Shown here one piece after another: positions 1 through 64,000 of a stretch of DNA of 64,000 bases. The notes beneath the pieces were generated by a model. It ran no database searches. It was not told the origin of the DNA and saw only the letters and a list, made by a program, of their open reading frames with translations. Position 1 is the stretch's first letter. Every line of letters starts with the position of its first letter. The DNA comes from Spirochaetia bacterium (GTDB taxonomy: Bacteria > Spirochaetota > Spirochaetia > SZUA-6 > Bin103): contig CBDBOV010000005.1 in assembly GCA_965208575.1 (NCBI GenBank), forward strand, positions 800,001 to 864,000, given 5' to 3'. A program made the translations under genes and the position numbers.

Positions 1-266
1 GACGCCCGGTGCCGGCCAGAGTGCGCCGCCGCGCCGCGCCGCCGCGGCAACGACCGGCGGCGGGGGGTGCCGGCGCGCCGGCGCAACCGGCGGCTCGCCG
101 CCCTGCCGCGGTGCGTTCGGGAGTGAGGACCGGACAGATCGCGCGCGCCATCGAGCGGGTGGTCGGCGCGCGCGCGCCGGCGGACGGGGACGACGGCGCC
201 GAAGCGGTCGCCGCATCCGCGGCCGGCGAGGCCGCCGCGGCGCCCGCGCCGGGATCGGGGCGCTAG
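1..266 (+). CDS. C-terminal end of a gene truncated by the window, probably the type I secretion ABC ATPase
   Basis: Frame open from the window edge to TAG 264-266, 6 nt before the HlyD gene; low-complexity tail only, so identity is inferred from position. Confidence 0.4.
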   Translation, partial: RPVPARVRRRAAPPRQRPAAGGAGAPAQPAARRPAAVRSGVRTGQIARAIERVVGARAPADGDDGAEAVAASAAGEAAAAPAPGSGR

Positions 267-272
267 CCGTCC

Positions 273-1622
273 GTGGCGACCGATCGACCGCCTTCTCAGT
301 GGTCTTCGACCCGGGGCCCCCTTGCGCTCGGCTTCGGCGCGCTGGCGGTGCTGGTCGTGGGAGTGATCGGAGGGAGCGTGTTCACCACGATTTCCGGTGC
401 GGTCATCGTGTCCGGCTGGGTGGCGAGCGAGAGCCGCAACCAGCGGGTGGAGCACATCGACGGCGGCACGGTGCGCGACGTCCTGGTGCGCGACGGCGAC
501 GCGGTGGCGGCGGGGGCGGTGCTGCTGCGTCTCGACGACGTGCTGCCGCGCGCCGAGGAGGCGATCCTGCAGGCGCAGTACGCGGAACTGGTCGCGCAGC
601 GCAACCGGCTGGAGGCGGAGTTCCGCGGCGCCGATGCGGTCGTCTGGGACGAGGAGCTGGCCGCCCTGAGCAGTTCCGCCCCGGAGGTGGCGGAGATCCT
701 GTCCGGACAGGAGCGGTTGTTCCGGGCGCGTATCGATGCGCGCACCGGCGAGGTGGCGCAACTGCGCGAGCGGATCGGGCAGGCGCGGCAGGAGATCGCG
801 GGGCTGCGCGCCCGGGTCGTGTCATTGGAGCAACAGAGCGCGTTGGTCGGCGAGGAACTGACGGCCAGGCGCCGGCTGTTCGAACGGGGGGCGCTGGACC
901 GCGGCGCACTGCTTGCGCTGGAACGCACGGCCGAGAACCTGCGCGGACTGGTGGGTGCGAACGCGGCGGCGATTGCGCGCACGCGGGGACGAATCGCGGA
1001 GCACGAAATCCAGATTCTGCAGATCGACGCCGCGCGCATCGAGGAGGCGGAGGAGCGGGCGCGCGAGGTGCAGGCGAAGGAGAACGAGGTCCGGGAGCAG
1101 CTCGCGTCGGTGCGTGCGCGTCTGGGCCGACTGGAGGTGCGCGCCCCGGTGGCCGGCGAGGTGCTCGGCATGACGGTGTTCGCGGCGGGCGAGGTGGTGC
1201 GTCCGGGCGAGCGGATTCTGAGCATCGTCCCGGCGGGCGCCGAACTGGTGGCGGTGGCGCGGCTCGCTCCGATCCACGTGGACCAGGTGTATCCGGGGCA
1301 GGCGGCCACGCTGCGCTTCAGCGCATTTCCGGCGCGGACGACACCGGAGTTCGACGGCCGCGTGGAGCGAGTGTCGGCGGACGCGCTGCGCGATGCCGAG
1401 AGTGGCCGGTCGTGGTACCAAGTGGAGGTTTCGCTCGGCCAGCCCACCGGTGCCGGCTGGGCGGGCGGGGCGGGCGGGGCAGGCGCCGCGGAGACGGCCG
1501 ACCTGGCGCTTACCCCGGGCATGCCGGTGGAGATCCACGTTCAGACCGGAGACCGGTCGCCGGTCAGCTATCTCGCCAAGCCGCTGACCGACTACTTTCT
1601 CCGCTCGCTGCGGGAAGAATGA
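273..1622 (+). CDS. HlyD family type I secretion periplasmic adaptor (membrane fusion protein)
   Basis: N-terminal TM, VEHIDGGTVRDVLVRDGD lipoyl-like motif, coiled coil, VRAPVAGEV and LTPGMPVEIHVQTGDRSPVSYLAKPL C-terminal motifs. Confidence 0.93.
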   Translation: MATDRPPSQWSSTRGPLALGFGALAVLVVGVIGGSVFTTISGAVIVSGWVASESRNQRVEHIDGGTVRDVLVRDGDAVAAGAVLLRLDDVLPRAEEAILQAQYAELVAQRNRLEAEFRGADAVVWDEELAALSSSAPEVAEILSGQERLFRARIDARTGEVAQLRERIGQARQEIAGLRARVVSLEQQSALVGEELTARRRLFERGALDRGALLALERTAENLRGLVGANAAAIARTRGRIAEHEIQILQIDAARIEEAEERAREVQAKENEVREQLASVRARLGRLEVRAPVAGEVLGMTVFAAGEVVRPGERILSIVPAGAELVAVARLAPIHVDQVYPGQAATLRFSAFPARTTPEFDGRVERVSADALRDAESGRSWYQVEVSLGQPTGAGWAGGAGGAGAAETADLALTPGMPVEIHVQTGDRSPVSYLAKPLTDYFLRSLREE

Positions 1623-1634
1623 CCGACGTGAACC

Positions 1635-2087
1635 ATGACAGAAGAGACACTGGAAGTATCGCTCGCCAACGAGCTGCGTGAGATCGCGGGCGTGGCGGCG
1701 CAGATCGACCGGTTCTGCGCCGCCCACGAGTTGACGGCGGGGGTGTCCTATGCGCTGAATCTGTCGATTGACGAGATCCTCACCAACACGATCAGTTACG
1801 GATACGAAGATGACGGGCCGCACCGGATCGAGGTGATCGTGAGCCTGGAGGAAGATGCGCTGACGGTGGTGATCGTGGACGACAGCATGCCGTTCGACCT
1901 GGGACTGGCGCCGGAACGCGACCTGGACCTTTCGCTCGAGGACACGGCGCTCGGCGGTCTCGGCCTGTACCTGGTGCACCAGATGATGGACAGCGTCGAC
2001 TACCGCCGCGAGGAGGGATGCAACGTCGTCACCCTGATCAAGAAGGTGCGCGGGGAAAGCGGGCAGGACGCCGAAACGGACGCCTGA
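1635..2087 (+). CDS. Anti-sigma factor / Ser-Thr kinase, RsbW-like HATPase_c
   Basis: LSIDEILTNTISYG (N box), IVDDSMPFD, GGLGLYLV (G box). Confidence 0.88.
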   Translation: MTEETLEVSLANELREIAGVAAQIDRFCAAHELTAGVSYALNLSIDEILTNTISYGYEDDGPHRIEVIVSLEEDALTVVIVDDSMPFDLGLAPERDLDLSLEDTALGGLGLYLVHQMMDSVDYRREEGCNVVTLIKKVRGESGQDAETDA

Positions 2088-2379
2088 CCGCAGTCGCGGC
2101 GGGGTGGGAACGCCGAAAGCGGTAGCCGTGGACCGAGAGTGATGAGGCGGCGTGCCGTCCCGGCAGATCGTGAGCATGGAAAAAATCGCGAAAAAACTGC
2201 GCGCACCCCTTGACGCGATTTTCGGGGCTCATGGTGGCTCGCTACGGCGCGCGGCGGTCCCTCCGATTGCCCCGGAACGACTTGGCCTCCGTTGCCGCGA
2301 CAGCGCCCCGTTGCGCGGCCTTCCGGACGCCGTTTCGCCGCTGTCGAGGACTCGGAAAAATCGGCTATTTTGAATCCCA

Positions 2380-2394
2380 TGGTATACTTACGAC
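2380..2394 (+). promoter_or_regulatory. Extended -10 promoter for a leaderless HNH transcript
   Basis: TGG-TATACT (hexamer 2383-2388), 6 nt before ATG 2395, no Shine-Dalgarno. Confidence 0.55.
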
Positions 2395-3969
2395 ATGGAT
2401 GCCGTGCCGTCTCCCGCCCTCTGGTCCACTGTCGCCGCGCTGCCCGACTACCTCCTGCTGGCGCAGACCCGGCGGCTCGCCCGCCACGAACAGGCGCTGC
2501 AGATCCTGGTGCTCGACCACCTGCGCGAGATCGAGGCGCGCAGCCTCCACCTGACCCGCGGGTATGGCAGTCTGTTCGACTACGTCGTGCACGAACTGGG
2601 CTACACCGCGGCCGCCGCTTGGCGGCGCATCAAGGCGATGCGGCTGTGCACCGGGACCGGCGCTGCGCGTGAGCTGCTGCAGGACGGCTCGCTGAACCTG
2701 AGCAACGCGGCGCAACTGCAGAACCTGTTCGAGCGCAACGACCGCAGCCGGGGCCGCCCGCCGGTAAGTACCGGAGCAGGTGGCGCCGTGGGCGGTGCGC
2801 CACCGAGTGACGGCGCACCGGGCGAGCCGGGACCGGCGGCGCCGGCGCGCGGCGGCGAGCACGATCCGGCGCCACCGGCAGCCGGGCCGGTGCTGGACGC
2901 GGCGGCGCGGGAGAAGCTGGTCCGGCAGGCGGCGGGCAAGAGCACGCGCGAAGTGCAGCAGATGCTGGCCGAGGTGGACCCGGAGTTGGCGCAGCCGAGC
3001 GACCGGTTGCGCGCGCTCGGAGGCGGGCGCTGGGAGTTGAAGGCGGCGGTCGACGCGGAGTGCCGGCATGGGCTGGAGAAGCTGCTGATGCTGCTGTCGC
3101 ACACGGATCCGCACCTGACGCTGGGCGGGCTGGTGGCGCGGCTGGTGCGCGACGGCCTGGACCGCTACGACCCGGCTCGGCCACCGCGTGTGCGGCGTAC
3201 AGGCGGTGGCGGCTCGGTCGACGGCGCAGGATCCGCGAGCACGCCAGCGCGGCCTGCGGAAGTCGAGCATGGCGAAACGAACTCCACGGCGGTGCGGGAT
3301 ATTGTCCGCTGCTCCGATTCGGCGCCGAAGGAGTCCGCGCCGGTGGGGGGCAGAGAGGGGCACACCACTTCGCCGGCGAAGCGCCACTCGGTCACCGGGC
3401 GCGGCAACGCGTCACGGGCGGCGCCACCGAACAGCGGTGCGCACACCACTTCGCCAGCGAAGTGCCGATCCGAAGCCCAGCCCGGGCGCAGGTCGCACGC
3501 GGTGGCACGGAACGGCACCGGTCCGGCGGTTTCGGCGGCGAAGCGGGACACGGAGGCCGAGCGCGGCGGCCCGAAGTCCGCGCCGGTGCGGGACACGGTC
3601 CGGCGCTCGGAGTCGGCGGCGAAGCGGCTGGTGTACGCCGCCGGGCATGGCGCGGTGGGGCCGGCGGAGCGTTCGCCGGCAGTGGAGCGGCACCTTGCCG
3701 CGTTGCGCTGCTTGGGCGCGGTGCCGGGCTCCGGGTCGCGGTACATCCCGGTAGCGGTGAAGCGGGAGGTGTGGCGCCGCGACCAGGGTTGTTGCAGCTA
3801 TGTCGACCGCCGCAGCGGGCGGCGCTGCGGCTCCCGCTATCGGCTGGAGATCGACCACATCGTGCCGTTCGCGCTCGGCGGCGGCGCGGAACCGGCAAAT
3901 CTCAGGCTCCGTTGTGAAGCGCACCACAGGTTGCGCCATGCTCAGCGCCACGGCCACCCCGCGAGGTGA
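2395..3969 (+). CDS. Large HNH endonuclease with helical N-terminal domain and repetitive linker
   Basis: C-terminal RYIPVAVKREVWRRDQGCC...CGS...LEIDHIVPFALGG...NLRLRCEAHH; N-terminal HLREIEAR..GYGSLFDY..LGY..AAWRRI; TSPAK/SAAK repeats in the linker. Confidence 0.85.
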   Translation: MDAVPSPALWSTVAALPDYLLLAQTRRLARHEQALQILVLDHLREIEARSLHLTRGYGSLFDYVVHELGYTAAAAWRRIKAMRLCTGTGAARELLQDGSLNLSNAAQLQNLFERNDRSRGRPPVSTGAGGAVGGAPPSDGAPGEPGPAAPARGGEHDPAPPAAGPVLDAAAREKLVRQAAGKSTREVQQMLAEVDPELAQPSDRLRALGGGRWELKAAVDAECRHGLEKLLMLLSHTDPHLTLGGLVARLVRDGLDRYDPARPPRVRRTGGGGSVDGAGSASTPARPAEVEHGETNSTAVRDIVRCSDSAPKESAPVGGREGHTTSPAKRHSVTGRGNASRAAPPNSGAHTTSPAKCRSEAQPGRRSHAVARNGTGPAVSAAKRDTEAERGGPKSAPVRDTVRRSESAAKRLVYAAGHGAVGPAERSPAVERHLAALRCLGAVPGSGSRYIPVAVKREVWRRDQGCCSYVDRRSGRRCGSRYRLEIDHIVPFALGGGAEPANLRLRCEAHHRLRHAQRHGHPAR

Positions 3970-4000
3970 GCCGACTGAAGCCCGGCGCGCCCCGGTGTTC

Positions 4001-4140
4001 GCGGTCGATCCGAGCGGCGCGACCTGGGACGGCAGGCAGGTGGGCTCGACAGGCGATATAGGGTGCTTCAGCCTGCAGTCGAGCAAGCCGGTCTCGGGCA
4101 TTGAGGCCGGCGTCGCGACGACCGACGACTCGGCCAAGGT
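4001..4140 (+). pseudogene. Fragment of a DegT/DnrJ/EryC1/StrS aminotransferase
   Basis: Translates GATWDGRQVGSTGDIGCFSLQSSKPVSGIEAGVATTDD, matching the family PLP-lysine motif; no start and no C-terminal part. Confidence 0.65.
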
Positions 4141-4399
4141 ACGCGGGCGGACCGTCGGATCGCAGGCGGCAATCGAGCGGGCTGAGGCGTGACCGCGCCG
4201 TCGTGGAAGCCTGCGCTCCGACTGCCGGCGGTCGGTGTAAGGCCGCTCCATCGCGTCGCCGATCCAGTTCGCCAGTCCCCGGATGTTCGCATCCGCGCCA
4301 TCGAGCGGGTAGACCATGCTGCAATGATCTGCGTACCGCTTTCCGCGTTCGCACCCCCGCGGCGGCCGGGTTGTGGTCTTGCCGTCGGGGCATGGTACG

Positions 4400-5578
4400 A
4401 TGATGGCCGCCGTGGAGGAGTGGAGCGTGGCGGGTGGAGCGCCGCCGTTTACCCGCCTGGTCGCGGGCCTGGACGCGGCCAATCCGTTTACCGGTCCCGA
4501 GGCGCTGGAGCGCACCACCGGCCATCGGTTCCGGGCCCGCGTCGGCGCCAACGAGAGCGCCTTCGGCATGTCGCCGCGCGCCCGGGCGGCGGCGGCCGGC
4601 GCCCTGGAGCGGCTGTCCTGGTACGGCGATCCCGAGAACCACGATCTGCGTGCCGATCTCGCCGCCCACCACGGGGTGGCAGCCGACCAGGTGCTGGTGG
4701 GCGCCGGCATCGACGACCTGCTCGCACTGGTGGTGCGCGCGTTCGCCGCCGATGGTGGACAGGCGGCGATGCCGCGCGGTTCCTACGCCACGTTCGCATA
4801 CCACGCCGCCACGTTCGGAGTGGCGCTCGCTACCGTGCCCTACCGCGCCGACGACCACGTGGACCTGGCCGCGCTCGCGGCGCAGGCGCGGGCGAGCGAG
4901 GCCGACCGCCGGCGCACCGCCCGGGGTACGGGCGGCGGCGGTGCGACCGTGGTGTACCTGGCAAATCCTGACAACCCCTCCGGCACGTGGCAGCCGGAAG
5001 CCGCCGTGCGCGGGTTTCTTGCGGAACTGCCGGCCACCTGCATCGTGGTGCTCGACGAGGCCTACGTGGACTACGCGCCGACCGCTCCCGCCCGCCAACT
5101 GCTCACCGGCGATGCGCGCGTGGTCACCATGCGCACGTTTTCCAAGGCGCACGGCATGGCGGGGGCGCGGGTTGCCTATGCGGTTGCCGACGCCCAGGTG
5201 TGCGCCGGCCTCGACCGCCTGCGCCTGCAATTCGGCGTGAGCCGTGTCGCGCAGGAGGCGGCGCGCGCCGCGCTCGCCGACCAGGCGTTCGTGGCGGGGG
5301 TGGCGCGGCGGGTCGCTGCCGGCCGCGATGCGTACCACGACCTCGGACGCGCGCTCGGCGTGCCGACCGTGCCGTCAGCGACCAACTTCGTGTGTTTCGA
5401 CCTCGGCAGCCGGCGGCGCGCGGACGCGGTGATGGCCGCCCTGATCGCGCGCGGCGTATTCGTACGCAAGCCGCCGGCGCCGCCGCTCGACCGCTGCATC
5501 CGCATCACCGTGGGCACCGAGGCCGAACGCGCCATCGTGGCGGCGGAACTGCACCGGATCCTGAACGAGCTGCCCTGA
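4400..5578 (+). CDS. PLP-dependent aminotransferase class I/II, histidinol-phosphate aminotransferase-like
   Basis: GANES, YLANPDNPSG, VVLDEAY, RTFSKAHGMAGARV motifs; start approximate. Confidence 0.88.
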   Translation: MMAAVEEWSVAGGAPPFTRLVAGLDAANPFTGPEALERTTGHRFRARVGANESAFGMSPRARAAAAGALERLSWYGDPENHDLRADLAAHHGVAADQVLVGAGIDDLLALVVRAFAADGGQAAMPRGSYATFAYHAATFGVALATVPYRADDHVDLAALAAQARASEADRRRTARGTGGGGATVVYLANPDNPSGTWQPEAAVRGFLAELPATCIVVLDEAYVDYAPTAPARQLLTGDARVVTMRTFSKAHGMAGARVAYAVADAQVCAGLDRLRLQFGVSRVAQEAARAALADQAFVAGVARRVAAGRDAYHDLGRALGVPTVPSATNFVCFDLGSRRRADAVMAALIARGVFVRKPPAPPLDRCIRITVGTEAERAIVAAELHRILNELP

Positions 5579-5656
5579 TCACCGCCGCGGGCCCGCCGGC
5601 TCAGTGCATGAGAATTAGGTCCGGTCTGTCACCCACCGAAATCCAATCTATGGCAC

Positions 5657-6799
5657 TTACTCGTCGTCCCGGATGAGGAACGACGTCGAGGAGAAATCAG
5701 TGTCGGGGTTGGGTTCATAGCCGCTGCCGTCATCGATTGTGACCGTCACCCTGACGCTTTCAGCTACTTCGGCGGTTGTCACTGAAAACTCTTTGTACGC
5801 GACGGTATGTGAAGAGGGAAACTCGGGAACCACCACCATGGTAGGAGGGCTTGAGAGGGGGGCTGTCGGGTTCCAAGTCAAGTTGACCGTAATGCTGGCC
5901 CCGGGATTCGGGGTCACGTTCAATCGGAACGTCGCTTTCTCACCTTCGGGCACGGGGGACCCAATTGCCCTGATGGTTGCCAGCGGCACCGAACTTGATG
6001 GCGGCGGCGCCGGCCCCACGCCTCCGGGAGAGGCCGTCCGGGCGACGTTGACGGTGGCCGAGGCTGACGAGCCCACCGTGTAGCCGCTGCCCGCTTCGAC
6101 GGTGACCGTGACCGAGCCGTCCTGCTCGCCGGTGCGGCGGTCGACGGTGGCGGCCGTGAGCGGGGCGGTGGGCGTGGAGGCGCGGATCGTGACCGCGCGC
6201 GACGGGGTTGAGGCCAGGAACGAACTCGGATCCGACCAGCTCACGCTGACCACCAAGTCGGACGCCGGCGGCGGTGACGCGGTCAGCGTGAACGACACCG
6301 GGGTGCCCTCGGTCACCGAAGCCGCGTCTGCCGCGACGGTCACCACCGGCTGCGCCGGGGTCAGGGTGACGCTGGCCGACGCGCCGTCCGCCGCACCGAC
6401 CTGGTAGCCGTCGCCGGGCTCGACCGTGGCAGTGACCGCGCAATCGCTCGCGGCTACCGCAACGCCGTCGGTCGGCACGGTCAGCGGAGCAGACGTCTTG
6501 CCGGCGCCGATCTTCACCGACTCCGACGACTTCGCCAGATCGCAGCCGGTGGACGCGATCGTGACCTTGACGGTCAGGTGCGTGCGCGGGGCGGGGTTCG
6601 CACTGACCCGGAACTGGAGCGGATTGCCCCCGGTTACGGAGTCCGCCACGGACTCGATGGTCACCACGACGGAATCTTGCGAGCCGGAAGTGGGAGAGCG
6701 ACTGCCGGAGGCGGTTGGCGTCACACCCTGATTGCACGCCGCGAGCGTCAGGAGAGAGAGGAGCAGACACAACGCGGCCGTGAACAGCCTCGACGACAT
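5657..6799 (-). CDS. Lipoprotein with three Calx-beta/Ig-like beta-sandwich repeats
   Basis: Signal peptide ending LAAC; repeats of SVTEG..F.....P.P...L.V.V and V..GSGY.VG..SA.V; ORF could extend to 6868. Confidence 0.7.
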   Translation of the reverse strand: MSSRLFTAALCLLLSLLTLAACNQGVTPTASGSRSPTSGSQDSVVVTIESVADSVTGGNPLQFRVSANPAPRTHLTVKVTIASTGCDLAKSSESVKIGAGKTSAPLTVPTDGVAVAASDCAVTATVEPGDGYQVGAADGASASVTLTPAQPVVTVAADAASVTEGTPVSFTLTASPPPASDLVVSVSWSDPSSFLASTPSRAVTIRASTPTAPLTAATVDRRTGEQDGSVTVTVEAGSGYTVGSSASATVNVARTASPGGVGPAPPPSSSVPLATIRAIGSPVPEGEKATFRLNVTPNPGASITVNLTWNPTAPLSSPPTMVVVPEFPSSHTVAYKEFSVTTAEVAESVRVTVTIDDGSGYEPNPDTDFSSTSFLIRDDE

Positions 6800-7028
6800 G
6801 CGTCGCTTCCGGGACCCGCGACGCCATCCTTTCAACTTCCAGCCTGCGATGGTGAGTGACTCGTCCATGGCTCGAAACTACACATGGACGGGATGCCGTG
6901 GCCATAATCTTTTCGTATCCATGTAGGTCAATCGAATGAAAGGATTTATTCGCGAAGAGATTGGCGAGAAAAGAGTGGTACCAAGTACGGCAAATGTGGA
7001 GGTTCCGTCAACGGAAGGGTAAACGGTT

Positions 7029-7182
7029 CAGGCGCTCGCGGGGATGGCGCAACCGGTGGCCGGTGGGTGGCCGGTGCGCGCGATGTGTACCACCAACCCG
7101 GATGCGCGCTCGGAGTACCGGCTATCGTCAGCGACCAGGTTCCCGTGTTCCGACCTCGGAGCCGGCTACGCCGGGTGCGGTT
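7029..7182 (+). pseudogene. Decayed duplicate of part of the 3' half of the aminotransferase gene
   Basis: gcgatgtgtaccaccaacccggatgcgcgctcgga...cgtcagcgacca...gacctcggagccggc aligns by eye to about 5282-5430 with indels. Confidence 0.7.
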
Positions 7183-7243
7183 CCACCCCCGTGCCGAGCT
7201 CCGGGGCGTTGTGTGGCGCTGAGCCGGGTTCCTCGACGGGTTG

Positions 7244-8188
7244 CTATGCCGGACGGCTGTCGAGAGCGGTGCGGAAGCGACGGATGTGCTCGGCGGTGGT
7301 GCCGCAGCAGCCGCCGACGATGCGGGCGCCGGCGGCGAGCACGTCGTTGAGGCCGACCAGCATCTGCTCCGGCGTCTGCCGGTACACCACTTCCATGTCG
7401 ACCAGTTCCGGCAGGCCGTTGTTGGGCTTGGCCATCAGCGGCAGATCGGATGCGGAGCGGTAGCGCGCCAGGATGCGCGCGGCCCAGGTGATGTCGATGC
7501 CGGCGCCGCAATTGATCGCCAGGATGTCGGCGCCCGCCTCCTGCAGCACTTCCGCGGCCTGCTCCACCCTGACGCCCATCATGGTGCGCACGTCCTTGCC
7601 GTTGCGGTTCAGGTCGAACGCCATCGACCCGATCACGCACGGCGCGCCCGCCTCCCGGGCCGCCGCGATGCCGAGGCCGATCTCTTCCAGCGAGGTCTGC
7701 GTTTCGACGATGATCGCGTCCGCCCCCGCGTCGACCAGCGCCGCCGCCTGCTCGCCGAACGCGTCGCGCACCGCGCCCTGCGGAATGTCGCCGTACGGCT
7801 CCATCAGCCCTCCGAACGGCCCGATGTCACCGATCACGTACCCCGGCCTGCCGGCGAACGCCTCGCGTGCCACGGCCACCCCGCGGGCGTTGATCTCGGC
7901 CACCCGGTGATCGAACGAGTGCCGCTCCAGCATGATGCGGCACGCTCCGAAGGTGTTGGTGAGCAAACAGTCCGAGCCCGCCTCCACGTAGGCGCGCTGG
8001 ATGGCCAGGACGGGGTCGGGGTTGTCCACGTTCCATATCTCGCCACAGCCGCCCGGCTCCAGGCCGGCCTGCTGCAACTGCGTGCCCATCGCCCCGTCGG
8101 CGAGCAGCACGCGTTCGGCGAGCGCTTCGAGCAACGGCTGCCGCAGCGCGGCCGGCGCCGGCGGGCTATTGGTGCGTGAATCCGTCAT
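7244..8188 (-). CDS. Homocysteine S-methyltransferase family protein (stand-alone MetH N-terminal domain)
   Basis: LADGAMGT, TNTFGA, GDIGPFG, INC, PNNGLP, GGCCGT zinc motif. Confidence 0.9.
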   Translation of the reverse strand: MTDSRTNSPPAPAALRQPLLEALAERVLLADGAMGTQLQQAGLEPGGCGEIWNVDNPDPVLAIQRAYVEAGSDCLLTNTFGACRIMLERHSFDHRVAEINARGVAVAREAFAGRPGYVIGDIGPFGGLMEPYGDIPQGAVRDAFGEQAAALVDAGADAIIVETQTSLEEIGLGIAAAREAGAPCVIGSMAFDLNRNGKDVRTMMGVRVEQAAEVLQEAGADILAINCGAGIDITWAARILARYRSASDLPLMAKPNNGLPELVDMEVVYRQTPEQMLVGLNDVLAAGARIVGGCCGTTAEHIRRFRTALDSRPA

Positions 8189-8236
8189 AGCCAAACAATA
8201 TATCCGGCCTGCGCGCGCCCGGCGACCGCCGGGCCA

Positions 8237-8635
8237 TCAGCGGCGTGCATCGAGGCGGCTGACGCTACCGGTCCAATCGAGAATGTCGCCGTCCGCCGTT
8301 GCCAAGAGGTGTCCGCGCAACGCCGTCGCAACGATGATGCGGTCCGCCGGGTCGGCATGAAAGTCGGCGAGACCAGCGGCCCGGATTCCGATTTCGCCAT
8401 CGACGGGGATCTCGACCACGCCCTGAGCGAGCTGCTCTCTCCGCCACAGCGCCACATCCTCGGCAAAGTCAATTCTGCCCCTGGCCTTCAGCATGGCAAC
8501 TTCCCAGAATGAGATCGCTGACACCGCCACCTCGTCCGATTGCCACGCGCGGTCGATCTCGGCACGCGCCCCGCTTCCGAGCTCCGGTTCTCCCGATCTC
8601 AACCAGAGCATCACGTGGGTGTCGAGCAGGATCAC
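8237..8635 (-). CDS. vapC: VapC PIN-domain toxin
   Basis: GTG start; ILLDTH, VSAISFWEV, HADPADRIIVATA, LATAD; GTGA overlap with the antitoxin stop. Confidence 0.88.
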   Translation of the reverse strand: MILLDTHVMLWLRSGEPELGSGARAEIDRAWQSDEVAVSAISFWEVAMLKARGRIDFAEDVALWRREQLAQGVVEIPVDGEIGIRAAGLADFHADPADRIIVATALRGHLLATADGDILDWTGSVSRLDARR

Positions 8636-8916
8636 CTGCCGGTGTTCCCCGCGTCGCCGCGTTCGGCGTCCCACTCCACGTCGACTGGCCCGACGATGTC
8701 GCCCACTATCCTGATCCTGCCGCGGTCGATGCCGAACAGGGTTCGCGGCTTGGTTCGGTACGGAACCAACCGCGATACGGGACGCCCGTTCTTGGTGATC
8801 ACGATCTGTTCGCCGGTGTCCGCGACCCGATCCATGAGCTGAAGGCACTTGGCCTTGAATTCGGACGCCTTGATGACAGCCGGTGTCCCGTCCGCCTGGT
8901 CGGTGCCTGCAGTCAT
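8632..8916 (-). CDS. Phd/YefM family antitoxin
   Basis: IKASEFKAKCLQLMDRV...IVITKNGRPVSRLVP. Confidence 0.88.
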   Translation of the reverse strand: MTAGTDQADGTPAVIKASEFKAKCLQLMDRVADTGEQIVITKNGRPVSRLVPYRTKPRTLFGIDRGRIRIVGDIVGPVDVEWDAERGDAGNTGR

Positions 8917-9013
8917 TCCCCGTAACCTCCAATACAGATCAATATCACCATGGTCATGTCCATGGTCAAGATGAGCGACGCAGCTTGCAGCAGGGATGCA
9001 AGCGCCGTCACGC

Positions 9014-10447
9014 TCACGCCGAAGCGTCGGCGGCCGCGAGGGTGGGGCGGCGGGAAGAGACTCCGAGGGCGGCCTCCCAGGCGGCGGCAAAGGCCAGCAG
9101 GTCGGCCTCGCCGCGGTAACGGCCGACGATCTGCGCGCCTACCGGCAGGCCCGCCGGTGTGAAGCCGCACGGCAGCGACAGCGCCGGGTGGGAGGTCATG
9201 GTGATCAGCGAACAGCTCTGCATCCAGTCGATGTAGGTGGCCATCGGCACGCCGTTCACGGAGCGCGGCCAGTCCACCTCGACCGGGAACGGCAGCACCT
9301 GGGACACCGGCAGGATCAGCACGTCGAACCGCTCCAGGAACGCGCTCATGCGCAGGAACTGCTCGGCGCGCAACTGGTGCGCACGGACCACCTGGGCCGT
9401 GGTCAAAGCCAGGCCGCGCTCGATGTTCCAGATCACGGTGTCCTTGAGCAGGTCGCGGTGGTCGCGCAGGGCGGCGCCGAGGTCGGCGGCGAAGCGAAGC
9501 GCGCGGATGGTGTCGAACGCCTCCGCGCCGCCGGACAGGTCGGGGTGCGCCGGTTCCACCCGGCAGCCGAGGTCGGCGAGCAGGGGCAGGGCGCGCTCGA
9601 TCACCTCGGTCACGGCGGGTTCCACCGGCAGCATGCCCAGGTCGCGGCTGTAGGCCACCCGGCAGCCCTTGAGGTCACGTGGAGCTACGTTGGCGAACGG
9701 AGCGCCAGGTTCGCAAATGGAGGTGGGATCGCGCCGATCGGGGCCGGCGATCACGCTCAACAGCAGGACGGCATCGGCCACGGTGCGTCCCATCGGTCCG
9801 GTCACGCTCAGCGTCTCCCACGGGTCACCCGCGGGTACCCGGGGTACGCGCCCCGGCGTGGTGCGCAGCCCCACCACGGAGTTGAAGTTGGGCGGGTTGC
9901 GGATGGAGCCGCCATAGTCGCTGCCGTCGGCGACGGCGACCATGCCGCTGGTCAGCGCCGCGGCGCCGCCGCCGCTGCTGCCGCCGGCCGACCGCGTCAG
10001 GTCGTACGGGTTGCGGGTGACCCCGAATACGGTGTTGAACGTGTGCGAGCCGGCGCCGAACTCGGGCACGTTGCTCTTGCCCACGATGACGGCGCCGGCG
10101 GCGCGCATGCGGGCCACCATCAGGTCGTCGCGTTCGGCGATGGCATCGCGGTAGATCGGCGAGCCGAGGGTGGTGGGCAGGCCGGCGACATCGACCAGGT
10201 CCTTGACCGCGACCGGCAGCCCGGCCAGCGGCCCCGGTTCGCTGCCCGCGGCCAGCGCCGCGTCGAGCTGCGCCGCCGCCACCGTGGCGCGCTCGCTGTC
10301 CAGGGTACAGATGGCGTTGATCCGCGGGTTGAGCCGCTCGATCTGCTCCAGGTGCGCCGCCAGCAGCTCGGCGGCGCTCACCTCGCGCGAACGCACCAGC
10401 GCCGCCAACTCGGTAGCGGGCCGCAGGCACAGATCCGCATCTCTCAA
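9014..10447 (-). CDS. Amidase signature family enzyme
   Basis: GLPVAVKD, GGSSGG, GSDYGGSIRNP (Lys-cisSer-Ser triad); TTG start inferred after GGAGG. Confidence 0.92.
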   Translation of the reverse strand: MRDADLCLRPATELAALVRSREVSAAELLAAHLEQIERLNPRINAICTLDSERATVAAAQLDAALAAGSEPGPLAGLPVAVKDLVDVAGLPTTLGSPIYRDAIAERDDLMVARMRAAGAVIVGKSNVPEFGAGSHTFNTVFGVTRNPYDLTRSAGGSSGGGAAALTSGMVAVADGSDYGGSIRNPPNFNSVVGLRTTPGRVPRVPAGDPWETLSVTGPMGRTVADAVLLLSVIAGPDRRDPTSICEPGAPFANVAPRDLKGCRVAYSRDLGMLPVEPAVTEVIERALPLLADLGCRVEPAHPDLSGGAEAFDTIRALRFAADLGAALRDHRDLLKDTVIWNIERGLALTTAQVVRAHQLRAEQFLRMSAFLERFDVLILPVSQVLPFPVEVDWPRSVNGVPMATYIDWMQSCSLITMTSHPALSLPCGFTPAGLPVGAQIVGRYRGEADLLAFAAAWEAALGVSSRRPTLAAADASA

Positions 10448-10896
10448 ACCGGGCCTCCCGTGATGTCCTACGGTCGTGCGAAGGCGACCAGCGCGGCGTC
10501 CGATCCGCTGCGGACAAGAGGGCGGCCAGCACAACAACGAGTCGCTTCATACAGACTGTTTTTTTCCCGGACAATGGTACCATGACTCTGCCGGAGCATG
10601 CGACGGGACCGTATCGAACGGAGGGAACACGCAGGAACTGTGGTTGGCAGTGATGGGGACAACTCAAGCGCTTTCCCGTGCCCGGAGTGTCCGGTCGATT
10701 CGGTCAGTTGGGACGACTCCCAGCCGTCTGTCAGGACATTCAAGTCGCTTGCCGCACGTGACCGTTGATCGTGGAATGGCTGTCGGTCTACTTTGCGTGC
10801 CAGGCGTACTTGATCTGGTCAAGATAAGGGGGGGCGCAGGTGGCGGCAGCGCCGCTCCTTACTCGATGGATGATGTCACCTGTCAAAGGAGCGGTT

Positions 10897-11757
10897 GTGA
10901 TCAGCCCTGAACAGATTCGGTTCTTTCATGAAAACGGCTATCTGCAGTGTGGCCGCATTCTCGACTTGCACCAGGTCGAAGAGATGCGCGCCGGGCTGGA
11001 GAGCGTCATCGCGCTGGAGGCTGCCGGCGGCGACGACAGCCATCACGAGTTTGGATTCGGCCACCGCCGCGGCGGCGAGGATTATCCCGCGGGCCGGGCC
11101 ATTACGCAGTTCGTCAACATGTGGAAGCGTGAGGCGATGTACGCGCGCGTCATGCACCACCCGGTGATATCGGGCATTGTGGGTGCGCTGCTCGACACTC
11201 CCCGGGTGCGGCTGTGGCACGATCAGATCATCTCCAAGCCGCCTGGCGACAACGGACACTTCGAGTTTCATCAGGACTTCTACCTGTGGCCGCTCGGCGA
11301 GCCTCGCCTGGTCAGTTGTTGGCTGGCGCTCGATGACGTTACGACGGTGAATGGCTGCATGCACGTGGTTCCGGCGAGCCACCGTGATCCCCGCTTCGGT
11401 CTGGATGCGTACGCCGCCGAGCGAGCGGCCCATGCAGCGGCGGAAGATCCTTATGCGCTGCCCGAGACGCCGCGGCAGGCGATGGCCCACGAACCGATCA
11501 CGGTTGGCACCCCGGTCGAGCTCAAGGCGGGGGAGTGCATGTTTCACCACTGTCTCAACTTTCACGCCACGCCCCCCAACACCACGCCCCGCCAACGGCG
11601 CGCCCACGTCATGATCTACATGGCCGACGGCGTGCGCGTAAAGCTCGCGCAAGCGCCCGACCATCCCTTGATCCCAGGATTCGAGGTCGAGGATGGGCAC
11701 CCTCTGGCCGGTCGCGGATTCCCGGTGATCGAGCCCGAATTGTGGGACCAGGGGTAG
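10897..11757 (+). CDS. Phytanoyl-CoA dioxygenase family Fe(II)/2-oxoglutarate oxygenase
   Basis: FHENGY, FHQDFYLW (HxD), NGCMHVVPASH, FHHCLNFHAT, RR; AAGGAG before GTG. Confidence 0.88.
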   Translation: MISPEQIRFFHENGYLQCGRILDLHQVEEMRAGLESVIALEAAGGDDSHHEFGFGHRRGGEDYPAGRAITQFVNMWKREAMYARVMHHPVISGIVGALLDTPRVRLWHDQIISKPPGDNGHFEFHQDFYLWPLGEPRLVSCWLALDDVTTVNGCMHVVPASHRDPRFGLDAYAAERAAHAAAEDPYALPETPRQAMAHEPITVGTPVELKAGECMFHHCLNFHATPPNTTPRQRRAHVMIYMADGVRVKLAQAPDHPLIPGFEVEDGHPLAGRGFPVIEPELWDQG

Positions 11758-11877
11758 CGCGACACTGAGTGGGCCGCGCGGGCCCGGCTCCGCGGCGGGC
11801 GGGACGGCTGCCGGAGTAGTGGGCGAGCGGCCGCGATTGACAAGGCGGCGGGCGGCTCCCTACCGTGGGGCCGCAAC

Positions 11878-12534
11878 ATGCCCACACTGAGATTCGCCGA
11901 AGAGATACTCCTGCTGCTGCTCGACGACCGGAGCGGGCGCTTCGCTCACGTCATCGAGTCGTCGCTGCGCTGCGCCATCGCGGGGGCGGTGCTGATGGAC
12001 CTGGCGCTGGAGAACCGCATCGACACCGATCCGAAGCAGCTCGTCCTGGTCGACGCGGCGCCGGTCGGGGACGACCTGCTCGATCCGACGCTGGCCGACA
12101 TCGTGCGGGCGCCGGAGACCCGCGACGCGCGCTACTGGGTGAACCGGATCGCCGGCGATGCCGACCGCATCCGGGAAGCCGCACTGCGGCGCCTCGTCGA
12201 GCGCGGCATTCTGCAGCGCGAGGAGGACCGCTTCCTGTGGGTGTTCCGCGCGCGGCGCTACCCGGTGATCGATGGCGAGGCGGAACGCGAGGTCAAGCTG
12301 CGCATCATGGAGGTGCTGTTCAGCGACGTGATTCCCGCCCCGCGCGACGTGGTGATCATCGGTCTCGCGGACTCCTGCGGCCTGTTCGGCGTGCTGCTGT
12401 CGCGACGCGAGCTGCAACGGGTGGCGGATCGCATCGAGCAGGTGCGCAAGCTCGACCTGATCGGGCAGGCGGTCATTCAAACCGTGGCGGAAATCGACAT
12501 GGCCATCTCCGGCGCCATGCGCACCATCATATAG
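11878..12534 (+). CDS. GPP34/GOLPH3 family protein
   Basis: LRFAEEILLLLLDD, AIAGAVLMDLAL..RI, LVERGIL, RRYP; TTGACA-18 bp-TACCGT upstream. Confidence 0.82.
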   Translation: MPTLRFAEEILLLLLDDRSGRFAHVIESSLRCAIAGAVLMDLALENRIDTDPKQLVLVDAAPVGDDLLDPTLADIVRAPETRDARYWVNRIAGDADRIREAALRRLVERGILQREEDRFLWVFRARRYPVIDGEAEREVKLRIMEVLFSDVIPAPRDVVIIGLADSCGLFGVLLSRRELQRVADRIEQVRKLDLIGQAVIQTVAEIDMAISGAMRTII

Positions 12535-12538
12535 CGCC

Positions 12539-12569
12539 CCGGAAGCGCCGCCAGCGGCGGTGCTTCCGG
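12539..12569. terminator. Hairpin between convergent genes
   Basis: ccggaagcgccgcc-agc-ggcggtgcttccgg, 14-bp stem; no clear U tract. Confidence 0.5.
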
Positions 12570-12622
12570 CCCAACCGGCCTGCCCACGGACCTGCCGGAA
12601 TCCGACAGGTTCCCCGGCTCGT

Positions 12623-13252
12623 TCAGCGCGCGGCGTCCTCGGGGCGGCGGCCGGGAATGAGCGCGGCTACCGCCAACTCCAGGTCGGGAAGGGCGGAGGG
12701 GGCTACCGTCTCGCCCGCGACATGGCGCCGCATGGTTCGATAGCTGCCGGCCTCCAGGTTCGAGTACGCCTCGATCCGGTCCGCTTCCAGGTCGACTATC
12801 CACACTTCACGGATGCCGCTGAGGGCGTAGAACGGCACCTTGGTGTGGCGGTCGTAGTCGAGCGAGGACGCCGCCACCTCCACCAGCAACAGCACATCGG
12901 ATGGGCTCGGATGGTCGAAGTCGTAGTAGTCGTCCCGGTGTGCCAGCAGCATCAGGTCGGGCTGCGGTTCGGAGTAGGTGTCCGCGGCAACCGGGTTCTG
13001 CACCTGCACCATTGCCCGCCCGGCGAGACGTTCCGTGTTGAAAGTGGCGTTGAGGCGGAGGACGCACGCGGCGTGCCGGTTCCCGATGGCGGCCATGACG
13101 ATGATTTCCCCCCCGATCAACTCGACGCGCTCATCCTCGCCGAGGATGCCGGCGCGGCCCATCGCCTGGTACTCCTCCCGGGTAAACAGTCTCCGTGTTG
13201 CTGCCGACGCCGCACGCGGCGTGGTTTGTCTGGCCGGCCGGGTCGCGATCAT
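12623..13252 (-). CDS. Uma2 family endonuclease
   Basis: RVELIGGEII, SEPQPD, LLVEVAASSL.YDR..K...YA..GIREVWIVD. Confidence 0.9.
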   Translation of the reverse strand: MIATRPARQTTPRAASAATRRLFTREEYQAMGRAGILGEDERVELIGGEIIVMAAIGNRHAACVLRLNATFNTERLAGRAMVQVQNPVAADTYSEPQPDLMLLAHRDDYYDFDHPSPSDVLLLVEVAASSLDYDRHTKVPFYALSGIREVWIVDLEADRIEAYSNLEAGSYRTMRRHVAGETVAPSALPDLELAVAALIPGRRPEDAAR

Positions 13253-13308
13253 GGCCTCATTCCAACATGGTTTCCGGGTCGGAGTAAAGGCGCGGAACCG
13301 AATGAAGG

Positions 13309-15149
13309 TCAGAAGACACTGCTCTGGCTTCGCTGCGGCCTTCCGCCGGGGGCGGCCTGGATGTAGTCCAGGCTCTGGTGGCGGAAGTAGGCGTTGTACA
13401 GCTCGGCGTAGTGGCCGCCGGCCTGCAGCAGCCGGTCGTGGGTGCCCTGTTCGATGATCTCGCCCGAGCGCAGCACGACGATGCGGTCGGCGCGCTTGAT
13501 GGTGGACAGGCGGTGGGCGATGACGATGGCGGTGCGCTCGCGCAGCAGTTCGTCCATGCCCTCCTGCACCAGCGCCTCGGTGAGGGGATCGATGCTGGCG
13601 GTGGCCTCGTCGAGTATCAGCACGGACGGGTTCTGCAGCAGGACGCGGCTCAGGGCGATGAGCTGGCGCTGCCCGAGCGACAGGTTGCGTCCGCGCTCGG
13701 TCACCTCGGTGGCGAGGCCGTCCGGCAGGGTGCCGATCCAGTCGCCGCCGCCCACCCGCGCCGCGGTGGTCGCCACGGTGGCGTCGTCGGCGTCGGCGCG
13801 GCCGTAGCGGATGTTGTCGAGCACGCTGCCGTTGAACAGAAACGGCACCTGGGTCACGAAGCCGAGGTGGGTGCGGTAGGCGGCCAGGTCCAGGCCGCGG
13901 ATGTCGCGCCCGTCGACCAGGATCTGGCCGCCCTGAAACTCGTAGAAGCGGGCCACCAGCTTGGTGATGCTCGACTTGCCGGAGCCGGTGTGCCCCACCA
14001 GCGCGAGGGTTTCGCCGGGGTGGACGGTGAGCGAGAAGTCGTCGAACACCTCTTCACCTTCCTTGTAGTGGAAGCGCACGTTGCGCAGCTTGATGTGCCC
14101 GGCCACGGCGGGTACCGGCTCGGAGCCGGTCTGCACCACCTGCGGCTCGGTGTCGATGAGGGCGAACACCCGCTCCCCGGCGGCCAGGCCGAGCTGGAAC
14201 TGGCTCCAGAACGCGGCGATCATGGCGAGCCGGAACCACAACAGGCGGACGGTCAGCAGGTACAGGTACCACTCGCCGATGGTCACGCCGCCGAACTCGG
14301 CGCGCATCCCGCCGGCGTACACCAGCGCCGCGGAGCCGAGCCCGGCGACGGTGCCCAGCACCGGCGTGAAGCTGGCAAACACCACGTCGTGGCGCCAGCC
14401 GAGGCGGAACGAGCGCTGATTCACCGGCGCGAACTGGTCGTAGAGAAGTTGTTCCTTGCGGAACGACTTGGCGACCGCGATCCCGCTCATCGTCTCGTGC
14501 ACGTGACCGCTGACGTCGGCCACCGAACGGCGCGACCCGGTGACCACGCGGCGGGAGAGACGCCTGAAACCGAGCGACACGGCGAACATCGCGGGTACCA
14601 GGAGGAGTGCGATCAGCGTCAGCGGCACGTCTATGGTGAACAGGTAGGCGAAGATCAGTACGGTCAGGACGATCTCGCTCAGCACGCCGATGGTCATGGT
14701 CACGACCTCGGAGAACGCCTGGGTGTCGGACAGCACCCGGCTCACGATGCCGCCGGTCGGGTAGCGGTCGAAGAACGACAGGTCGTGGCCGAGCACCGCG
14801 TCGAAGGCGGCGCGGCGCAGGCGCAGAACCACGTTGCTCACGGCGCGCGCGGCCACTGTCCGGTCCAAGGCGCTGAATCCCCAGTCCGACAGGCTCAGCA
14901 GCAGGATACCCGCAACGGCCACGGCCACCGCCACGAGGGAGAACCCGGCGGTCGCCACGTGGTCGATGGTGCGCGACAACACGATCGGCAGTGCCGCACC
15001 GACCAGCGATGTGGCCACGATCGCCGCCGACACCACGAGCATGGCGCGCCGCTCGGCGCGGAAGTAGCCGAGGATGCGGCGCACCAGCTCGCGGTCGCGG
15101 TAGCGGCGGTCGTATCCCTCGGCGGACAGGCCGTCATAGGGGGAGCGCA

Positions 15150-15150
<1 letters not shown>
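13309..15150 (-). CDS. ABC exporter, fused permease/ATPase
   Basis: TM region, GHTGSGKS, LSLGQRQ, ILDEAT, IAHRLST. Confidence 0.93.
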
Positions 15151-17006
<1,856 letters not shown>

Positions 17007-17170
17007 GCGGCTACCTGACTTCAGCGGCGACGATGCCGATGCAGAACGGTAGGGTAAGGGTACTCAAGGCCGAGATATACGGCGGCCCGGAAGCGTAGTC
17101 AAGCGGGTAAAACCCGGCAATCCCCCGGCACTAGCGTTGACGGGAGAGGCGCCAGAAAGCGGGCGGCGTC

Positions 17171-18169
17171 CTAAACGGCTGCTCTGCGTCCGCGCGCGGT
17201 CAGGCGGTAAGCCTGGTTCTTCGCAGTAGGCGACTCGGGACGGGTCATCTCCACCAGTCCCAGGGCCAGCGCCGGGCGCAGGTAGTTGGCGCGGAGCGTG
17301 GGGCGGTGGGACAGTCCCAGTCTGGCCAGCAATTGGGCGGCGGTGTGCGGACCGTCTCGCAGCAGGTTGAGCAGCCGCTCTACTTGATCGGTTACCTGGA
17401 GGTCTACTTGATCGCCCAAGACGGCCGGCGCAAGCGCGGCGCGAATCATCTGCAACATGAAAGTGATGAATGGCGTGCTTTCGCCGGCGGCCGAACTGGC
17501 TCGGATTGCGCCGTAGTAGGCGCTCTGATGAGCGTGGACCAGGCTCTCCACCGGCAGGTGCGCGAACAGCGGCTGCCAGCGGGTCAGGATCAAGGTTTGC
17601 CACAGCCGCCCCAGGCGACCGTTGCCATCTTCGAACGGGTGAATGAACTCGAACTCGTAGTGGAACACGGAGCTGACGATCAGCGGGTGGTCCGCGGTGC
17701 TCCGCATCCAATGCAGCAGCGCCGCCATCAACTCGGGTACGCGTCCAGCAGGCGGCGCAACGTGGTGGACGACTCCCGCTCCTCCTACCGCTACTCCGCC
17801 GCAACGATAGCGGCCGGGGTCGTCCAGCAGTCCCGCCATCAGTACGCCGTGCGCGCTGAGCAGGTCGCCCTCGCTCTCCGGCGCCCACGACTCGTAGCGG
17901 TCGTATGCCTTGATTGCATTCCGCGCTTCCTGAATCTCGCGCGGCGATCCGACGACCGGTTTGCCGTCAAGCAGCGCAGCGACCTGTTCTTCGCTCAGGG
18001 TATTGCCCTCGATTGCCAAGGAGCCGCGGATCGAGCGGATGCGGCTGATGCGCCGCAGCCGCAAGTCCCGAGCTATCCCCAGAGCCTCCGCCCGGCCAAG
18101 GCCTTCGCCGACCTGCTCCACCAACGACAGGATCTCGGGCGTAATCCGGTAGGGTGGTGCTTCGCTCAT
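17171..18169 (-). CDS. Fic family protein with C-terminal wHTH
   Basis: SLAIEGN inhibitory motif, HPFEDGNGRLGR Fic motif, KNQAYRLTARG. Confidence 0.92.
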   Translation of the reverse strand: MSEAPPYRITPEILSLVEQVGEGLGRAEALGIARDLRLRRISRIRSIRGSLAIEGNTLSEEQVAALLDGKPVVGSPREIQEARNAIKAYDRYESWAPESEGDLLSAHGVLMAGLLDDPGRYRCGGVAVGGAGVVHHVAPPAGRVPELMAALLHWMRSTADHPLIVSSVFHYEFEFIHPFEDGNGRLGRLWQTLILTRWQPLFAHLPVESLVHAHQSAYYGAIRASSAAGESTPFITFMLQMIRAALAPAVLGDQVDLQVTDQVERLLNLLRDGPHTAAQLLARLGLSHRPTLRANYLRPALALGLVEMTRPESPTAKNQAYRLTARGRRAAV

Positions 18170-18279
18170 GTCAGGTCGCGCGGGCCGCTGCGCGCGGCTC
18201 GCACATTGGAATGTTCCATTGCGCCGGACACACTGGCAAGTGCGGGGCAGTAGCGGAGCGCAAGAAAAATGCCAGCCCC

Positions 18280-18410
18280 CTGACCTAATCTTCAGAATCC
18301 GCGAGGGCATTAGCTGGCACGACAAGGCAGCGATGAACGGGCGCGACCTCGTTGCCAAGGATATCGTGTTCAACTGGCACCGGATGACTGGCATGGGTAG
18401 CGGCTTGTCG
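18280..18410 (+). pseudogene. Fragment of a family-5 ABC solute-binding protein
   Basis: IFRIREGISWHDKAAMNGRDLVAKDIVFNWHRMTGMGSG resembles IFHIRSGVHWHDKAPMNGRELTAGDVEFNYHRILGLGSG in 55723-57531. Confidence 0.75.
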
Positions 18411-18511
18411 GCGAACATGCGGGACACGTGACTGCGGCGTGGCCGGGCCGGGCGTCACTTGTGGCTCGTGCGTGTGTATCTTGGTGCATGCGGGGAGGCA
18501 CCGGGCACGGC

Positions 18512-20614
18512 ATGCCGGCGTTGCGCTTTGACGCGGATCTGGATCCGGATGGCCGCTACGCGCGCGACACGGTGGTGGTGAGCCCGGGCGAGGTGCGCGT
18601 CCTGGATAGCGGTGGGCGGGCGCGGGTAACGCTGCCGCGCGCCCGCGTGACCGGCTTCGAGGTGGAGTCGTACGTGTCGAGCGGCGCGTTGTTTGCGCGC
18701 GTGGACGGCGCGGCCCGCGAGCTGGTCCGCTTCACCAACGGACGGATACCGGCGGCCGCGGTGTTCGTCCGCGCTCTGCGCGACGGCGCTGCGCCGCCAT
18801 CGGAGGCGGCCGCGGAGGGTGGGGCGCCGGAGGCCGGCGACACGGGGCACGAGTTTACGCGCTGGTCAGTGTTCCGGCGCACGATGCGGTTCGCGCCGCG
18901 CGCGCCGTTCAAGGTGATGCTTGTGGTGGTCGCGCTGCTGCTGCATACCGCCGCCAACGTCGCCGCGCCCTATCTCGCCGGCACCGTGTTCTTCGATCGC
19001 GTCCTGCACCCCACCGACACGCTGTTCGGTCAGGTCGGGCTGCTGGTGGCGATGATCGCCCTGGTGCGGCTGGTCGAGCTGTGGTTCCGCATCGTGTGGG
19101 CGTGGATCTGGGGCTTGTACCATCATCGCACCGGACTGGGGCTGCGCTCGGCCGTGTTCGCCGGTGTGCACCGGCTGTCGCTGGGCTTCTTTTCCAACAA
19201 CCTCACCGGGGCGCTGCTCAACCGCATGAACAGGGACATGAACGGGGTGGGCTCGCTGCTCGGTACCAGCGCGCCGGACGGCTTCGTGCAGGCGGTGATG
19301 ATCGCCGGCAGTCTGACCGTGATGGCGGTACTCGACCTGCGGCTGGCCGGTCTGGCGTTCGCCGCGCTGCCGCTGTACGTGTGGATCGTGCACCGGGTCG
19401 AACCCGCCCTGGGTCCCGGAGTCAGCCGCGGCTACCGCGCCGAGTGGGAGGTGGCGGCGGCGGCGGACGACTCGTTCATGGGTGCCCGCGTGGTGCGCGC
19501 GTTCGGCGGCGAGGCGCAGGAGCGGGAGCGGTTCCGGCGCACCAACGAGTGGGCGGCGAGCGAGGAGTACCAGCGCATGGCCCTGACCGGCACGGTGTTC
19601 CCGCTCGGCGAGCTGCTGCTCCAGGTCGGCCTGCTGCTGGTGTGGGCGGCGGGGGCGTGGTGGGTGATCGGCGGCACGGTACCGTTCGGCGTCCTGATGA
19701 GCTTCGTGGGATACCTCACGCTGATGTGGGAGCAGCTCGGCAGCGCCGGCGCCGTGATCGGCGACTGGATCTACGCCACCAGCGGCATGCACCGCATGGT
19801 CCGCATCCTCGGCGCCCGCCCGACGGTGGTGGAACCGCCCGCCGCCCCCGCCCGCACGCTGCGCGGACACGTGCGCCTGCAGCGGGTGACGTTCAGCTAC
19901 GAGCCCAACAAGCCGGTGCTGCACGCCGTCGATCTGCACGCCGCGGCCGGCGAGATGGTGGGGCTGGTGGGTCACACCGGGGCCGGCAAGTCGACCATCG
20001 TCAACCTGATCACCCGGCTGTACGACGTCGACGAAGGTGCGGTACTGCTCGACGGCACCGACGTGCGCCGCATCGCGACCGCCGACCTGCGCCGCCAGAT
20101 CGGGATCGTGCTGCAGGATCCCTACCTGTTCGCCGCTTCGGTGGCCGACAACATCCGCTACGCGGTACCCGACGCGGACGGCGCCGCGGTGATCGCCGCG
20201 GCCGAGGCAGCGCATGCGCACGACTTCATCGTGCGGCTGCCGGAGGGCTACGACACCATCATCGGACAGGGCGGCCACGGCCTGTCGGGCGGCGAGCAGC
20301 AGCGGCTGGCGATCGCCCGCGCCGTGCTGCTGGATCCGCCGGTGCTGATCCTGGACGAGGCCACCTCGTCGGTGGACACGGAGACCGAGCTGCACATTCA
20401 GCGGGCGCTCGCGCGCCTGGTCAGCGGCCGCACGACGATCGCCATCGCCCACCGGCTGTCGACGCTGCGGCAGGCAGACCGGCTGTACGTAGTGGATCAC
20501 GGACGCATCGTGGAGCAGGGCAGCCACGACGAACTCATGGCAGCGGGCGGCACGTACCACCGGCTGGTGCAGACCCAGTTGCGCGCCCTGCACGCCATCG
20601 CCATCGGCGAGTAG
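18512..20614 (+). CDS. ABC exporter with extra N-terminal beta domain
   Basis: GHTGAGKS, LSGGEQQ, LDEAT; about 100-aa N-terminal domain before the TMs; start approximate. Confidence 0.9.
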   Translation: MPALRFDADLDPDGRYARDTVVVSPGEVRVLDSGGRARVTLPRARVTGFEVESYVSSGALFARVDGAARELVRFTNGRIPAAAVFVRALRDGAAPPSEAAAEGGAPEAGDTGHEFTRWSVFRRTMRFAPRAPFKVMLVVVALLLHTAANVAAPYLAGTVFFDRVLHPTDTLFGQVGLLVAMIALVRLVELWFRIVWAWIWGLYHHRTGLGLRSAVFAGVHRLSLGFFSNNLTGALLNRMNRDMNGVGSLLGTSAPDGFVQAVMIAGSLTVMAVLDLRLAGLAFAALPLYVWIVHRVEPALGPGVSRGYRAEWEVAAAADDSFMGARVVRAFGGEAQERERFRRTNEWAASEEYQRMALTGTVFPLGELLLQVGLLLVWAAGAWWVIGGTVPFGVLMSFVGYLTLMWEQLGSAGAVIGDWIYATSGMHRMVRILGARPTVVEPPAAPARTLRGHVRLQRVTFSYEPNKPVLHAVDLHAAAGEMVGLVGHTGAGKSTIVNLITRLYDVDEGAVLLDGTDVRRIATADLRRQIGIVLQDPYLFAASVADNIRYAVPDADGAAVIAAAEAAHAHDFIVRLPEGYDTIIGQGGHGLSGGEQQRLAIARAVLLDPPVLILDEATSSVDTETELHIQRALARLVSGRTTIAIAHRLSTLRQADRLYVVDHGRIVEQGSHDELMAAGGTYHRLVQTQLRALHAIAIGE

Positions 20615-20624
20615 GGGGTACGCA

Positions 20625-21130
20625 ATGCGGTTTCTGGAACCTGACCAACTGCGGCTCACGCGCACCGCGGGCGGCGTGCTCAGCCTCGCCGTAGCCGGCG
20701 GCACGCACGACGAGCACCACCGGCACGACGAGCACTACGAGCACGTCGACGCCTACCGCGTGTTCCCGCTCAGCGACGGCGCACGCTGGATCTCGCTGCG
20801 CGTGCACGGCGGCGCCGAGATTGGCGTCGTGCGCCGCCCGGACCAGCTCCCCGAGGAGCAGCGGCGGCTACTGGAAGAGGAGTTGGAGCGGCGCTACTTC
20901 GCGCCGCGGATCCTGACCATCGAGTCGCTGGTGGAGAAGTTCGGCGAGTCGCATTGGCGCGTCGTGACCAGCGCCGGGCCGGTCCGGTTTCGGGTGCGCA
21001 GCGACCACACGCAGATCCGCGAGATAGCCGGCGGCGTGCTGCTGATCAGCGACGTGGACGGCAATCGCTACCTGCTGGAGCATCGCGAGCGCCTGCCACG
21101 CCAGATCCTGAAGCGGATCGAGGAGCAGAT

Positions 21131-21134
<4 letters not shown>
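20625..21134 (+). CDS. DUF1854 domain-containing protein
   Basis: RVFPLSD..WISL, EIG, LEEELERRYFAPRI, W.V.T..G, LISDVDGNRY; lies between two ABC exporters. Confidence 0.82.
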
Positions 21135-23428
<2,294 letters not shown>

Positions 23429-23565
23429 GCGCCCCCGGCATGGTCAGCCAGTAGTCGATCGCCGAGGACGACCGCTGGCTGCCGGACCCCAATTTGCGCG
23501 AGTGGTGTGCGAGGCTTCTCCGCGGGCAGCGTTCACAAGTGGCGTATCTGGTATGGGCAGGGTTA

Positions 23566-24036
23566 TCAACGCCGGCTCTTGAACAGGACGTGAGCAGCAA
23601 ATGCGCGCCGGTATTGAATGGGTGCGACTTCAAACCCCTGGATGGCAACCCGAGCCTCAGCGATGCGCGCAACGACGTCGGATTTGAAACCTGCCCAATG
23701 CGGGTCATAGTCTGCCTCGTGACGCTCATCTTGGAGATTGACGAACAACTGCGCGAAGGCACGTATCGCCGTCGGGAATGAGCTCATCTCTCGTCTCTGC
23801 CTGCACGCTTCTCTCGTCCTGCGGTGGTCGAGCGCACGGTACGCGCGCCGCCATGGGGCCGTGCTCCTCACTGCAGTGCTGCTACCGACGATTGCATCCG
23901 CACAACACTTCGCCAAGCAATGAAAGAGCGAGTAGTAGACGGTGCTCGTCGCGCGGCGAAGATCGGATTCGAGGGGCCGTCCGCGCCCGCCGGCCAACTG
24001 CTTCTCAGCCGACGTCAGGAAGTCAGACGCCTTCAG
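23566..24036 (-). CDS. HEPN-domain protein, putative toxin
   Basis: DLRRATSTVYYSLFH and LQDERHEADY motifs; apparent CTG start after AGGGGA, overlapping the upstream gene. Confidence 0.68.
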   Translation of the reverse strand: MKASDFLTSAEKQLAGGRGRPLESDLRRATSTVYYSLFHCLAKCCADAIVGSSTAVRSTAPWRRAYRALDHRRTREACRQRREMSSFPTAIRAFAQLFVNLQDERHEADYDPHWAGFKSDVVARIAEARVAIQGFEVAPIQYRRAFAAHVLFKSRR

Positions 24037-24334
24037 GTCGCCAGTCCCCTGCGTCGGACTTCGTAATGAAGTGCATCTTGGGCGCAGCATCCATGCCCAT
24101 GTCCCAAAGGGCATCGGCGACACGAACGCGGAACCTCGGTATCTCCTGAGTTTGGAGTTGTTCCACGTCGCTGTCGTAAATGGCCCATATCTCCAGGACG
24201 TCATCACCGTACGCTGACTCACGAGCTTGTACCCATATGTCCGTGAAGGCGACCTGAGCGAACGCCTCCCGGACCATGATCTCAATGGTATCCTTGATGT
24301 GACCCATGTTCTGGTCGGTGGCAGTTCTGTTCAT
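24023..24334 (-). CDS. Small protein, putative divergent nucleotidyltransferase-like antitoxin
   Basis: 103 aa, overlaps the HEPN gene, GAGGG upstream; fold inferred from context. Confidence 0.5.
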   Translation of the reverse strand: MNRTATDQNMGHIKDTIEIMVREAFAQVAFTDIWVQARESAYGDDVLEIWAIYDSDVEQLQTQEIPRFRVRVADALWDMGMDAAPKMHFITKSDAGDWRPEGV

Positions 24335-24616
24335 GGTACCCTCGCGTGCCTGCGGGCCGGACTGCCTCGATCTTGAGGTTTGCTCATCCTTTCTCCTTTC
24401 TGCCGGCTCCGGCGACTGACGTACTCAATGGGAGCAGATCACCCTCTTTGTCAAGCTTGGATCTGAACATCCAGGCCGCTTTGTCTCGCGCGCCGAAAAC
24501 GACTTCGGCATCATCCTGAGGGACATCCTACCGACCCTTACCGGCGAGCACCAGTAGATTCGCCGCACTCAACGCAGGGTACACCGAGATCGGCGCCGGC
24601 GTCGCGGACTGCGCGG

Positions 24617-25663
24617 TCAGAGGTGGCGGGCGAGAAAGTCGTAGGCCAGGCGCCCGCTGATCTGGTGGCGGCCGTCGAACTCGTCGATGGCGAATGCCTC
24701 CTCGGCTCCGAAGGCGCGCCACGCGGCCCTGGCCCGATGCACCGTCGCGCGCACCCCTTCGATCGGAAAGTCGGTGTCGCGCCGGCCCGCCTCGACCAGG
24801 CAGGGGCGCGGGGCGAGCAGACCGGCGAAGTCGCTGAGCTCGCCGTGCGCGAGCAGGCCGGGTACGTAGTTGCAGGTGCAGTGGTGGAACGTGAGGATGC
24901 TGTGCCGCCAGTCGCAGAAGTAGCCCGAGATCACGCAGGCACGGATGCGGGGGTCGCAGGCGGTGGAGAAGTAGGTGTGCGCACCGCCGCCGGAGATGCC
25001 CATGGCGCCCAGCCGGGCGATGTCCGCCTCCGGGCGCGTGGCCAGGTAGTCGACCGCGCGCATGCCGTCCCACACGCGCAGGCCCATCGCCGAGCCGCCG
25101 AGCATGATCGCGTAAGTGGTGGCGTTGTGGCAGGTGGCGGGCGCGCGGCCGGTGAGTTCGCCGGCAAGCGCCGAGTAATTGGCACGCCGCTCGCCGAAGC
25201 AGCTTATCTCGGGCGCGACGACCACGAAGCCGCGCTCGGCGAGGGCGCAGCCGAAGTCCTTGTGGTAGCCGTCGGGCTGCCACCGCTCGGAGCCGTCCTC
25301 CCACAGCCCGACGATGTCGCGCACGCCGTAGCCGTGGCCGTGCAGGGCCAGCACGCACGGCGCCGGCCCGTCCAGGCCCTTCGGCACCAGCACCCATACC
25401 GGCATCGTCGCATCCGGCCAGGTGCGCAGCACGACGCGCTCCCGCAGGTAGGACCCGCGGTCCACCGTGTGCTCCAGCTCGGCCTCTACCGGCGGCGCCG
25501 GCCCGTCCAGAAAACCCAGCCCTCGGGCGAGTATGGGCGCGGCGTGCTGCTGCCACGCGCGGGCCGCGTCGGCGGTGGCGGCGGTGAAGGCGCAGTCGCG
25601 CGGTGCACCGGCATGCAGCGCATCCAACAGCCGGAGCGGGTCGAATTCGGTTCGCTGGCTCAT
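24617..25663 (-). CDS. Alpha/beta hydrolase, dienelactone hydrolase/acetyl esterase-like
   Basis: VLALHGHG, GAMGISGGG nucleophile elbow, LLAPRP, FDGRH. Confidence 0.88.
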   Translation of the reverse strand: MSQRTEFDPLRLLDALHAGAPRDCAFTAATADAARAWQQHAAPILARGLGFLDGPAPPVEAELEHTVDRGSYLRERVVLRTWPDATMPVWVLVPKGLDGPAPCVLALHGHGYGVRDIVGLWEDGSERWQPDGYHKDFGCALAERGFVVVAPEISCFGERRANYSALAGELTGRAPATCHNATTYAIMLGGSAMGLRVWDGMRAVDYLATRPEADIARLGAMGISGGGAHTYFSTACDPRIRACVISGYFCDWRHSILTFHHCTCNYVPGLLAHGELSDFAGLLAPRPCLVEAGRRDTDFPIEGVRATVHRARAAWRAFGAEEAFAIDEFDGRHQISGRLAYDFLARHL

Positions 25664-25750
25664 GCTGCTACTGTGGGCGTGGTGCGGCCTGGTGGCAAGC
25701 AGCCGGCCGTGAGATACCGCGCAGCACGCGCACGCCGCCCCGTAACCTAT

Positions 25751-25806
25751 TGCCTCACGTAAAAATCTAACCTTACGGTGAGCGTGCCTCACGTAAGAAT
25801 CTAACC
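25751..25806 (+). repeat. Left-end tandem subterminal repeats
   Basis: tgcctcacgtaaaaatctaacc (25751-25772) and tgcctcacgtaagaatctaacc (25785-25806), 34-nt period. Confidence 0.85.
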
Positions 25807-25857
25807 GAAAGGGAGGCGGAGAACGAGGGGGGAGCGCGAGGGGGGAGACTCATAAAT

Positions 25858-25866
25858 TGTGGATAA
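25858..25866 (-). promoter_or_regulatory. DnaA box consensus near the left end of the element
   Basis: TGTGGATAA is the reverse complement of TTATCCACA; a degenerate AGTGGATAG follows; same in copy 2 at 40148-40156. Confidence 0.45.
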
Positions 25867-26043
25867 GTGGATAGGCTGCTGGGCGACCGGCCGGGTTGAT
25901 TCAAGCACACCAACGCGACCGGGGGCGTATCTGGTTGGTCGGCGCGGATGAGGAGGCGTCAACGGCAGGGAGGTGGTCGGTGCCGTGTCGTGTCGCTGAC
26001 CGAAGAGGGGGCGGACGGGTCTGGAGGCGACTTCGGTGCTGGT

Positions 26044-26178
26044 GACACGGGGATGTCCAGACACCACCTCGTGTCGCGGAGAGGCCTTACAGCGCGGCTG
26101 AGGCGACATTTCTTGACGCCGACCGTCTGGCTCACGGATATACGGGCGTCAGAGACGCTCAGAAGTCATTTGCCGAGC
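26044..26178 (+). repeat. Internal degenerate direct repeat A
   Basis: Core ccagacaccacctcgtgtcg..ggccttacagcgcggctgaggcgac shared with 28016-28152. Confidence 0.8.
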
Positions 26179-26323
26179 CGGGTGATGCCGCCCACGCCGC
26201 GAGCGGCGCGCAGGTTGCTGCGGAGCGCACGGAGCGAGGCGCCCCGGACAACTGCACCGAGGTGCGTTGCCCGGGGCAGGGTCATGACAATTCCCCACCG
26301 CCGGGACGGGGTAGGCGACGAGG

Positions 26324-27997
26324 TTGCGACACCGGAGCCGTCGGGATCGAACGGGGCGGAGGAGATGCTGTACCCCGCTGACGGACGGAGGGCGTAGCCC
26401 GACCGGAGTCAGCCGGCGCGGTGCCGTGGAGGCCACCGTGGACGACGCCGAGATGGCGGACCAGGCAGCCAAGCTGCTCGCTTCCGGGATGAGCGGCTCA
26501 GCCTGCGCTCGCGAACTCGGCATCCCGGTGAGCACCTTCAACGAGAACCGCCGCGCCGGCGTCATCACAGATCCCACCCGGGAGCCCGCCGCCAGCGCCG
26601 AGGTTGCGCCGGCGGCCACCACCACTGATCACCCGGTCAGCACCGCCGCCGCGGTCAGCGACCCGGCGGTCGCCACTGAGCGCGCCAGCCGCGACGCCCG
26701 CGACAAGCACGCGCCCATGGGCCGCGCGGCGCGCGACGTGGAACGCCGCACGCTCGCCAGAGCCGGCCTGCTGACCGAGGCCACACCAGCGTTCGTCGAG
26801 CCCGCCCACGCGGTCGCTGGCGGCGGCGTGCTGGCCGCACTGGCGATGCTGCTGCGCGAGGGCCTGCTCACCGCCGCCAACCGCCTGTTCCGCCTGCCGG
26901 CCGGATTCTACGGCCTGACCACCATCCTCCTGTTCGTCGCCTGCATGACCCTGGCCCGGGTGCGCAACCCCGAGAGCCTGCGCTACCAGGCACCCGGCGA
27001 GTGGGGCGCCATCCTCGGCCTCGACCGCTGTCCGGAGACCAAGACGCTGCGCCGCAAGATCAGGCTGCTGGCCAGCGCCGAGCACACCGTGCGCGATTGG
27101 CAATCGGTACTGGCGCGTACCTGGGCCAGCGAGCACGACGACGACTGGACGACGCTGGCCGTGGATGGCCACGTGAAGGTGTACACCGGGCGCAACGGGC
27201 GGTTGCCGAAACACTTCGTCGCACGCCAGAAGCTGTGTCTGCCGGCGTCGGTGAGCTACTGGATCAACGCCCTCGGCGGCGCACCGCTGCTGTGCCTGCA
27301 CAAGGCGCTGGACCCGAAGCCGGTGAATGCGATCAAGCACGACGTGGTGCCGCAGTTGCAGCACCTGGGGGTGGTGACCGAAGCGGCCCCCGACCTGACC
27401 GGAGCACCGGCCGGTACCCCGCAGCTGACCCTGGTGTTCGACCGCGAGGGCTGGAGCCCGGACCTGTTCAAGCGCCTGGCCCGGCGTGGCATCGCCTGCA
27501 TCACCTGGCACAAGAACTTCAACGGCGCGGACTGGCTGCCGGAAGACTTCCACACCTTCGAGGTACCGATCCATGGTCCCGCCGGCACCAGCACGACTGC
27601 GGTTGATCTGGCCGAGCAGCCGATCATGCTGCGCAACGGGCTGGTGGTGCGCCAGATCCGGCGGCGTCTGGCCAACGGTCGTCAGGTGGCGGTGATCACC
27701 ACGCACCCGCAGATGCCGTTGGCGCAGGTCGCCGGCGCCATGTTCTCGCGCTGGTCGCAGGAGAACTTCTTCAAGTACCTGCGCGAGCAGTTCAACCTTG
27801 ACGCGCTGCCGAGCCATGACCTTGCGCCGCCGGAGCCCGACGCACGGGTCGTGAACCGGTGCGCCGGGCCCTGGAAAAGAGCATCAGGCGGGTACGCAGC
27901 CGGCTGGCAGCGGTCCGCAATCGCCTCGCCGAGGCACTGCAGGGACGGCACCGGGACTCCGCCACCCGGCTTACGGTCGCGGATAAAGTTGCACTGA
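26324..27997 (+). pseudogene. Truncated, frameshifted second transposase carried as cargo
   Basis: HTH, LARVRNPESLRYQAPGEWGAILGLDRCPETKTLRRKI, VDGHVKVY, LVFDREGWS, MFSRWSQENFFKY; frameshift near 27857, after which another frame reads VRRALEKSIRRVRSRL and breaks off. Confidence 0.78.
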
Positions 27998-28015
27998 ATT
28001 GCATGGTTATGCATA

Positions 28016-28152
28016 GACACGGGAGTATCCAGACACCACCTCGTGTCGTGGAGGGGCCTTACAGCGCGGCTGAGGCGACGTTTTCTCATCGCTGACCGCC
28101 CATTCTCCGATTATCGACCGTCAGACCCGCCTGAGAGGGTCATTTTGCCGTG
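28016..28152 (+). repeat. Internal degenerate direct repeat B, at the 3' end of the DDE transposase
   Basis: Partner of 26044-26178; includes the transposase stop codon. Confidence 0.8.
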
Positions 28153-29414
28153 CGACCGCTGCCACCACGCTCCTCGCTCGGTGTTTGCACCGTGCTTGGT
28201 GCGGCCTTGGCGGTCTTGCTGACGTTCAGCTGCAGCAGATCCTCGGTCAACCTGGTCAGCTCGCGCTTGAGGGCGACCGGATTCAACGTCGCGTACTGCT
28301 GCTTGAGGCGGTTCTTCACCTTCTCGCTCACCGACTCGGAGGCCAGCATGCGGTGATACGGCGTCTGCGGGTCGTCATAGATGCGGCGCACCTTGCTGCC
28401 GGTGCGGGTTTTCTTCACCAGCTTCACCGAGGGATAGAAGAAGTTCACCAGCAGGCACAGCGGGCGGTATATCGCGTTGAGGGCAGCCAGTTCCCGGTCG
28501 GTGTCGTAACGCAGGTGGCCGACCGCCCGTCGCACCACGTGGCCATTCTTCTGCTCGACGTAGCAGGTGTCGTTCTTGCGATGCGGGCGACCCCGAGTGA
28601 ACGTGATGCCGTGCGCTTCGCAATAGCGCAGCAAATGATGATTGATGAACTCGCTGCCGTTGTCGGTGTCGATCCCCCGCATCACGATCGGCAGGCTCTG
28701 CCGGGCAGCGTCGATCGCCTCGTGGGTCCAGCGCTGCGCCTTGTTCTGCACGCCGTACAGGTCGACCCAGCCGGTGTCAACGTCGGTGATGGTGAGCGTG
28801 TGGCAGAAGTCGCCTGACGCGTTGCCGCCTTCATGGCCCACCAAGTCGATCTCGAAGAAGCCCGGCTCCTGCTCGTCCCAGTCAGCGAAGGTTCGGATCG
28901 CGATCTGATCCTTCAGGAGGGTGCCCGGCTTGGTGTGCGTGCGACCCTTCAGGCGCAGCCGTGCGCGCTCCTGCTGCAGCAGCCGGTCGATGGTCGCGGC
29001 GCTGATGGTCTGCAGCTTGCCGCGCACCGCTGCGGTCAGCTCGATCTCGCCGAACGACTCCAGCGTCGGCAGCATGGTGCGCAGCACGACCACCAGGCGC
29101 TTGCCGCACATGCAGTCGAACACGTACCAGATCAGCTTCAGAGCGACCAGCACCTCCTGGTCGTAGCGCCGCGGTCGCACGCGGCGCTGGGCAGGCCGCG
29201 GACGCCCGACCACCAGCTTCACCAGTGTGCCGTCGACTCGCACCATGCGGGTCCGTCCCCACCAGGTCAACAGATGGATCGCGTACTTGCGCTGGTACCC
29301 GGTCGACTCGACGAACTCGTCGAGTATGCGCCCCTTCTCCTTCTTGCCCGCCCGACGATACCGCTGCGCGTGCTGCTCGGTGAGCTCTCGCCTTGAACTC
29401 ATCTTCAACCCCAT
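28140..29414 (-). CDS. DDE integrase-core transposase (ISNCY-type), copy 1
   Basis: RYRRAGKKEKGRILDEF..TGYQRKYAI N-terminus; FEIDLVGH, IDTDNGSEF, YVEQKN supply D-D-E. Confidence 0.9.
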   Translation of the reverse strand: MGLKMSSRRELTEQHAQRYRRAGKKEKGRILDEFVESTGYQRKYAIHLLTWWGRTRMVRVDGTLVKLVVGRPRPAQRRVRPRRYDQEVLVALKLIWYVFDCMCGKRLVVVLRTMLPTLESFGEIELTAAVRGKLQTISAATIDRLLQQERARLRLKGRTHTKPGTLLKDQIAIRTFADWDEQEPGFFEIDLVGHEGGNASGDFCHTLTITDVDTGWVDLYGVQNKAQRWTHEAIDAARQSLPIVMRGIDTDNGSEFINHHLLRYCEAHGITFTRGRPHRKNDTCYVEQKNGHVVRRAVGHLRYDTDRELAALNAIYRPLCLLVNFFYPSVKLVKKTRTGSKVRRIYDDPQTPYHRMLASESVSEKVKNRLKQQYATLNPVALKRELTRLTEDLLQLNVSKTAKAAPSTVQTPSEERGGSGRTAK

Positions 29415-29480
29415 CTCCTCCGGAACCTCCTCACGTCCCTCGGAGAGGCTCCAACCGGACCCGGAAGGTCCAGCCCGTTC

Positions 29481-29535
29481 GGTTAGATTTTTAGATGAGG
29501 CATGCTTTCGCTACGGTTAGATTTTCGATGAGTCA
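29481..29535 (-). repeat. Right-end tandem subterminal repeats
   Basis: ggttagatttttagatgaggca (29481-29502) and ggttagattttcgatgagtca (29515-29535), inverted relative to the left-end repeats, 34-nt period. Confidence 0.85.
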
Positions 29536-29545
29536 ATGCGCGTAA

Positions 29546-29574
29546 TTGACTTAGTTTAGTCTAATCGTTATCGT
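29546..29574 (+). promoter_or_regulatory. Sigma70-type promoter of the phd-vapC operon with palindromic operator
   Basis: TTGACT-17 bp-TATCGT; gacttagtttagtc imperfect palindrome overlaps; GAGGAGG downstream. Confidence 0.7.
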
Positions 29575-29597
29575 AGGCATCCAGCGAGGAGGCGACC

Positions 29598-29831
29598 GTG
29601 ACCACCGTCAACATCCACCAGGCGAAGACCCACCTCTCCCGGCTTCTGGTCAGGGTTGCCGAGGGCGAGGAAGTAGTCATTGCCCGTGCCGGAACACCCG
29701 TTGCCCGGCTCACCCGCTATACGGGGGCCAAGCCGCGCCGCATCCTGGGCCGCGACGAGGGTCTGTTCGAGGTACCCGATGACTTCGACGCGCCGCTGCC
29801 GCCCGACGTGCTCGCCGGCTTCGAGTCGTGA
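29598..29831 (+). CDS. Phd/YefM family antitoxin
   Basis: VNIHQAKTHLSRLL..V..GEEVVIARAGTPVARL...PDDFDAPLP. Confidence 0.9.
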   Translation: MTTVNIHQAKTHLSRLLVRVAEGEEVVIARAGTPVARLTRYTGAKPRRILGRDEGLFEVPDDFDAPLPPDVLAGFES

Positions 29832-30118
29832 AGGTACTGCTGGACACGCATGTGTGGCTCTGGAGCGTGGTGTACCGTCTCGGCAGGCTGGACCTTCCAG
29901 AGCCTCCCGCGATGTTCATTGAGCCGCGGTTGGTCCGCGACGGTATCGAGTCGCTGCCGATCGAGCACCGTCATGCCTGCAGGGTGGCGGAGCTGCCCGA
30001 GCACCACCGCGACCCGTTCGACCGGCTGCTCGTTGCCGTGGCGCAACTGGAATCGCTCACGCTCGCAACGACCGATCCGGCACTTGAACACTACGACGTT
30101 CCGCTTCTGATGACCTGA
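29828..30118 (+). pseudogene. vapC: VapC PIN toxin with internal in-frame deletion
   Basis: LLDTHVWLW joined almost directly to RLGRL; the S..S.WE segment is absent; HRDPFDRLL retained; 96 aa. Confidence 0.72.
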
Positions 30119-30140
30119 GCGCGAGGATCGGCGCCGTGGG

Positions 30141-30539
30141 TCACCGGTCGAGAAGGTGGTGCAACCGGGCGGCCGTTGCGGCACGGTCGATCTGGCCGGC
30201 GGCAACGTCGATCGTAAGGCGCTCCCAGGGGTCGGTGTCGAGCTGCTCGGCAGGAAGCAGCCCGTTCTCGCTCAGAAACACGAGACAGGTGGCCAGCGCA
30301 ACCCGCTTGTTGCCGTCCATGAAGGGGTGGTTGCTGCACAGGTAGAACAGGTACGCCGCTGCAACGTCGATCGGGTCTTCAATCAGGGGCTGGCCGAACA
30401 TGGTTGCCTGTGGTGCCGCCAACGCCGACTCCAGCAGCGCCGCGTCACGCAGACCCTCCATACCGCCGTGCGCGGCCAGCACCTCCGAGTGAATCGCCCT
30501 CACCGCCGCGACCGTCGGATGGGCGAGCCGCTTGCTCAC
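30141..30539 (-). CDS. doc: Doc (death-on-curing) family toxin
   Basis: HGG..GLRD..LLESAL, NHPFMDGNKR; GTGA overlap with the antitoxin. Confidence 0.9.
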   Translation of the reverse strand: MSKRLAHPTVAAVRAIHSEVLAAHGGMEGLRDAALLESALAAPQATMFGQPLIEDPIDVAAAYLFYLCSNHPFMDGNKRVALATCLVFLSENGLLPAEQLDTDPWERLTIDVAAGQIDRAATAARLHHLLDR

Positions 30540-30763
30540 GACAGCCGCCGGAACAGCTCCTCGTTCTTGCCGATGAGACGCTTCGCCGTGGCGCGGGCGC
30601 GCCCGGCATCGATGACCGGACGAACCGGGGTCAGCGTGATGGTACCGCCCTCGTGCACCGCGACGGCAAGCTGGTCTCCCACCTTGAGGTGCGCCAGGTC
30701 CATGAGCGCCACGTCGAAAATGATCCCCTGCGAGTTGCCGATCTTGCGGATGGTCTTCGTCAT
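30536..30763 (-). CDS. AbrB/MazE family antitoxin
   Basis: IRKIGNSQGII...LKVGD, C-terminal ELFRRLS. Confidence 0.88.
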   Translation of the reverse strand: MTKTIRKIGNSQGIIFDVALMDLAHLKVGDQLAVAVHEGGTITLTPVRPVIDAGRARATAKRLIGKNEELFRRLS

Positions 30764-30870
30764 GTCTTTGAGTAAAACTACGTTTTACTTGCGTGCGGGG
30801 CAACTGTGCGACGGGTTGCGATGTGTGGACCCGCGGGGCGTGGTTCGCTACCTTCCCCGGTGTTGATTCG

Positions 30871-32181
30871 ATGGCTGTCACGACCACTGCCGACACGTCC
30901 GCCCACGCGGCCGAGCGCTGGGAGCTGCTGACTCGCGGCACCCTGTTCGCGGTGCTGCCCGCGGAGGAACAGGGCCTGCTGCGCACGCTGCACGAGCGCT
31001 ATCGGCTCACGGTGCAGGAGATGCGCCTGCTGTGCGAGGCGGCGCGCGACCTGCAGATGTGGGGAGAGCCGCGCCTGGATGCGTGGTGGCGCGCCGCCGA
31101 ACGGCGCCTGGCGGCGGCCGCCGAAACGGTGCCGGTGAGAGCGCTCAAACAACGGCTCATCAAGGATTTGCGGGAGCATCTCGAAGGCCTGCGGGAGGCT
31201 GCTACCCGATACGGCGCGGAACCTTCGCCGTCGCCCGGGCGCCCGCCGCTGCACGTGGTTTCGGAGACCTCGGGCGATGCGGTGTTCGGCGACTGCCCGG
31301 TGCGTTCCGAGCGCACCCTGTGCTGCAACCTGAAGACCATCGACGCGGTCAAGAACTGCGCTTTCGGGTGCAGCTATTGCACCATCCAGACCTTCTACGG
31401 CGACCGGGTGGCGATCGACGCCGACCTCGGCGCCAAGTTGCGCGGCCTCGACCTGGAGCCGGGGCGCTTCTACCACATCGGCTCGGGGCAGTCCTCCGAC
31501 TCGCTGGTGTGGGGCAACCGCGGCGGCATTCTCGACGATATGTGCGACTTCGCCCGCGCGCATCCCGACGTGCTGCTGGAGTTCAAGACCAAGTCGGCCA
31601 ACGTCACCTACTTCCTGGATCCGGCGCGCACCATCCCGGCCAACGTGGTGTGCAGTTGGTCGCTCAACACGCCTCCGGTGATCGAGCACGAGGAGCACTT
31701 CACGGCGCCGCTGGAACAGCGTCTGCGTGCGGCACGGCGGGTCGCGGACCGCGGCATCAGGGTGGCGTTCCACTTCCATCCGATGGTGCACTACGCCGGC
31801 TGGGAGCACGACTATCCGGCTCTGGCACAGCGCCTCATCGCCGGGTTCTCGCCCGCGGAGGTGTCGTTCGTGTCGTTCGGGTCGGTCACGTTCATCAAGC
31901 CGGTGATCAAGGCGATCCGCCGCCGCCGCGAGCCGACGCGCATCCTGCAGACTGACCTGGTCAAGGATCCGCATGGCAAGCTGACCTATCCCGACGACCT
32001 CAAGGTGGCGATGTTCAGCACCATGTACCGCGCGCTGGCGCCGTGGCGGGATCGGGTGTTCATGTACCTGTGCATGGAGAAGCCGGCGATCTGGGAGCGC
32101 GCGTTCGGCTGGCGGTTCGGCTCCAACGAGGAGTTCGAGCAGGCGTTCGCCGCCGGTACGCTGTACCGGCAGCGCGCCTGA
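30871..32181 (+). CDS. Spore photoproduct lyase-like radical SAM protein with N-terminal extension
   Basis: NCAFGCSYC (CxxxCxxC), GSGQSSDSL, EFKTKS, WSLN, AFHFHP, YLCME. Confidence 0.85.
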   Translation: MAVTTTADTSAHAAERWELLTRGTLFAVLPAEEQGLLRTLHERYRLTVQEMRLLCEAARDLQMWGEPRLDAWWRAAERRLAAAAETVPVRALKQRLIKDLREHLEGLREAATRYGAEPSPSPGRPPLHVVSETSGDAVFGDCPVRSERTLCCNLKTIDAVKNCAFGCSYCTIQTFYGDRVAIDADLGAKLRGLDLEPGRFYHIGSGQSSDSLVWGNRGGILDDMCDFARAHPDVLLEFKTKSANVTYFLDPARTIPANVVCSWSLNTPPVIEHEEHFTAPLEQRLRAARRVADRGIRVAFHFHPMVHYAGWEHDYPALAQRLIAGFSPAEVSFVSFGSVTFIKPVIKAIRRRREPTRILQTDLVKDPHGKLTYPDDLKVAMFSTMYRALAPWRDRVFMYLCMEKPAIWERAFGWRFGSNEEFEQAFAAGTLYRQRA

Positions 32182-32234
32182 ACGGCGCGGCGTCGCGACC
32201 GTGACTGCACGCGGGGAAATCGGTTCACGCGCGC

Positions 32235-32699
32235 GTGCTGGCGCTGCTGCGGCAGGCCGGAGCGGCGTTCACCGAACGCGAGCACGAAGCCGTGCGCACC
32301 AGCGAGGAGGCGGCGGCCGTGCGCGGCGCCCCGCTGCACAGCGGCGCCAAGGCGCTGGTGTTGAAGGCGGCGGACCGGTTTCTGCTGGCGGTGCTGCCGG
32401 CGGACTGCTCCCTCGACAGCAGGGCGCTGCGCGGCGTCGCCGGCACCCGCCGCATCCGCTTCGCCAACCGAGAGGAATTGCTGGAGCTGACCGGACTCAC
32501 GCCCGGGGCGGTGCCGCCGTTCGGCAGTCTGTTCGGCATGGAGACCGTCTGCGACCCGAAGCTGGCCGACAACGGGCAGATCAACTTCAACGCCGGCAGC
32601 CACCGCCACTCGGTGCAGATCGCGTACGCCGACTGGCAGGCGATCGAGCGCCCTCGGTTGGCGGTGATCGCCGGGCGCGCCGATTCCGCGGATGCATGA
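32235..32699 (+). CDS. YbaK/ProX aminoacyl-tRNA deacylase family
   Basis: TSEEAA.VRG, GAKALVLK, PGAVPPFG, FNAG. Confidence 0.85.
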   Translation: MLALLRQAGAAFTEREHEAVRTSEEAAAVRGAPLHSGAKALVLKAADRFLLAVLPADCSLDSRALRGVAGTRRIRFANREELLELTGLTPGAVPPFGSLFGMETVCDPKLADNGQINFNAGSHRHSVQIAYADWQAIERPRLAVIAGRADSADA

Positions 32700-33183
32700 G
32701 TTGTGCAGCACGATTCGGCTGGCGGCGCCGCTGGCCGAGGTGTTCGCGTTCTTTGCCGATGCCCGAAACCTGGAGGTGCTGACCCCGGGCTGGCTGCACT
32801 TCCGGGTGGTTTCACAGCCGCCGCCGGCGATGGCGGCGGGTACCCGCATCGACTACCGCCTGCGCCTGCGCGGCGTGCCGGTGCGCTGGCAGAGCGAGAT
32901 CACCGCCTGGGAGCCGCCGTTCCGGTTCGTGGACGAGCAACGCCGCGGTCCCTACCGGGTATGGATCCACGAGCACCGGTTCGCGGTTGAGCGGCACACC
33001 GACGGCACCGAGGTGGTGGTCGCGAGTGACAAGGTACGCTACGCGGCGCCGGGCGGGCGGCTGGTGAACCGCCTGCTGGTGGCCGGGGACCTGCGCCGCA
33101 TCTTCGCTTATCGCAGCGTCCGGCTGCGCGAGCGGTTCGGTGCGGCGGACGAGCCCGGCGCGGCAGGCGCGGCGGCGGGCTGA
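32692..33183 (+). CDS. SRPBCC family protein
   Basis: VFAFFADARNLEVLTP, W.SEI..WEPP.RFVDEQ..GPY..W.HEH. Confidence 0.85.
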   Translation: MHELCSTIRLAAPLAEVFAFFADARNLEVLTPGWLHFRVVSQPPPAMAAGTRIDYRLRLRGVPVRWQSEITAWEPPFRFVDEQRRGPYRVWIHEHRFAVERHTDGTEVVVASDKVRYAAPGGRLVNRLLVAGDLRRIFAYRSVRLRERFGAADEPGAAGAAAG

Positions 33184-33223
33184 AGCGCGCCTGCCGCACG
33201 ACGTGGTATAACGGAGACGACGC

Positions 33224-34033
33224 ATGCAGGAGAAACGACACCGACTGGAGGGGATTCTGTCCGGCATGGGCAGCGTTGCCGTGGCGCTGTCGGGCGGGGT
33301 GGACAGCGGCCTGCTGGCCAAGTTGGCGCACGACTGCCTGGGCGAGGCGGCGATCGCGGTGACCGCGGTGTCGCCAAGCCTGGCGGCCGAGGAGCGTGAC
33401 GCGGTGGCATCGCTGGTGGAGCGGATCGGCATCCGCCACGTGTTCCTGGACAGCCACGAGACCGAGGACCCGCGCTACCAGGAGAACGCTCCGAGCCGCT
33501 GTTACTTCTGCAAGACCAACGTGTACGACGTGCTGACCGGCTACGCCGAGGGGGAGGGCTTTCGCTACCTGATCGACGGCACCAACGCCGACGACGTGGG
33601 CGATCACCGCCCGGGGCGGCGCGCCGCCCATGAGCAGGGCGTACGCAGCCCGCTGCAGGAGGCGGCAATCAGCAAGGCTGAGGTACGCGCCATGGCACGC
33701 GAGCTGGAGCTGCCGATCTGGGACAAGCCGGCCGCGGCGTGCCTGGCCTCGCGCATCCCGTACGGCTCGCGGGTCACCGACCGGAAGCTCAGCCAGGTGG
33801 AGCGCGCCGAGGCGGTGCTGCGCGAGTTGGGGATCCGCCAGTTGCGGGTACGCCACCACGACCAGGTGGCCCGCCTGGAAGTGGAGCCCGACGACCTGAC
33901 CACGGTCATGCGGCATCGCGGCGAGATAACCGAACGGCTGCAGCGGCTCGGGTTCATATACGTGACCCTGGACCTCGCCGGGTTCCGGTCCGGCAGCCTG
34001 AACGAAGTGCTGTCGGCACCGCGTTCCGAGTGA
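33224..34033 (+). CDS. larE: ATP-dependent sulfur transferase LarE
   Basis: SGGVDS PP-loop, RCYFCK, DGTNADD..D.RPG, WDKPA.ACLASRIPYG. Confidence 0.93.
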   Translation: MQEKRHRLEGILSGMGSVAVALSGGVDSGLLAKLAHDCLGEAAIAVTAVSPSLAAEERDAVASLVERIGIRHVFLDSHETEDPRYQENAPSRCYFCKTNVYDVLTGYAEGEGFRYLIDGTNADDVGDHRPGRRAAHEQGVRSPLQEAAISKAEVRAMARELELPIWDKPAAACLASRIPYGSRVTDRKLSQVERAEAVLRELGIRQLRVRHHDQVARLEVEPDDLTTVMRHRGEITERLQRLGFIYVTLDLAGFRSGSLNEVLSAPRSE

Positions 34034-34043
34034 CCGCGGCGCC

Positions 34044-34844
34044 GTGACCGAAGAGCTGCTCGCCGAACTGCTGGCCGCGGTGCGCGACGGCGGACTCGAC
34101 GTGGAGGCCGCCCTGGAGCGTCTGCGCGGCTTCCCGATTGACGAATCGGTGGCTGGAGCGCGCGTCGACACCCATCGCAAGCTGCGCACGGGCGCCGCGG
34201 AAGTGGTGTTCTGTCCCGGCAAGACGCCGGAGCAGGTGGCCGAGATCCTGATCCGGCTGCGCGCCCACCACGGCCGCGCGCTCGCCACCCGCGCCACTCC
34301 CGAGTTGGCCCGGCAGGTGCGCGAGCGCATCTCCGACGCGGCCTACGATTCGGTTTCCCGCCTGCTGTCGGTCGGGTGGCGGCCGGAGAGCGAAGCGGCG
34401 CGGGAAGGGGCGGACCGGGCAACGGGTGCGCATGCCGCGGTGGTGTCCGCGGGCACGTCGGACGTGCCGGTGGCGGAGGAGGCGGCGCAGACGCTGGAGT
34501 TCCTGGGCGGCCGCGTGCAGCGTTGCTACGACGTGGGGGTGGCCGGGCTGCACCGCCTGCTGGCCGTGCGGGCGCAACTGGATCGTGCCGCGGTGGTGAT
34601 CTGCGTGGCCGGCATGGAGGGCGCGCTGACCAGCGTGGTGGGCGGCCTGCTGGCGGCGCCGGTGATCGGCGTTCCCACCAGCGTCGGCTACGGCGCCCAC
34701 CTCGGCGGCGCGGCGCCGCTGCTGGCGATGCTCAACTCCTGCGCCGCCGGGGTGGCGGTGGTGAATATCGACAACGGGTTCGGCGCCGCGCTGATGGCGC
34801 ACGCCATCATCCGCCAGATCGAAGCCGCCGCCGGCTCGCCATGA
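34044..34844 (+). CDS. larB: Nickel pincer cofactor biosynthesis protein LarB
   Basis: EVVFCPGKT, AGTSDVPVAEEA, DVGVAGLHRL, AGMEGAL, PTSVGYG, MLNSCA, NIDNGFGA. Confidence 0.95.
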   Translation: MTEELLAELLAAVRDGGLDVEAALERLRGFPIDESVAGARVDTHRKLRTGAAEVVFCPGKTPEQVAEILIRLRAHHGRALATRATPELARQVRERISDAAYDSVSRLLSVGWRPESEAAREGADRATGAHAAVVSAGTSDVPVAEEAAQTLEFLGGRVQRCYDVGVAGLHRLLAVRAQLDRAAVVICVAGMEGALTSVVGGLLAAPVIGVPTSVGYGAHLGGAAPLLAMLNSCAAGVAVVNIDNGFGAALMAHAIIRQIEAAAGSP

Positions 34845-36043
34845 CGGTCGCCTACATCGACTGCATCGCCGGGGTGAGTGGCGACATGCTGCTCGGCGCG
34901 CTGCTCGACGCCGGTGTGCAAGAGGCGGAGTTGCGCGCACGGCTCGACGACCTTGCCCTGCCCGGGTTCGCCCTGTCGGCGCGCCGGGTGCAGAAGGTGG
35001 GCATCGGCGCGGTGAAGGTCGACGTGCAGGTGACCGACCATGCCACCGAGCGGCACGTGCCGGCGATCGTCGAGCTGGTCGAGCGCAGCGCGGTGGCGGA
35101 CGGCATCAAGCGGCGCGCGGGCGCCATCTTCCGCCGCCTGGGAGAGGTGGAGGCCGCGATCCACGGCACCACGCCCGAGCGCGTGCACCTGCACGAGCTG
35201 GGCGGCATCGACACCATTGTCGACGTGGTGGGCGTGCTGATCGGGTTCGAGCTGCTGGGCGTGGACCGGGTGGTGTGCTCGCCGCTGCCGCTGGCGCGCG
35301 GGTTCGTCGACGCCGCGCACGGGCGCATGCCGCTGCCCGCTCCCGCCACCGCGGCGCTCCTGGCAGGGGTGCCGGTAACCGGCGCCGAGGTGACCGGCGA
35401 ACTGGTCACGCCCACCGGCGCCGCGCTGGTGACCGCCCTGGCCACGGAGTTCGGGCCGTTGCCCGCCATGGAGCTGGCTGCCACCGGTTACGGAGCGGGC
35501 AACGCGGACCGCTCCATCCCCAACGTGGTGCGGCTGCTGGTGGGCCGTGCGACTGAGAGCAGCGGGGTGCAAGAGGAGGACGGAGTTCCCGTCGAGGGGC
35601 TGTTCATGATCGAGACCAACATCGACGACATGAACCCGGAGTGGTACGAATACGTGAGCGAGGCGCTGTTCCGCGCCGGCGCCCGGGAGGTGTTCACGCA
35701 GCCGGCGGCGATGAAAAAGAATCGGCCCGCCACCCTGTTGAGCGTGCTGTGCGAGCCCGAAGACCGCGCCGCGCTGCGCCGCATCCTGTTCCGCGAAACC
35801 ACCACCATCGGTGTGCGCGAGTATCCCGTACAGCGCTATGCACTGGAGCGCGCGGCTGCCACCGCCGACACCAGGTTCGGATCGATTCGCGTCAAGATGG
35901 TGCACGGCGCCGGCGTGGAGCGCCGCTGGACGCCGGAATACGACGACTGCCGCCGCGCCGCCGCGGCCAGCGGCGCCCCGTTGCAGGAAGTGTACCGATG
36001 CGCCCAGGAAGCGGCCCGCGAGCTGCCGCCGCCCAGCACCTGA
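34841..36043 (+). CDS. larC: Nickel insertase LarC, single ORF
   Basis: GVSGDMLLGALLD, VHLHELG..D, HG.MP.PAPAT, ELVTPTGAA, ETNIDD, MKKNRP, ETTTIGVR, PEYDD. Confidence 0.95.
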   Translation: MTVAYIDCIAGVSGDMLLGALLDAGVQEAELRARLDDLALPGFALSARRVQKVGIGAVKVDVQVTDHATERHVPAIVELVERSAVADGIKRRAGAIFRRLGEVEAAIHGTTPERVHLHELGGIDTIVDVVGVLIGFELLGVDRVVCSPLPLARGFVDAAHGRMPLPAPATAALLAGVPVTGAEVTGELVTPTGAALVTALATEFGPLPAMELAATGYGAGNADRSIPNVVRLLVGRATESSGVQEEDGVPVEGLFMIETNIDDMNPEWYEYVSEALFRAGAREVFTQPAAMKKNRPATLLSVLCEPEDRAALRRILFRETTTIGVREYPVQRYALERAAATADTRFGSIRVKMVHGAGVERRWTPEYDDCRRAAAASGAPLQEVYRCAQEAARELPPPST

Positions 36044-36122
36044 CCGGCGCCGGGCGCCGCCATCACCAGCCCGCCAGCGGCGCGGCGCCACCCGTGCCGG
36101 CGACCGCAGCCCGCGGTTGGCG

Positions 36123-37073
36123 TCAGGCGCCGCGGCGCGGCGTGGTCTGGCGGATGATGTCGTCTACCATCTCGCGGACGCCGAAGTGGGGGCGCCAGCC
36201 CAGCTCGTCCGCGATCAGGCTGCAGTCGAGCCGCCATTCACGGTAGCCGCTTACCACCTGCATGATCACGGGGTCGGGCGCGAAGCTGAACTGCGCGCCG
36301 GGCAGGGTGCGGCGCACGTGCGCGATCATCTCGCGCACCACCACCCGCCCCGAGGCCACGTTGTAGATGCGCCCCGGCGCCTGCGGTGCGGTAGCCAGGC
36401 GGGCGAGCGCGCTGACCGCGTCATCGAGGTAGACCACGGGGTACGCGGTGTCTTCGGTCACCTCGATCGCGTACGGTTCGCCGCGTGCGGCTTTCTCGGG
36501 GATCAGCGAGGTGAACATGCTCGCCGAGCCCGCCGCCTGCCGGAACGGGCCGGTGACCGCGGCCATGCGCACCGCGCGCACGTCCATGCCGTGGCGGCGC
36601 ACGTGCAGCAGCCCCATCTCCTCGGCGCAGCGCTTGGTGTACCCGTACCAGCCGTCGGGCTCGGTGGCCATGCCCTCGCGGATCGGCTGCGGCAGGCCGC
36701 GCCCGTAGACGCCGATGGTACTCGCCAGCACCACCCGCCGCTTGCCATGTTCGCGCGCCGCATCGAGCACGTGGTACGTGCCGCTCACGTTGACCGCCAT
36801 GCCGAGGACGGGGTCGTGGTCGCAGCCGGCGGTGAGCAGCCCGGCCAGGTGGACGATCGGATCGTCGCCGCCACTGGCCGCCACCGCCGCCCGCACCGCA
36901 GCGGCATCGCGGATGTCGCCGGCCATGAAGCGCATCCCCTCCGGCCACCGGGCGCCGCCCGCCGCGCCCGGCTCGGCCAGGTCGAACCCCACCACTTCGC
37001 GGCCTTCGGCGACGAACCGGCAGGCCAGCGCCCGGCCGATGAATCCGGCGCCGCCGGTAATCAGAACTGCCAC
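36123..37073 (-). CDS. NAD-dependent epimerase/dehydratase
   Basis: LITGGAGFIG, HLAG, YGYTK; GTG start 6 nt after TATGAT. Confidence 0.88.
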   Translation of the reverse strand: MAVLITGGAGFIGRALACRFVAEGREVVGFDLAEPGAAGGARWPEGMRFMAGDIRDAAAVRAAVAASGGDDPIVHLAGLLTAGCDHDPVLGMAVNVSGTYHVLDAAREHGKRRVVLASTIGVYGRGLPQPIREGMATEPDGWYGYTKRCAEEMGLLHVRRHGMDVRAVRMAAVTGPFRQAAGSASMFTSLIPEKAARGEPYAIEVTEDTAYPVVYLDDAVSALARLATAPQAPGRIYNVASGRVVVREMIAHVRRTLPGAQFSFAPDPVIMQVVSGYREWRLDCSLIADELGWRPHFGVREMVDDIIRQTTPRRGA

Positions 37074-37409
37074 GCGGTCATCATAGCGACCGTCACGTAT
37101 GCCGGCCACTCGGCTGCGGCGGGTACCGTGCAAGATACCGGCGAATGCGGACACCAAGCGGTGCGGCACCGCGGCCGTGTGCCGCAACGGGATCTACCTG
37201 TGGATCGACGGCGAGTGGCGTTGACCCGTGCCGCCACCCGTATCGCCCCCGCATCGCTCGATGCGGTTGACCCACCGTGTCCACGCACTTAGCATGCTTC
37301 GCGTCGTCTGCGGCGATGCGATAGCCCGCCGTCGGACCGTGCGAGCGCTCCTTGCGGGCCGGGTCGCACGAAGGACAGGACTGTTGTTCACGCTTATGGG
37401 GAGAATGAG

Positions 37410-38402
37410 ATGCACTTGAACGTCAAGGCAGTGTTCGTATTCGCCGTTCTGGCATCGGCCGTGGTGGCGAGCGTGGCGGCCGAGGACCGGACGACTGCCG
37501 GTCAGGTCGTGGACGATGAAACCCTCAAGGCGTTCGTCGAAGGGGCCGCGGCGGAAATCGCGGCGATCACGGACGTCGCCGCAGGCGGGCGGTTGCGAGA
37601 CAGGTTTAGAACCGACCCCGCCTGGCACGCCGGATCGATGTTCCTCATCCTGTTCACCCAGGGCGGGAACCCGTTCATCCACGGGGACGATCGCGCGGCT
37701 GAAAACAGGGACTTGTTCGCAATCGAGGACGACAACGGCTTCCGGGTGGTCGAGGCACTCCTCGCGGCCGGCGCCCGGGGCGGCGACTTCGTCCGGTATC
37801 ACGACGGCGAGCCGAAGACCGCATACGCCGTCGAATACACCTCCGGAATCAGCGGAAGACAGTTCGTGCTGGTCGGCGGCTACTCGCAGGACACCTCCCA
37901 TGCGCCGCTGCGTGTCGCGGATCTGCCGAGACCCGCCGTCACCGCATCGGAGGTCGTAGACCGCGAGACCCTGGTTGCCTTCGTCGAGGAAGCGGCCAGG
38001 GTATACAGCGAGCGCGCCCTCAATACAACAGGCTACCGAGACTTTGCCGCGGTCAGAAACGCCTTCCGGCAAGAAGGAGGGCATTGGAAGTCGGGTTCCG
38101 TCTATTTGTGGATCGTGGCGGCCGGGGACATCATCTTTTTTCACGCAACCGAGCCGTTTCGCGAAGGCAAGCCGACCGACCTGACGAGGACGGACGTCAA
38201 CGGGGTGAAGTTCGCCGAGGAACTGATCGGAGGCGCACGGCGCGAGGGCCAGAGGTTTCTTCAGTACAACTATGACGACCCGACCATCGAGGGGGACGAG
38301 GACACCGGCTCCCCGAAGCTCGGCTATGCGGTGAGCATCCCGGTATTCGCAACCGGCCAAAAGGCCGTCATCGGCTCCGGCGTCTATCTCGGCGCACGCT
38401 GA
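37410..38402 (+). CDS. Secreted protein with two tandem single-Cache-like domains
   Basis: Signal peptide; two repeats of V.D.ETL.AFVE.A...W..GS..L...D.NG...Y...K..YAV. Confidence 0.7.
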   Translation: MHLNVKAVFVFAVLASAVVASVAAEDRTTAGQVVDDETLKAFVEGAAAEIAAITDVAAGGRLRDRFRTDPAWHAGSMFLILFTQGGNPFIHGDDRAAENRDLFAIEDDNGFRVVEALLAAGARGGDFVRYHDGEPKTAYAVEYTSGISGRQFVLVGGYSQDTSHAPLRVADLPRPAVTASEVVDRETLVAFVEEAARVYSERALNTTGYRDFAAVRNAFRQEGGHWKSGSVYLWIVAAGDIIFFHATEPFREGKPTDLTRTDVNGVKFAEELIGGARREGQRFLQYNYDDPTIEGDEDTGSPKLGYAVSIPVFATGQKAVIGSGVYLGAR

Positions 38403-38593
38403 CCTCCAGGCGGCAGAGGCTTGCGTCAAGCGGGTGGCGCGCCGGAATCGAGGCCGCGTCCGGCGAGCCGTTGACCACCACGGCAGCCGCGCTGCCGCAG
38501 CCGGCCTGTGCGGCAGCCGCCGGGCGTGCCTGATCGACGGCGAATGGTGTTAACTTGCGGTGCCGCTCTCCCCGATACCAGTAGTGAGACACC

Positions 38594-39982
38594 ATGAATA
38601 GACCGACATTTCCGGGACCTGGAGCGGTCCTGTCAACCAGAGTTCCGCAGATCGGTTCGCCCGGCCGGCAGGCCGGCGTCACGCGCGCCGCGGCGCGGGC
38701 GGCGGCGGTCGTGCTGCGGGCGGCTGCCGTTGCGCTCGCGGGCGCGGCGGCGATGCTGCCCCTGTCGTGCGCGTCTACGGACGTGGTGCCTGCCCCCGGC
38801 GCCATGGCCTCGCGCGCCGAGCATCCCGTCGCCGCCGAAGAGGTACGCGCCGTGTGGGTGGTCCGGCAATCGCTGTCCAGCCCGGCCGCCGCGCGCGAGG
38901 TGGTGGAGCAGGCCGCGGCCGGCGGATTCAACACGCTGCTGGTGCAGGTGCGCGGGCGCGGCGATGCGCTGTACCGCTCGGCACTGGAACCGCGTCCCGA
39001 GTTCCTGGACGGCCAGGGGGACTTCGATCCGCTGCAACTGGTGCTGGACGAAGCGCGCGCGCGCGGCATGGCGGTGCACGCGTGGGTGAACGCCTACCTG
39101 GTGTGGGGACCGGTCGACCCTCCGCGCCACCCCGGACACCTGGTGAACGCGCATCCCGAGTGGCTCGCGGTCCCGTATGCGTTGGGCCGCGACCTGTACC
39201 ACGTCGATCCGCGCGATCCGTCCTACGTCCGGCGCCTGATCGAATACTCCGCCGCCAACATCGAGGTGGTGGAGGGGTTGTATACCAGCCCCTCCCACCC
39301 CGGCGTGCAGGAGCGCCTGCACGCCGTCTGGATGGAACTGGCGGCCGCCTACGAGCTGGATGGCATCCACCATGACTACATCCGCTTCCCCACCTCGGCG
39401 TTCGACTATTCGCGTACCACGCTGGAGCGATTTCAGGCGTGGGTGAAGCCGCGCATCGCCGCCCACCGCCACGCCGGGCTGCTGGCGGCGGCGCGGGACG
39501 ATCCCTACGCGTTCGCCGAGGCGCTGCCCGGCCACTGGGACCGGTTCCGGCGCGACAGCGTCTCCGACCTGGTGCGCCGCGTCCATCTCGGCGCCAAGGA
39601 ACGCCGCCCCGGCCTGGTAGTGTCGGCGGCGGTGCTGCCCGAGTGGCGCGGGGCGGCGCGCTGGAATCTGCAGGCGTGGACCTCGTGGCTGGCCGAGGGC
39701 ACCCTCGACGTGGCGGTGCCGATGGCGTATACGACCGACACCGAGGAGTTCCACCGTTGGGTCGAAGCGGCCCTGGCCGCCGCCGGGTCGCCCGAGCGCG
39801 TGTGGGCCGGGGTGGGGGCGTACCGCAATCCGGTGGACCTGACCGTGGCACAGATCGACGAGGCGCGCACGATCGGCGTCGGCGGCGTCGCGGTGTTCTC
39901 CTACGACAAGCCCTCGCACACCCCGCCGCCGGATGGGGCCGCCGCGGCGCTGCACCGCATCGGTCTCGCGGCGTTTCGATAG
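38594..39982 (+). CDS. Glycoside hydrolase-like family 10 (GHL10) lipoprotein
   Basis: EVRAVWV, FNTLLVQVRGRGDALY.S, FDPL, VHAWVN, DGIHHDYIRFP, PMAY; start uncertain. Confidence 0.85.
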   Translation: MNRPTFPGPGAVLSTRVPQIGSPGRQAGVTRAAARAAAVVLRAAAVALAGAAAMLPLSCASTDVVPAPGAMASRAEHPVAAEEVRAVWVVRQSLSSPAAAREVVEQAAAGGFNTLLVQVRGRGDALYRSALEPRPEFLDGQGDFDPLQLVLDEARARGMAVHAWVNAYLVWGPVDPPRHPGHLVNAHPEWLAVPYALGRDLYHVDPRDPSYVRRLIEYSAANIEVVEGLYTSPSHPGVQERLHAVWMELAAAYELDGIHHDYIRFPTSAFDYSRTTLERFQAWVKPRIAAHRHAGLLAAARDDPYAFAEALPGHWDRFRRDSVSDLVRRVHLGAKERRPGLVVSAAVLPEWRGAARWNLQAWTSWLAEGTLDVAVPMAYTTDTEEFHRWVEAALAAAGSPERVWAGVGAYRNPVDLTVAQIDEARTIGVGGVAVFSYDKPSHTPPPDGAAAALHRIGLAAFR

Positions 39983-40613
39983 CAGCAGCGTGTTCGCGCG
40001 GCGGTTGGGCGGCGTCGACCAACCGGCGGCGGTCGCCTATTGCCTCACGTAAAAATCTAACCTTACGGTGAGCGTGCCTCACGTAAGAATCTAACCGAAA
40101 GGGAGGCGGAGAACGAGGGGGGAGCGCGAGGGGGGAGACTCATAAATTGTGGATAAGTGGATAGGCTGCTGGGCGACCGGCCGGGTTGATTCAAGCACAC
40201 CAACGCGACCGGGGGCGTATCTGGTTGGTCGGCGCGGATGAGGAGGCGTCAACGGCAGGGAGGTGGTCGGTGCCGTGTCGTGTCGCTGACCGAAGAGGGG
40301 GCGGACGGGTCTGGAGGCGACTTCGGTGCTGGTGACACGGGGATGTCCAGACACCACCTCGTGTCGCGGAGAGGCCTTACAGCGCGGCTGAGGCGACATT
40401 TCTTGACGCCGACCGTCTGGCTCACGGATATACGGGCGTCAGAGACGCTCAGAAGTCATTTGCCGAGCCGGGTGATGCCGCCCACGCCGCGAGCGGCGCG
40501 CAGGTTGCTGCGGAGCGCACGGAGCGAGGCGCCCCGGACAACTGCACCGAGGTGCGTTGCCCGGGGCAGGGTCATGACAATTCCCCACCGCCGGGACGGG
40601 GTAGGCGACGAGG

Positions 40614-42287
40614 TTGCGACACCGGAGCCGTCGGGATCGAACGGGGCGGAGGAGATGCTGTACCCCGCTGACGGACGGAGGGCGTAGCCCGACCGGAGTC
40701 AGCCGGCGCGGTGCCGTGGAGGCCACCGTGGACGACGCCGAGATGGCGGACCAGGCAGCCAAGCTGCTCGCTTCCGGGATGAGCGGCTCAGCCTGCGCTC
40801 GCGAACTCGGCATCCCGGTGAGCACCTTCAACGAGAACCGCCGCGCCGGCGTCATCACAGATCCCACCCGGGAGCCCGCCGCCAGCGCCGAGGTTGCGCC
40901 GGCGGCCACCACCACTGATCACCCGGTCAGCACCGCCGCCGCGGTCAGCGACCCGGCGGTCGCCACTGAGCGCGCCAGCCGCGACGCCCGCGACAAGCAC
41001 GCGCCCATGGGCCGCGCGGCGCGCGACGTGGAACGCCGCACGCTCGCCAGAGCCGGCCTGCTGACCGAGGCCACACCAGCGTTCGTCGAGCCCGCCCACG
41101 CGGTCGCTGGCGGCGGCGTGCTGGCCGCACTGGCGATGCTGCTGCGCGAGGGCCTGCTCACCGCCGCCAACCGCCTGTTCCGCCTGCCGGCCGGATTCTA
41201 CGGCCTGACCACCATCCTCCTGTTCGTCGCCTGCATGACCCTGGCCCGGGTGCGCAACCCCGAGAGCCTGCGCTACCAGGCACCCGGCGAGTGGGGCGCC
41301 ATCCTCGGCCTCGACCGCTGTCCGGAGACCAAGACGCTGCGCCGCAAGATCAGGCTGCTGGCCAGCGCCGAGCACACCGTGCGCGATTGGCAATCGGTAC
41401 TGGCGCGTACCTGGGCCAGCGAGCACGACGACGACTGGACGACGCTGGCCGTGGATGGCCACGTGAAGGTGTACACCGGGCGCAACGGGCGGTTGCCGAA
41501 ACACTTCGTCGCACGCCAGAAGCTGTGTCTGCCGGCGTCGGTGAGCTACTGGATCAACGCCCTCGGCGGCGCACCGCTGCTGTGCCTGCACAAGGCGCTG
41601 GACCCGAAGCCGGTGAATGCGATCAAGCACGACGTGGTGCCGCAGTTGCAGCACCTGGGGGTGGTGACCGAAGCGGCCCCCGACCTGACCGGAGCACCGG
41701 CCGGTACCCCGCAGCTGACCCTGGTGTTCGACCGCGAGGGCTGGAGCCCGGACCTGTTCAAGCGCCTGGCCCGGCGTGGCATCGCCTGCATCACCTGGCA
41801 CAAGAACTTCAACGGCGCGGACTGGCTGCCGGAAGACTTCCACACCTTCGAGGTACCGATCCATGGTCCCGCCGGCACCAGCACGACTGCGGTTGATCTG
41901 GCCGAGCAGCCGATCATGCTGCGCAACGGGCTGGTGGTGCGCCAGATCCGGCGGCGTCTGGCCAACGGTCGTCAGGTGGCGGTGATCACCACGCACCCGC
42001 AGATGCCGTTGGCGCAGGTCGCCGGCGCCATGTTCTCGCGCTGGTCGCAGGAGAACTTCTTCAAGTACCTGCGCGAGCAGTTCAACCTTGACGCGCTGCC
42101 GAGCCATGACCTTGCGCCGCCGGAGCCCGACGCACGGGTCGTGAACCGGTGCGCCGGGCCCTGGAAAAGAGCATCAGGCGGGTACGCAGCCGGCTGGCAG
42201 CGGTCCGCAATCGCCTCGCCGAGGCACTGCAGGGACGGCACCGGGACTCCGCCACCCGGCTTACGGTCGCGGATAAAGTTGCACTGA
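40614..42287 (+). pseudogene. Cargo transposase pseudogene, copy 2
   Basis: Identical translation and frameshift to 26324-27997. Confidence 0.78.
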
Positions 42288-42429
42288 ATTGCATGGTTAT
42301 GCATAGACACGGGGGTATCCAGACACCACCTCGTGTCGTGGAGGGGCCTTACAGCGCGGCTGAGGCGACGTTTTCTCATCGCTGACCGCCCATTCTCCGA
42401 TTATCGACCGTCAGACCCGCCTGAGAGGG

Positions 42430-43704
42430 TCATTTTGCCGTGCGACCGCTGCCACCACGCTCCTCGCTCGGTGTTTGCACCGTGCTTGGTGCGGCCTTGG
42501 CGGTCTTGCTGACGTTCAGCTGCAGCAGATCCTCGGTCAACCTGGTCAGCTCGCGCTTGAGGGCGACCGGATTCAACGTCGCGTACTGCTGCTTGAGGCG
42601 GTTCTTCACCTTCTCGCTCACCGACTCGGAGGCCAGCATGCGGTGATACGGCGTCTGCGGGTCGTCATAGATGCGGCGCACCTTGCTGCCGGTGCGGGTT
42701 TTCTTCACCAGCTTCACCGAGGGATAGAAGAAGTTCACCAGCAGGCACAGCGGGCGGTATATCGCGTTGAGGGCAGCCAGTTCCCGGTCGGTGTCGTAAC
42801 GCAGGTGGCCGACCGCCCGTCGCACCACGTGGCCATTCTTCTGCTCGACGTAGCAGGTGTCGTTCTTGCGATGCGGGCGACCCCGAGTGAACGTGATGCC
42901 GTGCGCTTCGCAATAGCGCAGCAAATGATGATTGATGAACTCGCTGCCGTTGTCGGTGTCGATCCCCCGCATCACGATCGGCAGGCTCTGCCGGGCAGCG
43001 TCGATCGCCTCGTGGGTCCAGCGCTGCGCCTTGTTCTGCACGCCGTACAGGTCGACCCAGCCGGTGTCAACGTCGGTGATGGTGAGCGTGTGGCAGAAGT
43101 CGCCTGACGCGTTGCCGCCTTCATGGCCCACCAAGTCGATCTCGAAGAAGCCCGGCTCCTGCTCGTCCCAGTCAGCGAAGGTTCGGATCGCGATCTGATC
43201 CTTCAGGAGGGTGCCCGGCTTGGTGTGCGTGCGACCCTTCAGGCGCAGCCGTGCGCGCTCCTGCTGCAGCAGCCGGTCGATGGTCGCGGCGCTGATGGTC
43301 TGCAGCTTGCCGCGCACCGCTGCGGTCAGCTCGATCTCGCCGAACGACTCCAGCGTCGGCAGCATGGTGCGCAGCACGACCACCAGGCGCTTGCCGCACA
43401 TGCAGTCGAACACGTACCAGATCAGCTTCAGAGCGACCAGCACCTCCTGGTCGTAGCGCCGCGGTCGCACGCGGCGCTGGGCAGGCCGCGGACGCCCGAC
43501 CACCAGCTTCACCAGTGTGCCGTCGACTCGCACCATGCGGGTCCGTCCCCACCAGGTCAACAGATGGATCGCGTACTTGCGCTGGTACCCGGTCGACTCG
43601 ACGAACTCGTCGAGTATGCGCCCCTTCTCCTTCTTGCCCGCCCGACGATACCGCTGCGCGTGCTGCTCGGTGAGCTCTCGCCTTGAACTCATCTTCAACC
43701 CCAT
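42430..43704 (-). CDS. DDE integrase-core transposase (ISNCY-type), copy 2
   Basis: Identical translation to 28140-29414. Confidence 0.9.
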   Translation of the reverse strand: MGLKMSSRRELTEQHAQRYRRAGKKEKGRILDEFVESTGYQRKYAIHLLTWWGRTRMVRVDGTLVKLVVGRPRPAQRRVRPRRYDQEVLVALKLIWYVFDCMCGKRLVVVLRTMLPTLESFGEIELTAAVRGKLQTISAATIDRLLQQERARLRLKGRTHTKPGTLLKDQIAIRTFADWDEQEPGFFEIDLVGHEGGNASGDFCHTLTITDVDTGWVDLYGVQNKAQRWTHEAIDAARQSLPIVMRGIDTDNGSEFINHHLLRYCEAHGITFTRGRPHRKNDTCYVEQKNGHVVRRAVGHLRYDTDRELAALNAIYRPLCLLVNFFYPSVKLVKKTRTGSKVRRIYDDPQTPYHRMLASESVSEKVKNRLKQQYATLNPVALKRELTRLTEDLLQLNVSKTAKAAPSTVQTPSEERGGSGRTAK

Positions 43705-43835
43705 CTCCTCCGGAACCTCCTCACGTCCCTCGGAGAGGCTCCAACCGGACCCGGAAGGTCCAGCCCGTTCGGTTAGATTTTTAGATGAGGCATGCTTTCG
43801 CTACGGTTAGATTTTCGATGAGTCAATGCGGGTCG

Positions 43836-43864
43836 TTGTCGCCGTTCGGCCGCCCCACTATGAT
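43836..43864 (+). promoter_or_regulatory. Sigma70-type promoter of the dioxygenase gene, near-leaderless
   Basis: TTGTCG-17 bp-TATGAT, 8 nt before ATG 43873. Confidence 0.65.
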
Positions 43865-43872
43865 GGATCACG

Positions 43873-44631
43873 ATGACTGCAGCGACCGATCGCGCCCGGC
43901 GCTACCGGCAGGACGGCATCCTGTACCCGATCGACCTGTTCAGCGGCGGCGAGATCGCCGGCTACCGGCGCGCGTTCGACCGCCTCGACGAGACCGAGGG
44001 CATCGACCGCCCGCAGGAGCGCAACCGCCAGCGCCACTTCGACCTGGAGTTCGTGTGGCGGATGGCGTCGCATCCCACGCTGATTGTGATCATGCAGGAA
44101 CTGATGGGGCCGGATCTGCTGCTGATGGCCACCGATTTCTTCGTCAAATACGGCAGTCCGGATGCCGACGCGTTCGTGGCCTGGCACCAGGACGTGACCT
44201 ACTGGGGGCTGGAGCCGCCCGACGCGCACACCGCCTGGATCGCGATCGACGACAGCGATGTCGACAACGGCAGCATGCGCGTCATCCCCGGCTCGCACCG
44301 GCGCGGCATCGTGACCCACGGCACCTCCGAGCGCGCCGGCAACGTGCTCAGCATCAACCAGGAGATCCCCGACGAGCTGGTCGACACCTCCGCCGCCGTC
44401 GACGTGGAGCTGCGCGCCGGCCAGATCTCGATCCACGACGGCCACCTGTTCCACGCCAGCCAGCCCAACCGCTCCCACCGGCGCCGCTGCGGCATGACGG
44501 TGCGCTTCATCCGTCCCGACGTGCGCCAGGCCACCGGAAACTCGCTCGGCTCCGACTGGCGTCCGATCCTGCTCGCCGGCGAGGACCGCCACCACAACTT
44601 CACCCTCGCCGAGCCTCCCTTTCCCGGCTGA
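43873..44631 (+). CDS. Phytanoyl-CoA dioxygenase family protein
   Basis: WHQDVTYW, NGSMRVIPGSH, HDGHLFHAS.PN.S.RRR. Confidence 0.9.
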   Translation: MTAATDRARRYRQDGILYPIDLFSGGEIAGYRRAFDRLDETEGIDRPQERNRQRHFDLEFVWRMASHPTLIVIMQELMGPDLLLMATDFFVKYGSPDADAFVAWHQDVTYWGLEPPDAHTAWIAIDDSDVDNGSMRVIPGSHRRGIVTHGTSERAGNVLSINQEIPDELVDTSAAVDVELRAGQISIHDGHLFHASQPNRSHRRRCGMTVRFIRPDVRQATGNSLGSDWRPILLAGEDRHHNFTLAEPPFPG

Positions 44632-44644
44632 GGCAGGCCAGCCC

Positions 44645-46084
44645 TCAGCCGGTGCGATGGTCCAGGACCACCTCCTTGAGATCAGCCGCGATCTCCCGAT
44701 AGGCGGGATCTTCAACGCAGTTGTTCGATTCCCCCGGATCGCTCGTAAGGTCGTACAACTCGCAGGGCGTTTCCGAAGGCACGTGCAGGGTGAAGCGGAA
44801 GGCTTCATCGCGCACCCCGGTGAAATCGCCGATCGTCGAGAACACGTACTCGTGCCCGCCGGTGCCGCGTTCCAGCACCGGCAGCAATGACTGTCCGCGG
44901 GCGCCCTCGGGAGGCGCCACCTGCCCGATGTCCGCGATGGTCGAGACCACGTCGATCAACTGGGTGAGATCGCGGCACACCCCGCGGCTCCCGCGGTCCG
45001 GCGGACTGACGATCAGCGGAACCTGCACGGAACCCTCGTAGAAGGAGTGCTTTGCCCACAGGTGGTGTTCGCCGAGCATCTCGCCGTGGTCGGAGCTGTA
45101 GATGATCCACGTATTTGCCAGCTCTCCCTGCGCGTCGAGCGTCTCGATCACCTCGCCGATCTTCTGGTCGACGAGGGAGACGGCGCCCAGGTAGTGCCGG
45201 ATGCCCTCGCGCACGAAGTCGTCCGTCATGGTCTGCACCTGGGAGTGGGCCTTGAGCCATGCCACCCTCTGCGCCCAGACCGGGTTGGTGGCCCGCGGCA
45301 TCGTCATGTTCGGCAGTGCGATGTCGGCGTCGGCATAGTACGCGGCCCAGGTCGGGTCATCGAGCAGCGGAACGTGCGGTTGCACGAAGCCCAGGTGGAG
45401 ATAGAACGGCTTGCCGGAATCGCGCGACCTCAGCCAGCCGATCGCGTGATCGGCAATGAAGCTGGACAGCTCGCACTCCTGCGGCAGCACGCTGGTCTCG
45501 CCGCGCCAGTGGGTGGGCGTGAGCCGGAAGATCCCCCGGATCTGTTCCTGGTGCGCCTCCAGTAGCCCGCGCGCTTCCAGGAAGTCCATGTACGGGCTGT
45601 TCAGGTGGCTCGCAACATGGCTGTACCGGTCGTACTCCTCCATCACGTAATCCCACCCGAAACGCTTCAGGAAGTCCTCGAACTGCCGCGTATCGAAACG
45701 CTCGCCGCGTTCTCTCGCCTCCACGGAACCGGGCCGACCGTGATAGTGCGTCTTGCCGATCGACGCGGTCTCGTAGCCGCCGCCCCGCAGTTGCTTCATG
45801 ATCGTCGGCCAGGCGGGTTTGAACGGACTGTCGTGCACCGTGTCTCCGCGGCGAGCGGTGACATTGTCGGTGAAGCCGAGTTCATGCGCGTAGCGCCCGG
45901 TGACCATGGTGGCCCGGCACGGCATGCACACCGGACACTGCGACCAGGTCCGCTCGAAGCGCATGCCCCGATCCGCCAGCCGGTCCAGGTTCGGCGTGCG
46001 CACCAGCGGATGCCCGCCACAGCCGAGCACGTCGTGGCGGTGCTGATCGCTGAACACGAACAGGATATTGGGCTTCCTCGCCAT
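44645..46084 (-). CDS. Sulfatase, formylglycine-dependent
   Basis: PNILFVFSDQH, CMPCR (CxPxR), GKTH, SSDHGEMLGEH. Confidence 0.92.
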   Translation of the reverse strand: MARKPNILFVFSDQHRHDVLGCGGHPLVRTPNLDRLADRGMRFERTWSQCPVCMPCRATMVTGRYAHELGFTDNVTARRGDTVHDSPFKPAWPTIMKQLRGGGYETASIGKTHYHGRPGSVEARERGERFDTRQFEDFLKRFGWDYVMEEYDRYSHVASHLNSPYMDFLEARGLLEAHQEQIRGIFRLTPTHWRGETSVLPQECELSSFIADHAIGWLRSRDSGKPFYLHLGFVQPHVPLLDDPTWAAYYADADIALPNMTMPRATNPVWAQRVAWLKAHSQVQTMTDDFVREGIRHYLGAVSLVDQKIGEVIETLDAQGELANTWIIYSSDHGEMLGEHHLWAKHSFYEGSVQVPLIVSPPDRGSRGVCRDLTQLIDVVSTIADIGQVAPPEGARGQSLLPVLERGTGGHEYVFSTIGDFTGVRDEAFRFTLHVPSETPCELYDLTSDPGESNNCVEDPAYREIAADLKEVVLDHRTG

Positions 46085-46181
46085 CGCCCCTCCTCCCTCG
46101 GGAAGTGACGATCATACTACGCCCGGTCGGAGACGAGTTGAGCAGGTTGACCGTGGTGCTACCCGGTAGTACCCTGCACTT

Positions 46182-46457
46182 GTGGCGGTGAAGTCCTCGA
46201 TTTCACTTACCGACGAGCAGCACGCGTTTGCGCGAGCACTGGTCGAGGCGGGGCGCTATTCCAGCGTCAGCGCCGTCCTGCAGCAGGGCGTCGAACTGCT
46301 GCGGCGGCGAATGGACGCCGAGGAGTTGGAGACCGCGGCGCTGCGCGAGCTGCTGTCCCGCCGCCGTGGCGGCGAGGTGGTCAGCGCGGAGCGGATGGAC
46401 ACCCTGCTCGGCACCATGATTGCCGGCAAGCGCCGCGCGCATGGCCTTCCGTCTTGA
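46182..46457 (+). CDS. parD: ParD-like RHH antitoxin
   Basis: SISLTD...LVEAGRYSSVSAV; TTGACC-17 bp-TACCCT then GTG after 6 nt. Confidence 0.82.
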   Translation: MAVKSSISLTDEQHAFARALVEAGRYSSVSAVLQQGVELLRRRMDAEELETAALRELLSRRRGGEVVSAERMDTLLGTMIAGKRRAHGLPS

Positions 46458-46791
46458 GTTCGCGGCCGACGCCGAACGCGACTTCGGGCTGATATTCGAT
46501 CATCTGCTGCGCAGCTACCTCGGCTTCGGCGAGCGCCCCGAGAGCGCGCTCGATCATGCCGGGGCGCGGACACTCGATATCCGCGCGGCTGCCGAACGCA
46601 TCCTGGACGCTCCCCAGCGGGGCGAACGCAATGGCGGCGACATCCTGCCCGGGTTGCGGCACCTCGCCATCGGACGTGCGATCTACTGGTTCGACGTCGA
46701 CGAGTCGCGCGCGGCGGTGCGCGTCCTGGCCGTGTTCTTCGGCGGCCAGGATCATGTCCGCCACATGATGGCCCGGCTGCTCCAGGACTGA
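46441..46791 (+). CDS. parE: ParE/RelE family toxin
   Basis: LEFAADAERD...IFDHL, PGLRH, IYWFDV, VLAVFFGGQD. Confidence 0.82.
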   Translation: MAFRLEFAADAERDFGLIFDHLLRSYLGFGERPESALDHAGARTLDIRAAAERILDAPQRGERNGGDILPGLRHLAIGRAIYWFDVDESRAAVRVLAVFFGGQDHVRHMMARLLQD

Positions 46792-47082
46792 GGCGAGTCA
46801 GCGATCCACCGCGGCCGCGCGGTTGACGGCTGGTCGGGCGCGTGCGACAGTGGTCCTTTGAGGTTCAAGGAATACGGATGAAGCGCCGCGATACGGGCCG
46901 CAAGAAGATACTCAAGGAACCGTCGCGAGCGCGGCGTGGGCCGGTGAGTCACGCGCCGCGCGTCTCGATTGCAGATTCGCCGACTCTGTTTGGCCGCCTG
47001 CATTAGGGCAAGAGAGTAGGCAGGGAACGGCAATTCACTTCGCGATACTCTCGACAACGAAAGCGAGGTTACGAGATACCTG

Positions 47083-48969
47083 ATGAAACGAGTGTCAATA
47101 CTATTTGTGCTGTTGCTGCTGTTCTCGGCGGCAGCCGCGAGCGCGGACAATTACATGGAGTCGCCATCGCTGACGGCGAGAGTGAGCTCCGGTGACCTGC
47201 CTCCGGTGGAAGACCGGCTCCCGGCTCAACCCGTGGTGTTCGACGCTTCCTGGAACGACGTGCCGACGGAAGACCTGGACTTCCAGGTGGGCAAGTACGG
47301 CGGCACCCTGCGAGCCGTGCGCACCCACCCGAACTGGGATGCGGACGTGTGGGCCATGTTGAAGGAGACCCTGGTTGCGTCACCCGGCTGGATGGACGCC
47401 AATCCGAAGGACCTGCGCGGCAACGTGATCCTGGACTACGAGGTTTCCGCGGATGGCACCACCTTCACCTTCACCATGCGGGAAGGGCTGAAGTGGTCGG
47501 ACGGTGTTCCCGTTACCACCGAGGACGTGCGCTTCACCTACGAAGACGTGCACATGAACGACGAGTTGGGGGAATTCGGCTGGGACATCCTGCAACAGTG
47601 GATGAGGACCAGGAACCAACCCGACGGCGAGCCGATGCTGGTTGAGGTGATCGACGACTACACCTTCCAGGTGAGCTTTCCGGAGTCCTATCCCGGCTTC
47701 ATCAACAGCCTGGCGGTGTTCTGGGGCACCTACCGCGACTTCCTGAAGCCGAAGCATCACCTGATGAACTTCCACGCCGAGTATGCCTCCGCGGACAAGC
47801 TGGAGGACGCGCTCGCCGAGGCCGGGTTGGAAGAAGGCGAATGGTACAAGCTGTTTCTCCAGGAGGACCACAATACCTGGGAGAAGACCAACACCACCGC
47901 CGACGGTTTCCCGAGCCTGTGTCCGTGGATCATTGCCGACGTGACGCCGACGGTAACGCTGTGGGAACGCAACCCGTACTACTTCAAGGTCGACTCGGAT
48001 GGGCAACAGCTCCCCTACATCGACCGGGTGCGGTCGGAGTACGTCACCGACCGGGAGACCATCAACCTGAAGATCGTGGCCGGCGAACTGGACATAGTCG
48101 AACGCGAGGCGGGCGGACCCAACCTGCCGTTCTTCAAGGAGAACGAGGAGCGCGGCGGCTACAACGTGACCCTGCTGCAGCAGCACTTCGCCCCGGTCGA
48201 CATCTACCTGAACATGACCCACGCGGACCCGGTGTGGCGCGGGCTCGCGCAGGACCTGCGTTTTCGGCAGGCGTTGAACATGGCGATCAACCGCCAGGAC
48301 ATCATCGACAAGGTGTTCTACGGGTTCGCCTCACTGCCCGAGGTGGTGCCGAGCGCATACGACCCGGCGCGCGCGAATGCGCTCCTCGATGAAATCGGCT
48401 TGACGGCGCGCGACTCGGACGGCAACCGGTTGGGTCCGGACGGCAACCCGCTCATGATACCGATCGAGTGGGCGCCGGAGTCGCCGGACTTCCAGCCGGT
48501 GGTCGAGTTGCTGACCCGGGACTGGACGGAACTGGACCTCGACGTGACGCCGAAAGAGCTGCAGCAGGACCTGCTCCATGAGCGGGAGCGGTCGAACGAG
48601 ATCAAGATCAGCCTGAACTGGGACGACCTGGAGAAGTGGTGGCTGTTCGCCACCATCTGGGGCTCGCCGAGATTCGCCACCCATTCGTGGCACCTGTGGT
48701 ACACGAGCGGCGGCGAATCGGGGGAGCAGGGCCCCGACTGGGTGTACGAGTTCTTCGACCAGATCGCCGAGGTGCGGTCGTCTTCCTACGAGGACGCGCA
48801 GCGGCTGGTGAAGGGCGCGCAACAGATCATGTACGACAACATCCTCTACATCCCGACCGTGCAGAAGCTCAGGAAGCCGCTCCTGACTTCCGTCAACCTG
48901 GGCAACGTGCCGACCAGCGGCATGGTCCTGGTGGGCGTGAACAGCGGCGAGCAACTCTTCTTCAAGTAG
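47083..48969 (+). CDS. ABC importer solute-binding protein, family 5
   Basis: Signal peptide, GDLPPVEDRLP, GKYGGTL, REGLKWSDG.P.T.ED, ERNPYYFKVD..GQQLPYID. Confidence 0.92.
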   Translation: MKRVSILFVLLLLFSAAAASADNYMESPSLTARVSSGDLPPVEDRLPAQPVVFDASWNDVPTEDLDFQVGKYGGTLRAVRTHPNWDADVWAMLKETLVASPGWMDANPKDLRGNVILDYEVSADGTTFTFTMREGLKWSDGVPVTTEDVRFTYEDVHMNDELGEFGWDILQQWMRTRNQPDGEPMLVEVIDDYTFQVSFPESYPGFINSLAVFWGTYRDFLKPKHHLMNFHAEYASADKLEDALAEAGLEEGEWYKLFLQEDHNTWEKTNTTADGFPSLCPWIIADVTPTVTLWERNPYYFKVDSDGQQLPYIDRVRSEYVTDRETINLKIVAGELDIVEREAGGPNLPFFKENEERGGYNVTLLQQHFAPVDIYLNMTHADPVWRGLAQDLRFRQALNMAINRQDIIDKVFYGFASLPEVVPSAYDPARANALLDEIGLTARDSDGNRLGPDGNPLMIPIEWAPESPDFQPVVELLTRDWTELDLDVTPKELQQDLLHERERSNEIKISLNWDDLEKWWLFATIWGSPRFATHSWHLWYTSGGESGEQGPDWVYEFFDQIAEVRSSSYEDAQRLVKGAQQIMYDNILYIPTVQKLRKPLLTSVNLGNVPTSGMVLVGVNSGEQLFFK

Positions 48970-49050
48970 CCGGAGTTCGGCTACTCGTGAACGCGTGGCG
49001 CCGGGGCCGGGAGCCTCGGCGCCACCACCGCGGCAACACGGTAACGGAGC

Positions 49051-50049
49051 GTGGTAGGGTATATATTCGGCCGTATCCTTCAGGTCGTACCGCTGTTGAT
49101 TGCCCTGTCCATCGTCAGCTTTCTGATCATCGAGCTGCCGCCCGGCGACTACCTGACCTCCCTCATCCTGCGCCTGGAGCAGTCCGGCAAGCAACTCAAC
49201 GACGAAGAGGTGCTGCGCCTGAAGAAACAGTACGGCCTGGACCGGTCTGCCGCCGTCCGCTACTCGATGTGGATGTGGAACATCCTCAGCGAGGGGGATT
49301 TTGGCCGTTCCTTTACGTGGCAAAGACCGGTGGCCGAGGTGATCACCGAGCGCATCGTGCTGACCATGGTGATATCGATAGCCACCCTGCTGTTCACCTG
49401 GGTGGTGGCGGTGCCGGCGGGCATCTACTCGGCGGTGCGGCAGTACTCTCCGTTCGACTACGCTGCCACGTTCTTCGGCTTCATCGGGCTGTCGATCCCG
49501 AACTTCCTGCTGGCGCTGATCCTGATGTGGCTGGCGTTCAATTATCTCGACGTGGCGGTCACGGGACTGTTCTCGCCCGAGTACGCGGATTCCGACTGGA
49601 GCCTGGCCAAGGTCGGCAACATGCTCAGCCACATCTGGGTGCCGATTCTGGTCATAGGCACCGCCGGGACGGCGGGGATCATCCGGGTCATGCGGGGCTG
49701 CCTGCTGGATGAACTGCGCAAGCAGTACGTTATCACGTCGCGAGCGAAGGGGTTGGCAGAGGCCAGGCTGCTGTTCAAGTACCCGGTGCGGGTCGCGGTC
49801 AATCCGCTGATCAGCACCATCGGCTGGCTGTTGCCGGCGATCATCTCCGGCGAGACGATCACCGCGATCGTCCTGAATCTCCCGACCTCCGGGCCGATGC
49901 TGTTCCAGGCGCTGCTGGCGCAGGACACCTACCTGGCGGCGAGCTTCGTGCTGATCCTGGCATTCCTGACCATCATCGGTACCTTGATCTCGGACCTTAT
50001 GCTGGCCTGGCTGGATCCGAGAATCAGGTACGAGGGTGTTTCCCGGTGA
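49051..50049 (+). CDS. ABC importer permease, DppB/OppB-like
   Basis: LPPGD, GDFGRS, YVITSRAKGL, AWLDPRIR. Confidence 0.92.
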   Translation: MVGYIFGRILQVVPLLIALSIVSFLIIELPPGDYLTSLILRLEQSGKQLNDEEVLRLKKQYGLDRSAAVRYSMWMWNILSEGDFGRSFTWQRPVAEVITERIVLTMVISIATLLFTWVVAVPAGIYSAVRQYSPFDYAATFFGFIGLSIPNFLLALILMWLAFNYLDVAVTGLFSPEYADSDWSLAKVGNMLSHIWVPILVIGTAGTAGIIRVMRGCLLDELRKQYVITSRAKGLAEARLLFKYPVRVAVNPLISTIGWLLPAIISGETITAIVLNLPTSGPMLFQALLAQDTYLAASFVLILAFLTIIGTLISDLMLAWLDPRIRYEGVSR

Positions 50050-51158
50050 GGTCGACCGCCGCTCCGACCGAGCGCGAGGAGCGTTACTACGTCGCCTCTC
50101 AGTGGAGCCTGATCTGGAGGAACTTCAAGAAGCACCGGCTCGGGTTGGCGGCGCTGCCGGTACTTGGCTGCCTGTACTTTCTGGCGGTGTTCGGCGAGTT
50201 CATCAGCGCCTACACGCCGGTGACCTACTTCCGGGACCGGGAGAACGTGCCGCCGCAGGGGATCCACTTCGTTCGCCCCGACGGTTCCTTTCAGTTGCGC
50301 CCGTTCATCTACGGGTTGACCAAGGAGATGGATCCCGACACGTTCCGGCAGGTCTACCGGCGCGATGAGACAAGCATCGTTCCGCTGCGGTTTTTCGTGG
50401 CCGGTGAACCGTACAAGATGTGGAACCTGTTCCATGCCGATCTGCACCTGTACGGCGCCGAGGGCGAAGCCGTGCTGCTGTTCGGTTCCGACCGGTTGGG
50501 ACGGGATCTCCTGACCAGGGTAATCTACGCGTCGCGCATCTCGCTGACCGTGGGGCTGGTCGGCGTGGTCATGACGTTCGTGTTCGGGATGGTTCTGGGC
50601 GGCATGTCCGGTTATTTCGGCGGTGTGGTCGACACCGTGGTGATGAGGGCGATCGACTTCGTGATCTCGTTGCCCACCATCCCCCTGTGGATGGCGCTGG
50701 CCGCGGCGCTCCCGGAGAGCTGGAGCTCGATCCAGATCTACTTCGCCATCACGCTCATCTTCTCGGTGATCGGGTGGGCCGGCCTGGCGCGCGTGATACG
50801 GGGCAAGCTGCTGGCGTTGCGGGAGGAGGACTTCGTGATGGCGGCGAAGATCGCCGGCGCCTCCAACGCCAGCATCATTGCCCGGCACCTGCTGCCGTCG
50901 TTCGCCAGCTATCTGATCGTGAACCTCACCATCGCGGTACCGTCGATGATCCTGGGCGAAACCGCGCTGAGTTTCCTCGGCCTGGGGATCCGGCCGCCGT
51001 CGGTGAGCTGGGGCACGCTGCTGCAGGACGCCCAGAAGCTGCAGGTGCTGGCCCATCAACCGTGGCTGCTGATACCGTGCATCTTCGTGATCGTGACCGT
51101 ATTGATGTACAATTTCCTCGGCGACGGACTGCGCGATGCGGCTGATCCCTATCGATAG
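50046..51158 (+). CDS. ABC importer permease, DppC/OppC-like
   Basis: GSDRLGRD, ETALSFLGLG, SWG, NFLGDGLRDAADP. Confidence 0.92.
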   Translation: MRSTAAPTEREERYYVASQWSLIWRNFKKHRLGLAALPVLGCLYFLAVFGEFISAYTPVTYFRDRENVPPQGIHFVRPDGSFQLRPFIYGLTKEMDPDTFRQVYRRDETSIVPLRFFVAGEPYKMWNLFHADLHLYGAEGEAVLLFGSDRLGRDLLTRVIYASRISLTVGLVGVVMTFVFGMVLGGMSGYFGGVVDTVVMRAIDFVISLPTIPLWMALAAALPESWSSIQIYFAITLIFSVIGWAGLARVIRGKLLALREEDFVMAAKIAGASNASIIARHLLPSFASYLIVNLTIAVPSMILGETALSFLGLGIRPPSVSWGTLLQDAQKLQVLAHQPWLLIPCIFVIVTVLMYNFLGDGLRDAADPYR

Positions 51159-51163
51159 GATCG

Positions 51164-52741
51164 ATGACGATAATTCGGAGGAACAACTTGACGGTGGAAA
51201 ATGACGGCACGTCCAGGCAGATCGAGAGATTGGCGCGCCTGATTCCGAAGGCGAGAGAGCTGCGCGAGCAGTACCAGGAGGATCCGCACCGGCCGGCGTA
51301 CCATTTCGTCGCCCCGGAAGGCATCTGCCACCCGTTCGATCCGCAGGGGTGCATCTACTGGAAGGGCAGGTACCACATGTTCTACGCCTACCAGGTGGAG
51401 GAGGTGGGCGTGTGGGCGCACGCCTCCAGTGCCGACCTGGTGCACTGGATCCATCATCCGATACCGTTGGGGGTGTCGCCGGGAGACCCGGAGGAACAGG
51501 TGTACGCCGGCGGCTCGCTGATCGACAAGGATGGCGTGCCCACCATGATCTACCACGGGGTGAACGCCGGCACCTGCATTGCCACGAGCACCGACGATGG
51601 CTTGATCCATTGGACAAAGCACCCCGCAAATCCGGTCATCCCCAAGCCGAAGGAGGGTGAAGTGGGCCACGGCACGTACCACGTGTGGGACACCTGCGGC
51701 TGGCTGCACGGGGATACCTACTACTCCATCTGCGGGAACCACCCGTTCGAGCCGCCCAAGTCGGACGGCGACGCAGCCTACCTGTTTCGCTCCGACGACC
51801 TGGTCAACTGGGAGTACGTGCACCCATTCTACCGGTCCGACCGGCGCTGGACGGAGGAGTACGAAGACTGCTCCTGCCCCGACTTCTTTCCGATCGGCGA
51901 CAAGTACATGCTCATGTTCATCAGCCATACCCACGGCACCCAGTACTACCTCGGCAGCTACGACGGCGAGCGCTTCGTGCCCGAGCGCCATGCCCGGATG
52001 AGCTGGGCGGGCGGGCCGTTGTTCGCGCAGGAAAGCCTGCTCGATGGCGACGGCAGGCGCATCGTCTGGGCATGGGTGTTCGAGTCCCGGTCGCGGAACG
52101 CGCAACTGGCCTCCGGCTGGGCCGGGGTGATGAGCCTCCCCCGGGTGCTGTCTCTGGGCCGGGATGACACGCTGCTCATCGAACCTGCCGAGGAATTGCA
52201 GATGCTCCGGCGGAATTACCGCCGGCGGGAGGGTCTGGGCCTGGCAGAGGGATTGGAAGTGAGATTGGAGGGGATCGACGGGGACTGCCTGGAGCTCGCC
52301 CTCGACGTGGATGATCCGTCCGGTCGGAAGTTCGGCGTGATGGTGCGTTGTGCTCCGGATGGCGAAGAGCAGACCCGGATTTTGTTCGACGACGAGACAC
52401 GGACCCTGCAGGTGGACACGTCGCGTTCCAGCCTGAGCCCGGAGATCGTGCAGCCGTGGCCGCAGCACGGCACCTCGTTCTCGCCCAATCCGCTGGACGG
52501 GAGGGAAGACGTCCGGATCCAGAAGGCGCCCTTCGAGTTGGCGCCGGGCGAGCCGCTCAGACTGCGGATTTTCCTGGATCGCTCCATCCTGGAGGTGTTC
52601 GCCAACAGCCGGCAATGCGTGACGCAGCGGATCTACCCGACGCGAGGCGACAGCATGGGAGTGCGGCTGTTCAGCGAGAAGGGGCGTGTTTCGGTACGGT
52701 CCATCGAGGCCTGGGACATGGCCGCGGCCAACCCCTGGTAG
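51164..52741 (+). CDS. Glycoside hydrolase family 32-like protein
   Basis: HRPAYHF, FDPQG..YHMFY, S.DLVHW, CPDFF, SLPR, LRIFLDRSILEVF. Confidence 0.85.
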   Translation: MTIIRRNNLTVENDGTSRQIERLARLIPKARELREQYQEDPHRPAYHFVAPEGICHPFDPQGCIYWKGRYHMFYAYQVEEVGVWAHASSADLVHWIHHPIPLGVSPGDPEEQVYAGGSLIDKDGVPTMIYHGVNAGTCIATSTDDGLIHWTKHPANPVIPKPKEGEVGHGTYHVWDTCGWLHGDTYYSICGNHPFEPPKSDGDAAYLFRSDDLVNWEYVHPFYRSDRRWTEEYEDCSCPDFFPIGDKYMLMFISHTHGTQYYLGSYDGERFVPERHARMSWAGGPLFAQESLLDGDGRRIVWAWVFESRSRNAQLASGWAGVMSLPRVLSLGRDDTLLIEPAEELQMLRRNYRRREGLGLAEGLEVRLEGIDGDCLELALDVDDPSGRKFGVMVRCAPDGEEQTRILFDDETRTLQVDTSRSSLSPEIVQPWPQHGTSFSPNPLDGREDVRIQKAPFELAPGEPLRLRIFLDRSILEVFANSRQCVTQRIYPTRGDSMGVRLFSEKGRVSVRSIEAWDMAAANPW

Positions 52742-52765
52742 GCGCGGCATCGGGAGAGCAATGCA

Positions 52766-54280
52766 ATGGAAGCACCCCGGTACTACGATCGGCGAGACAT
52801 GGCGCCGTGTTCGACGCTGCATTTCCGCCCGGAAGGGGCGCTGGTGGGGGATGCGTCGTTCTTCCGGGACGGCGACGAGTGTCACATCTTCTACCTGAGC
52901 AAGCGCAGCGACGATCCGCCGCGGCTGCCGACCTGCCAGCTCGATCACGCGGTCAGCAAGGACCTGCTGCACTGGGAGCGGCTGCCCACGGCGCTGTTTC
53001 CGGGCAAGCCGGGGGAGCCCGACGACGACGGCATCGGCGGCTGCACCATCGTCCATCGGGACGGCAGGTATCACATGTTCTACGCCGGAACCAACCCCCA
53101 GGTCACCTATCACGCGGAGAGCCGTGACCTGATCGAGTGGCGCAAGGATGCCCCGCTGGAACCGGTGATCGTGCCCGATCCGCGCTGGTACATGGCGCAC
53201 GACGCGGCGGTAGAGGATCCGTACAACGAGCGCGGCTGGCGGGATCCGTTTCTGTTTGTCGACGACAAGCGCGGGCGCTACGTGATGACGGTGACGGCAC
53301 GGCGCAACCGGGGACCGTGGCGGGAGCGGGGCTGCGTTGCCTGGGTGGTCAGCGCGGACCTCACCGGCTGGGAGGTGCAGCCGCCTCTCTACGCTCCTTC
53401 GCTGGGGATGAACCTGGAGGTTACCGAGCTGTTCGAGATGGATGGCCGCTACTACCTGATTTTCTGTCATGGCGAGACCAACACGACGCGCTACCGGGTG
53501 GCGGATCGCGTGGAGGGTCCGTACCGGTGTCCGGTGGATGACGTGCTGCTGCCGAATTACATGTACGCGCCGCGGACGATTGAACGGCACGGGAAGCGCT
53601 ACCTGATCCCCTGGGTGGCGGACCGCCTGAACGGCAGCGACGACAACCGGTCGGAGTTCGGCGCCGAAGGCGTTACCTGGGGCGGCGCGCTGGGAACCCC
53701 GCAGGAGATGCGCTGCCTCCCGGACGGCAGGCTTGCGCTGTTCTACCCGGACATCGTGGCAGGACTGTCAGGTGCGCAGACGGTAGGTGCAGGCAGCCTC
53801 GACCATCTGCAGGCCGAGCGGGGCGAGTGGCAGCGGCATGGAGAGACCGTACTGGCGTCGTGCGAGGAGGGAATGGCGCGCGGACTGGTGGCCGCGCGCG
53901 GACAGGACTTCCTGCTCTCGTGCGGTATCAAGGTGAGCCGCGGCGTGGCCGCGGGACTGATCCTGCGCGCCGGTGAAGGGGGAGAGGCCGGCTACTACCT
54001 GCGCCTGGAACCGGCACTGAAGAACGTCTCCTTGTGGAGGTATCCGCGGCCCTGGTTCTTTTCCCGGCCACTGGCGTTCCGGGTAGTGCCCGATCTGGAC
54101 TACGGGCAAACGAGAGAGGTGAAGGTAATCCTGCACCGGCACGTGCTCGACGTATACCTGGATGACCGCCACGTCCTGAGCCGCGCCGTGTACGATTACC
54201 GGGATGGGCAATTCGGATTGTTCGTGGAAGACGCCGCGGCAGAGTTCGGACCTCTTGCTGCGAATACACTCAAGGAGTGA
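52766..54280 (+). CDS. GH32/GH43-like five-bladed beta-propeller glycosidase
   Basis: VGD, HAVSKDLLHW, WRDPF, LEV; C-terminal beta-sandwich. Confidence 0.8.
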   Translation: MEAPRYYDRRDMAPCSTLHFRPEGALVGDASFFRDGDECHIFYLSKRSDDPPRLPTCQLDHAVSKDLLHWERLPTALFPGKPGEPDDDGIGGCTIVHRDGRYHMFYAGTNPQVTYHAESRDLIEWRKDAPLEPVIVPDPRWYMAHDAAVEDPYNERGWRDPFLFVDDKRGRYVMTVTARRNRGPWRERGCVAWVVSADLTGWEVQPPLYAPSLGMNLEVTELFEMDGRYYLIFCHGETNTTRYRVADRVEGPYRCPVDDVLLPNYMYAPRTIERHGKRYLIPWVADRLNGSDDNRSEFGAEGVTWGGALGTPQEMRCLPDGRLALFYPDIVAGLSGAQTVGAGSLDHLQAERGEWQRHGETVLASCEEGMARGLVAARGQDFLLSCGIKVSRGVAAGLILRAGEGGEAGYYLRLEPALKNVSLWRYPRPWFFSRPLAFRVVPDLDYGQTREVKVILHRHVLDVYLDDRHVLSRAVYDYRDGQFGLFVEDAAAEFGPLAANTLKE

Positions 54281-54382
54281 TGAACTTGGGTAAGGCGCAC
54301 CAGGGAACGGGTAGTGCGTCAGTTTACTTCGGGGAGATGGTTGACTACCTTCGGGCGTCGTCTGAACTCTGCCATGCCCCTG

Positions 54383-54589
54383 TTATCCGGTCGCTTCGCT
54401 GGGGTGGTCGATCACGTCCCCGCCCAACTCGCGCACAGCCTGCGCCACGTCCTGCACGTGGTCGCTAAGCGCATCCAGCTTTGCCCCGTGGTCGGCCAGA
54501 ATCGTGCCGTGGTCGGCCTGCGTCGCCTCCACGCGCACCAGTCGGTCCCGTAGCTCAAGCAGCAATTGGTCCCGCTCCGCGTCCGTCAT
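54383..54589 (-). CDS. Small coiled-coil hypothetical protein
   Basis: 68 aa with heptad pattern (ADHG repeats); TTGCAA-18 bp-TACATT then ATG after 6 nt. Confidence 0.55.
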   Translation of the reverse strand: MTDAERDQLLLELRDRLVRVEATQADHGTILADHGAKLDALSDHVQDVAQAVRELGGDVIDHPSEATG

Positions 54590-54872
54590 GCACCGAATGT
54601 ACCACTCCCTCACCAGCCGTTGCAATATCTTAGCCATTGCCCGACACTGCCTCCCACACAGCGATGGCCACTGACCCGAATGCCGGGTCGCGTGGTCGAA
54701 TAGAACAGCCCAACGGCGAGGCAGGGGTAGCTCCTTCGGCTCCGGGTGAATAGTCAGGGTCCGTTACACGCACGAGTGCGTCAGTGGTCTGTCGCCGTGT
54801 AACCTCCGGATGTCTCGGGTTGCGCCTTGAAGGGCGGGCAGAGCTGTACTACCAGGGAACGGGGGAACAGGA

Positions 54873-55616
54873 ATGGCAAGCGGTGACAGGGCTGCGCTGA
54901 TAACGGGGTCGGGCCGCAACATGGGGCGCGCGTGTGCTAAGGAGCTGGCGTCGATGGGATTCAACATCGTGGTCAACGGTTCTCGCAACAGGGACGACTG
55001 CGAGCGGGTCGCGGACGAGGTGCGGGCGATCGGCACCGACGCGCTGATCGTCATGACGGATGTCGGCGACCGGGCGGCGGTCAACGACATGGCCGACCGG
55101 GCGCTGCAGGCGTTCGGGCGCATCGACGCGCTGTACAACAACGCGGCGATCCGGCCGGGCTCCACCTTCCTCGACATGAGCGACGACGACCTGGCGCGGG
55201 TCATGAACGTGAACTTCCACGCCGCCGTCTGGCTCGCGCGCGCGTTTCTGCCCGGCATGGTCGAGAACAAGTGGGGCCGCATCGTCAACAATGCCGGCAC
55301 CAACTCGCTGCTCGGCACCGCCGGTCGGCCGCACGTTGCCATGGCCAAGCATGCCGCCTGGGGGCTGACCAAGGCCCTGTCGCGCGAGTTCGGGCCGCTG
55401 GGCGTGACCGCGAACATGATCTCTCCCGGCACCTTCCCCGACGAGGACGAGGATGCCGCGGGCTCCGAACGCTACCAGGCCCTGCTGCGGCAGATTCCGG
55501 TCGGCCGCCTCGGTGTGCCCGAGGACATCGCCGCCGTGGTCGGCTTGCTGTGCTCCGACCGGGGCGGCTTCATCAACGGCCAGTTGATCGCCGTGAACGG
55601 CGGCGTGGTCGGCTGA
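54873..55616 (+). CDS. SDR family oxidoreductase
   Basis: TGSGRNMG, NNAA, HVAMAK at the YxxxK position, GVTAN.ISPG, VNGG. Confidence 0.9.
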   Translation: MASGDRAALITGSGRNMGRACAKELASMGFNIVVNGSRNRDDCERVADEVRAIGTDALIVMTDVGDRAAVNDMADRALQAFGRIDALYNNAAIRPGSTFLDMSDDDLARVMNVNFHAAVWLARAFLPGMVENKWGRIVNNAGTNSLLGTAGRPHVAMAKHAAWGLTKALSREFGPLGVTANMISPGTFPDEDEDAAGSERYQALLRQIPVGRLGVPEDIAAVVGLLCSDRGGFINGQLIAVNGGVVG

Positions 55617-55722
55617 CCGCTCACGCGCTTGACGGTTGGCGGGCGTGTGATAAGGTGACTTCTTCCAACGAGCACGGGCAGCGGGATCCAGTCCCGAACC
55701 CGAGAACAAGGAGGAGTACGTT

Positions 55723-57531
55723 ATGACTCCGAGACTCATGTTGCTGACGCTGGCGTTCGCGCTGGCGGCTACCGTTGCGTTCGCCGCCGCCGACAGCGAG
55801 GAGGCGGCCGCTACCGAGAAGGAGATGGTGCTCGACCCCACCACCGGGGAGATGATCACCGCGCCCGAGTATGGCGGCACCATCACCTACGGGCGCACCG
55901 GCACCGGCGAGCACTGCGATGCCTGGGCCAACAGCGGCTGGTCGCATCACTTCGTCGGCGTGGTCACCGAGCAGCTCACCATCGCGGACTGGGGGATCGA
56001 CCGCAGCGTGAACGACCTGCGGCTCTTTTCCTATCCGTTATCCGTCATGAAGGGGCAGTTGGCCGAGCGTTGGGAAGCGCCGGATGCGACCACCTTCATC
56101 TTTCACATCCGCTCCGGCGTTCACTGGCACGACAAGGCGCCGATGAACGGTCGCGAACTGACCGCCGGCGACGTCGAGTTCAACTATCACCGCATCCTGG
56201 GGCTCGGCAGTGGCTTCACCGAAGCCTCGCCGCACGCCGGCCAATACCCCAAGATGGAATCGGTGACGGCCACCGACGCATCGACGGTGGTGTTCAAGCT
56301 GGCGGAGCCGGACCACGTCTCGCCCCTGAAGCCGGTTCCGCAATACGGCGGCGGATTCGGGCTGTTCAACATGTGGATTGCCTGGATCTACCCGCCGGAG
56401 GTGATCCAGGAGCACGGCGACATCCAGGACTGCACGAACCTGGTCGGCACCGGGCCGATGGAACTGACCGACCTGGTGGAAGGCAGCTCCGTGACCTGGA
56501 CCAGGAACCCCAACTACTGGGGGTTCGACGAGAAGTTCCCGGACAACCGCCTGCCCTACGCCGACGAGATCGTCACCCTGATCATGCCGGATCCGGCGGC
56601 GCGAATCGCGGCCCTGCGCTCGGGGCAAGTCGACATGTTGTGCAACTGCGGCGACAGCCAGTTGCGGTCGATCGACCAGGTCGACAGCCTGCAGAAGACC
56701 GATCCCCACATCCGGATGTGGGAGCGCCCCGGTCGATCCGACAACGCATTCCGGTTCATTACCGTGGGCCGGCCGCCGTTCAACGACATCCGGGTGCGCC
56801 AGGCCCTGCAGATGGCGATAGATCGGGAGACGATCGCCAACACCTACTTCAAGGGGTTTGCGGACCCCACGCCGCACGGACTTTTGCACAACGACGGCCC
56901 CTACGGGACGCCGTTCGACGAGTGGCCGGAGGAGATCGCGCAGTACTACCGCTACGATCCGGAGCGCGCCCGGCAGCTCCTGGCCGAGGCGGGCTATCCC
57001 GACGGTTTCAAGACCGAACTGAAGTACTTCGAACGCTATGACGCGAACTACGCGGAGCTGGTCATCGGCTACTGGGCTGAGATCGGCGTCGACGTCGAGA
57101 TGAGCATCCATGGCGCCGCGGAGGTTCTGGCGATCGCCCGCGAGCACACCTCGGACGGAATTGCACACGGCGAAAACTCCAACCCGACCTCGGATGTTTC
57201 AAACCTGGAGTCGTTCTACCGCTCCAATTCCCCCTACGGCTTGAACAACGATGGATTGGGCGTCAACGATCCGCACATGGACGAGCTGATCGACGCCGCC
57301 AAGGCGGCTAACACGATGGAGGACATCGTTCGGCTCACCAAGGAGGCGAATCTGTACGCGCTGGGCCAGCACTGGCACATCGACGGTCCCGGTCCGGTCC
57401 CGCAGTTCAACGTCGCCCAGCCATGGATCAAGAGCTACAACGGCGAGGTGTCGATCGGCGTTGGGCAATTCACCACGATCCTGACCCGTCTGTGGATCGA
57501 CCAGGATCTGAAGCGGGAGATGGGTTTCTGA
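55723..57531 (+). CDS. ABC importer solute-binding protein, family 5
   Basis: AAGGAGGAG RBS, signal peptide, APEYGGT, WHDKAPMNGRELTA.D, GTGP, DIRVRQAL. Confidence 0.92.
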   Translation: MTPRLMLLTLAFALAATVAFAAADSEEAAATEKEMVLDPTTGEMITAPEYGGTITYGRTGTGEHCDAWANSGWSHHFVGVVTEQLTIADWGIDRSVNDLRLFSYPLSVMKGQLAERWEAPDATTFIFHIRSGVHWHDKAPMNGRELTAGDVEFNYHRILGLGSGFTEASPHAGQYPKMESVTATDASTVVFKLAEPDHVSPLKPVPQYGGGFGLFNMWIAWIYPPEVIQEHGDIQDCTNLVGTGPMELTDLVEGSSVTWTRNPNYWGFDEKFPDNRLPYADEIVTLIMPDPAARIAALRSGQVDMLCNCGDSQLRSIDQVDSLQKTDPHIRMWERPGRSDNAFRFITVGRPPFNDIRVRQALQMAIDRETIANTYFKGFADPTPHGLLHNDGPYGTPFDEWPEEIAQYYRYDPERARQLLAEAGYPDGFKTELKYFERYDANYAELVIGYWAEIGVDVEMSIHGAAEVLAIAREHTSDGIAHGENSNPTSDVSNLESFYRSNSPYGLNNDGLGVNDPHMDELIDAAKAANTMEDIVRLTKEANLYALGQHWHIDGPGPVPQFNVAQPWIKSYNGEVSIGVGQFTTILTRLWIDQDLKREMGF

Positions 57532-57615
57532 CGCTGACGTAGCAGCTTCACTGTTGGCACTTGACCAAGTGGGATGGCGGTGCATGCCGCCGTCCCACTG
57601 TTGAGCGTTCCTGCA

Positions 57616-58581
57616 ATGCGAACGTACATCATCCGCCGCGTCCTGCTGCTGATCCCGACGTTCCTGCTGCTGACGGTCCTGGTGTTTCTCTCGGTGCGCT
57701 TCCTGCCCGGCGATGTCGTCGACGCCATGATGGCGCGGGTGGCGCAGGACCAGGGCGGGACGGCGCACTTCGACCGCGAGGCCGTCGAGCGCATGCTCGG
57801 GCTGGACGTGCCGGCGCCGGTGCAGTACGTGCGCTGGCTGGGCGGCATCGTCCTGCGCGGCACGCTGGGCGACTCGCTGTTCGGCGGCGCCACCGTCGAG
57901 GCGAAGATCATCGGCCGGCTGGCGATTACCGTCGAGCTGGGTGTGCTGTCTATCCTCATCGGGCTGGTGATCGCCGTGCCGGTGGGCATCTACTCGGCGG
58001 TGCGGCAGGACACGGCGGCCGACTACGCCGGCCGCTCCATCGCCATCATCGGCCTGGCGACGCCCAACTTCTGGCTCGCCACCCTGGTGCTGACCTTCCC
58101 CGCCATCTGGTGGGCGTGGGCGCCGCCGCTGCGCATGGTGGCGTTCGCCGACGACCCGCTGCGCAACCTCGGCCACATGCTTGCTCCGAGCCTGATTCTG
58201 GGCACCTTCCTGTCGGCCACCGTGATGCGCATGACGCGCACCATGATGCTGGAGGTGCTGCGCCAGGACTTCATCCGCACCGCCTGGGCGAAGGGACTGC
58301 GGGAGCGTTTGATCATCCTGCGCCACGTGATCAAGAACGCGCTGATCCCGGTGGCGACGCTGATCGGCCTGCAGCTCCCGATCCTGGTCGGCGGCTCGGT
58401 GATCATGGAGAACATGTTCGCGCTGCCGGGGCTGGGGCGGCTGATGCTGGAGGCGCTGAGTGTGCGCGACTACCCGCTGGTGTCGGGCATCAACCTGTTC
58501 TTCGCCACGGCGGTGATGACGATCAACCTGTTGATTGACATCCTGTACGGCTACCTGGACCCGCGGGTGCAGTACCGGTGA
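57616..58581 (+). CDS. ABC importer permease, DppB-like
   Basis: MRTYIIRR, LPGD, QDFIRTAWAKGL, LDPRV. Confidence 0.92.
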   Translation: MRTYIIRRVLLLIPTFLLLTVLVFLSVRFLPGDVVDAMMARVAQDQGGTAHFDREAVERMLGLDVPAPVQYVRWLGGIVLRGTLGDSLFGGATVEAKIIGRLAITVELGVLSILIGLVIAVPVGIYSAVRQDTAADYAGRSIAIIGLATPNFWLATLVLTFPAIWWAWAPPLRMVAFADDPLRNLGHMLAPSLILGTFLSATVMRMTRTMMLEVLRQDFIRTAWAKGLRERLIILRHVIKNALIPVATLIGLQLPILVGGSVIMENMFALPGLGRLMLEALSVRDYPLVSGINLFFATAVMTINLLIDILYGYLDPRVQYR

Positions 58582-59540
58582 GCGTGCAGCCCAAGCCGCG
58601 GGCTTTTCTGCTCGACCTGCTGCGGCGGCTGGTGGGGGAGCGGCCGCTGGGAGCGGCGAGCGCGGCGGTGATCCTGCTGCTGGCGGTGGTCGCCATCCTG
58701 GCCGACGTCCTGGCGCCCTTTCCGTTCGCCGAGATGCACCTGGTCGACCGGCTGGGCGACCCTTCGGCCACCTACCTGCTGGGCACCGACCAGCTCGGCC
58801 GCGACGTGTTGAGCCGGCTGGTGTACGGCGCCCGCACCTCGCTCGGGGTGGGCTTCGCCGCTACCGTGCTGAGCACGCTGGCGGCGCTGCTGGTGGGCGG
58901 CGTGGCCGGCTTCGTGGGCGGCAAGCTGGACATCCTGGTGCAGCGCTTCGTGGACGCGTGGATGTCGTTCCCCGGCCTGCTACTGCTATTGACGATCATT
59001 ACCATCGTCGGCCAGGGCATCCTGCAGATCATCGTGGTGCTCGGGGTTACCTCCGGCATCGGCAACTCGCGGGTGATCCGCAGCGCCGTGATCGGCATCA
59101 AGGAGAACGCCTACTTCGAGAGCGCGCGCGCCATCGGCGGCAGCGTGTGGCACACGCTGCGGCGGCACGTGTGGCCCAACATCACGGCGCCGGTGATCGT
59201 GGTGTTCTCGATCACCATTGGCGGCATCATCATCGCGGAGGCCAGCCTGAGCTTCCTGGGGTTCGGGCTGCCGACCACGGTGCCGAGCTGGGGCGGCATG
59301 CTGAGCCGGGAGGGGCGCCAGTTCATGGAGATGGCGCCGCGGCTGGCGATGTGGCCGGGGGTGGCGCTGACGCTGGTGGTATACTGCCTGAACATGTTCG
59401 GCGACGCGGTGCGCGACCTGCTCGACCCGCGGCTGCGCGGCAGCGGCTCCGGCGCCGCCGGCCTCGGCACCGGCGGCATGAGCGCCCGCGCCATCGAAGG
59501 CGCCCGCCGCGCCCTGCAAAAGGCCAACCGCTCCACCTGA
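58578..59540 (+). CDS. ABC importer permease, DppC-like
   Basis: LGTDQLGRD, EASLSFLGFG, PSWG, NMFGDAVRDLLDPR. Confidence 0.92.
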   Translation: MSVQPKPRAFLLDLLRRLVGERPLGAASAAVILLLAVVAILADVLAPFPFAEMHLVDRLGDPSATYLLGTDQLGRDVLSRLVYGARTSLGVGFAATVLSTLAALLVGGVAGFVGGKLDILVQRFVDAWMSFPGLLLLLTIITIVGQGILQIIVVLGVTSGIGNSRVIRSAVIGIKENAYFESARAIGGSVWHTLRRHVWPNITAPVIVVFSITIGGIIIAEASLSFLGFGLPTTVPSWGGMLSREGRQFMEMAPRLAMWPGVALTLVVYCLNMFGDAVRDLLDPRLRGSGSGAAGLGTGGMSARAIEGARRALQKANRST

Positions 59541-59597
59541 CACGCCGCCACGGTCATTCCGGCCCCGACCGGAACGGCAGGCGGTCAACCGACCGGC

Positions 59598-59857
59598 TCA
59601 CCGGCGGTCGTACGCCGAACGCCGGTGGGCAACACGCACAACCAGCACGATCAGCGCCGTGTGCTGCACCTCGTACACCACGCGATATTGTCCCACGCGC
59701 AGGCGGCGCAGACCGCGCAGATCGCCCTTCAGGACATCTCCTGCAGCGGGTTTTCGCGCAGGCCGTCGACGGCATGAATGATGCGCAGGCGCTCGGGCTT
59801 TGGCACACGGCGCACCTCCCTCTCAGCTTGGCGCTTGATCCGAATCGAGTAGCTCAC
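59598..59857 (-). pseudogene. relE: RelE family toxin with 1-nt frameshift (absent from the ORF track)
   Basis: MSYSIRIKRQAEREVRRVPKPERLRIIHAVDGLRENPLQ then, in another frame, DVLKGDLRGLRRLRVGQYRVVYEV...VRVAHRR; 260 nt, break near 59740. Confidence 0.82.
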
Positions 59858-60056
59858 GCTTGACCTGATCCCAGTCCAAAACCTCGTCGGTCGGATCCTG
59901 CAATCTTGTCAGAGCAACGCCCAGATCGTCGAAATCCTCGAGATAGCGCTCCACGGCCTGGCGGACGACCTCGGCACGACTACGGTTCAGGATGCGCGCT
60001 GCCGAGTCGAGCGCTTCGACGACGGGGTCGGGCATTCGAGCAGTTACCTGGGCCAT
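59823..60056 (-). CDS. RHH/CopG family antitoxin
   Basis: VTARMP..VEALD..A....RSRAEVVRQAVERYLED; overlaps the relE start. Confidence 0.82.
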   Translation of the reverse strand: MAQVTARMPDPVVEALDSAARILNRSRAEVVRQAVERYLEDFDDLGVALTRLQDPTDEVLDWDQVKRELLDSDQAPS

Positions 60057-60172
60057 GCAGATTCCTCCGAGTAAAGTCGTTGGGATCAGAGTGATGTCGA
60101 TGCCATTATCCTCTCCGGCACCGGCTGTCGATGCGCGAAGGCGGGATGGAGCACTTCGACCGCGCGGCGGGG

Positions 60173-61240
60173 TCAGACGCCCGGGTCGCGCGAGTTCCGG
60201 AGCGCGGTAAGGAACTCCGCCTCATCGGCACAGCCCAGCGCCGCCGCCAGCAGCGCCTCCTCGGTCGCCGCGGCAATCGCTCCCGTAGCGGCGGAGAACC
60301 TCGCCGACAATTCGATGCCCCGTGACCGCAGGATCTGACGGACCATCAGCGCGCGACCCTCCGCGCGACCCTCCGCGCGACCTTCCGCGCGACCCTCAGC
60401 ACGGCCTTCCGCGCGACCTTCTTCGTGGCCTGCCGCACGCCCCGCCTCGTGGCCATGCTCGAAACCCTGGCGCCGTTGCGAGCGCAGCAGCGGGTCATCG
60501 TCCGGGCCGGTGCCTTCGCGCTCACCGAGCACCGTTGCAACCCGTTCCACCGCCGCGCTCGTCTGCGCCGACGGCACCGGCTCGTTCAGCGCCAGGTGAA
60601 TCTCCTCGGCCCGCCAGCCGGGAAACGCCCGGCTATCGGACGCGATCTGGAACCGGCCACGCTCCAGCAGGTGAATGGTCAGTCCCGGGCGGCGCCGGTG
60701 CGGGCGGCTCGGCGACGGCGTGTCCGGCACCTCCACCCACACCTCCGGGAAGCCCCACGATTCGTACAGCGCGAGCTTGCCGCGGTGCACGTCGGTGGTG
60801 TGATCCACCTCCAGCACCACGTCGGGAAAGTCGTCCTCGCCCACCACCATGGCGGCTCCCGGCAGCTTGGCGCGCGCCGGATGCAGGTACACCGACTCGT
60901 CGGCCTGCATGATGCGCCGCGGTTCGCCGCCGGGGTCGCGCAGCAGCAGGTCCATCGAGCCGTACGATTCGATCGGCGACCCGCGCACCCGGCCGACCAT
61001 CTCGGCCAGGCGCGTCACCAGGCGCGACCGGCGCTCGTGATAGGAAGTGGTGGGCTCGCTGATCCAGGCGGTCTCGGAGGCCGCGTCCCAATACTCGAGC
61101 CGCCCCTCGAAGCGTTCGATCTCGGTGCGCGGCAGGTGGACCGGCTTGCAGCCCGGAAACTCCGGCGACTGGACGGGCTCGGCGGGCCGGGGTTGCGCTG
61201 CCTGGTAGCGCCCGGTGGGCGGTGCTTTGGTGCTGGACAT
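60173..61240 (-). CDS. Uma2-like PD-(D/E)XK endonuclease, paralog 1, with GRAE repeats
   Basis: MQADESVY, PDVVLEVD, KLALYESWGFPEVWV; EGRAEGRAEGRAEGRAEGRA tract. Confidence 0.82.
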   Translation of the reverse strand: MSSTKAPPTGRYQAAQPRPAEPVQSPEFPGCKPVHLPRTEIERFEGRLEYWDAASETAWISEPTTSYHERRSRLVTRLAEMVGRVRGSPIESYGSMDLLLRDPGGEPRRIMQADESVYLHPARAKLPGAAMVVGEDDFPDVVLEVDHTTDVHRGKLALYESWGFPEVWVEVPDTPSPSRPHRRRPGLTIHLLERGRFQIASDSRAFPGWRAEEIHLALNEPVPSAQTSAAVERVATVLGEREGTGPDDDPLLRSQRRQGFEHGHEAGRAAGHEEGRAEGRAEGRAEGRAEGRAEGRALMVRQILRSRGIELSARFSAATGAIAAATEEALLAAALGCADEAEFLTALRNSRDPGV

Positions 61241-61300
61241 GGCGCAGCGTAGCCCATCTCGCACGGGCGTGCAAACCAAACGTTCCAGATACGCAGGAGC

Positions 61301-61431
61301 GCGCGACCTGCACGACCCGTGGCTGCGCGGCAGCGGCTCCGGCGCCGCCGACCTCGGCACCGGCCGCATGAGCGCCCGCGCCATCGAATGCGCCCGCCGC
61401 GCCCTGCAAAAGGCCAACCGCTCCAGCTGAC
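61301..61431 (+). repeat. Duplicate of the permease 3' end (59411-59541)
   Basis: About 130-bp direct repeat with a handful of substitutions, including the stop codon. Confidence 0.9.
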
Positions 61432-61469
61432 GACGTACGCTCCGGTGACTGTCGGCTGACCGGGTGAGG

Positions 61470-62441
61470 TCAGCCGCGCTGGTCGCGCAATCGGCGGAGC
61501 GCGGCCAGGAAGTCGGTCTCATCCGTGCAGCCGAGCGCCGCCTCCAGCAGCACCTCCTCGGATGCCGCGGCGAATGCGTCGGCGGCGGCCGGGAACCTCG
61601 GCGACACCGCGATGCCCCGTGACAGCAATATCTGACGGACCATCCGCGCCCGGCCATGCTCGAACCCTTGGCGCCGTTGCGAGCGCAGCAGCGGGTCATC
61701 GTCCGGGCCGGTGCCTTCCCGCGCACCGAGCGCCGCGGCAACCCGTTCCACCGCCGCGCTCGTCTGCGCCGACGGCACCGGCTCGTTCAGCGCCAGGTGA
61801 ATCTCCTCGGCCCGCCAGCCGGGAAACGCCCGGCTCTCGGTTGCAACCCGGAACCGGCCGTGCTTGAGCAGGTGAATGGTCAGTCCCGGGCGGCGCCGGT
61901 GCGGCCGGCTCGGCGACGGCGTGTCCGGCACCTCTACCCACACTTCCGGGAAGCCCCACGACTCGTACAGCGCCAGCTTGCCGCGGTGCACGTCGGTGGT
62001 GTGATCCACCTCCAGCACGACGTCGGGAAAGTCGTCCTCGCCCACCACCATGGCGGCCCCCGGCAGCCTGGCCTGCGCGGGATGCAGGTACACCGACTCG
62101 TCGGCCTGCATGATGCGCCGCGGTTCGCCGCCGGGGTCGCGCAGCAGCAGGTCGGTCGAGCCGTACGACTCGATCGGCGAGCCGCGCACTTCGGCGATGC
62201 GCTCGGCCAAGCGCGTCAGGAGGCGCGACGGTCGCTCGTGGTAGGAGGTGGCGGGCTCGCAGATCCAGGCGGTCTCGGTGGCAGAATCCCAGTACTCGAG
62301 CCGTCCCTCGAAGCGTTCGATCTCGGTGCGCGGCAGGTGCACCGGCGTGCAGCCCGGGAACGCCGGCGGCCCGGCGGGCTCGGCGGGCCGGGGTTGCGCT
62401 GCCTGGTAGCGCCCGGTGGGCGGTGCTTTGGTGCTGGCCAT
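61470..62441 (-). CDS. Uma2-like endonuclease, paralog 2
   Basis: Highly similar to 60173-61240, lacks the GRAE tract. Confidence 0.82.
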   Translation of the reverse strand: MASTKAPPTGRYQAAQPRPAEPAGPPAFPGCTPVHLPRTEIERFEGRLEYWDSATETAWICEPATSYHERPSRLLTRLAERIAEVRGSPIESYGSTDLLLRDPGGEPRRIMQADESVYLHPAQARLPGAAMVVGEDDFPDVVLEVDHTTDVHRGKLALYESWGFPEVWVEVPDTPSPSRPHRRRPGLTIHLLKHGRFRVATESRAFPGWRAEEIHLALNEPVPSAQTSAAVERVAAALGAREGTGPDDDPLLRSQRRQGFEHGRARMVRQILLSRGIAVSPRFPAAADAFAAASEEVLLEAALGCTDETDFLAALRRLRDQRG

Positions 62442-62669
62442 GACGCCAGCGTAACCGATCTCGCGCAGGCATGTAAACCGAACGTTCCAGATATGCAGCT
62501 TACCCGTAGCTGCTCGATCGGCGTTCGTCCGCCATGTGGTGCCCCGGTTCAGAGCTGCTCCTCGATCCACCTGTCATCGTGCGCGCGGTACGAGTGGAGA
62601 TCACTCCATCAGTCGGACAAGCCCATGCAAAGAGCAAGCGCTCGATTGAGGCGCAGCAACTCCCGGCTG

Positions 62670-63128
62670 TCCAAGCGGCAACGTCGGCAAGCGCCTGGTG
62701 CGCGCACCCAAGATCTACATCCGCGACAGCGGCCTGGTGCACGCGCTCCTGGATGTCGCCGAATACCACGATCTGTTGGGGCACCCGGTGGTAGGGTCCA
62801 GTTGGGAGGGATTCGTGATCGAGCATCTGATCGCGCCCGCCGGCTGGCGGTGCATCCCCTACTACTACCGGACCCACTCCGGCGCCGGGATCGACCTGCT
62901 GTTCGAACGCGGTGGCCGGGTGGAGGCGGCGATCGAGATCAAGCGATCGGCGGCGGCCAGCGTGTCGCGCGGTTTTCACGCCGGCTGCGCGGTGCTGCAG
63001 CCGCGCGCAAGTACCTCGTACACGGCGCCGACGGCGCCGACGCGGACGGGGACACTTGGCCGGCGCCGGGCAGAGTGACCGTGATCGGCCTGCGCGCGCT
63101 CGCCGAGCGGCTTGCCGGGCAGGCGTGA
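62670..63128 (+). pseudogene. C-terminal fragment of an AAA ATPase/DUF4143 protein, frameshifted
   Basis: NVGKRLVRAPKIYIRDSGLVHALL, GSSWEGFV, YYYRT..G..IDL, AIEIK; no ATPase part; frameshift near 63008. Confidence 0.78.
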
Positions 63129-63448
63129 TACGCGGCTCATTCAAGGAATCAACTTGACCTTATGCGGGGGCGGCCGCCTCGGTGCCGACGCCGCCGGGCC
63201 GGTATAGGTGCATCGTGCCACCATCTGGAGTGGGCAAGCAGACCGGCTGCTCCAGACCCGCCGGAGTCGAACGCATCGAAAAGCGTGAATTTGACAGCGT
63301 GCGGCGGGCGGCGTAAGGTGGAGCGCTCAGGGATCCGGAACTTGGTGTGCCGCCCTCACCGACCGAGAGGCGCTCGTGACGCGAGCGCGGCGAGGGGCCG
63401 GCAAGTGGAATCGGTGCTCTCGAACCAATCAACAATGGAGGAATCTTG

Positions 63449-64000
63449 ATGAGATTTTCAGGAAAGGCATTCGCACTTGTGCTGGTCGTCGGCCTGGCCG
63501 CAACCGGCCTGTGGGCCGCCGGCGAAGAAGAGCAGCCGGCAGCCGCCGCCGACAAGAAGTACGTGACCGACCCGGTCACCGGCACGGTGTACTCCGCGCC
63601 GGAGTATGGCGGCACACTCATCTACGTATTCAGAAGCACGGTTGAGCCTCGTGACCCCTGGTTTGGTAGTGGAGCCGGTCAAATCATGAGTGCCCCGCTG
63701 GAGAAACTGGGCACGGTGGACTGGGCCATAGACAGGGACATGTTTCATTTCGTCGGCGGCTATGCGCCGCCGCTGTCCGCCCTTACCGGGGCGCTGGCGG
63801 AGAGCTGGGAACAGCCCGACGCCACCACCTATGTCTTCCACATCCGCCAGGGCGTCCACTGGCATGACAAGCCGCCAATGAACGGGCGGGAACTCACTGC
63901 CGAAGATGTCGAGTTCAACTTTCACCGCATGTTGGGCAACAAACTGACCGGGACCCGGTTCAGCGAAGCCGAACCTTCCCCGGCGGCAGGAGCCCTCGGA
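63449..64000 (+). CDS. ABC importer solute-binding protein family 5, partial
   Basis: GGAGG RBS; MRFSGKAFALVLVVGLAATGLWAAGEEE..APEYGGTL..WHDKPPMNGRELTAEDVEFN; runs off the window. Confidence 0.88.
   Translation, partial: MRFSGKAFALVLVVGLAATGLWAAGEEEQPAAAADKKYVTDPVTGTVYSAPEYGGTLIYVFRSTVEPRDPWFGSGAGQIMSAPLEKLGTVDWAIDRDMFHFVGGYAPPLSALTGALAESWEQPDATTYVFHIRQGVHWHDKPPMNGRELTAEDVEFNFHRMLGNKLTGTRFSEAEPSPAAGALG

What the first reader, a model, noticed from the sequence alone, without database searches (positions are those of the whole stretch)
25741..43873. Transposon that appears to target sigma70 promoters, inserting exactly 5 bp upstream of the -35 box
Seen: two independent insertions of the same 3795-bp element with different target duplications (CGTAA, GGTCG). 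In both, the right end (...gagtcaatgcg) is followed by the 5-bp duplication and then immediately a -35/17 bp/-10 arrangement: TTGACT-17-TATCGT (29546-29574, before phd-vapC) and TTGTCG-17-TATGAT (43836-43864, before the dioxygenase). Register and orientation are identical, the transposase reads away from the promoter, and the core promoter stays intact. The targets share little else. Other promoters in this window fit the same TTG-N3-17-TANNNT pattern. Inference: site choice is guided by promoter architecture, either by the transposase reading the -35 region or by recruitment through sigma/RNA polymerase, giving a safe-harbour strategy. I do not know of this being described for this transposase family. 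Only two sites are visible.
Basis: partly seen in the sequence, partly recalled or inferred. Interest (0 to 1): 0.9.

Follow-up and report, generated by a model that had tools for sequence, protein, structure and literature searches.

The report
Insertion sequence that targets promoters
A jumping gene present in 29 copies in this bacterial genome has landed nearly every time exactly five bases upstream of a gene's promoter, always facing the same way, which points to a transposon that homes in on promoters.

Summary
The 3795-bp element (window 25746-29540 and 40036-43830) has 29 copies in the genome. 25 of the 29 have perfect 5-bp duplications. Of the 26 copies with an intact right end, 25 have T-T/G-G at +6..+8 and 21 have TAnnnT at +28..+30. 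Random positions give 2.8% and 0.7%. All 26 have the same orientation. Empty sites in relatives and in another public run show that the promoter was there before insertion. Related elements with 45-86% identical transposases in sister genomes do the same: 31 and 29 of 38. So do many relatives in other phyla: 27 and 34 of 57. More distant rhizobial and Bacteroidota clades do not. The element is an unclassified (ISNCY-type) DDE/rve insertion sequence carrying a truncated second transposase as cargo. The -10 box is required even where the -35 is weak. The spacer varies from 16 to 18, and target preference ignores the element's own end sequence. I therefore favour positioning by promoter-bound RNA polymerase plus a local T-N-G preference. 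Direct reading by the transposase is not excluded. Six literature searches found no description of this behaviour.

The parts
25746..29540 (+). Copy A of the 3795-bp insertion sequence (orientation: left end to right end)
   Evidence: Boundaries from alignment of the two copies and from 29 genomic copies
25741..25745 (.). Left copy of the 5-bp target duplication CGTAA (copy A)
29541..29545 (.). Right copy of the 5-bp target duplication CGTAA (copy A)
25746..25813 (+). Left end. It has an imperfect terminal inverted repeat (tip CCTATTGCCTCA) and two direct copies of a roughly 22-bp presumed transposase-binding site ending AATCTAACC.
   Evidence: (inverted pair I1); the same layout is seen in relatives
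29474..29540 (+). Right, transposase-proximal end with two binding-site copies. On the other strand the tip reads CGCATTGACTCA, which is conserved across the family.
28140..29414 (-). DDE (rve) transposase, 424 aa. D190, D251 and E287 are invariant in the family alignment. This is the enzyme that fits the conserved ends.
   Evidence: Pfam PF00665 36.9 bits against a cut-off of 32.6; alignment A3; model with an RNase H fold
26453..27997 (+). Passenger gene: a C-terminally truncated PF21804 (Transposase_29) protein. It is 514 aa as called in the collection (my longest open frame starts at 26324). Full-length relatives are about 766-774 aa.
   Evidence: absent from the closest relative element L049 and skipped in contigs of other runs
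26044..26111 (+). First copy of a 68-nt internal direct repeat; function unknown
   Evidence: family D3; also present twice in relative L049; folding not better than shuffles
28016..28083 (+). Second copy of the 68-nt internal direct repeat (91% identical), just 3' of the transposase gene
29546..29574 (+). Target promoter of copy A: TTGACT, 17 nt, TATCGT. It is intact and directly abuts the duplication.
29598..30118 (+). Downstream phd (29598-29831) and PIN/vapC-like (29828-30118) genes served by that promoter
   Evidence: Pfam PF02604 and PF01850
40036..43830 (+). Copy B of the insertion sequence
40031..40035 (.). Left copy of the 5-bp duplication GGTCG (copy B)
43831..43835 (.). Right copy of the 5-bp duplication GGTCG (copy B)
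   Evidence: present once in the empty sites of relatives and in a contig of run X5 that skips 3800 bases with 5 shared letters
42430..43704 (-). DDE (rve) transposase of copy B
43836..43864 (+). Target promoter of copy B: TTGTCG, 17 nt, TATGAT
   Evidence: Relatives without the element carry GGTCG-TTGTCG-17-TATCAT (L170) or GTCG-TTGTCG-17-TATCAT (L171) at the same place.
43873..44631 (+). Downstream PhyH-family dioxygenase gene. Its ATG lies 8 nt after the -10 hexamer, so the mRNA is probably leaderless or nearly so.
   Evidence: Pfam PF05721; coordinates

Best explanation
This is a recently active insertion sequence of an unclassified (ISNCY-type) DDE/rve family. It uses sigma-70-type promoters as its integration target. 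The transposase binds two sites in each end. It joins the ends to the target with a 5-bp stagger placed so that the duplication covers roughly -40 to -36 of the promoter. The transposase-proximal end always faces the -35 hexamer, and the transposase gene reads away from the promoter. The core promoter and its gene stay intact, which makes this a safe harbour.

Most likely mechanism (inferred, not shown): the target-capture complex is positioned by RNA polymerase holoenzyme sitting on the promoter, with sigma region 4 on the -35 as the anchor. The transposase adds a local base preference (T-N-G at +6..+8).

What is shown:
- the anatomy of the element;
- the copy number;
- the duplications;
- the register and orientation;
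- the pre-existing promoter;
- conservation of the behaviour among relatives.

My odds: about 0.95 that promoter targeting at the time of insertion is real, and about 0.5 that polymerase or sigma takes part.
For: - Register and orientation: 26 of 26 right flanks have T at +6 and G at +8, and 21 of 26 have TAnnnT at +28..+30. All are in one orientation.
- The -10 counts on its own. Only 436 of 7839 genomic TTGAC sites (5.6%) and 0.9% of T-T/G-G sites have it. In sequence outside my rough gene calls the rates are 8.6% and 1.6%, giving a binomial P below 1e-18.
- Relatives without T-T/G-G still have the -10 in register: 6 of 7 in sister genomes and 12 of 30 in other phyla, against 1.35% at control positions.
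- The -10 starts at +29 most often, then +30, then +28, in all three data sets. This corresponds to spacers of 17, 18 and 16 nt, the range I recall for sigma-70 promoters, while the -35 register stays fixed.
- Target preference follows TTGAC whatever the element's own tip is. Elements with a TTGCC tip chose 13 TTGAC and 2 TTGCC targets. Elements with a TTGAC tip chose 20 and 3.
- The genes behind the sites are unrelated. They include rnpA, LytTR, Phd, a solute-binding protein, a DEAD helicase, an ammonium transporter, PhyH, ABC and PIN. 17 of 22 examined start within 200 nt.
- Empty sites: relatives G002 and G001 carry the same -35/-10 uninterrupted. A contig of run X5 skips exactly 3800 bases with 5 shared letters.
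- Activity: 29 copies at 99.9% identity or more. D190, D251 and E287 are invariant. 5-bp duplications were found in 8 of 8 related elements checked.
- The host RpoD region 4.2 is of the canonical type.
Against: - No transcription starts are mapped, so 'promoter' rests on sequence.
- No protein contact between transposase and polymerase is shown.
- T at +6 and G at +8 are invariant (26 of 26), while +7 is relaxed. From memory, this is stricter than ordinary promoter sets, and it argues that the transposase reads at least these bases itself.
- The element's own tips carry TTGAC/TTGCC 5 nt from the end. The right junction therefore forms GTCAA-N9-TTGAC, a hint of end-like target recognition.
- More distant relatives show no such flanks: 3 of 3 rhizobial plasmid copies and 6 flanks of a Bacteroidota element. 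The behaviour is therefore a property of the transposase clade, not simply of the polymerase.
- A Mycobacterium/Actinomycetota sub-lineage sits in a different register next to DUF222 genes.
Confidence: 0.5

Rival explanations
1. Direct bipartite DNA reading. The transposase complex alone recognises both a -35-like motif (T-N-G-A-C, read 5 bp from the joining point) and a -10-like motif about 23 bp away, using its helix-turn-helix domains or different subunits. No host protein takes part. Promoters are hit because the transposase has evolved to mimic sigma's specificity.
For: - T at +6 and G at +8 are invariant in 26 of 26 sites.
- The element tips themselves contain TTGAC/TTGCC 5 nt from the end, so a domain that reads this motif exists in the complex.
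- The specificity is clade-bound: it is absent in the rhizobial and Bacteroidota clades and altered in the DUF222-associated sub-lineage. This fits a specificity encoded in the transposase.
- The model shows two N-terminal helical DNA-binding-type domains.
Against: - The -10 floats by one base either way while the -35 register is fixed, matching sigma-70 spacer variation. A rigid protein ruler would not allow this easily.
- Many relatives' targets have a poor -35 yet a good -10 (12 of 30).
- TTGCC-tip elements still prefer TTGAC.
- The element ends have no -10-like partner at the matching distance.
- No profile similarity between the transposase and sigma-70 (hhalign probability 0.12%).
Confidence: 0.33
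2. Simple sequence preference plus selection. The transposase only prefers T-N-G(-A-C) next to the joining point. Insertions inside genes or in other places are lost by purifying selection, so only copies just upstream of promoters survive.
For: Insertions directly upstream of an intact core promoter are plausibly the least harmful. Invariant T and G at +6 and +8 show a real local preference.
Against: - The genome has 361,425 T-T/G-G sites, and 0.9% of them have a correctly spaced -10. Selection would have to remove about 99% of insertions.
- Even among sites outside my rough gene calls, only 1.6% (T-T/G-G) or 8.6% (TTGAC) carry the -10.
- The 29 copies differ by 3 bases or fewer in 3795, so they are recent, with little time for purging.
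- Orientation is uniform in 26 of 26.
- The same pattern recurs in independent lineages.
Confidence: 0.1
3. Artefact or chance. The promoter-like hexamers would be part of the element, or would come from assembly or repeat collapse.
Against: - The hexamers lie outside the duplications and differ from site to site.
- Relatives and another run have the same promoter without the element.
- 20 of 26 sites have both features, against 0.023% of random positions.
Confidence: 0.01

Closest known systems
IS1202 family, ISAjo2 type (Harmer, Pong and Hall 2023, PMC10132070; I read the abstract and sections 17 and 19)
   Same: A single-transposase insertion sequence with 5-bp duplications and an extra transposase-binding site inside each end. 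It is always found in one orientation a fixed 5 bp from a protein-binding site, which it leaves intact. Those authors propose contact with the DNA-bound host protein (XerC).
   Different: The target there is the XerC side of dif/pdif sites, not promoters. That family's ends are TGT...ACA and it has Q seven residues after the catalytic E. Here the ends are CCTATTG.../...CAATGCG and that residue is V294. The enzymes are therefore not the same family by those authors' criteria.
Tn7 with TnsD at attTn7 (recalled knowledge)
   Same: Orientation-specific insertion with a 5-bp duplication, at a fixed distance from a site bound by a DNA-binding protein. The site is a harmless location next to a conserved gene signal.
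   Different: Tn7 needs TnsA, TnsB, TnsC and the target selector TnsD, and has one site per genome. This element encodes one working transposase and uses a whole class of sites (promoters).
Eukaryotic retroelements tethered to the transcription machinery: Ty3 at RNA polymerase III start sites through TFIIIB, Tf1 at polymerase II promoters, MLV at promoters (recalled knowledge)
   Same: Integration is directed to promoters at a defined position relative to the transcription apparatus, sparing coding sequence. The catalytic fold is shared: the best structural matches of the model are retroviral integrases in intasomes.
   Different: Those are reverse-transcribing elements of eukaryotes with known tethering partners. 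Here the element is a bacterial DNA transposon, and the partner (sigma or RNA polymerase) is only inferred.
IS481 family (the nearest curated model)
   Same: rve-type DDE transposase of similar size with a single gene. NCBIfam NF033577 is the best-scoring model.
   Different: The score is 47.1 bits against a cut-off of 224, so it is not a member by that model. From memory, IS481 members target short palindromic sequences, not promoters.
IS5/IS1 insertions upstream of bgl, flhDC and fucAO in E. coli (listing and abstracts of PMC11894529, PMC9678765 and PMC9499468 seen)
   Same: Insertion sequences found upstream of promoters, with effects on expression.
   Different: Those are regional hot spots selected for activation. 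They have no fixed register to the -35 and no general targeting of promoters.

Membership tests
DDE (rve / retroviral-integrase-type) transposases | Pfam rve domain above the curated cut-off | tested here: met
   PF00665 36.9 bits against cut-off 32.6, residues 182-279
DDE (rve / retroviral-integrase-type) transposases | Conserved D, D, E triad on an RNase H fold | tested here: met
   D190, D251 and E287 are invariant in 23 sequences. The model has the RNase H fold at 186-326. The best structural matches are intasome integrases and IstA, E about 1e-6.
Insertion sequence (autonomous) | Terminal inverted repeats, target-site duplication, multiple identical copies | tested here: met
   52-nt imperfect inverted arms. 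5-bp duplications in 25 of 29 copies. 29 copies at 99.9% identity or more.
IS1202 family (criteria of PMC10132070) | Outer ends 5'-TGT ... ACA-3' | tested here: not met
   The ends are CCTATTGCC... and ...GTCAATGCG
IS1202 family (criteria of PMC10132070) | Q at the seventh residue after the catalytic E | tested here: not met
   E287 is followed by QKNGHVV, so the seventh residue is V294 (nearly invariant), with R295 after it
IS1202 family (criteria of PMC10132070) | 3-5 bp duplication and fixed-distance, one-orientation insertion beside a bound site | tested here: met
   5-bp duplication, 26 of 26 in one orientation, abutting the -35. This is a likeness in behaviour only.
IS481 family | Score above the curated cut-off of NCBIfam NF033577 | tested here: not met
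   47.1 bits against 224
ISNCY (not classified yet) label | Relatives carry this name in public annotation | tested here: met
   Plasmid genes 39-45% identical are annotated 'ISNCY family transposase'. This is a holding label, not a defined family.
Sigma-70-type promoter (the target) | -35 TTGACA-like and -10 TAnnnT hexamers 16-18 nt apart, upstream of a gene on the same strand | tested here: met
   20 of 26 sites have both. The scanner calls 29546-29574. 17 of 22 examined have an open reading frame starting within 200 nt.
Sigma-70-type promoter (the target) | Transcription actually starts about 7 nt after the -10 | not testable with these tools
   Only assembled contigs of public runs were on hand, and these cannot show RNA starts

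The most novel reading that the evidence does not exclude
The transpososome is tethered by RNA polymerase holoenzyme bound at the promoter, with sigma-70 region 4 on the -35 as the landmark. The position used is the one that class II activators occupy. This would be a bacterial DNA transposon guided by the transcription machinery, the counterpart of Ty3/TFIIIB. Because the -35/-10 promoter is shared by nearly all bacteria, it would also explain why close relatives of one transposase are found next to promoters in Spirochaetota, Acidobacteriota, Actinomycetota, Chloroflexota, Nitrospirota and others. Sub-lineages that sit beside other regulatory sites (the LexA-box promoters of DUF222 genes) would then be retargeted versions of the same tethering principle.
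Probability: 0.4. Interest if true: 0.93.

Novelty: new variant of a known kind. Interest (0 to 1): 0.86.

Why it matters
Target-selective transposons are known: Tn7, dif-hunting IS1202 elements, RNA-guided IS110 and CASTs. Six full-text searches found no bacterial element described as choosing promoters as a class, at single-base register to the -35.

If the reading is right, it has four consequences:
- It gives a directly testable case of transposition guided by the transcription apparatus in bacteria.
- Each copy marks a real promoter, so the family is a natural promoter annotation in uncultured phyla.
- Each insertion cuts a core promoter off from everything upstream of -41 (activator sites, UP elements). 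A burst of 29 copies could therefore rewire regulation without destroying genes.
- A one-protein system that integrates beside any sigma-70 promoter without breaking it could serve as a broad-host safe-harbour integration tool.

The clade differences raise a further question: how does one DDE scaffold change its landmark? The landmarks seen are promoters, DUF222/LexA-box sites, and no visible preference.

Tried and rejected
- **Complex prediction** of the transposase (alignment A3) with RpoD region 4 (residues 495-577 of P0121, alignment A4). Result: no verdict, score 0.00. I do not use it either way.
- **Profile comparison** of transposase against sigma-70: no similarity (probability 0.12%). 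A sigma-like reading domain is therefore not supported.
- **End-mimicry idea** (the target resembles the element's own tip): weakened, because TTGCC-tip elements still choose TTGAC targets.
- **Extended -10 (TG) as compensation for weak -35**: 3 of 17 against 10 of 63, not informative.
- **Test in a phylum with a different primary-sigma promoter** (the phylum of G024; L106's record is titled 'Bacteroidetes bacterium'). 11 of 401 genomes had a match. The relatives there are only 34-47% identical. The six distinct flanks of the 34-35% identical element type (four copies in G099, one each in G111 and G207) share no motif. This is inconclusive for the polymerase question.
- **Rhizobial plasmid relatives**: four Sinorhizobium copies share one flank and three have ambiguous ends. 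Three Mesorhizobium/Bradyrhizobium copies show no promoter-like flank.
- **Enterobacter plasmid hits** are fragments of about 30% identity, so no enterobacterial model was found.
- **Rfam**: nothing meaningful in the element.
- **The 68-nt repeat** does not fold better than shuffles (z -0.2 to -1.9).
- **Other frames in the element**: no Pfam family.
- **PDB sequence search**: only weak integrase-core matches (E 0.03 or worse).
- **Transposase promoter**: no consensus promoter for the transposase gene was found in the right end or the left end.
- **Public runs**: all were served as contigs, and RNA runs held only small shares (0.09-0.14), so no expression or start-site statement is made.
- **My gene caller** (open frames with high third-position G+C) is rough: it marks 62% of the genome as coding.
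- **Regex limits**: 16 of 80 loci had no tip matched by my pattern and 7 had flanks that were too short. By eye, three of the unmatched loci (L088, L124, L126) also sit 5 nt from TTGACA/TTGCAC/TTGACC.
- **Rows dropped before counts**: three own-genome copies without an intact right end; L049 (no tip within the pattern window); L041 (same flank as L038).
- **Unavailable sources**: supplements of PMC10132070 (the alignment figure S2) could not be seen. ISfinder and TnCentral cannot be searched here, so an entry there noting this target preference cannot be excluded.

Full report
**1. The observation**

The window holds two copies of a 3795-bp element, at 25746-29540 and 40036-43830. They differ at one base. 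Each is flanked by a different 5-bp direct repeat: CGTAA and GGTCG. The consensus scanner independently reports 29546-29574 as the only promoter-like site in 29350-29700, against 0.1 expected.

A phd/PIN pair starts 24 nt after the first -10 hexamer. A PhyH dioxygenase gene starts 8 nt after the second.

**2. Many more sites in the same genome**

The window's genome (6.5 Mb, 67% G+C, 6 contigs) holds 29 copies, all at 99.9% identity or more. 26 are full length. 25 of 29 have a perfect 5-bp duplication.

The four exceptions are:
- one copy truncated at its right end;
- one copy with an altered right tip;
- one copy cut by a contig end;
- one copy whose right duplication (ATGAC) matches the left flank of the contig-end copy, which indicates a rearrangement or an assembly break at the repeat.

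Among the 26 copies with an intact right end:
- +6 is T in 26.
- +7 is T in 19, G in 6 and A in 1.
- +8 is G in 26.
- +9 is A in 15.
- +10 is C in 16.

TAnnnT starts at +28..+30 in 21 of 26, and nAnnnT in 26 of 26. The left flank shows no conserved column.

Controls:
- Of 200,000 random positions, 2.8% have T-T/G-G, 0.72% have the -10 and 0.023% have both.
- Of all 7839 TTGAC sites, 5.6% have a correctly spaced -10.
- Of 361,425 T-T/G-G sites, 0.9% do.
- Outside my rough gene calls the figures are 8.6% and 1.6%, so 21 of 26 has a binomial P below 1e-18.

**3. The sites are ahead of genes, and of many kinds of gene**

In 20 further sites plus the two in the window, 17 of 22 have a same-strand open reading frame with high third-position G+C starting within 200 nt. 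Several start at +36 to +46, which suggests leaderless messages.

Pfam names 14 of the 19 frames tested: RNase P protein, a LytTR regulator, Phd, a family-5 solute-binding protein, a DEAD helicase, an ammonium transporter, DUF433, a MutS-related protein, PhyH, an ABC ATPase, a Mu-transposase C-domain protein, PIN and a permease. The class of site is therefore 'promoter', not one regulon.

**4. The promoter was there first**

Two sister genomes lack the element upstream of the PhyH gene. There they read ...GGTCG-TTGTCG-17 nt-TATCAT (L170, G002) and ...GTCG-TTGTCG-17 nt-TATCAT (L171, G001).

In public run X5, a contig joins window 40030 to 43831. It skips 3800 bases with 5 letters shared by both sides, which equals the element plus one copy of the duplication.

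**5. What the element is**

The gene next to the right end (28140-29414, minus strand) encodes a 424-aa rve-type DDE transposase. D190, D251 and E287 are invariant in a 23-sequence alignment.

The AlphaFold model (mean pLDDT 77) has these parts:
- a three-helix N-terminal domain;
- a hairpin;
- a second helical domain;
- the RNase H fold;
- a small beta barrel;
- C-terminal helices.

Its best structural matches are retroviral integrases in intasomes and IstA. PDB sequence matches are weak.

Each end carries two copies of a roughly 22-bp site ending AATCTAACC. The tip next to the transposase reads CGCATTGACTCA, and this tip is conserved throughout the family.

The second gene (PF21804) is a passenger:
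- It is 514-557 aa, while its relatives are about 770 aa.
- It is missing from the closest related element, L049, which otherwise shares the left 500 bp.
- Contigs in other runs skip about 1540 bases there.

Related elements range from about 1.6 to 3.8 kb because the region between the transposase gene and the distal end varies. The shortest contigs suggest a basic element of about 1.35-1.45 kb.

**6. Family placement**

- NCBIfam gives only weak hits: IS481 at 47 bits against a cut-off of 224.
- Plasmid relatives at 39-45% identity are annotated 'ISNCY family transposase'.
- The IS1202 family of Harmer et al. (PMC10132070; I read the abstract and sections 17 and 19) behaves most similarly. 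[quoted passage not shown]
- Its defining features are not met here. Its ends are TGT...ACA, and it has Q seven residues after the catalytic E. Here that residue is V294 and the ends differ.

**7. Relatives do the same**

In the window's taxonomic family, 15 of 24 genomes have a match. I fetched 40 near-full-length loci.
- 39 have the conserved tip 100-125 bp before the transposase start.
- Reading outward, the flank is 5 nt followed by a -35-like hexamer.
- After dropping L041 (same flank as L038), 31 of 38 have T-T/G-G, 29 of 38 have TAnnnT at +28..+30, and 23 have both.
- Of the 7 without T-T/G-G, 6 have the -10.
- These elements have transposases 45-86% identical to ours. 5-bp duplications were found in 8 of 8 checked.

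On a Mycobacterium riyadhense plasmid, 3 of 4 distinct flanks have TTG at +6..+8.

A scan of one genome per species found 526 stretches encoding relatives, and the best 80 were kept. They come from records titled Acidobacteriota, Actinomycetota, Chloroflexia, Nitrospirota, Armatimonadetes, Chlorobiota, Spirochaetia and others.
- 57 were usable with my tip pattern.
- 27 of these have T-T/G-G (control 3.2%).
- 34 have the -10 (control 1.35%).
- 22 have both (control 0.03%).
- Of the 30 without T-T/G-G, 12 still have the -10.

**8. Limits of the behaviour**

- Three rhizobial plasmid copies (508-aa transposases, 38-41% identical) show no promoter-like flank. Sinorhizobium copies were uninformative.
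- In 401 genomes of the phylum of G024, 11 had matches. The six distinct flanks of the 34-35% identical element type (four copies in G099, one each in G111 and G207) share nothing.
- A sub-lineage in Mycobacterium and other Actinomycetota records lies about 22 nt from a CGAAC-N4-GTTCG palindrome that overlaps the start codon of a DUF222 gene. The palindrome was found in 7 of 12 flanks searched. 7 of 7 frames tested are DUF222. From memory, this palindrome is the actinobacterial LexA box.

The specificity therefore belongs to particular transposase clades.

**9. Mechanism**

Shown:
- an intact DDE enzyme;
- two binding sites per end;
- recent multiplication;
- a 5-bp stagger;
- fixed register to the -35;
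- one orientation;
- dependence on a -10 at sigma-70 spacing;
- a pre-existing promoter left intact.

Inferred: how the site is found.

Four points favour promoter-bound RNA polymerase as the landmark:
- The -10 matters independently of the -35 sequence.
- The -10 starts at +29, then +30, then +28 in order of frequency, in all three data sets. These positions mean spacers of 17, 18 and 16 nt, the range I recall for natural sigma-70 promoters, while the -35 register never moves.
- The bases kept in the -10 are the second A and the last T, which from memory are the bases sigma region 2 captures.
- Target preference is TTGAC even for elements whose own tip is TTGCC: 13 against 2.

The duplication covers about -40 to -36, directly upstream of where sigma region 4 sits. 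From memory, this is where class II activators touch it. The host RpoD has a canonical region 4.2.

Four points count against a pure tethering model:
- T at +6 and G at +8 are invariant.
- There is a TTGAC-like motif in the element's own tips.
- The specificity is clade-bound.
- No interaction has been demonstrated.

I therefore put polymerase- or sigma-assisted targeting with an added local T-N-G preference at about 0.5. Direct bipartite reading by the transposase stands at about 0.33. Local preference plus selection stands at about 0.1.

**10. Novelty**

Six full-text searches found no paper describing an insertion sequence that targets the -35 region or promoters as a class. These used terms on insertion sequences, target sites, the 35 hexamer or box, sigma factor, holoenzyme, promoter targeting, ISNCY and ISDol1. 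The library lacks most subscription journals, and ISfinder cannot be searched, so prior notice in those sources cannot be excluded.

I class it as a new variant of a known kind (target-selective DDE insertion sequences). It has a substantial chance of being the first bacterial transposon guided by the transcription machinery.

Noticed in passing
Loci L121, L132, L133, L137, L145, L146, L151, L153, L160, L161, L163 (flank just outside the transposase-proximal tip): A sub-lineage of the same transposase family (40-45% identical, in records titled Mycobacterium or Actinomycetota) is not beside a -35 box. It lies about 22 nt from a CGAAC-N4-GTTCG palindrome that overlaps the ATG of a DUF222 gene. 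The palindrome was found in 7 of 12 flanks searched. 7 of 7 downstream frames tested are DUF222. From memory this palindrome is the actinobacterial LexA box, and DUF222 is the REP13E12-type repeat gene. This is either retargeting to another regulatory site or one old insertion inherited with a repeated gene.
   Followed up: partly
window 26453-27997 and 40743-42287; L049; runs X5, X6, X8: The element carries a truncated PF21804 transposase (514 aa against about 770 aa in relatives) as passenger. The closest related element lacks it. Contigs in other runs skip about 1540 bases there. Across relatives, the stretch between the transposase gene and the distal end varies from about 0.3 to 2.4 kb.
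   Followed up: partly
window 26044-26111 and 28016-28083 (and 40334-40401, 42306-42373): A 68-nt direct repeat (91% identical) brackets the passenger gene. One copy starts just after the transposase stop codon. The repeat is also present twice in the relative L049, which lacks the passenger. It has no Rfam match and folds no better than shuffles. Its function is unknown.
   Followed up: partly
G000 C5:312345-316140 and C6:1-3744: One copy has unmatched flanks. Its right duplication (ATGAC) equals the left flank of the copy that is cut by the start of contig C6. This indicates recombination between copies, or an assembly break at the repeat.
   Followed up: no
window 20000-23300: Two stretches 2811 bases apart are 74-81% identical over about 500 bases (repeat families D2, D4, D5, D7). 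They look like tandem paralogous genes. I did not examine them.
   Followed up: no
L197, L198, L199 (Mesorhizobium and Bradyrhizobium plasmids); L209-L211 and L215-L217 (G099, G111, G207): More distant relatives keep the conserved tip CG.ATTG.CTCA but show no promoter-like flank. These are rhizobial copies (38-41% identical, annotated as 508-aa 'ISNCY family transposase') and a 34-35% identical element in the phylum of G024. Promoter targeting is therefore clade-specific.
   Followed up: partly
G000 C2:132061-134060 (locus L178): One insertion sits ahead of the RNase P protein gene (rnpA, Pfam PF00825, starting at +219), with room for a short gene before it. The element therefore also lands at promoters of housekeeping operons.
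   Followed up: no
G000 C3:1-1569 (locus L167); P0121: The primary sigma factor gene is cut by a contig start. Its nearest named homologues are annotated as RpoD of Spirochaetaceae, Treponema and Spirochaetia MAGs. The closest transposase loci also carry titles 'MAG: Spirochaetia bacterium'. The host therefore looks like a spirochaete with high G+C (67%).
   Followed up: partly
window 40008-43857 against its flanks, run X1: Summed contig depth over the element is about 84-170, against about 5-16 on the flanks. This fits a multi-copy repeat. It is not used as a copy number.
   Followed up: no
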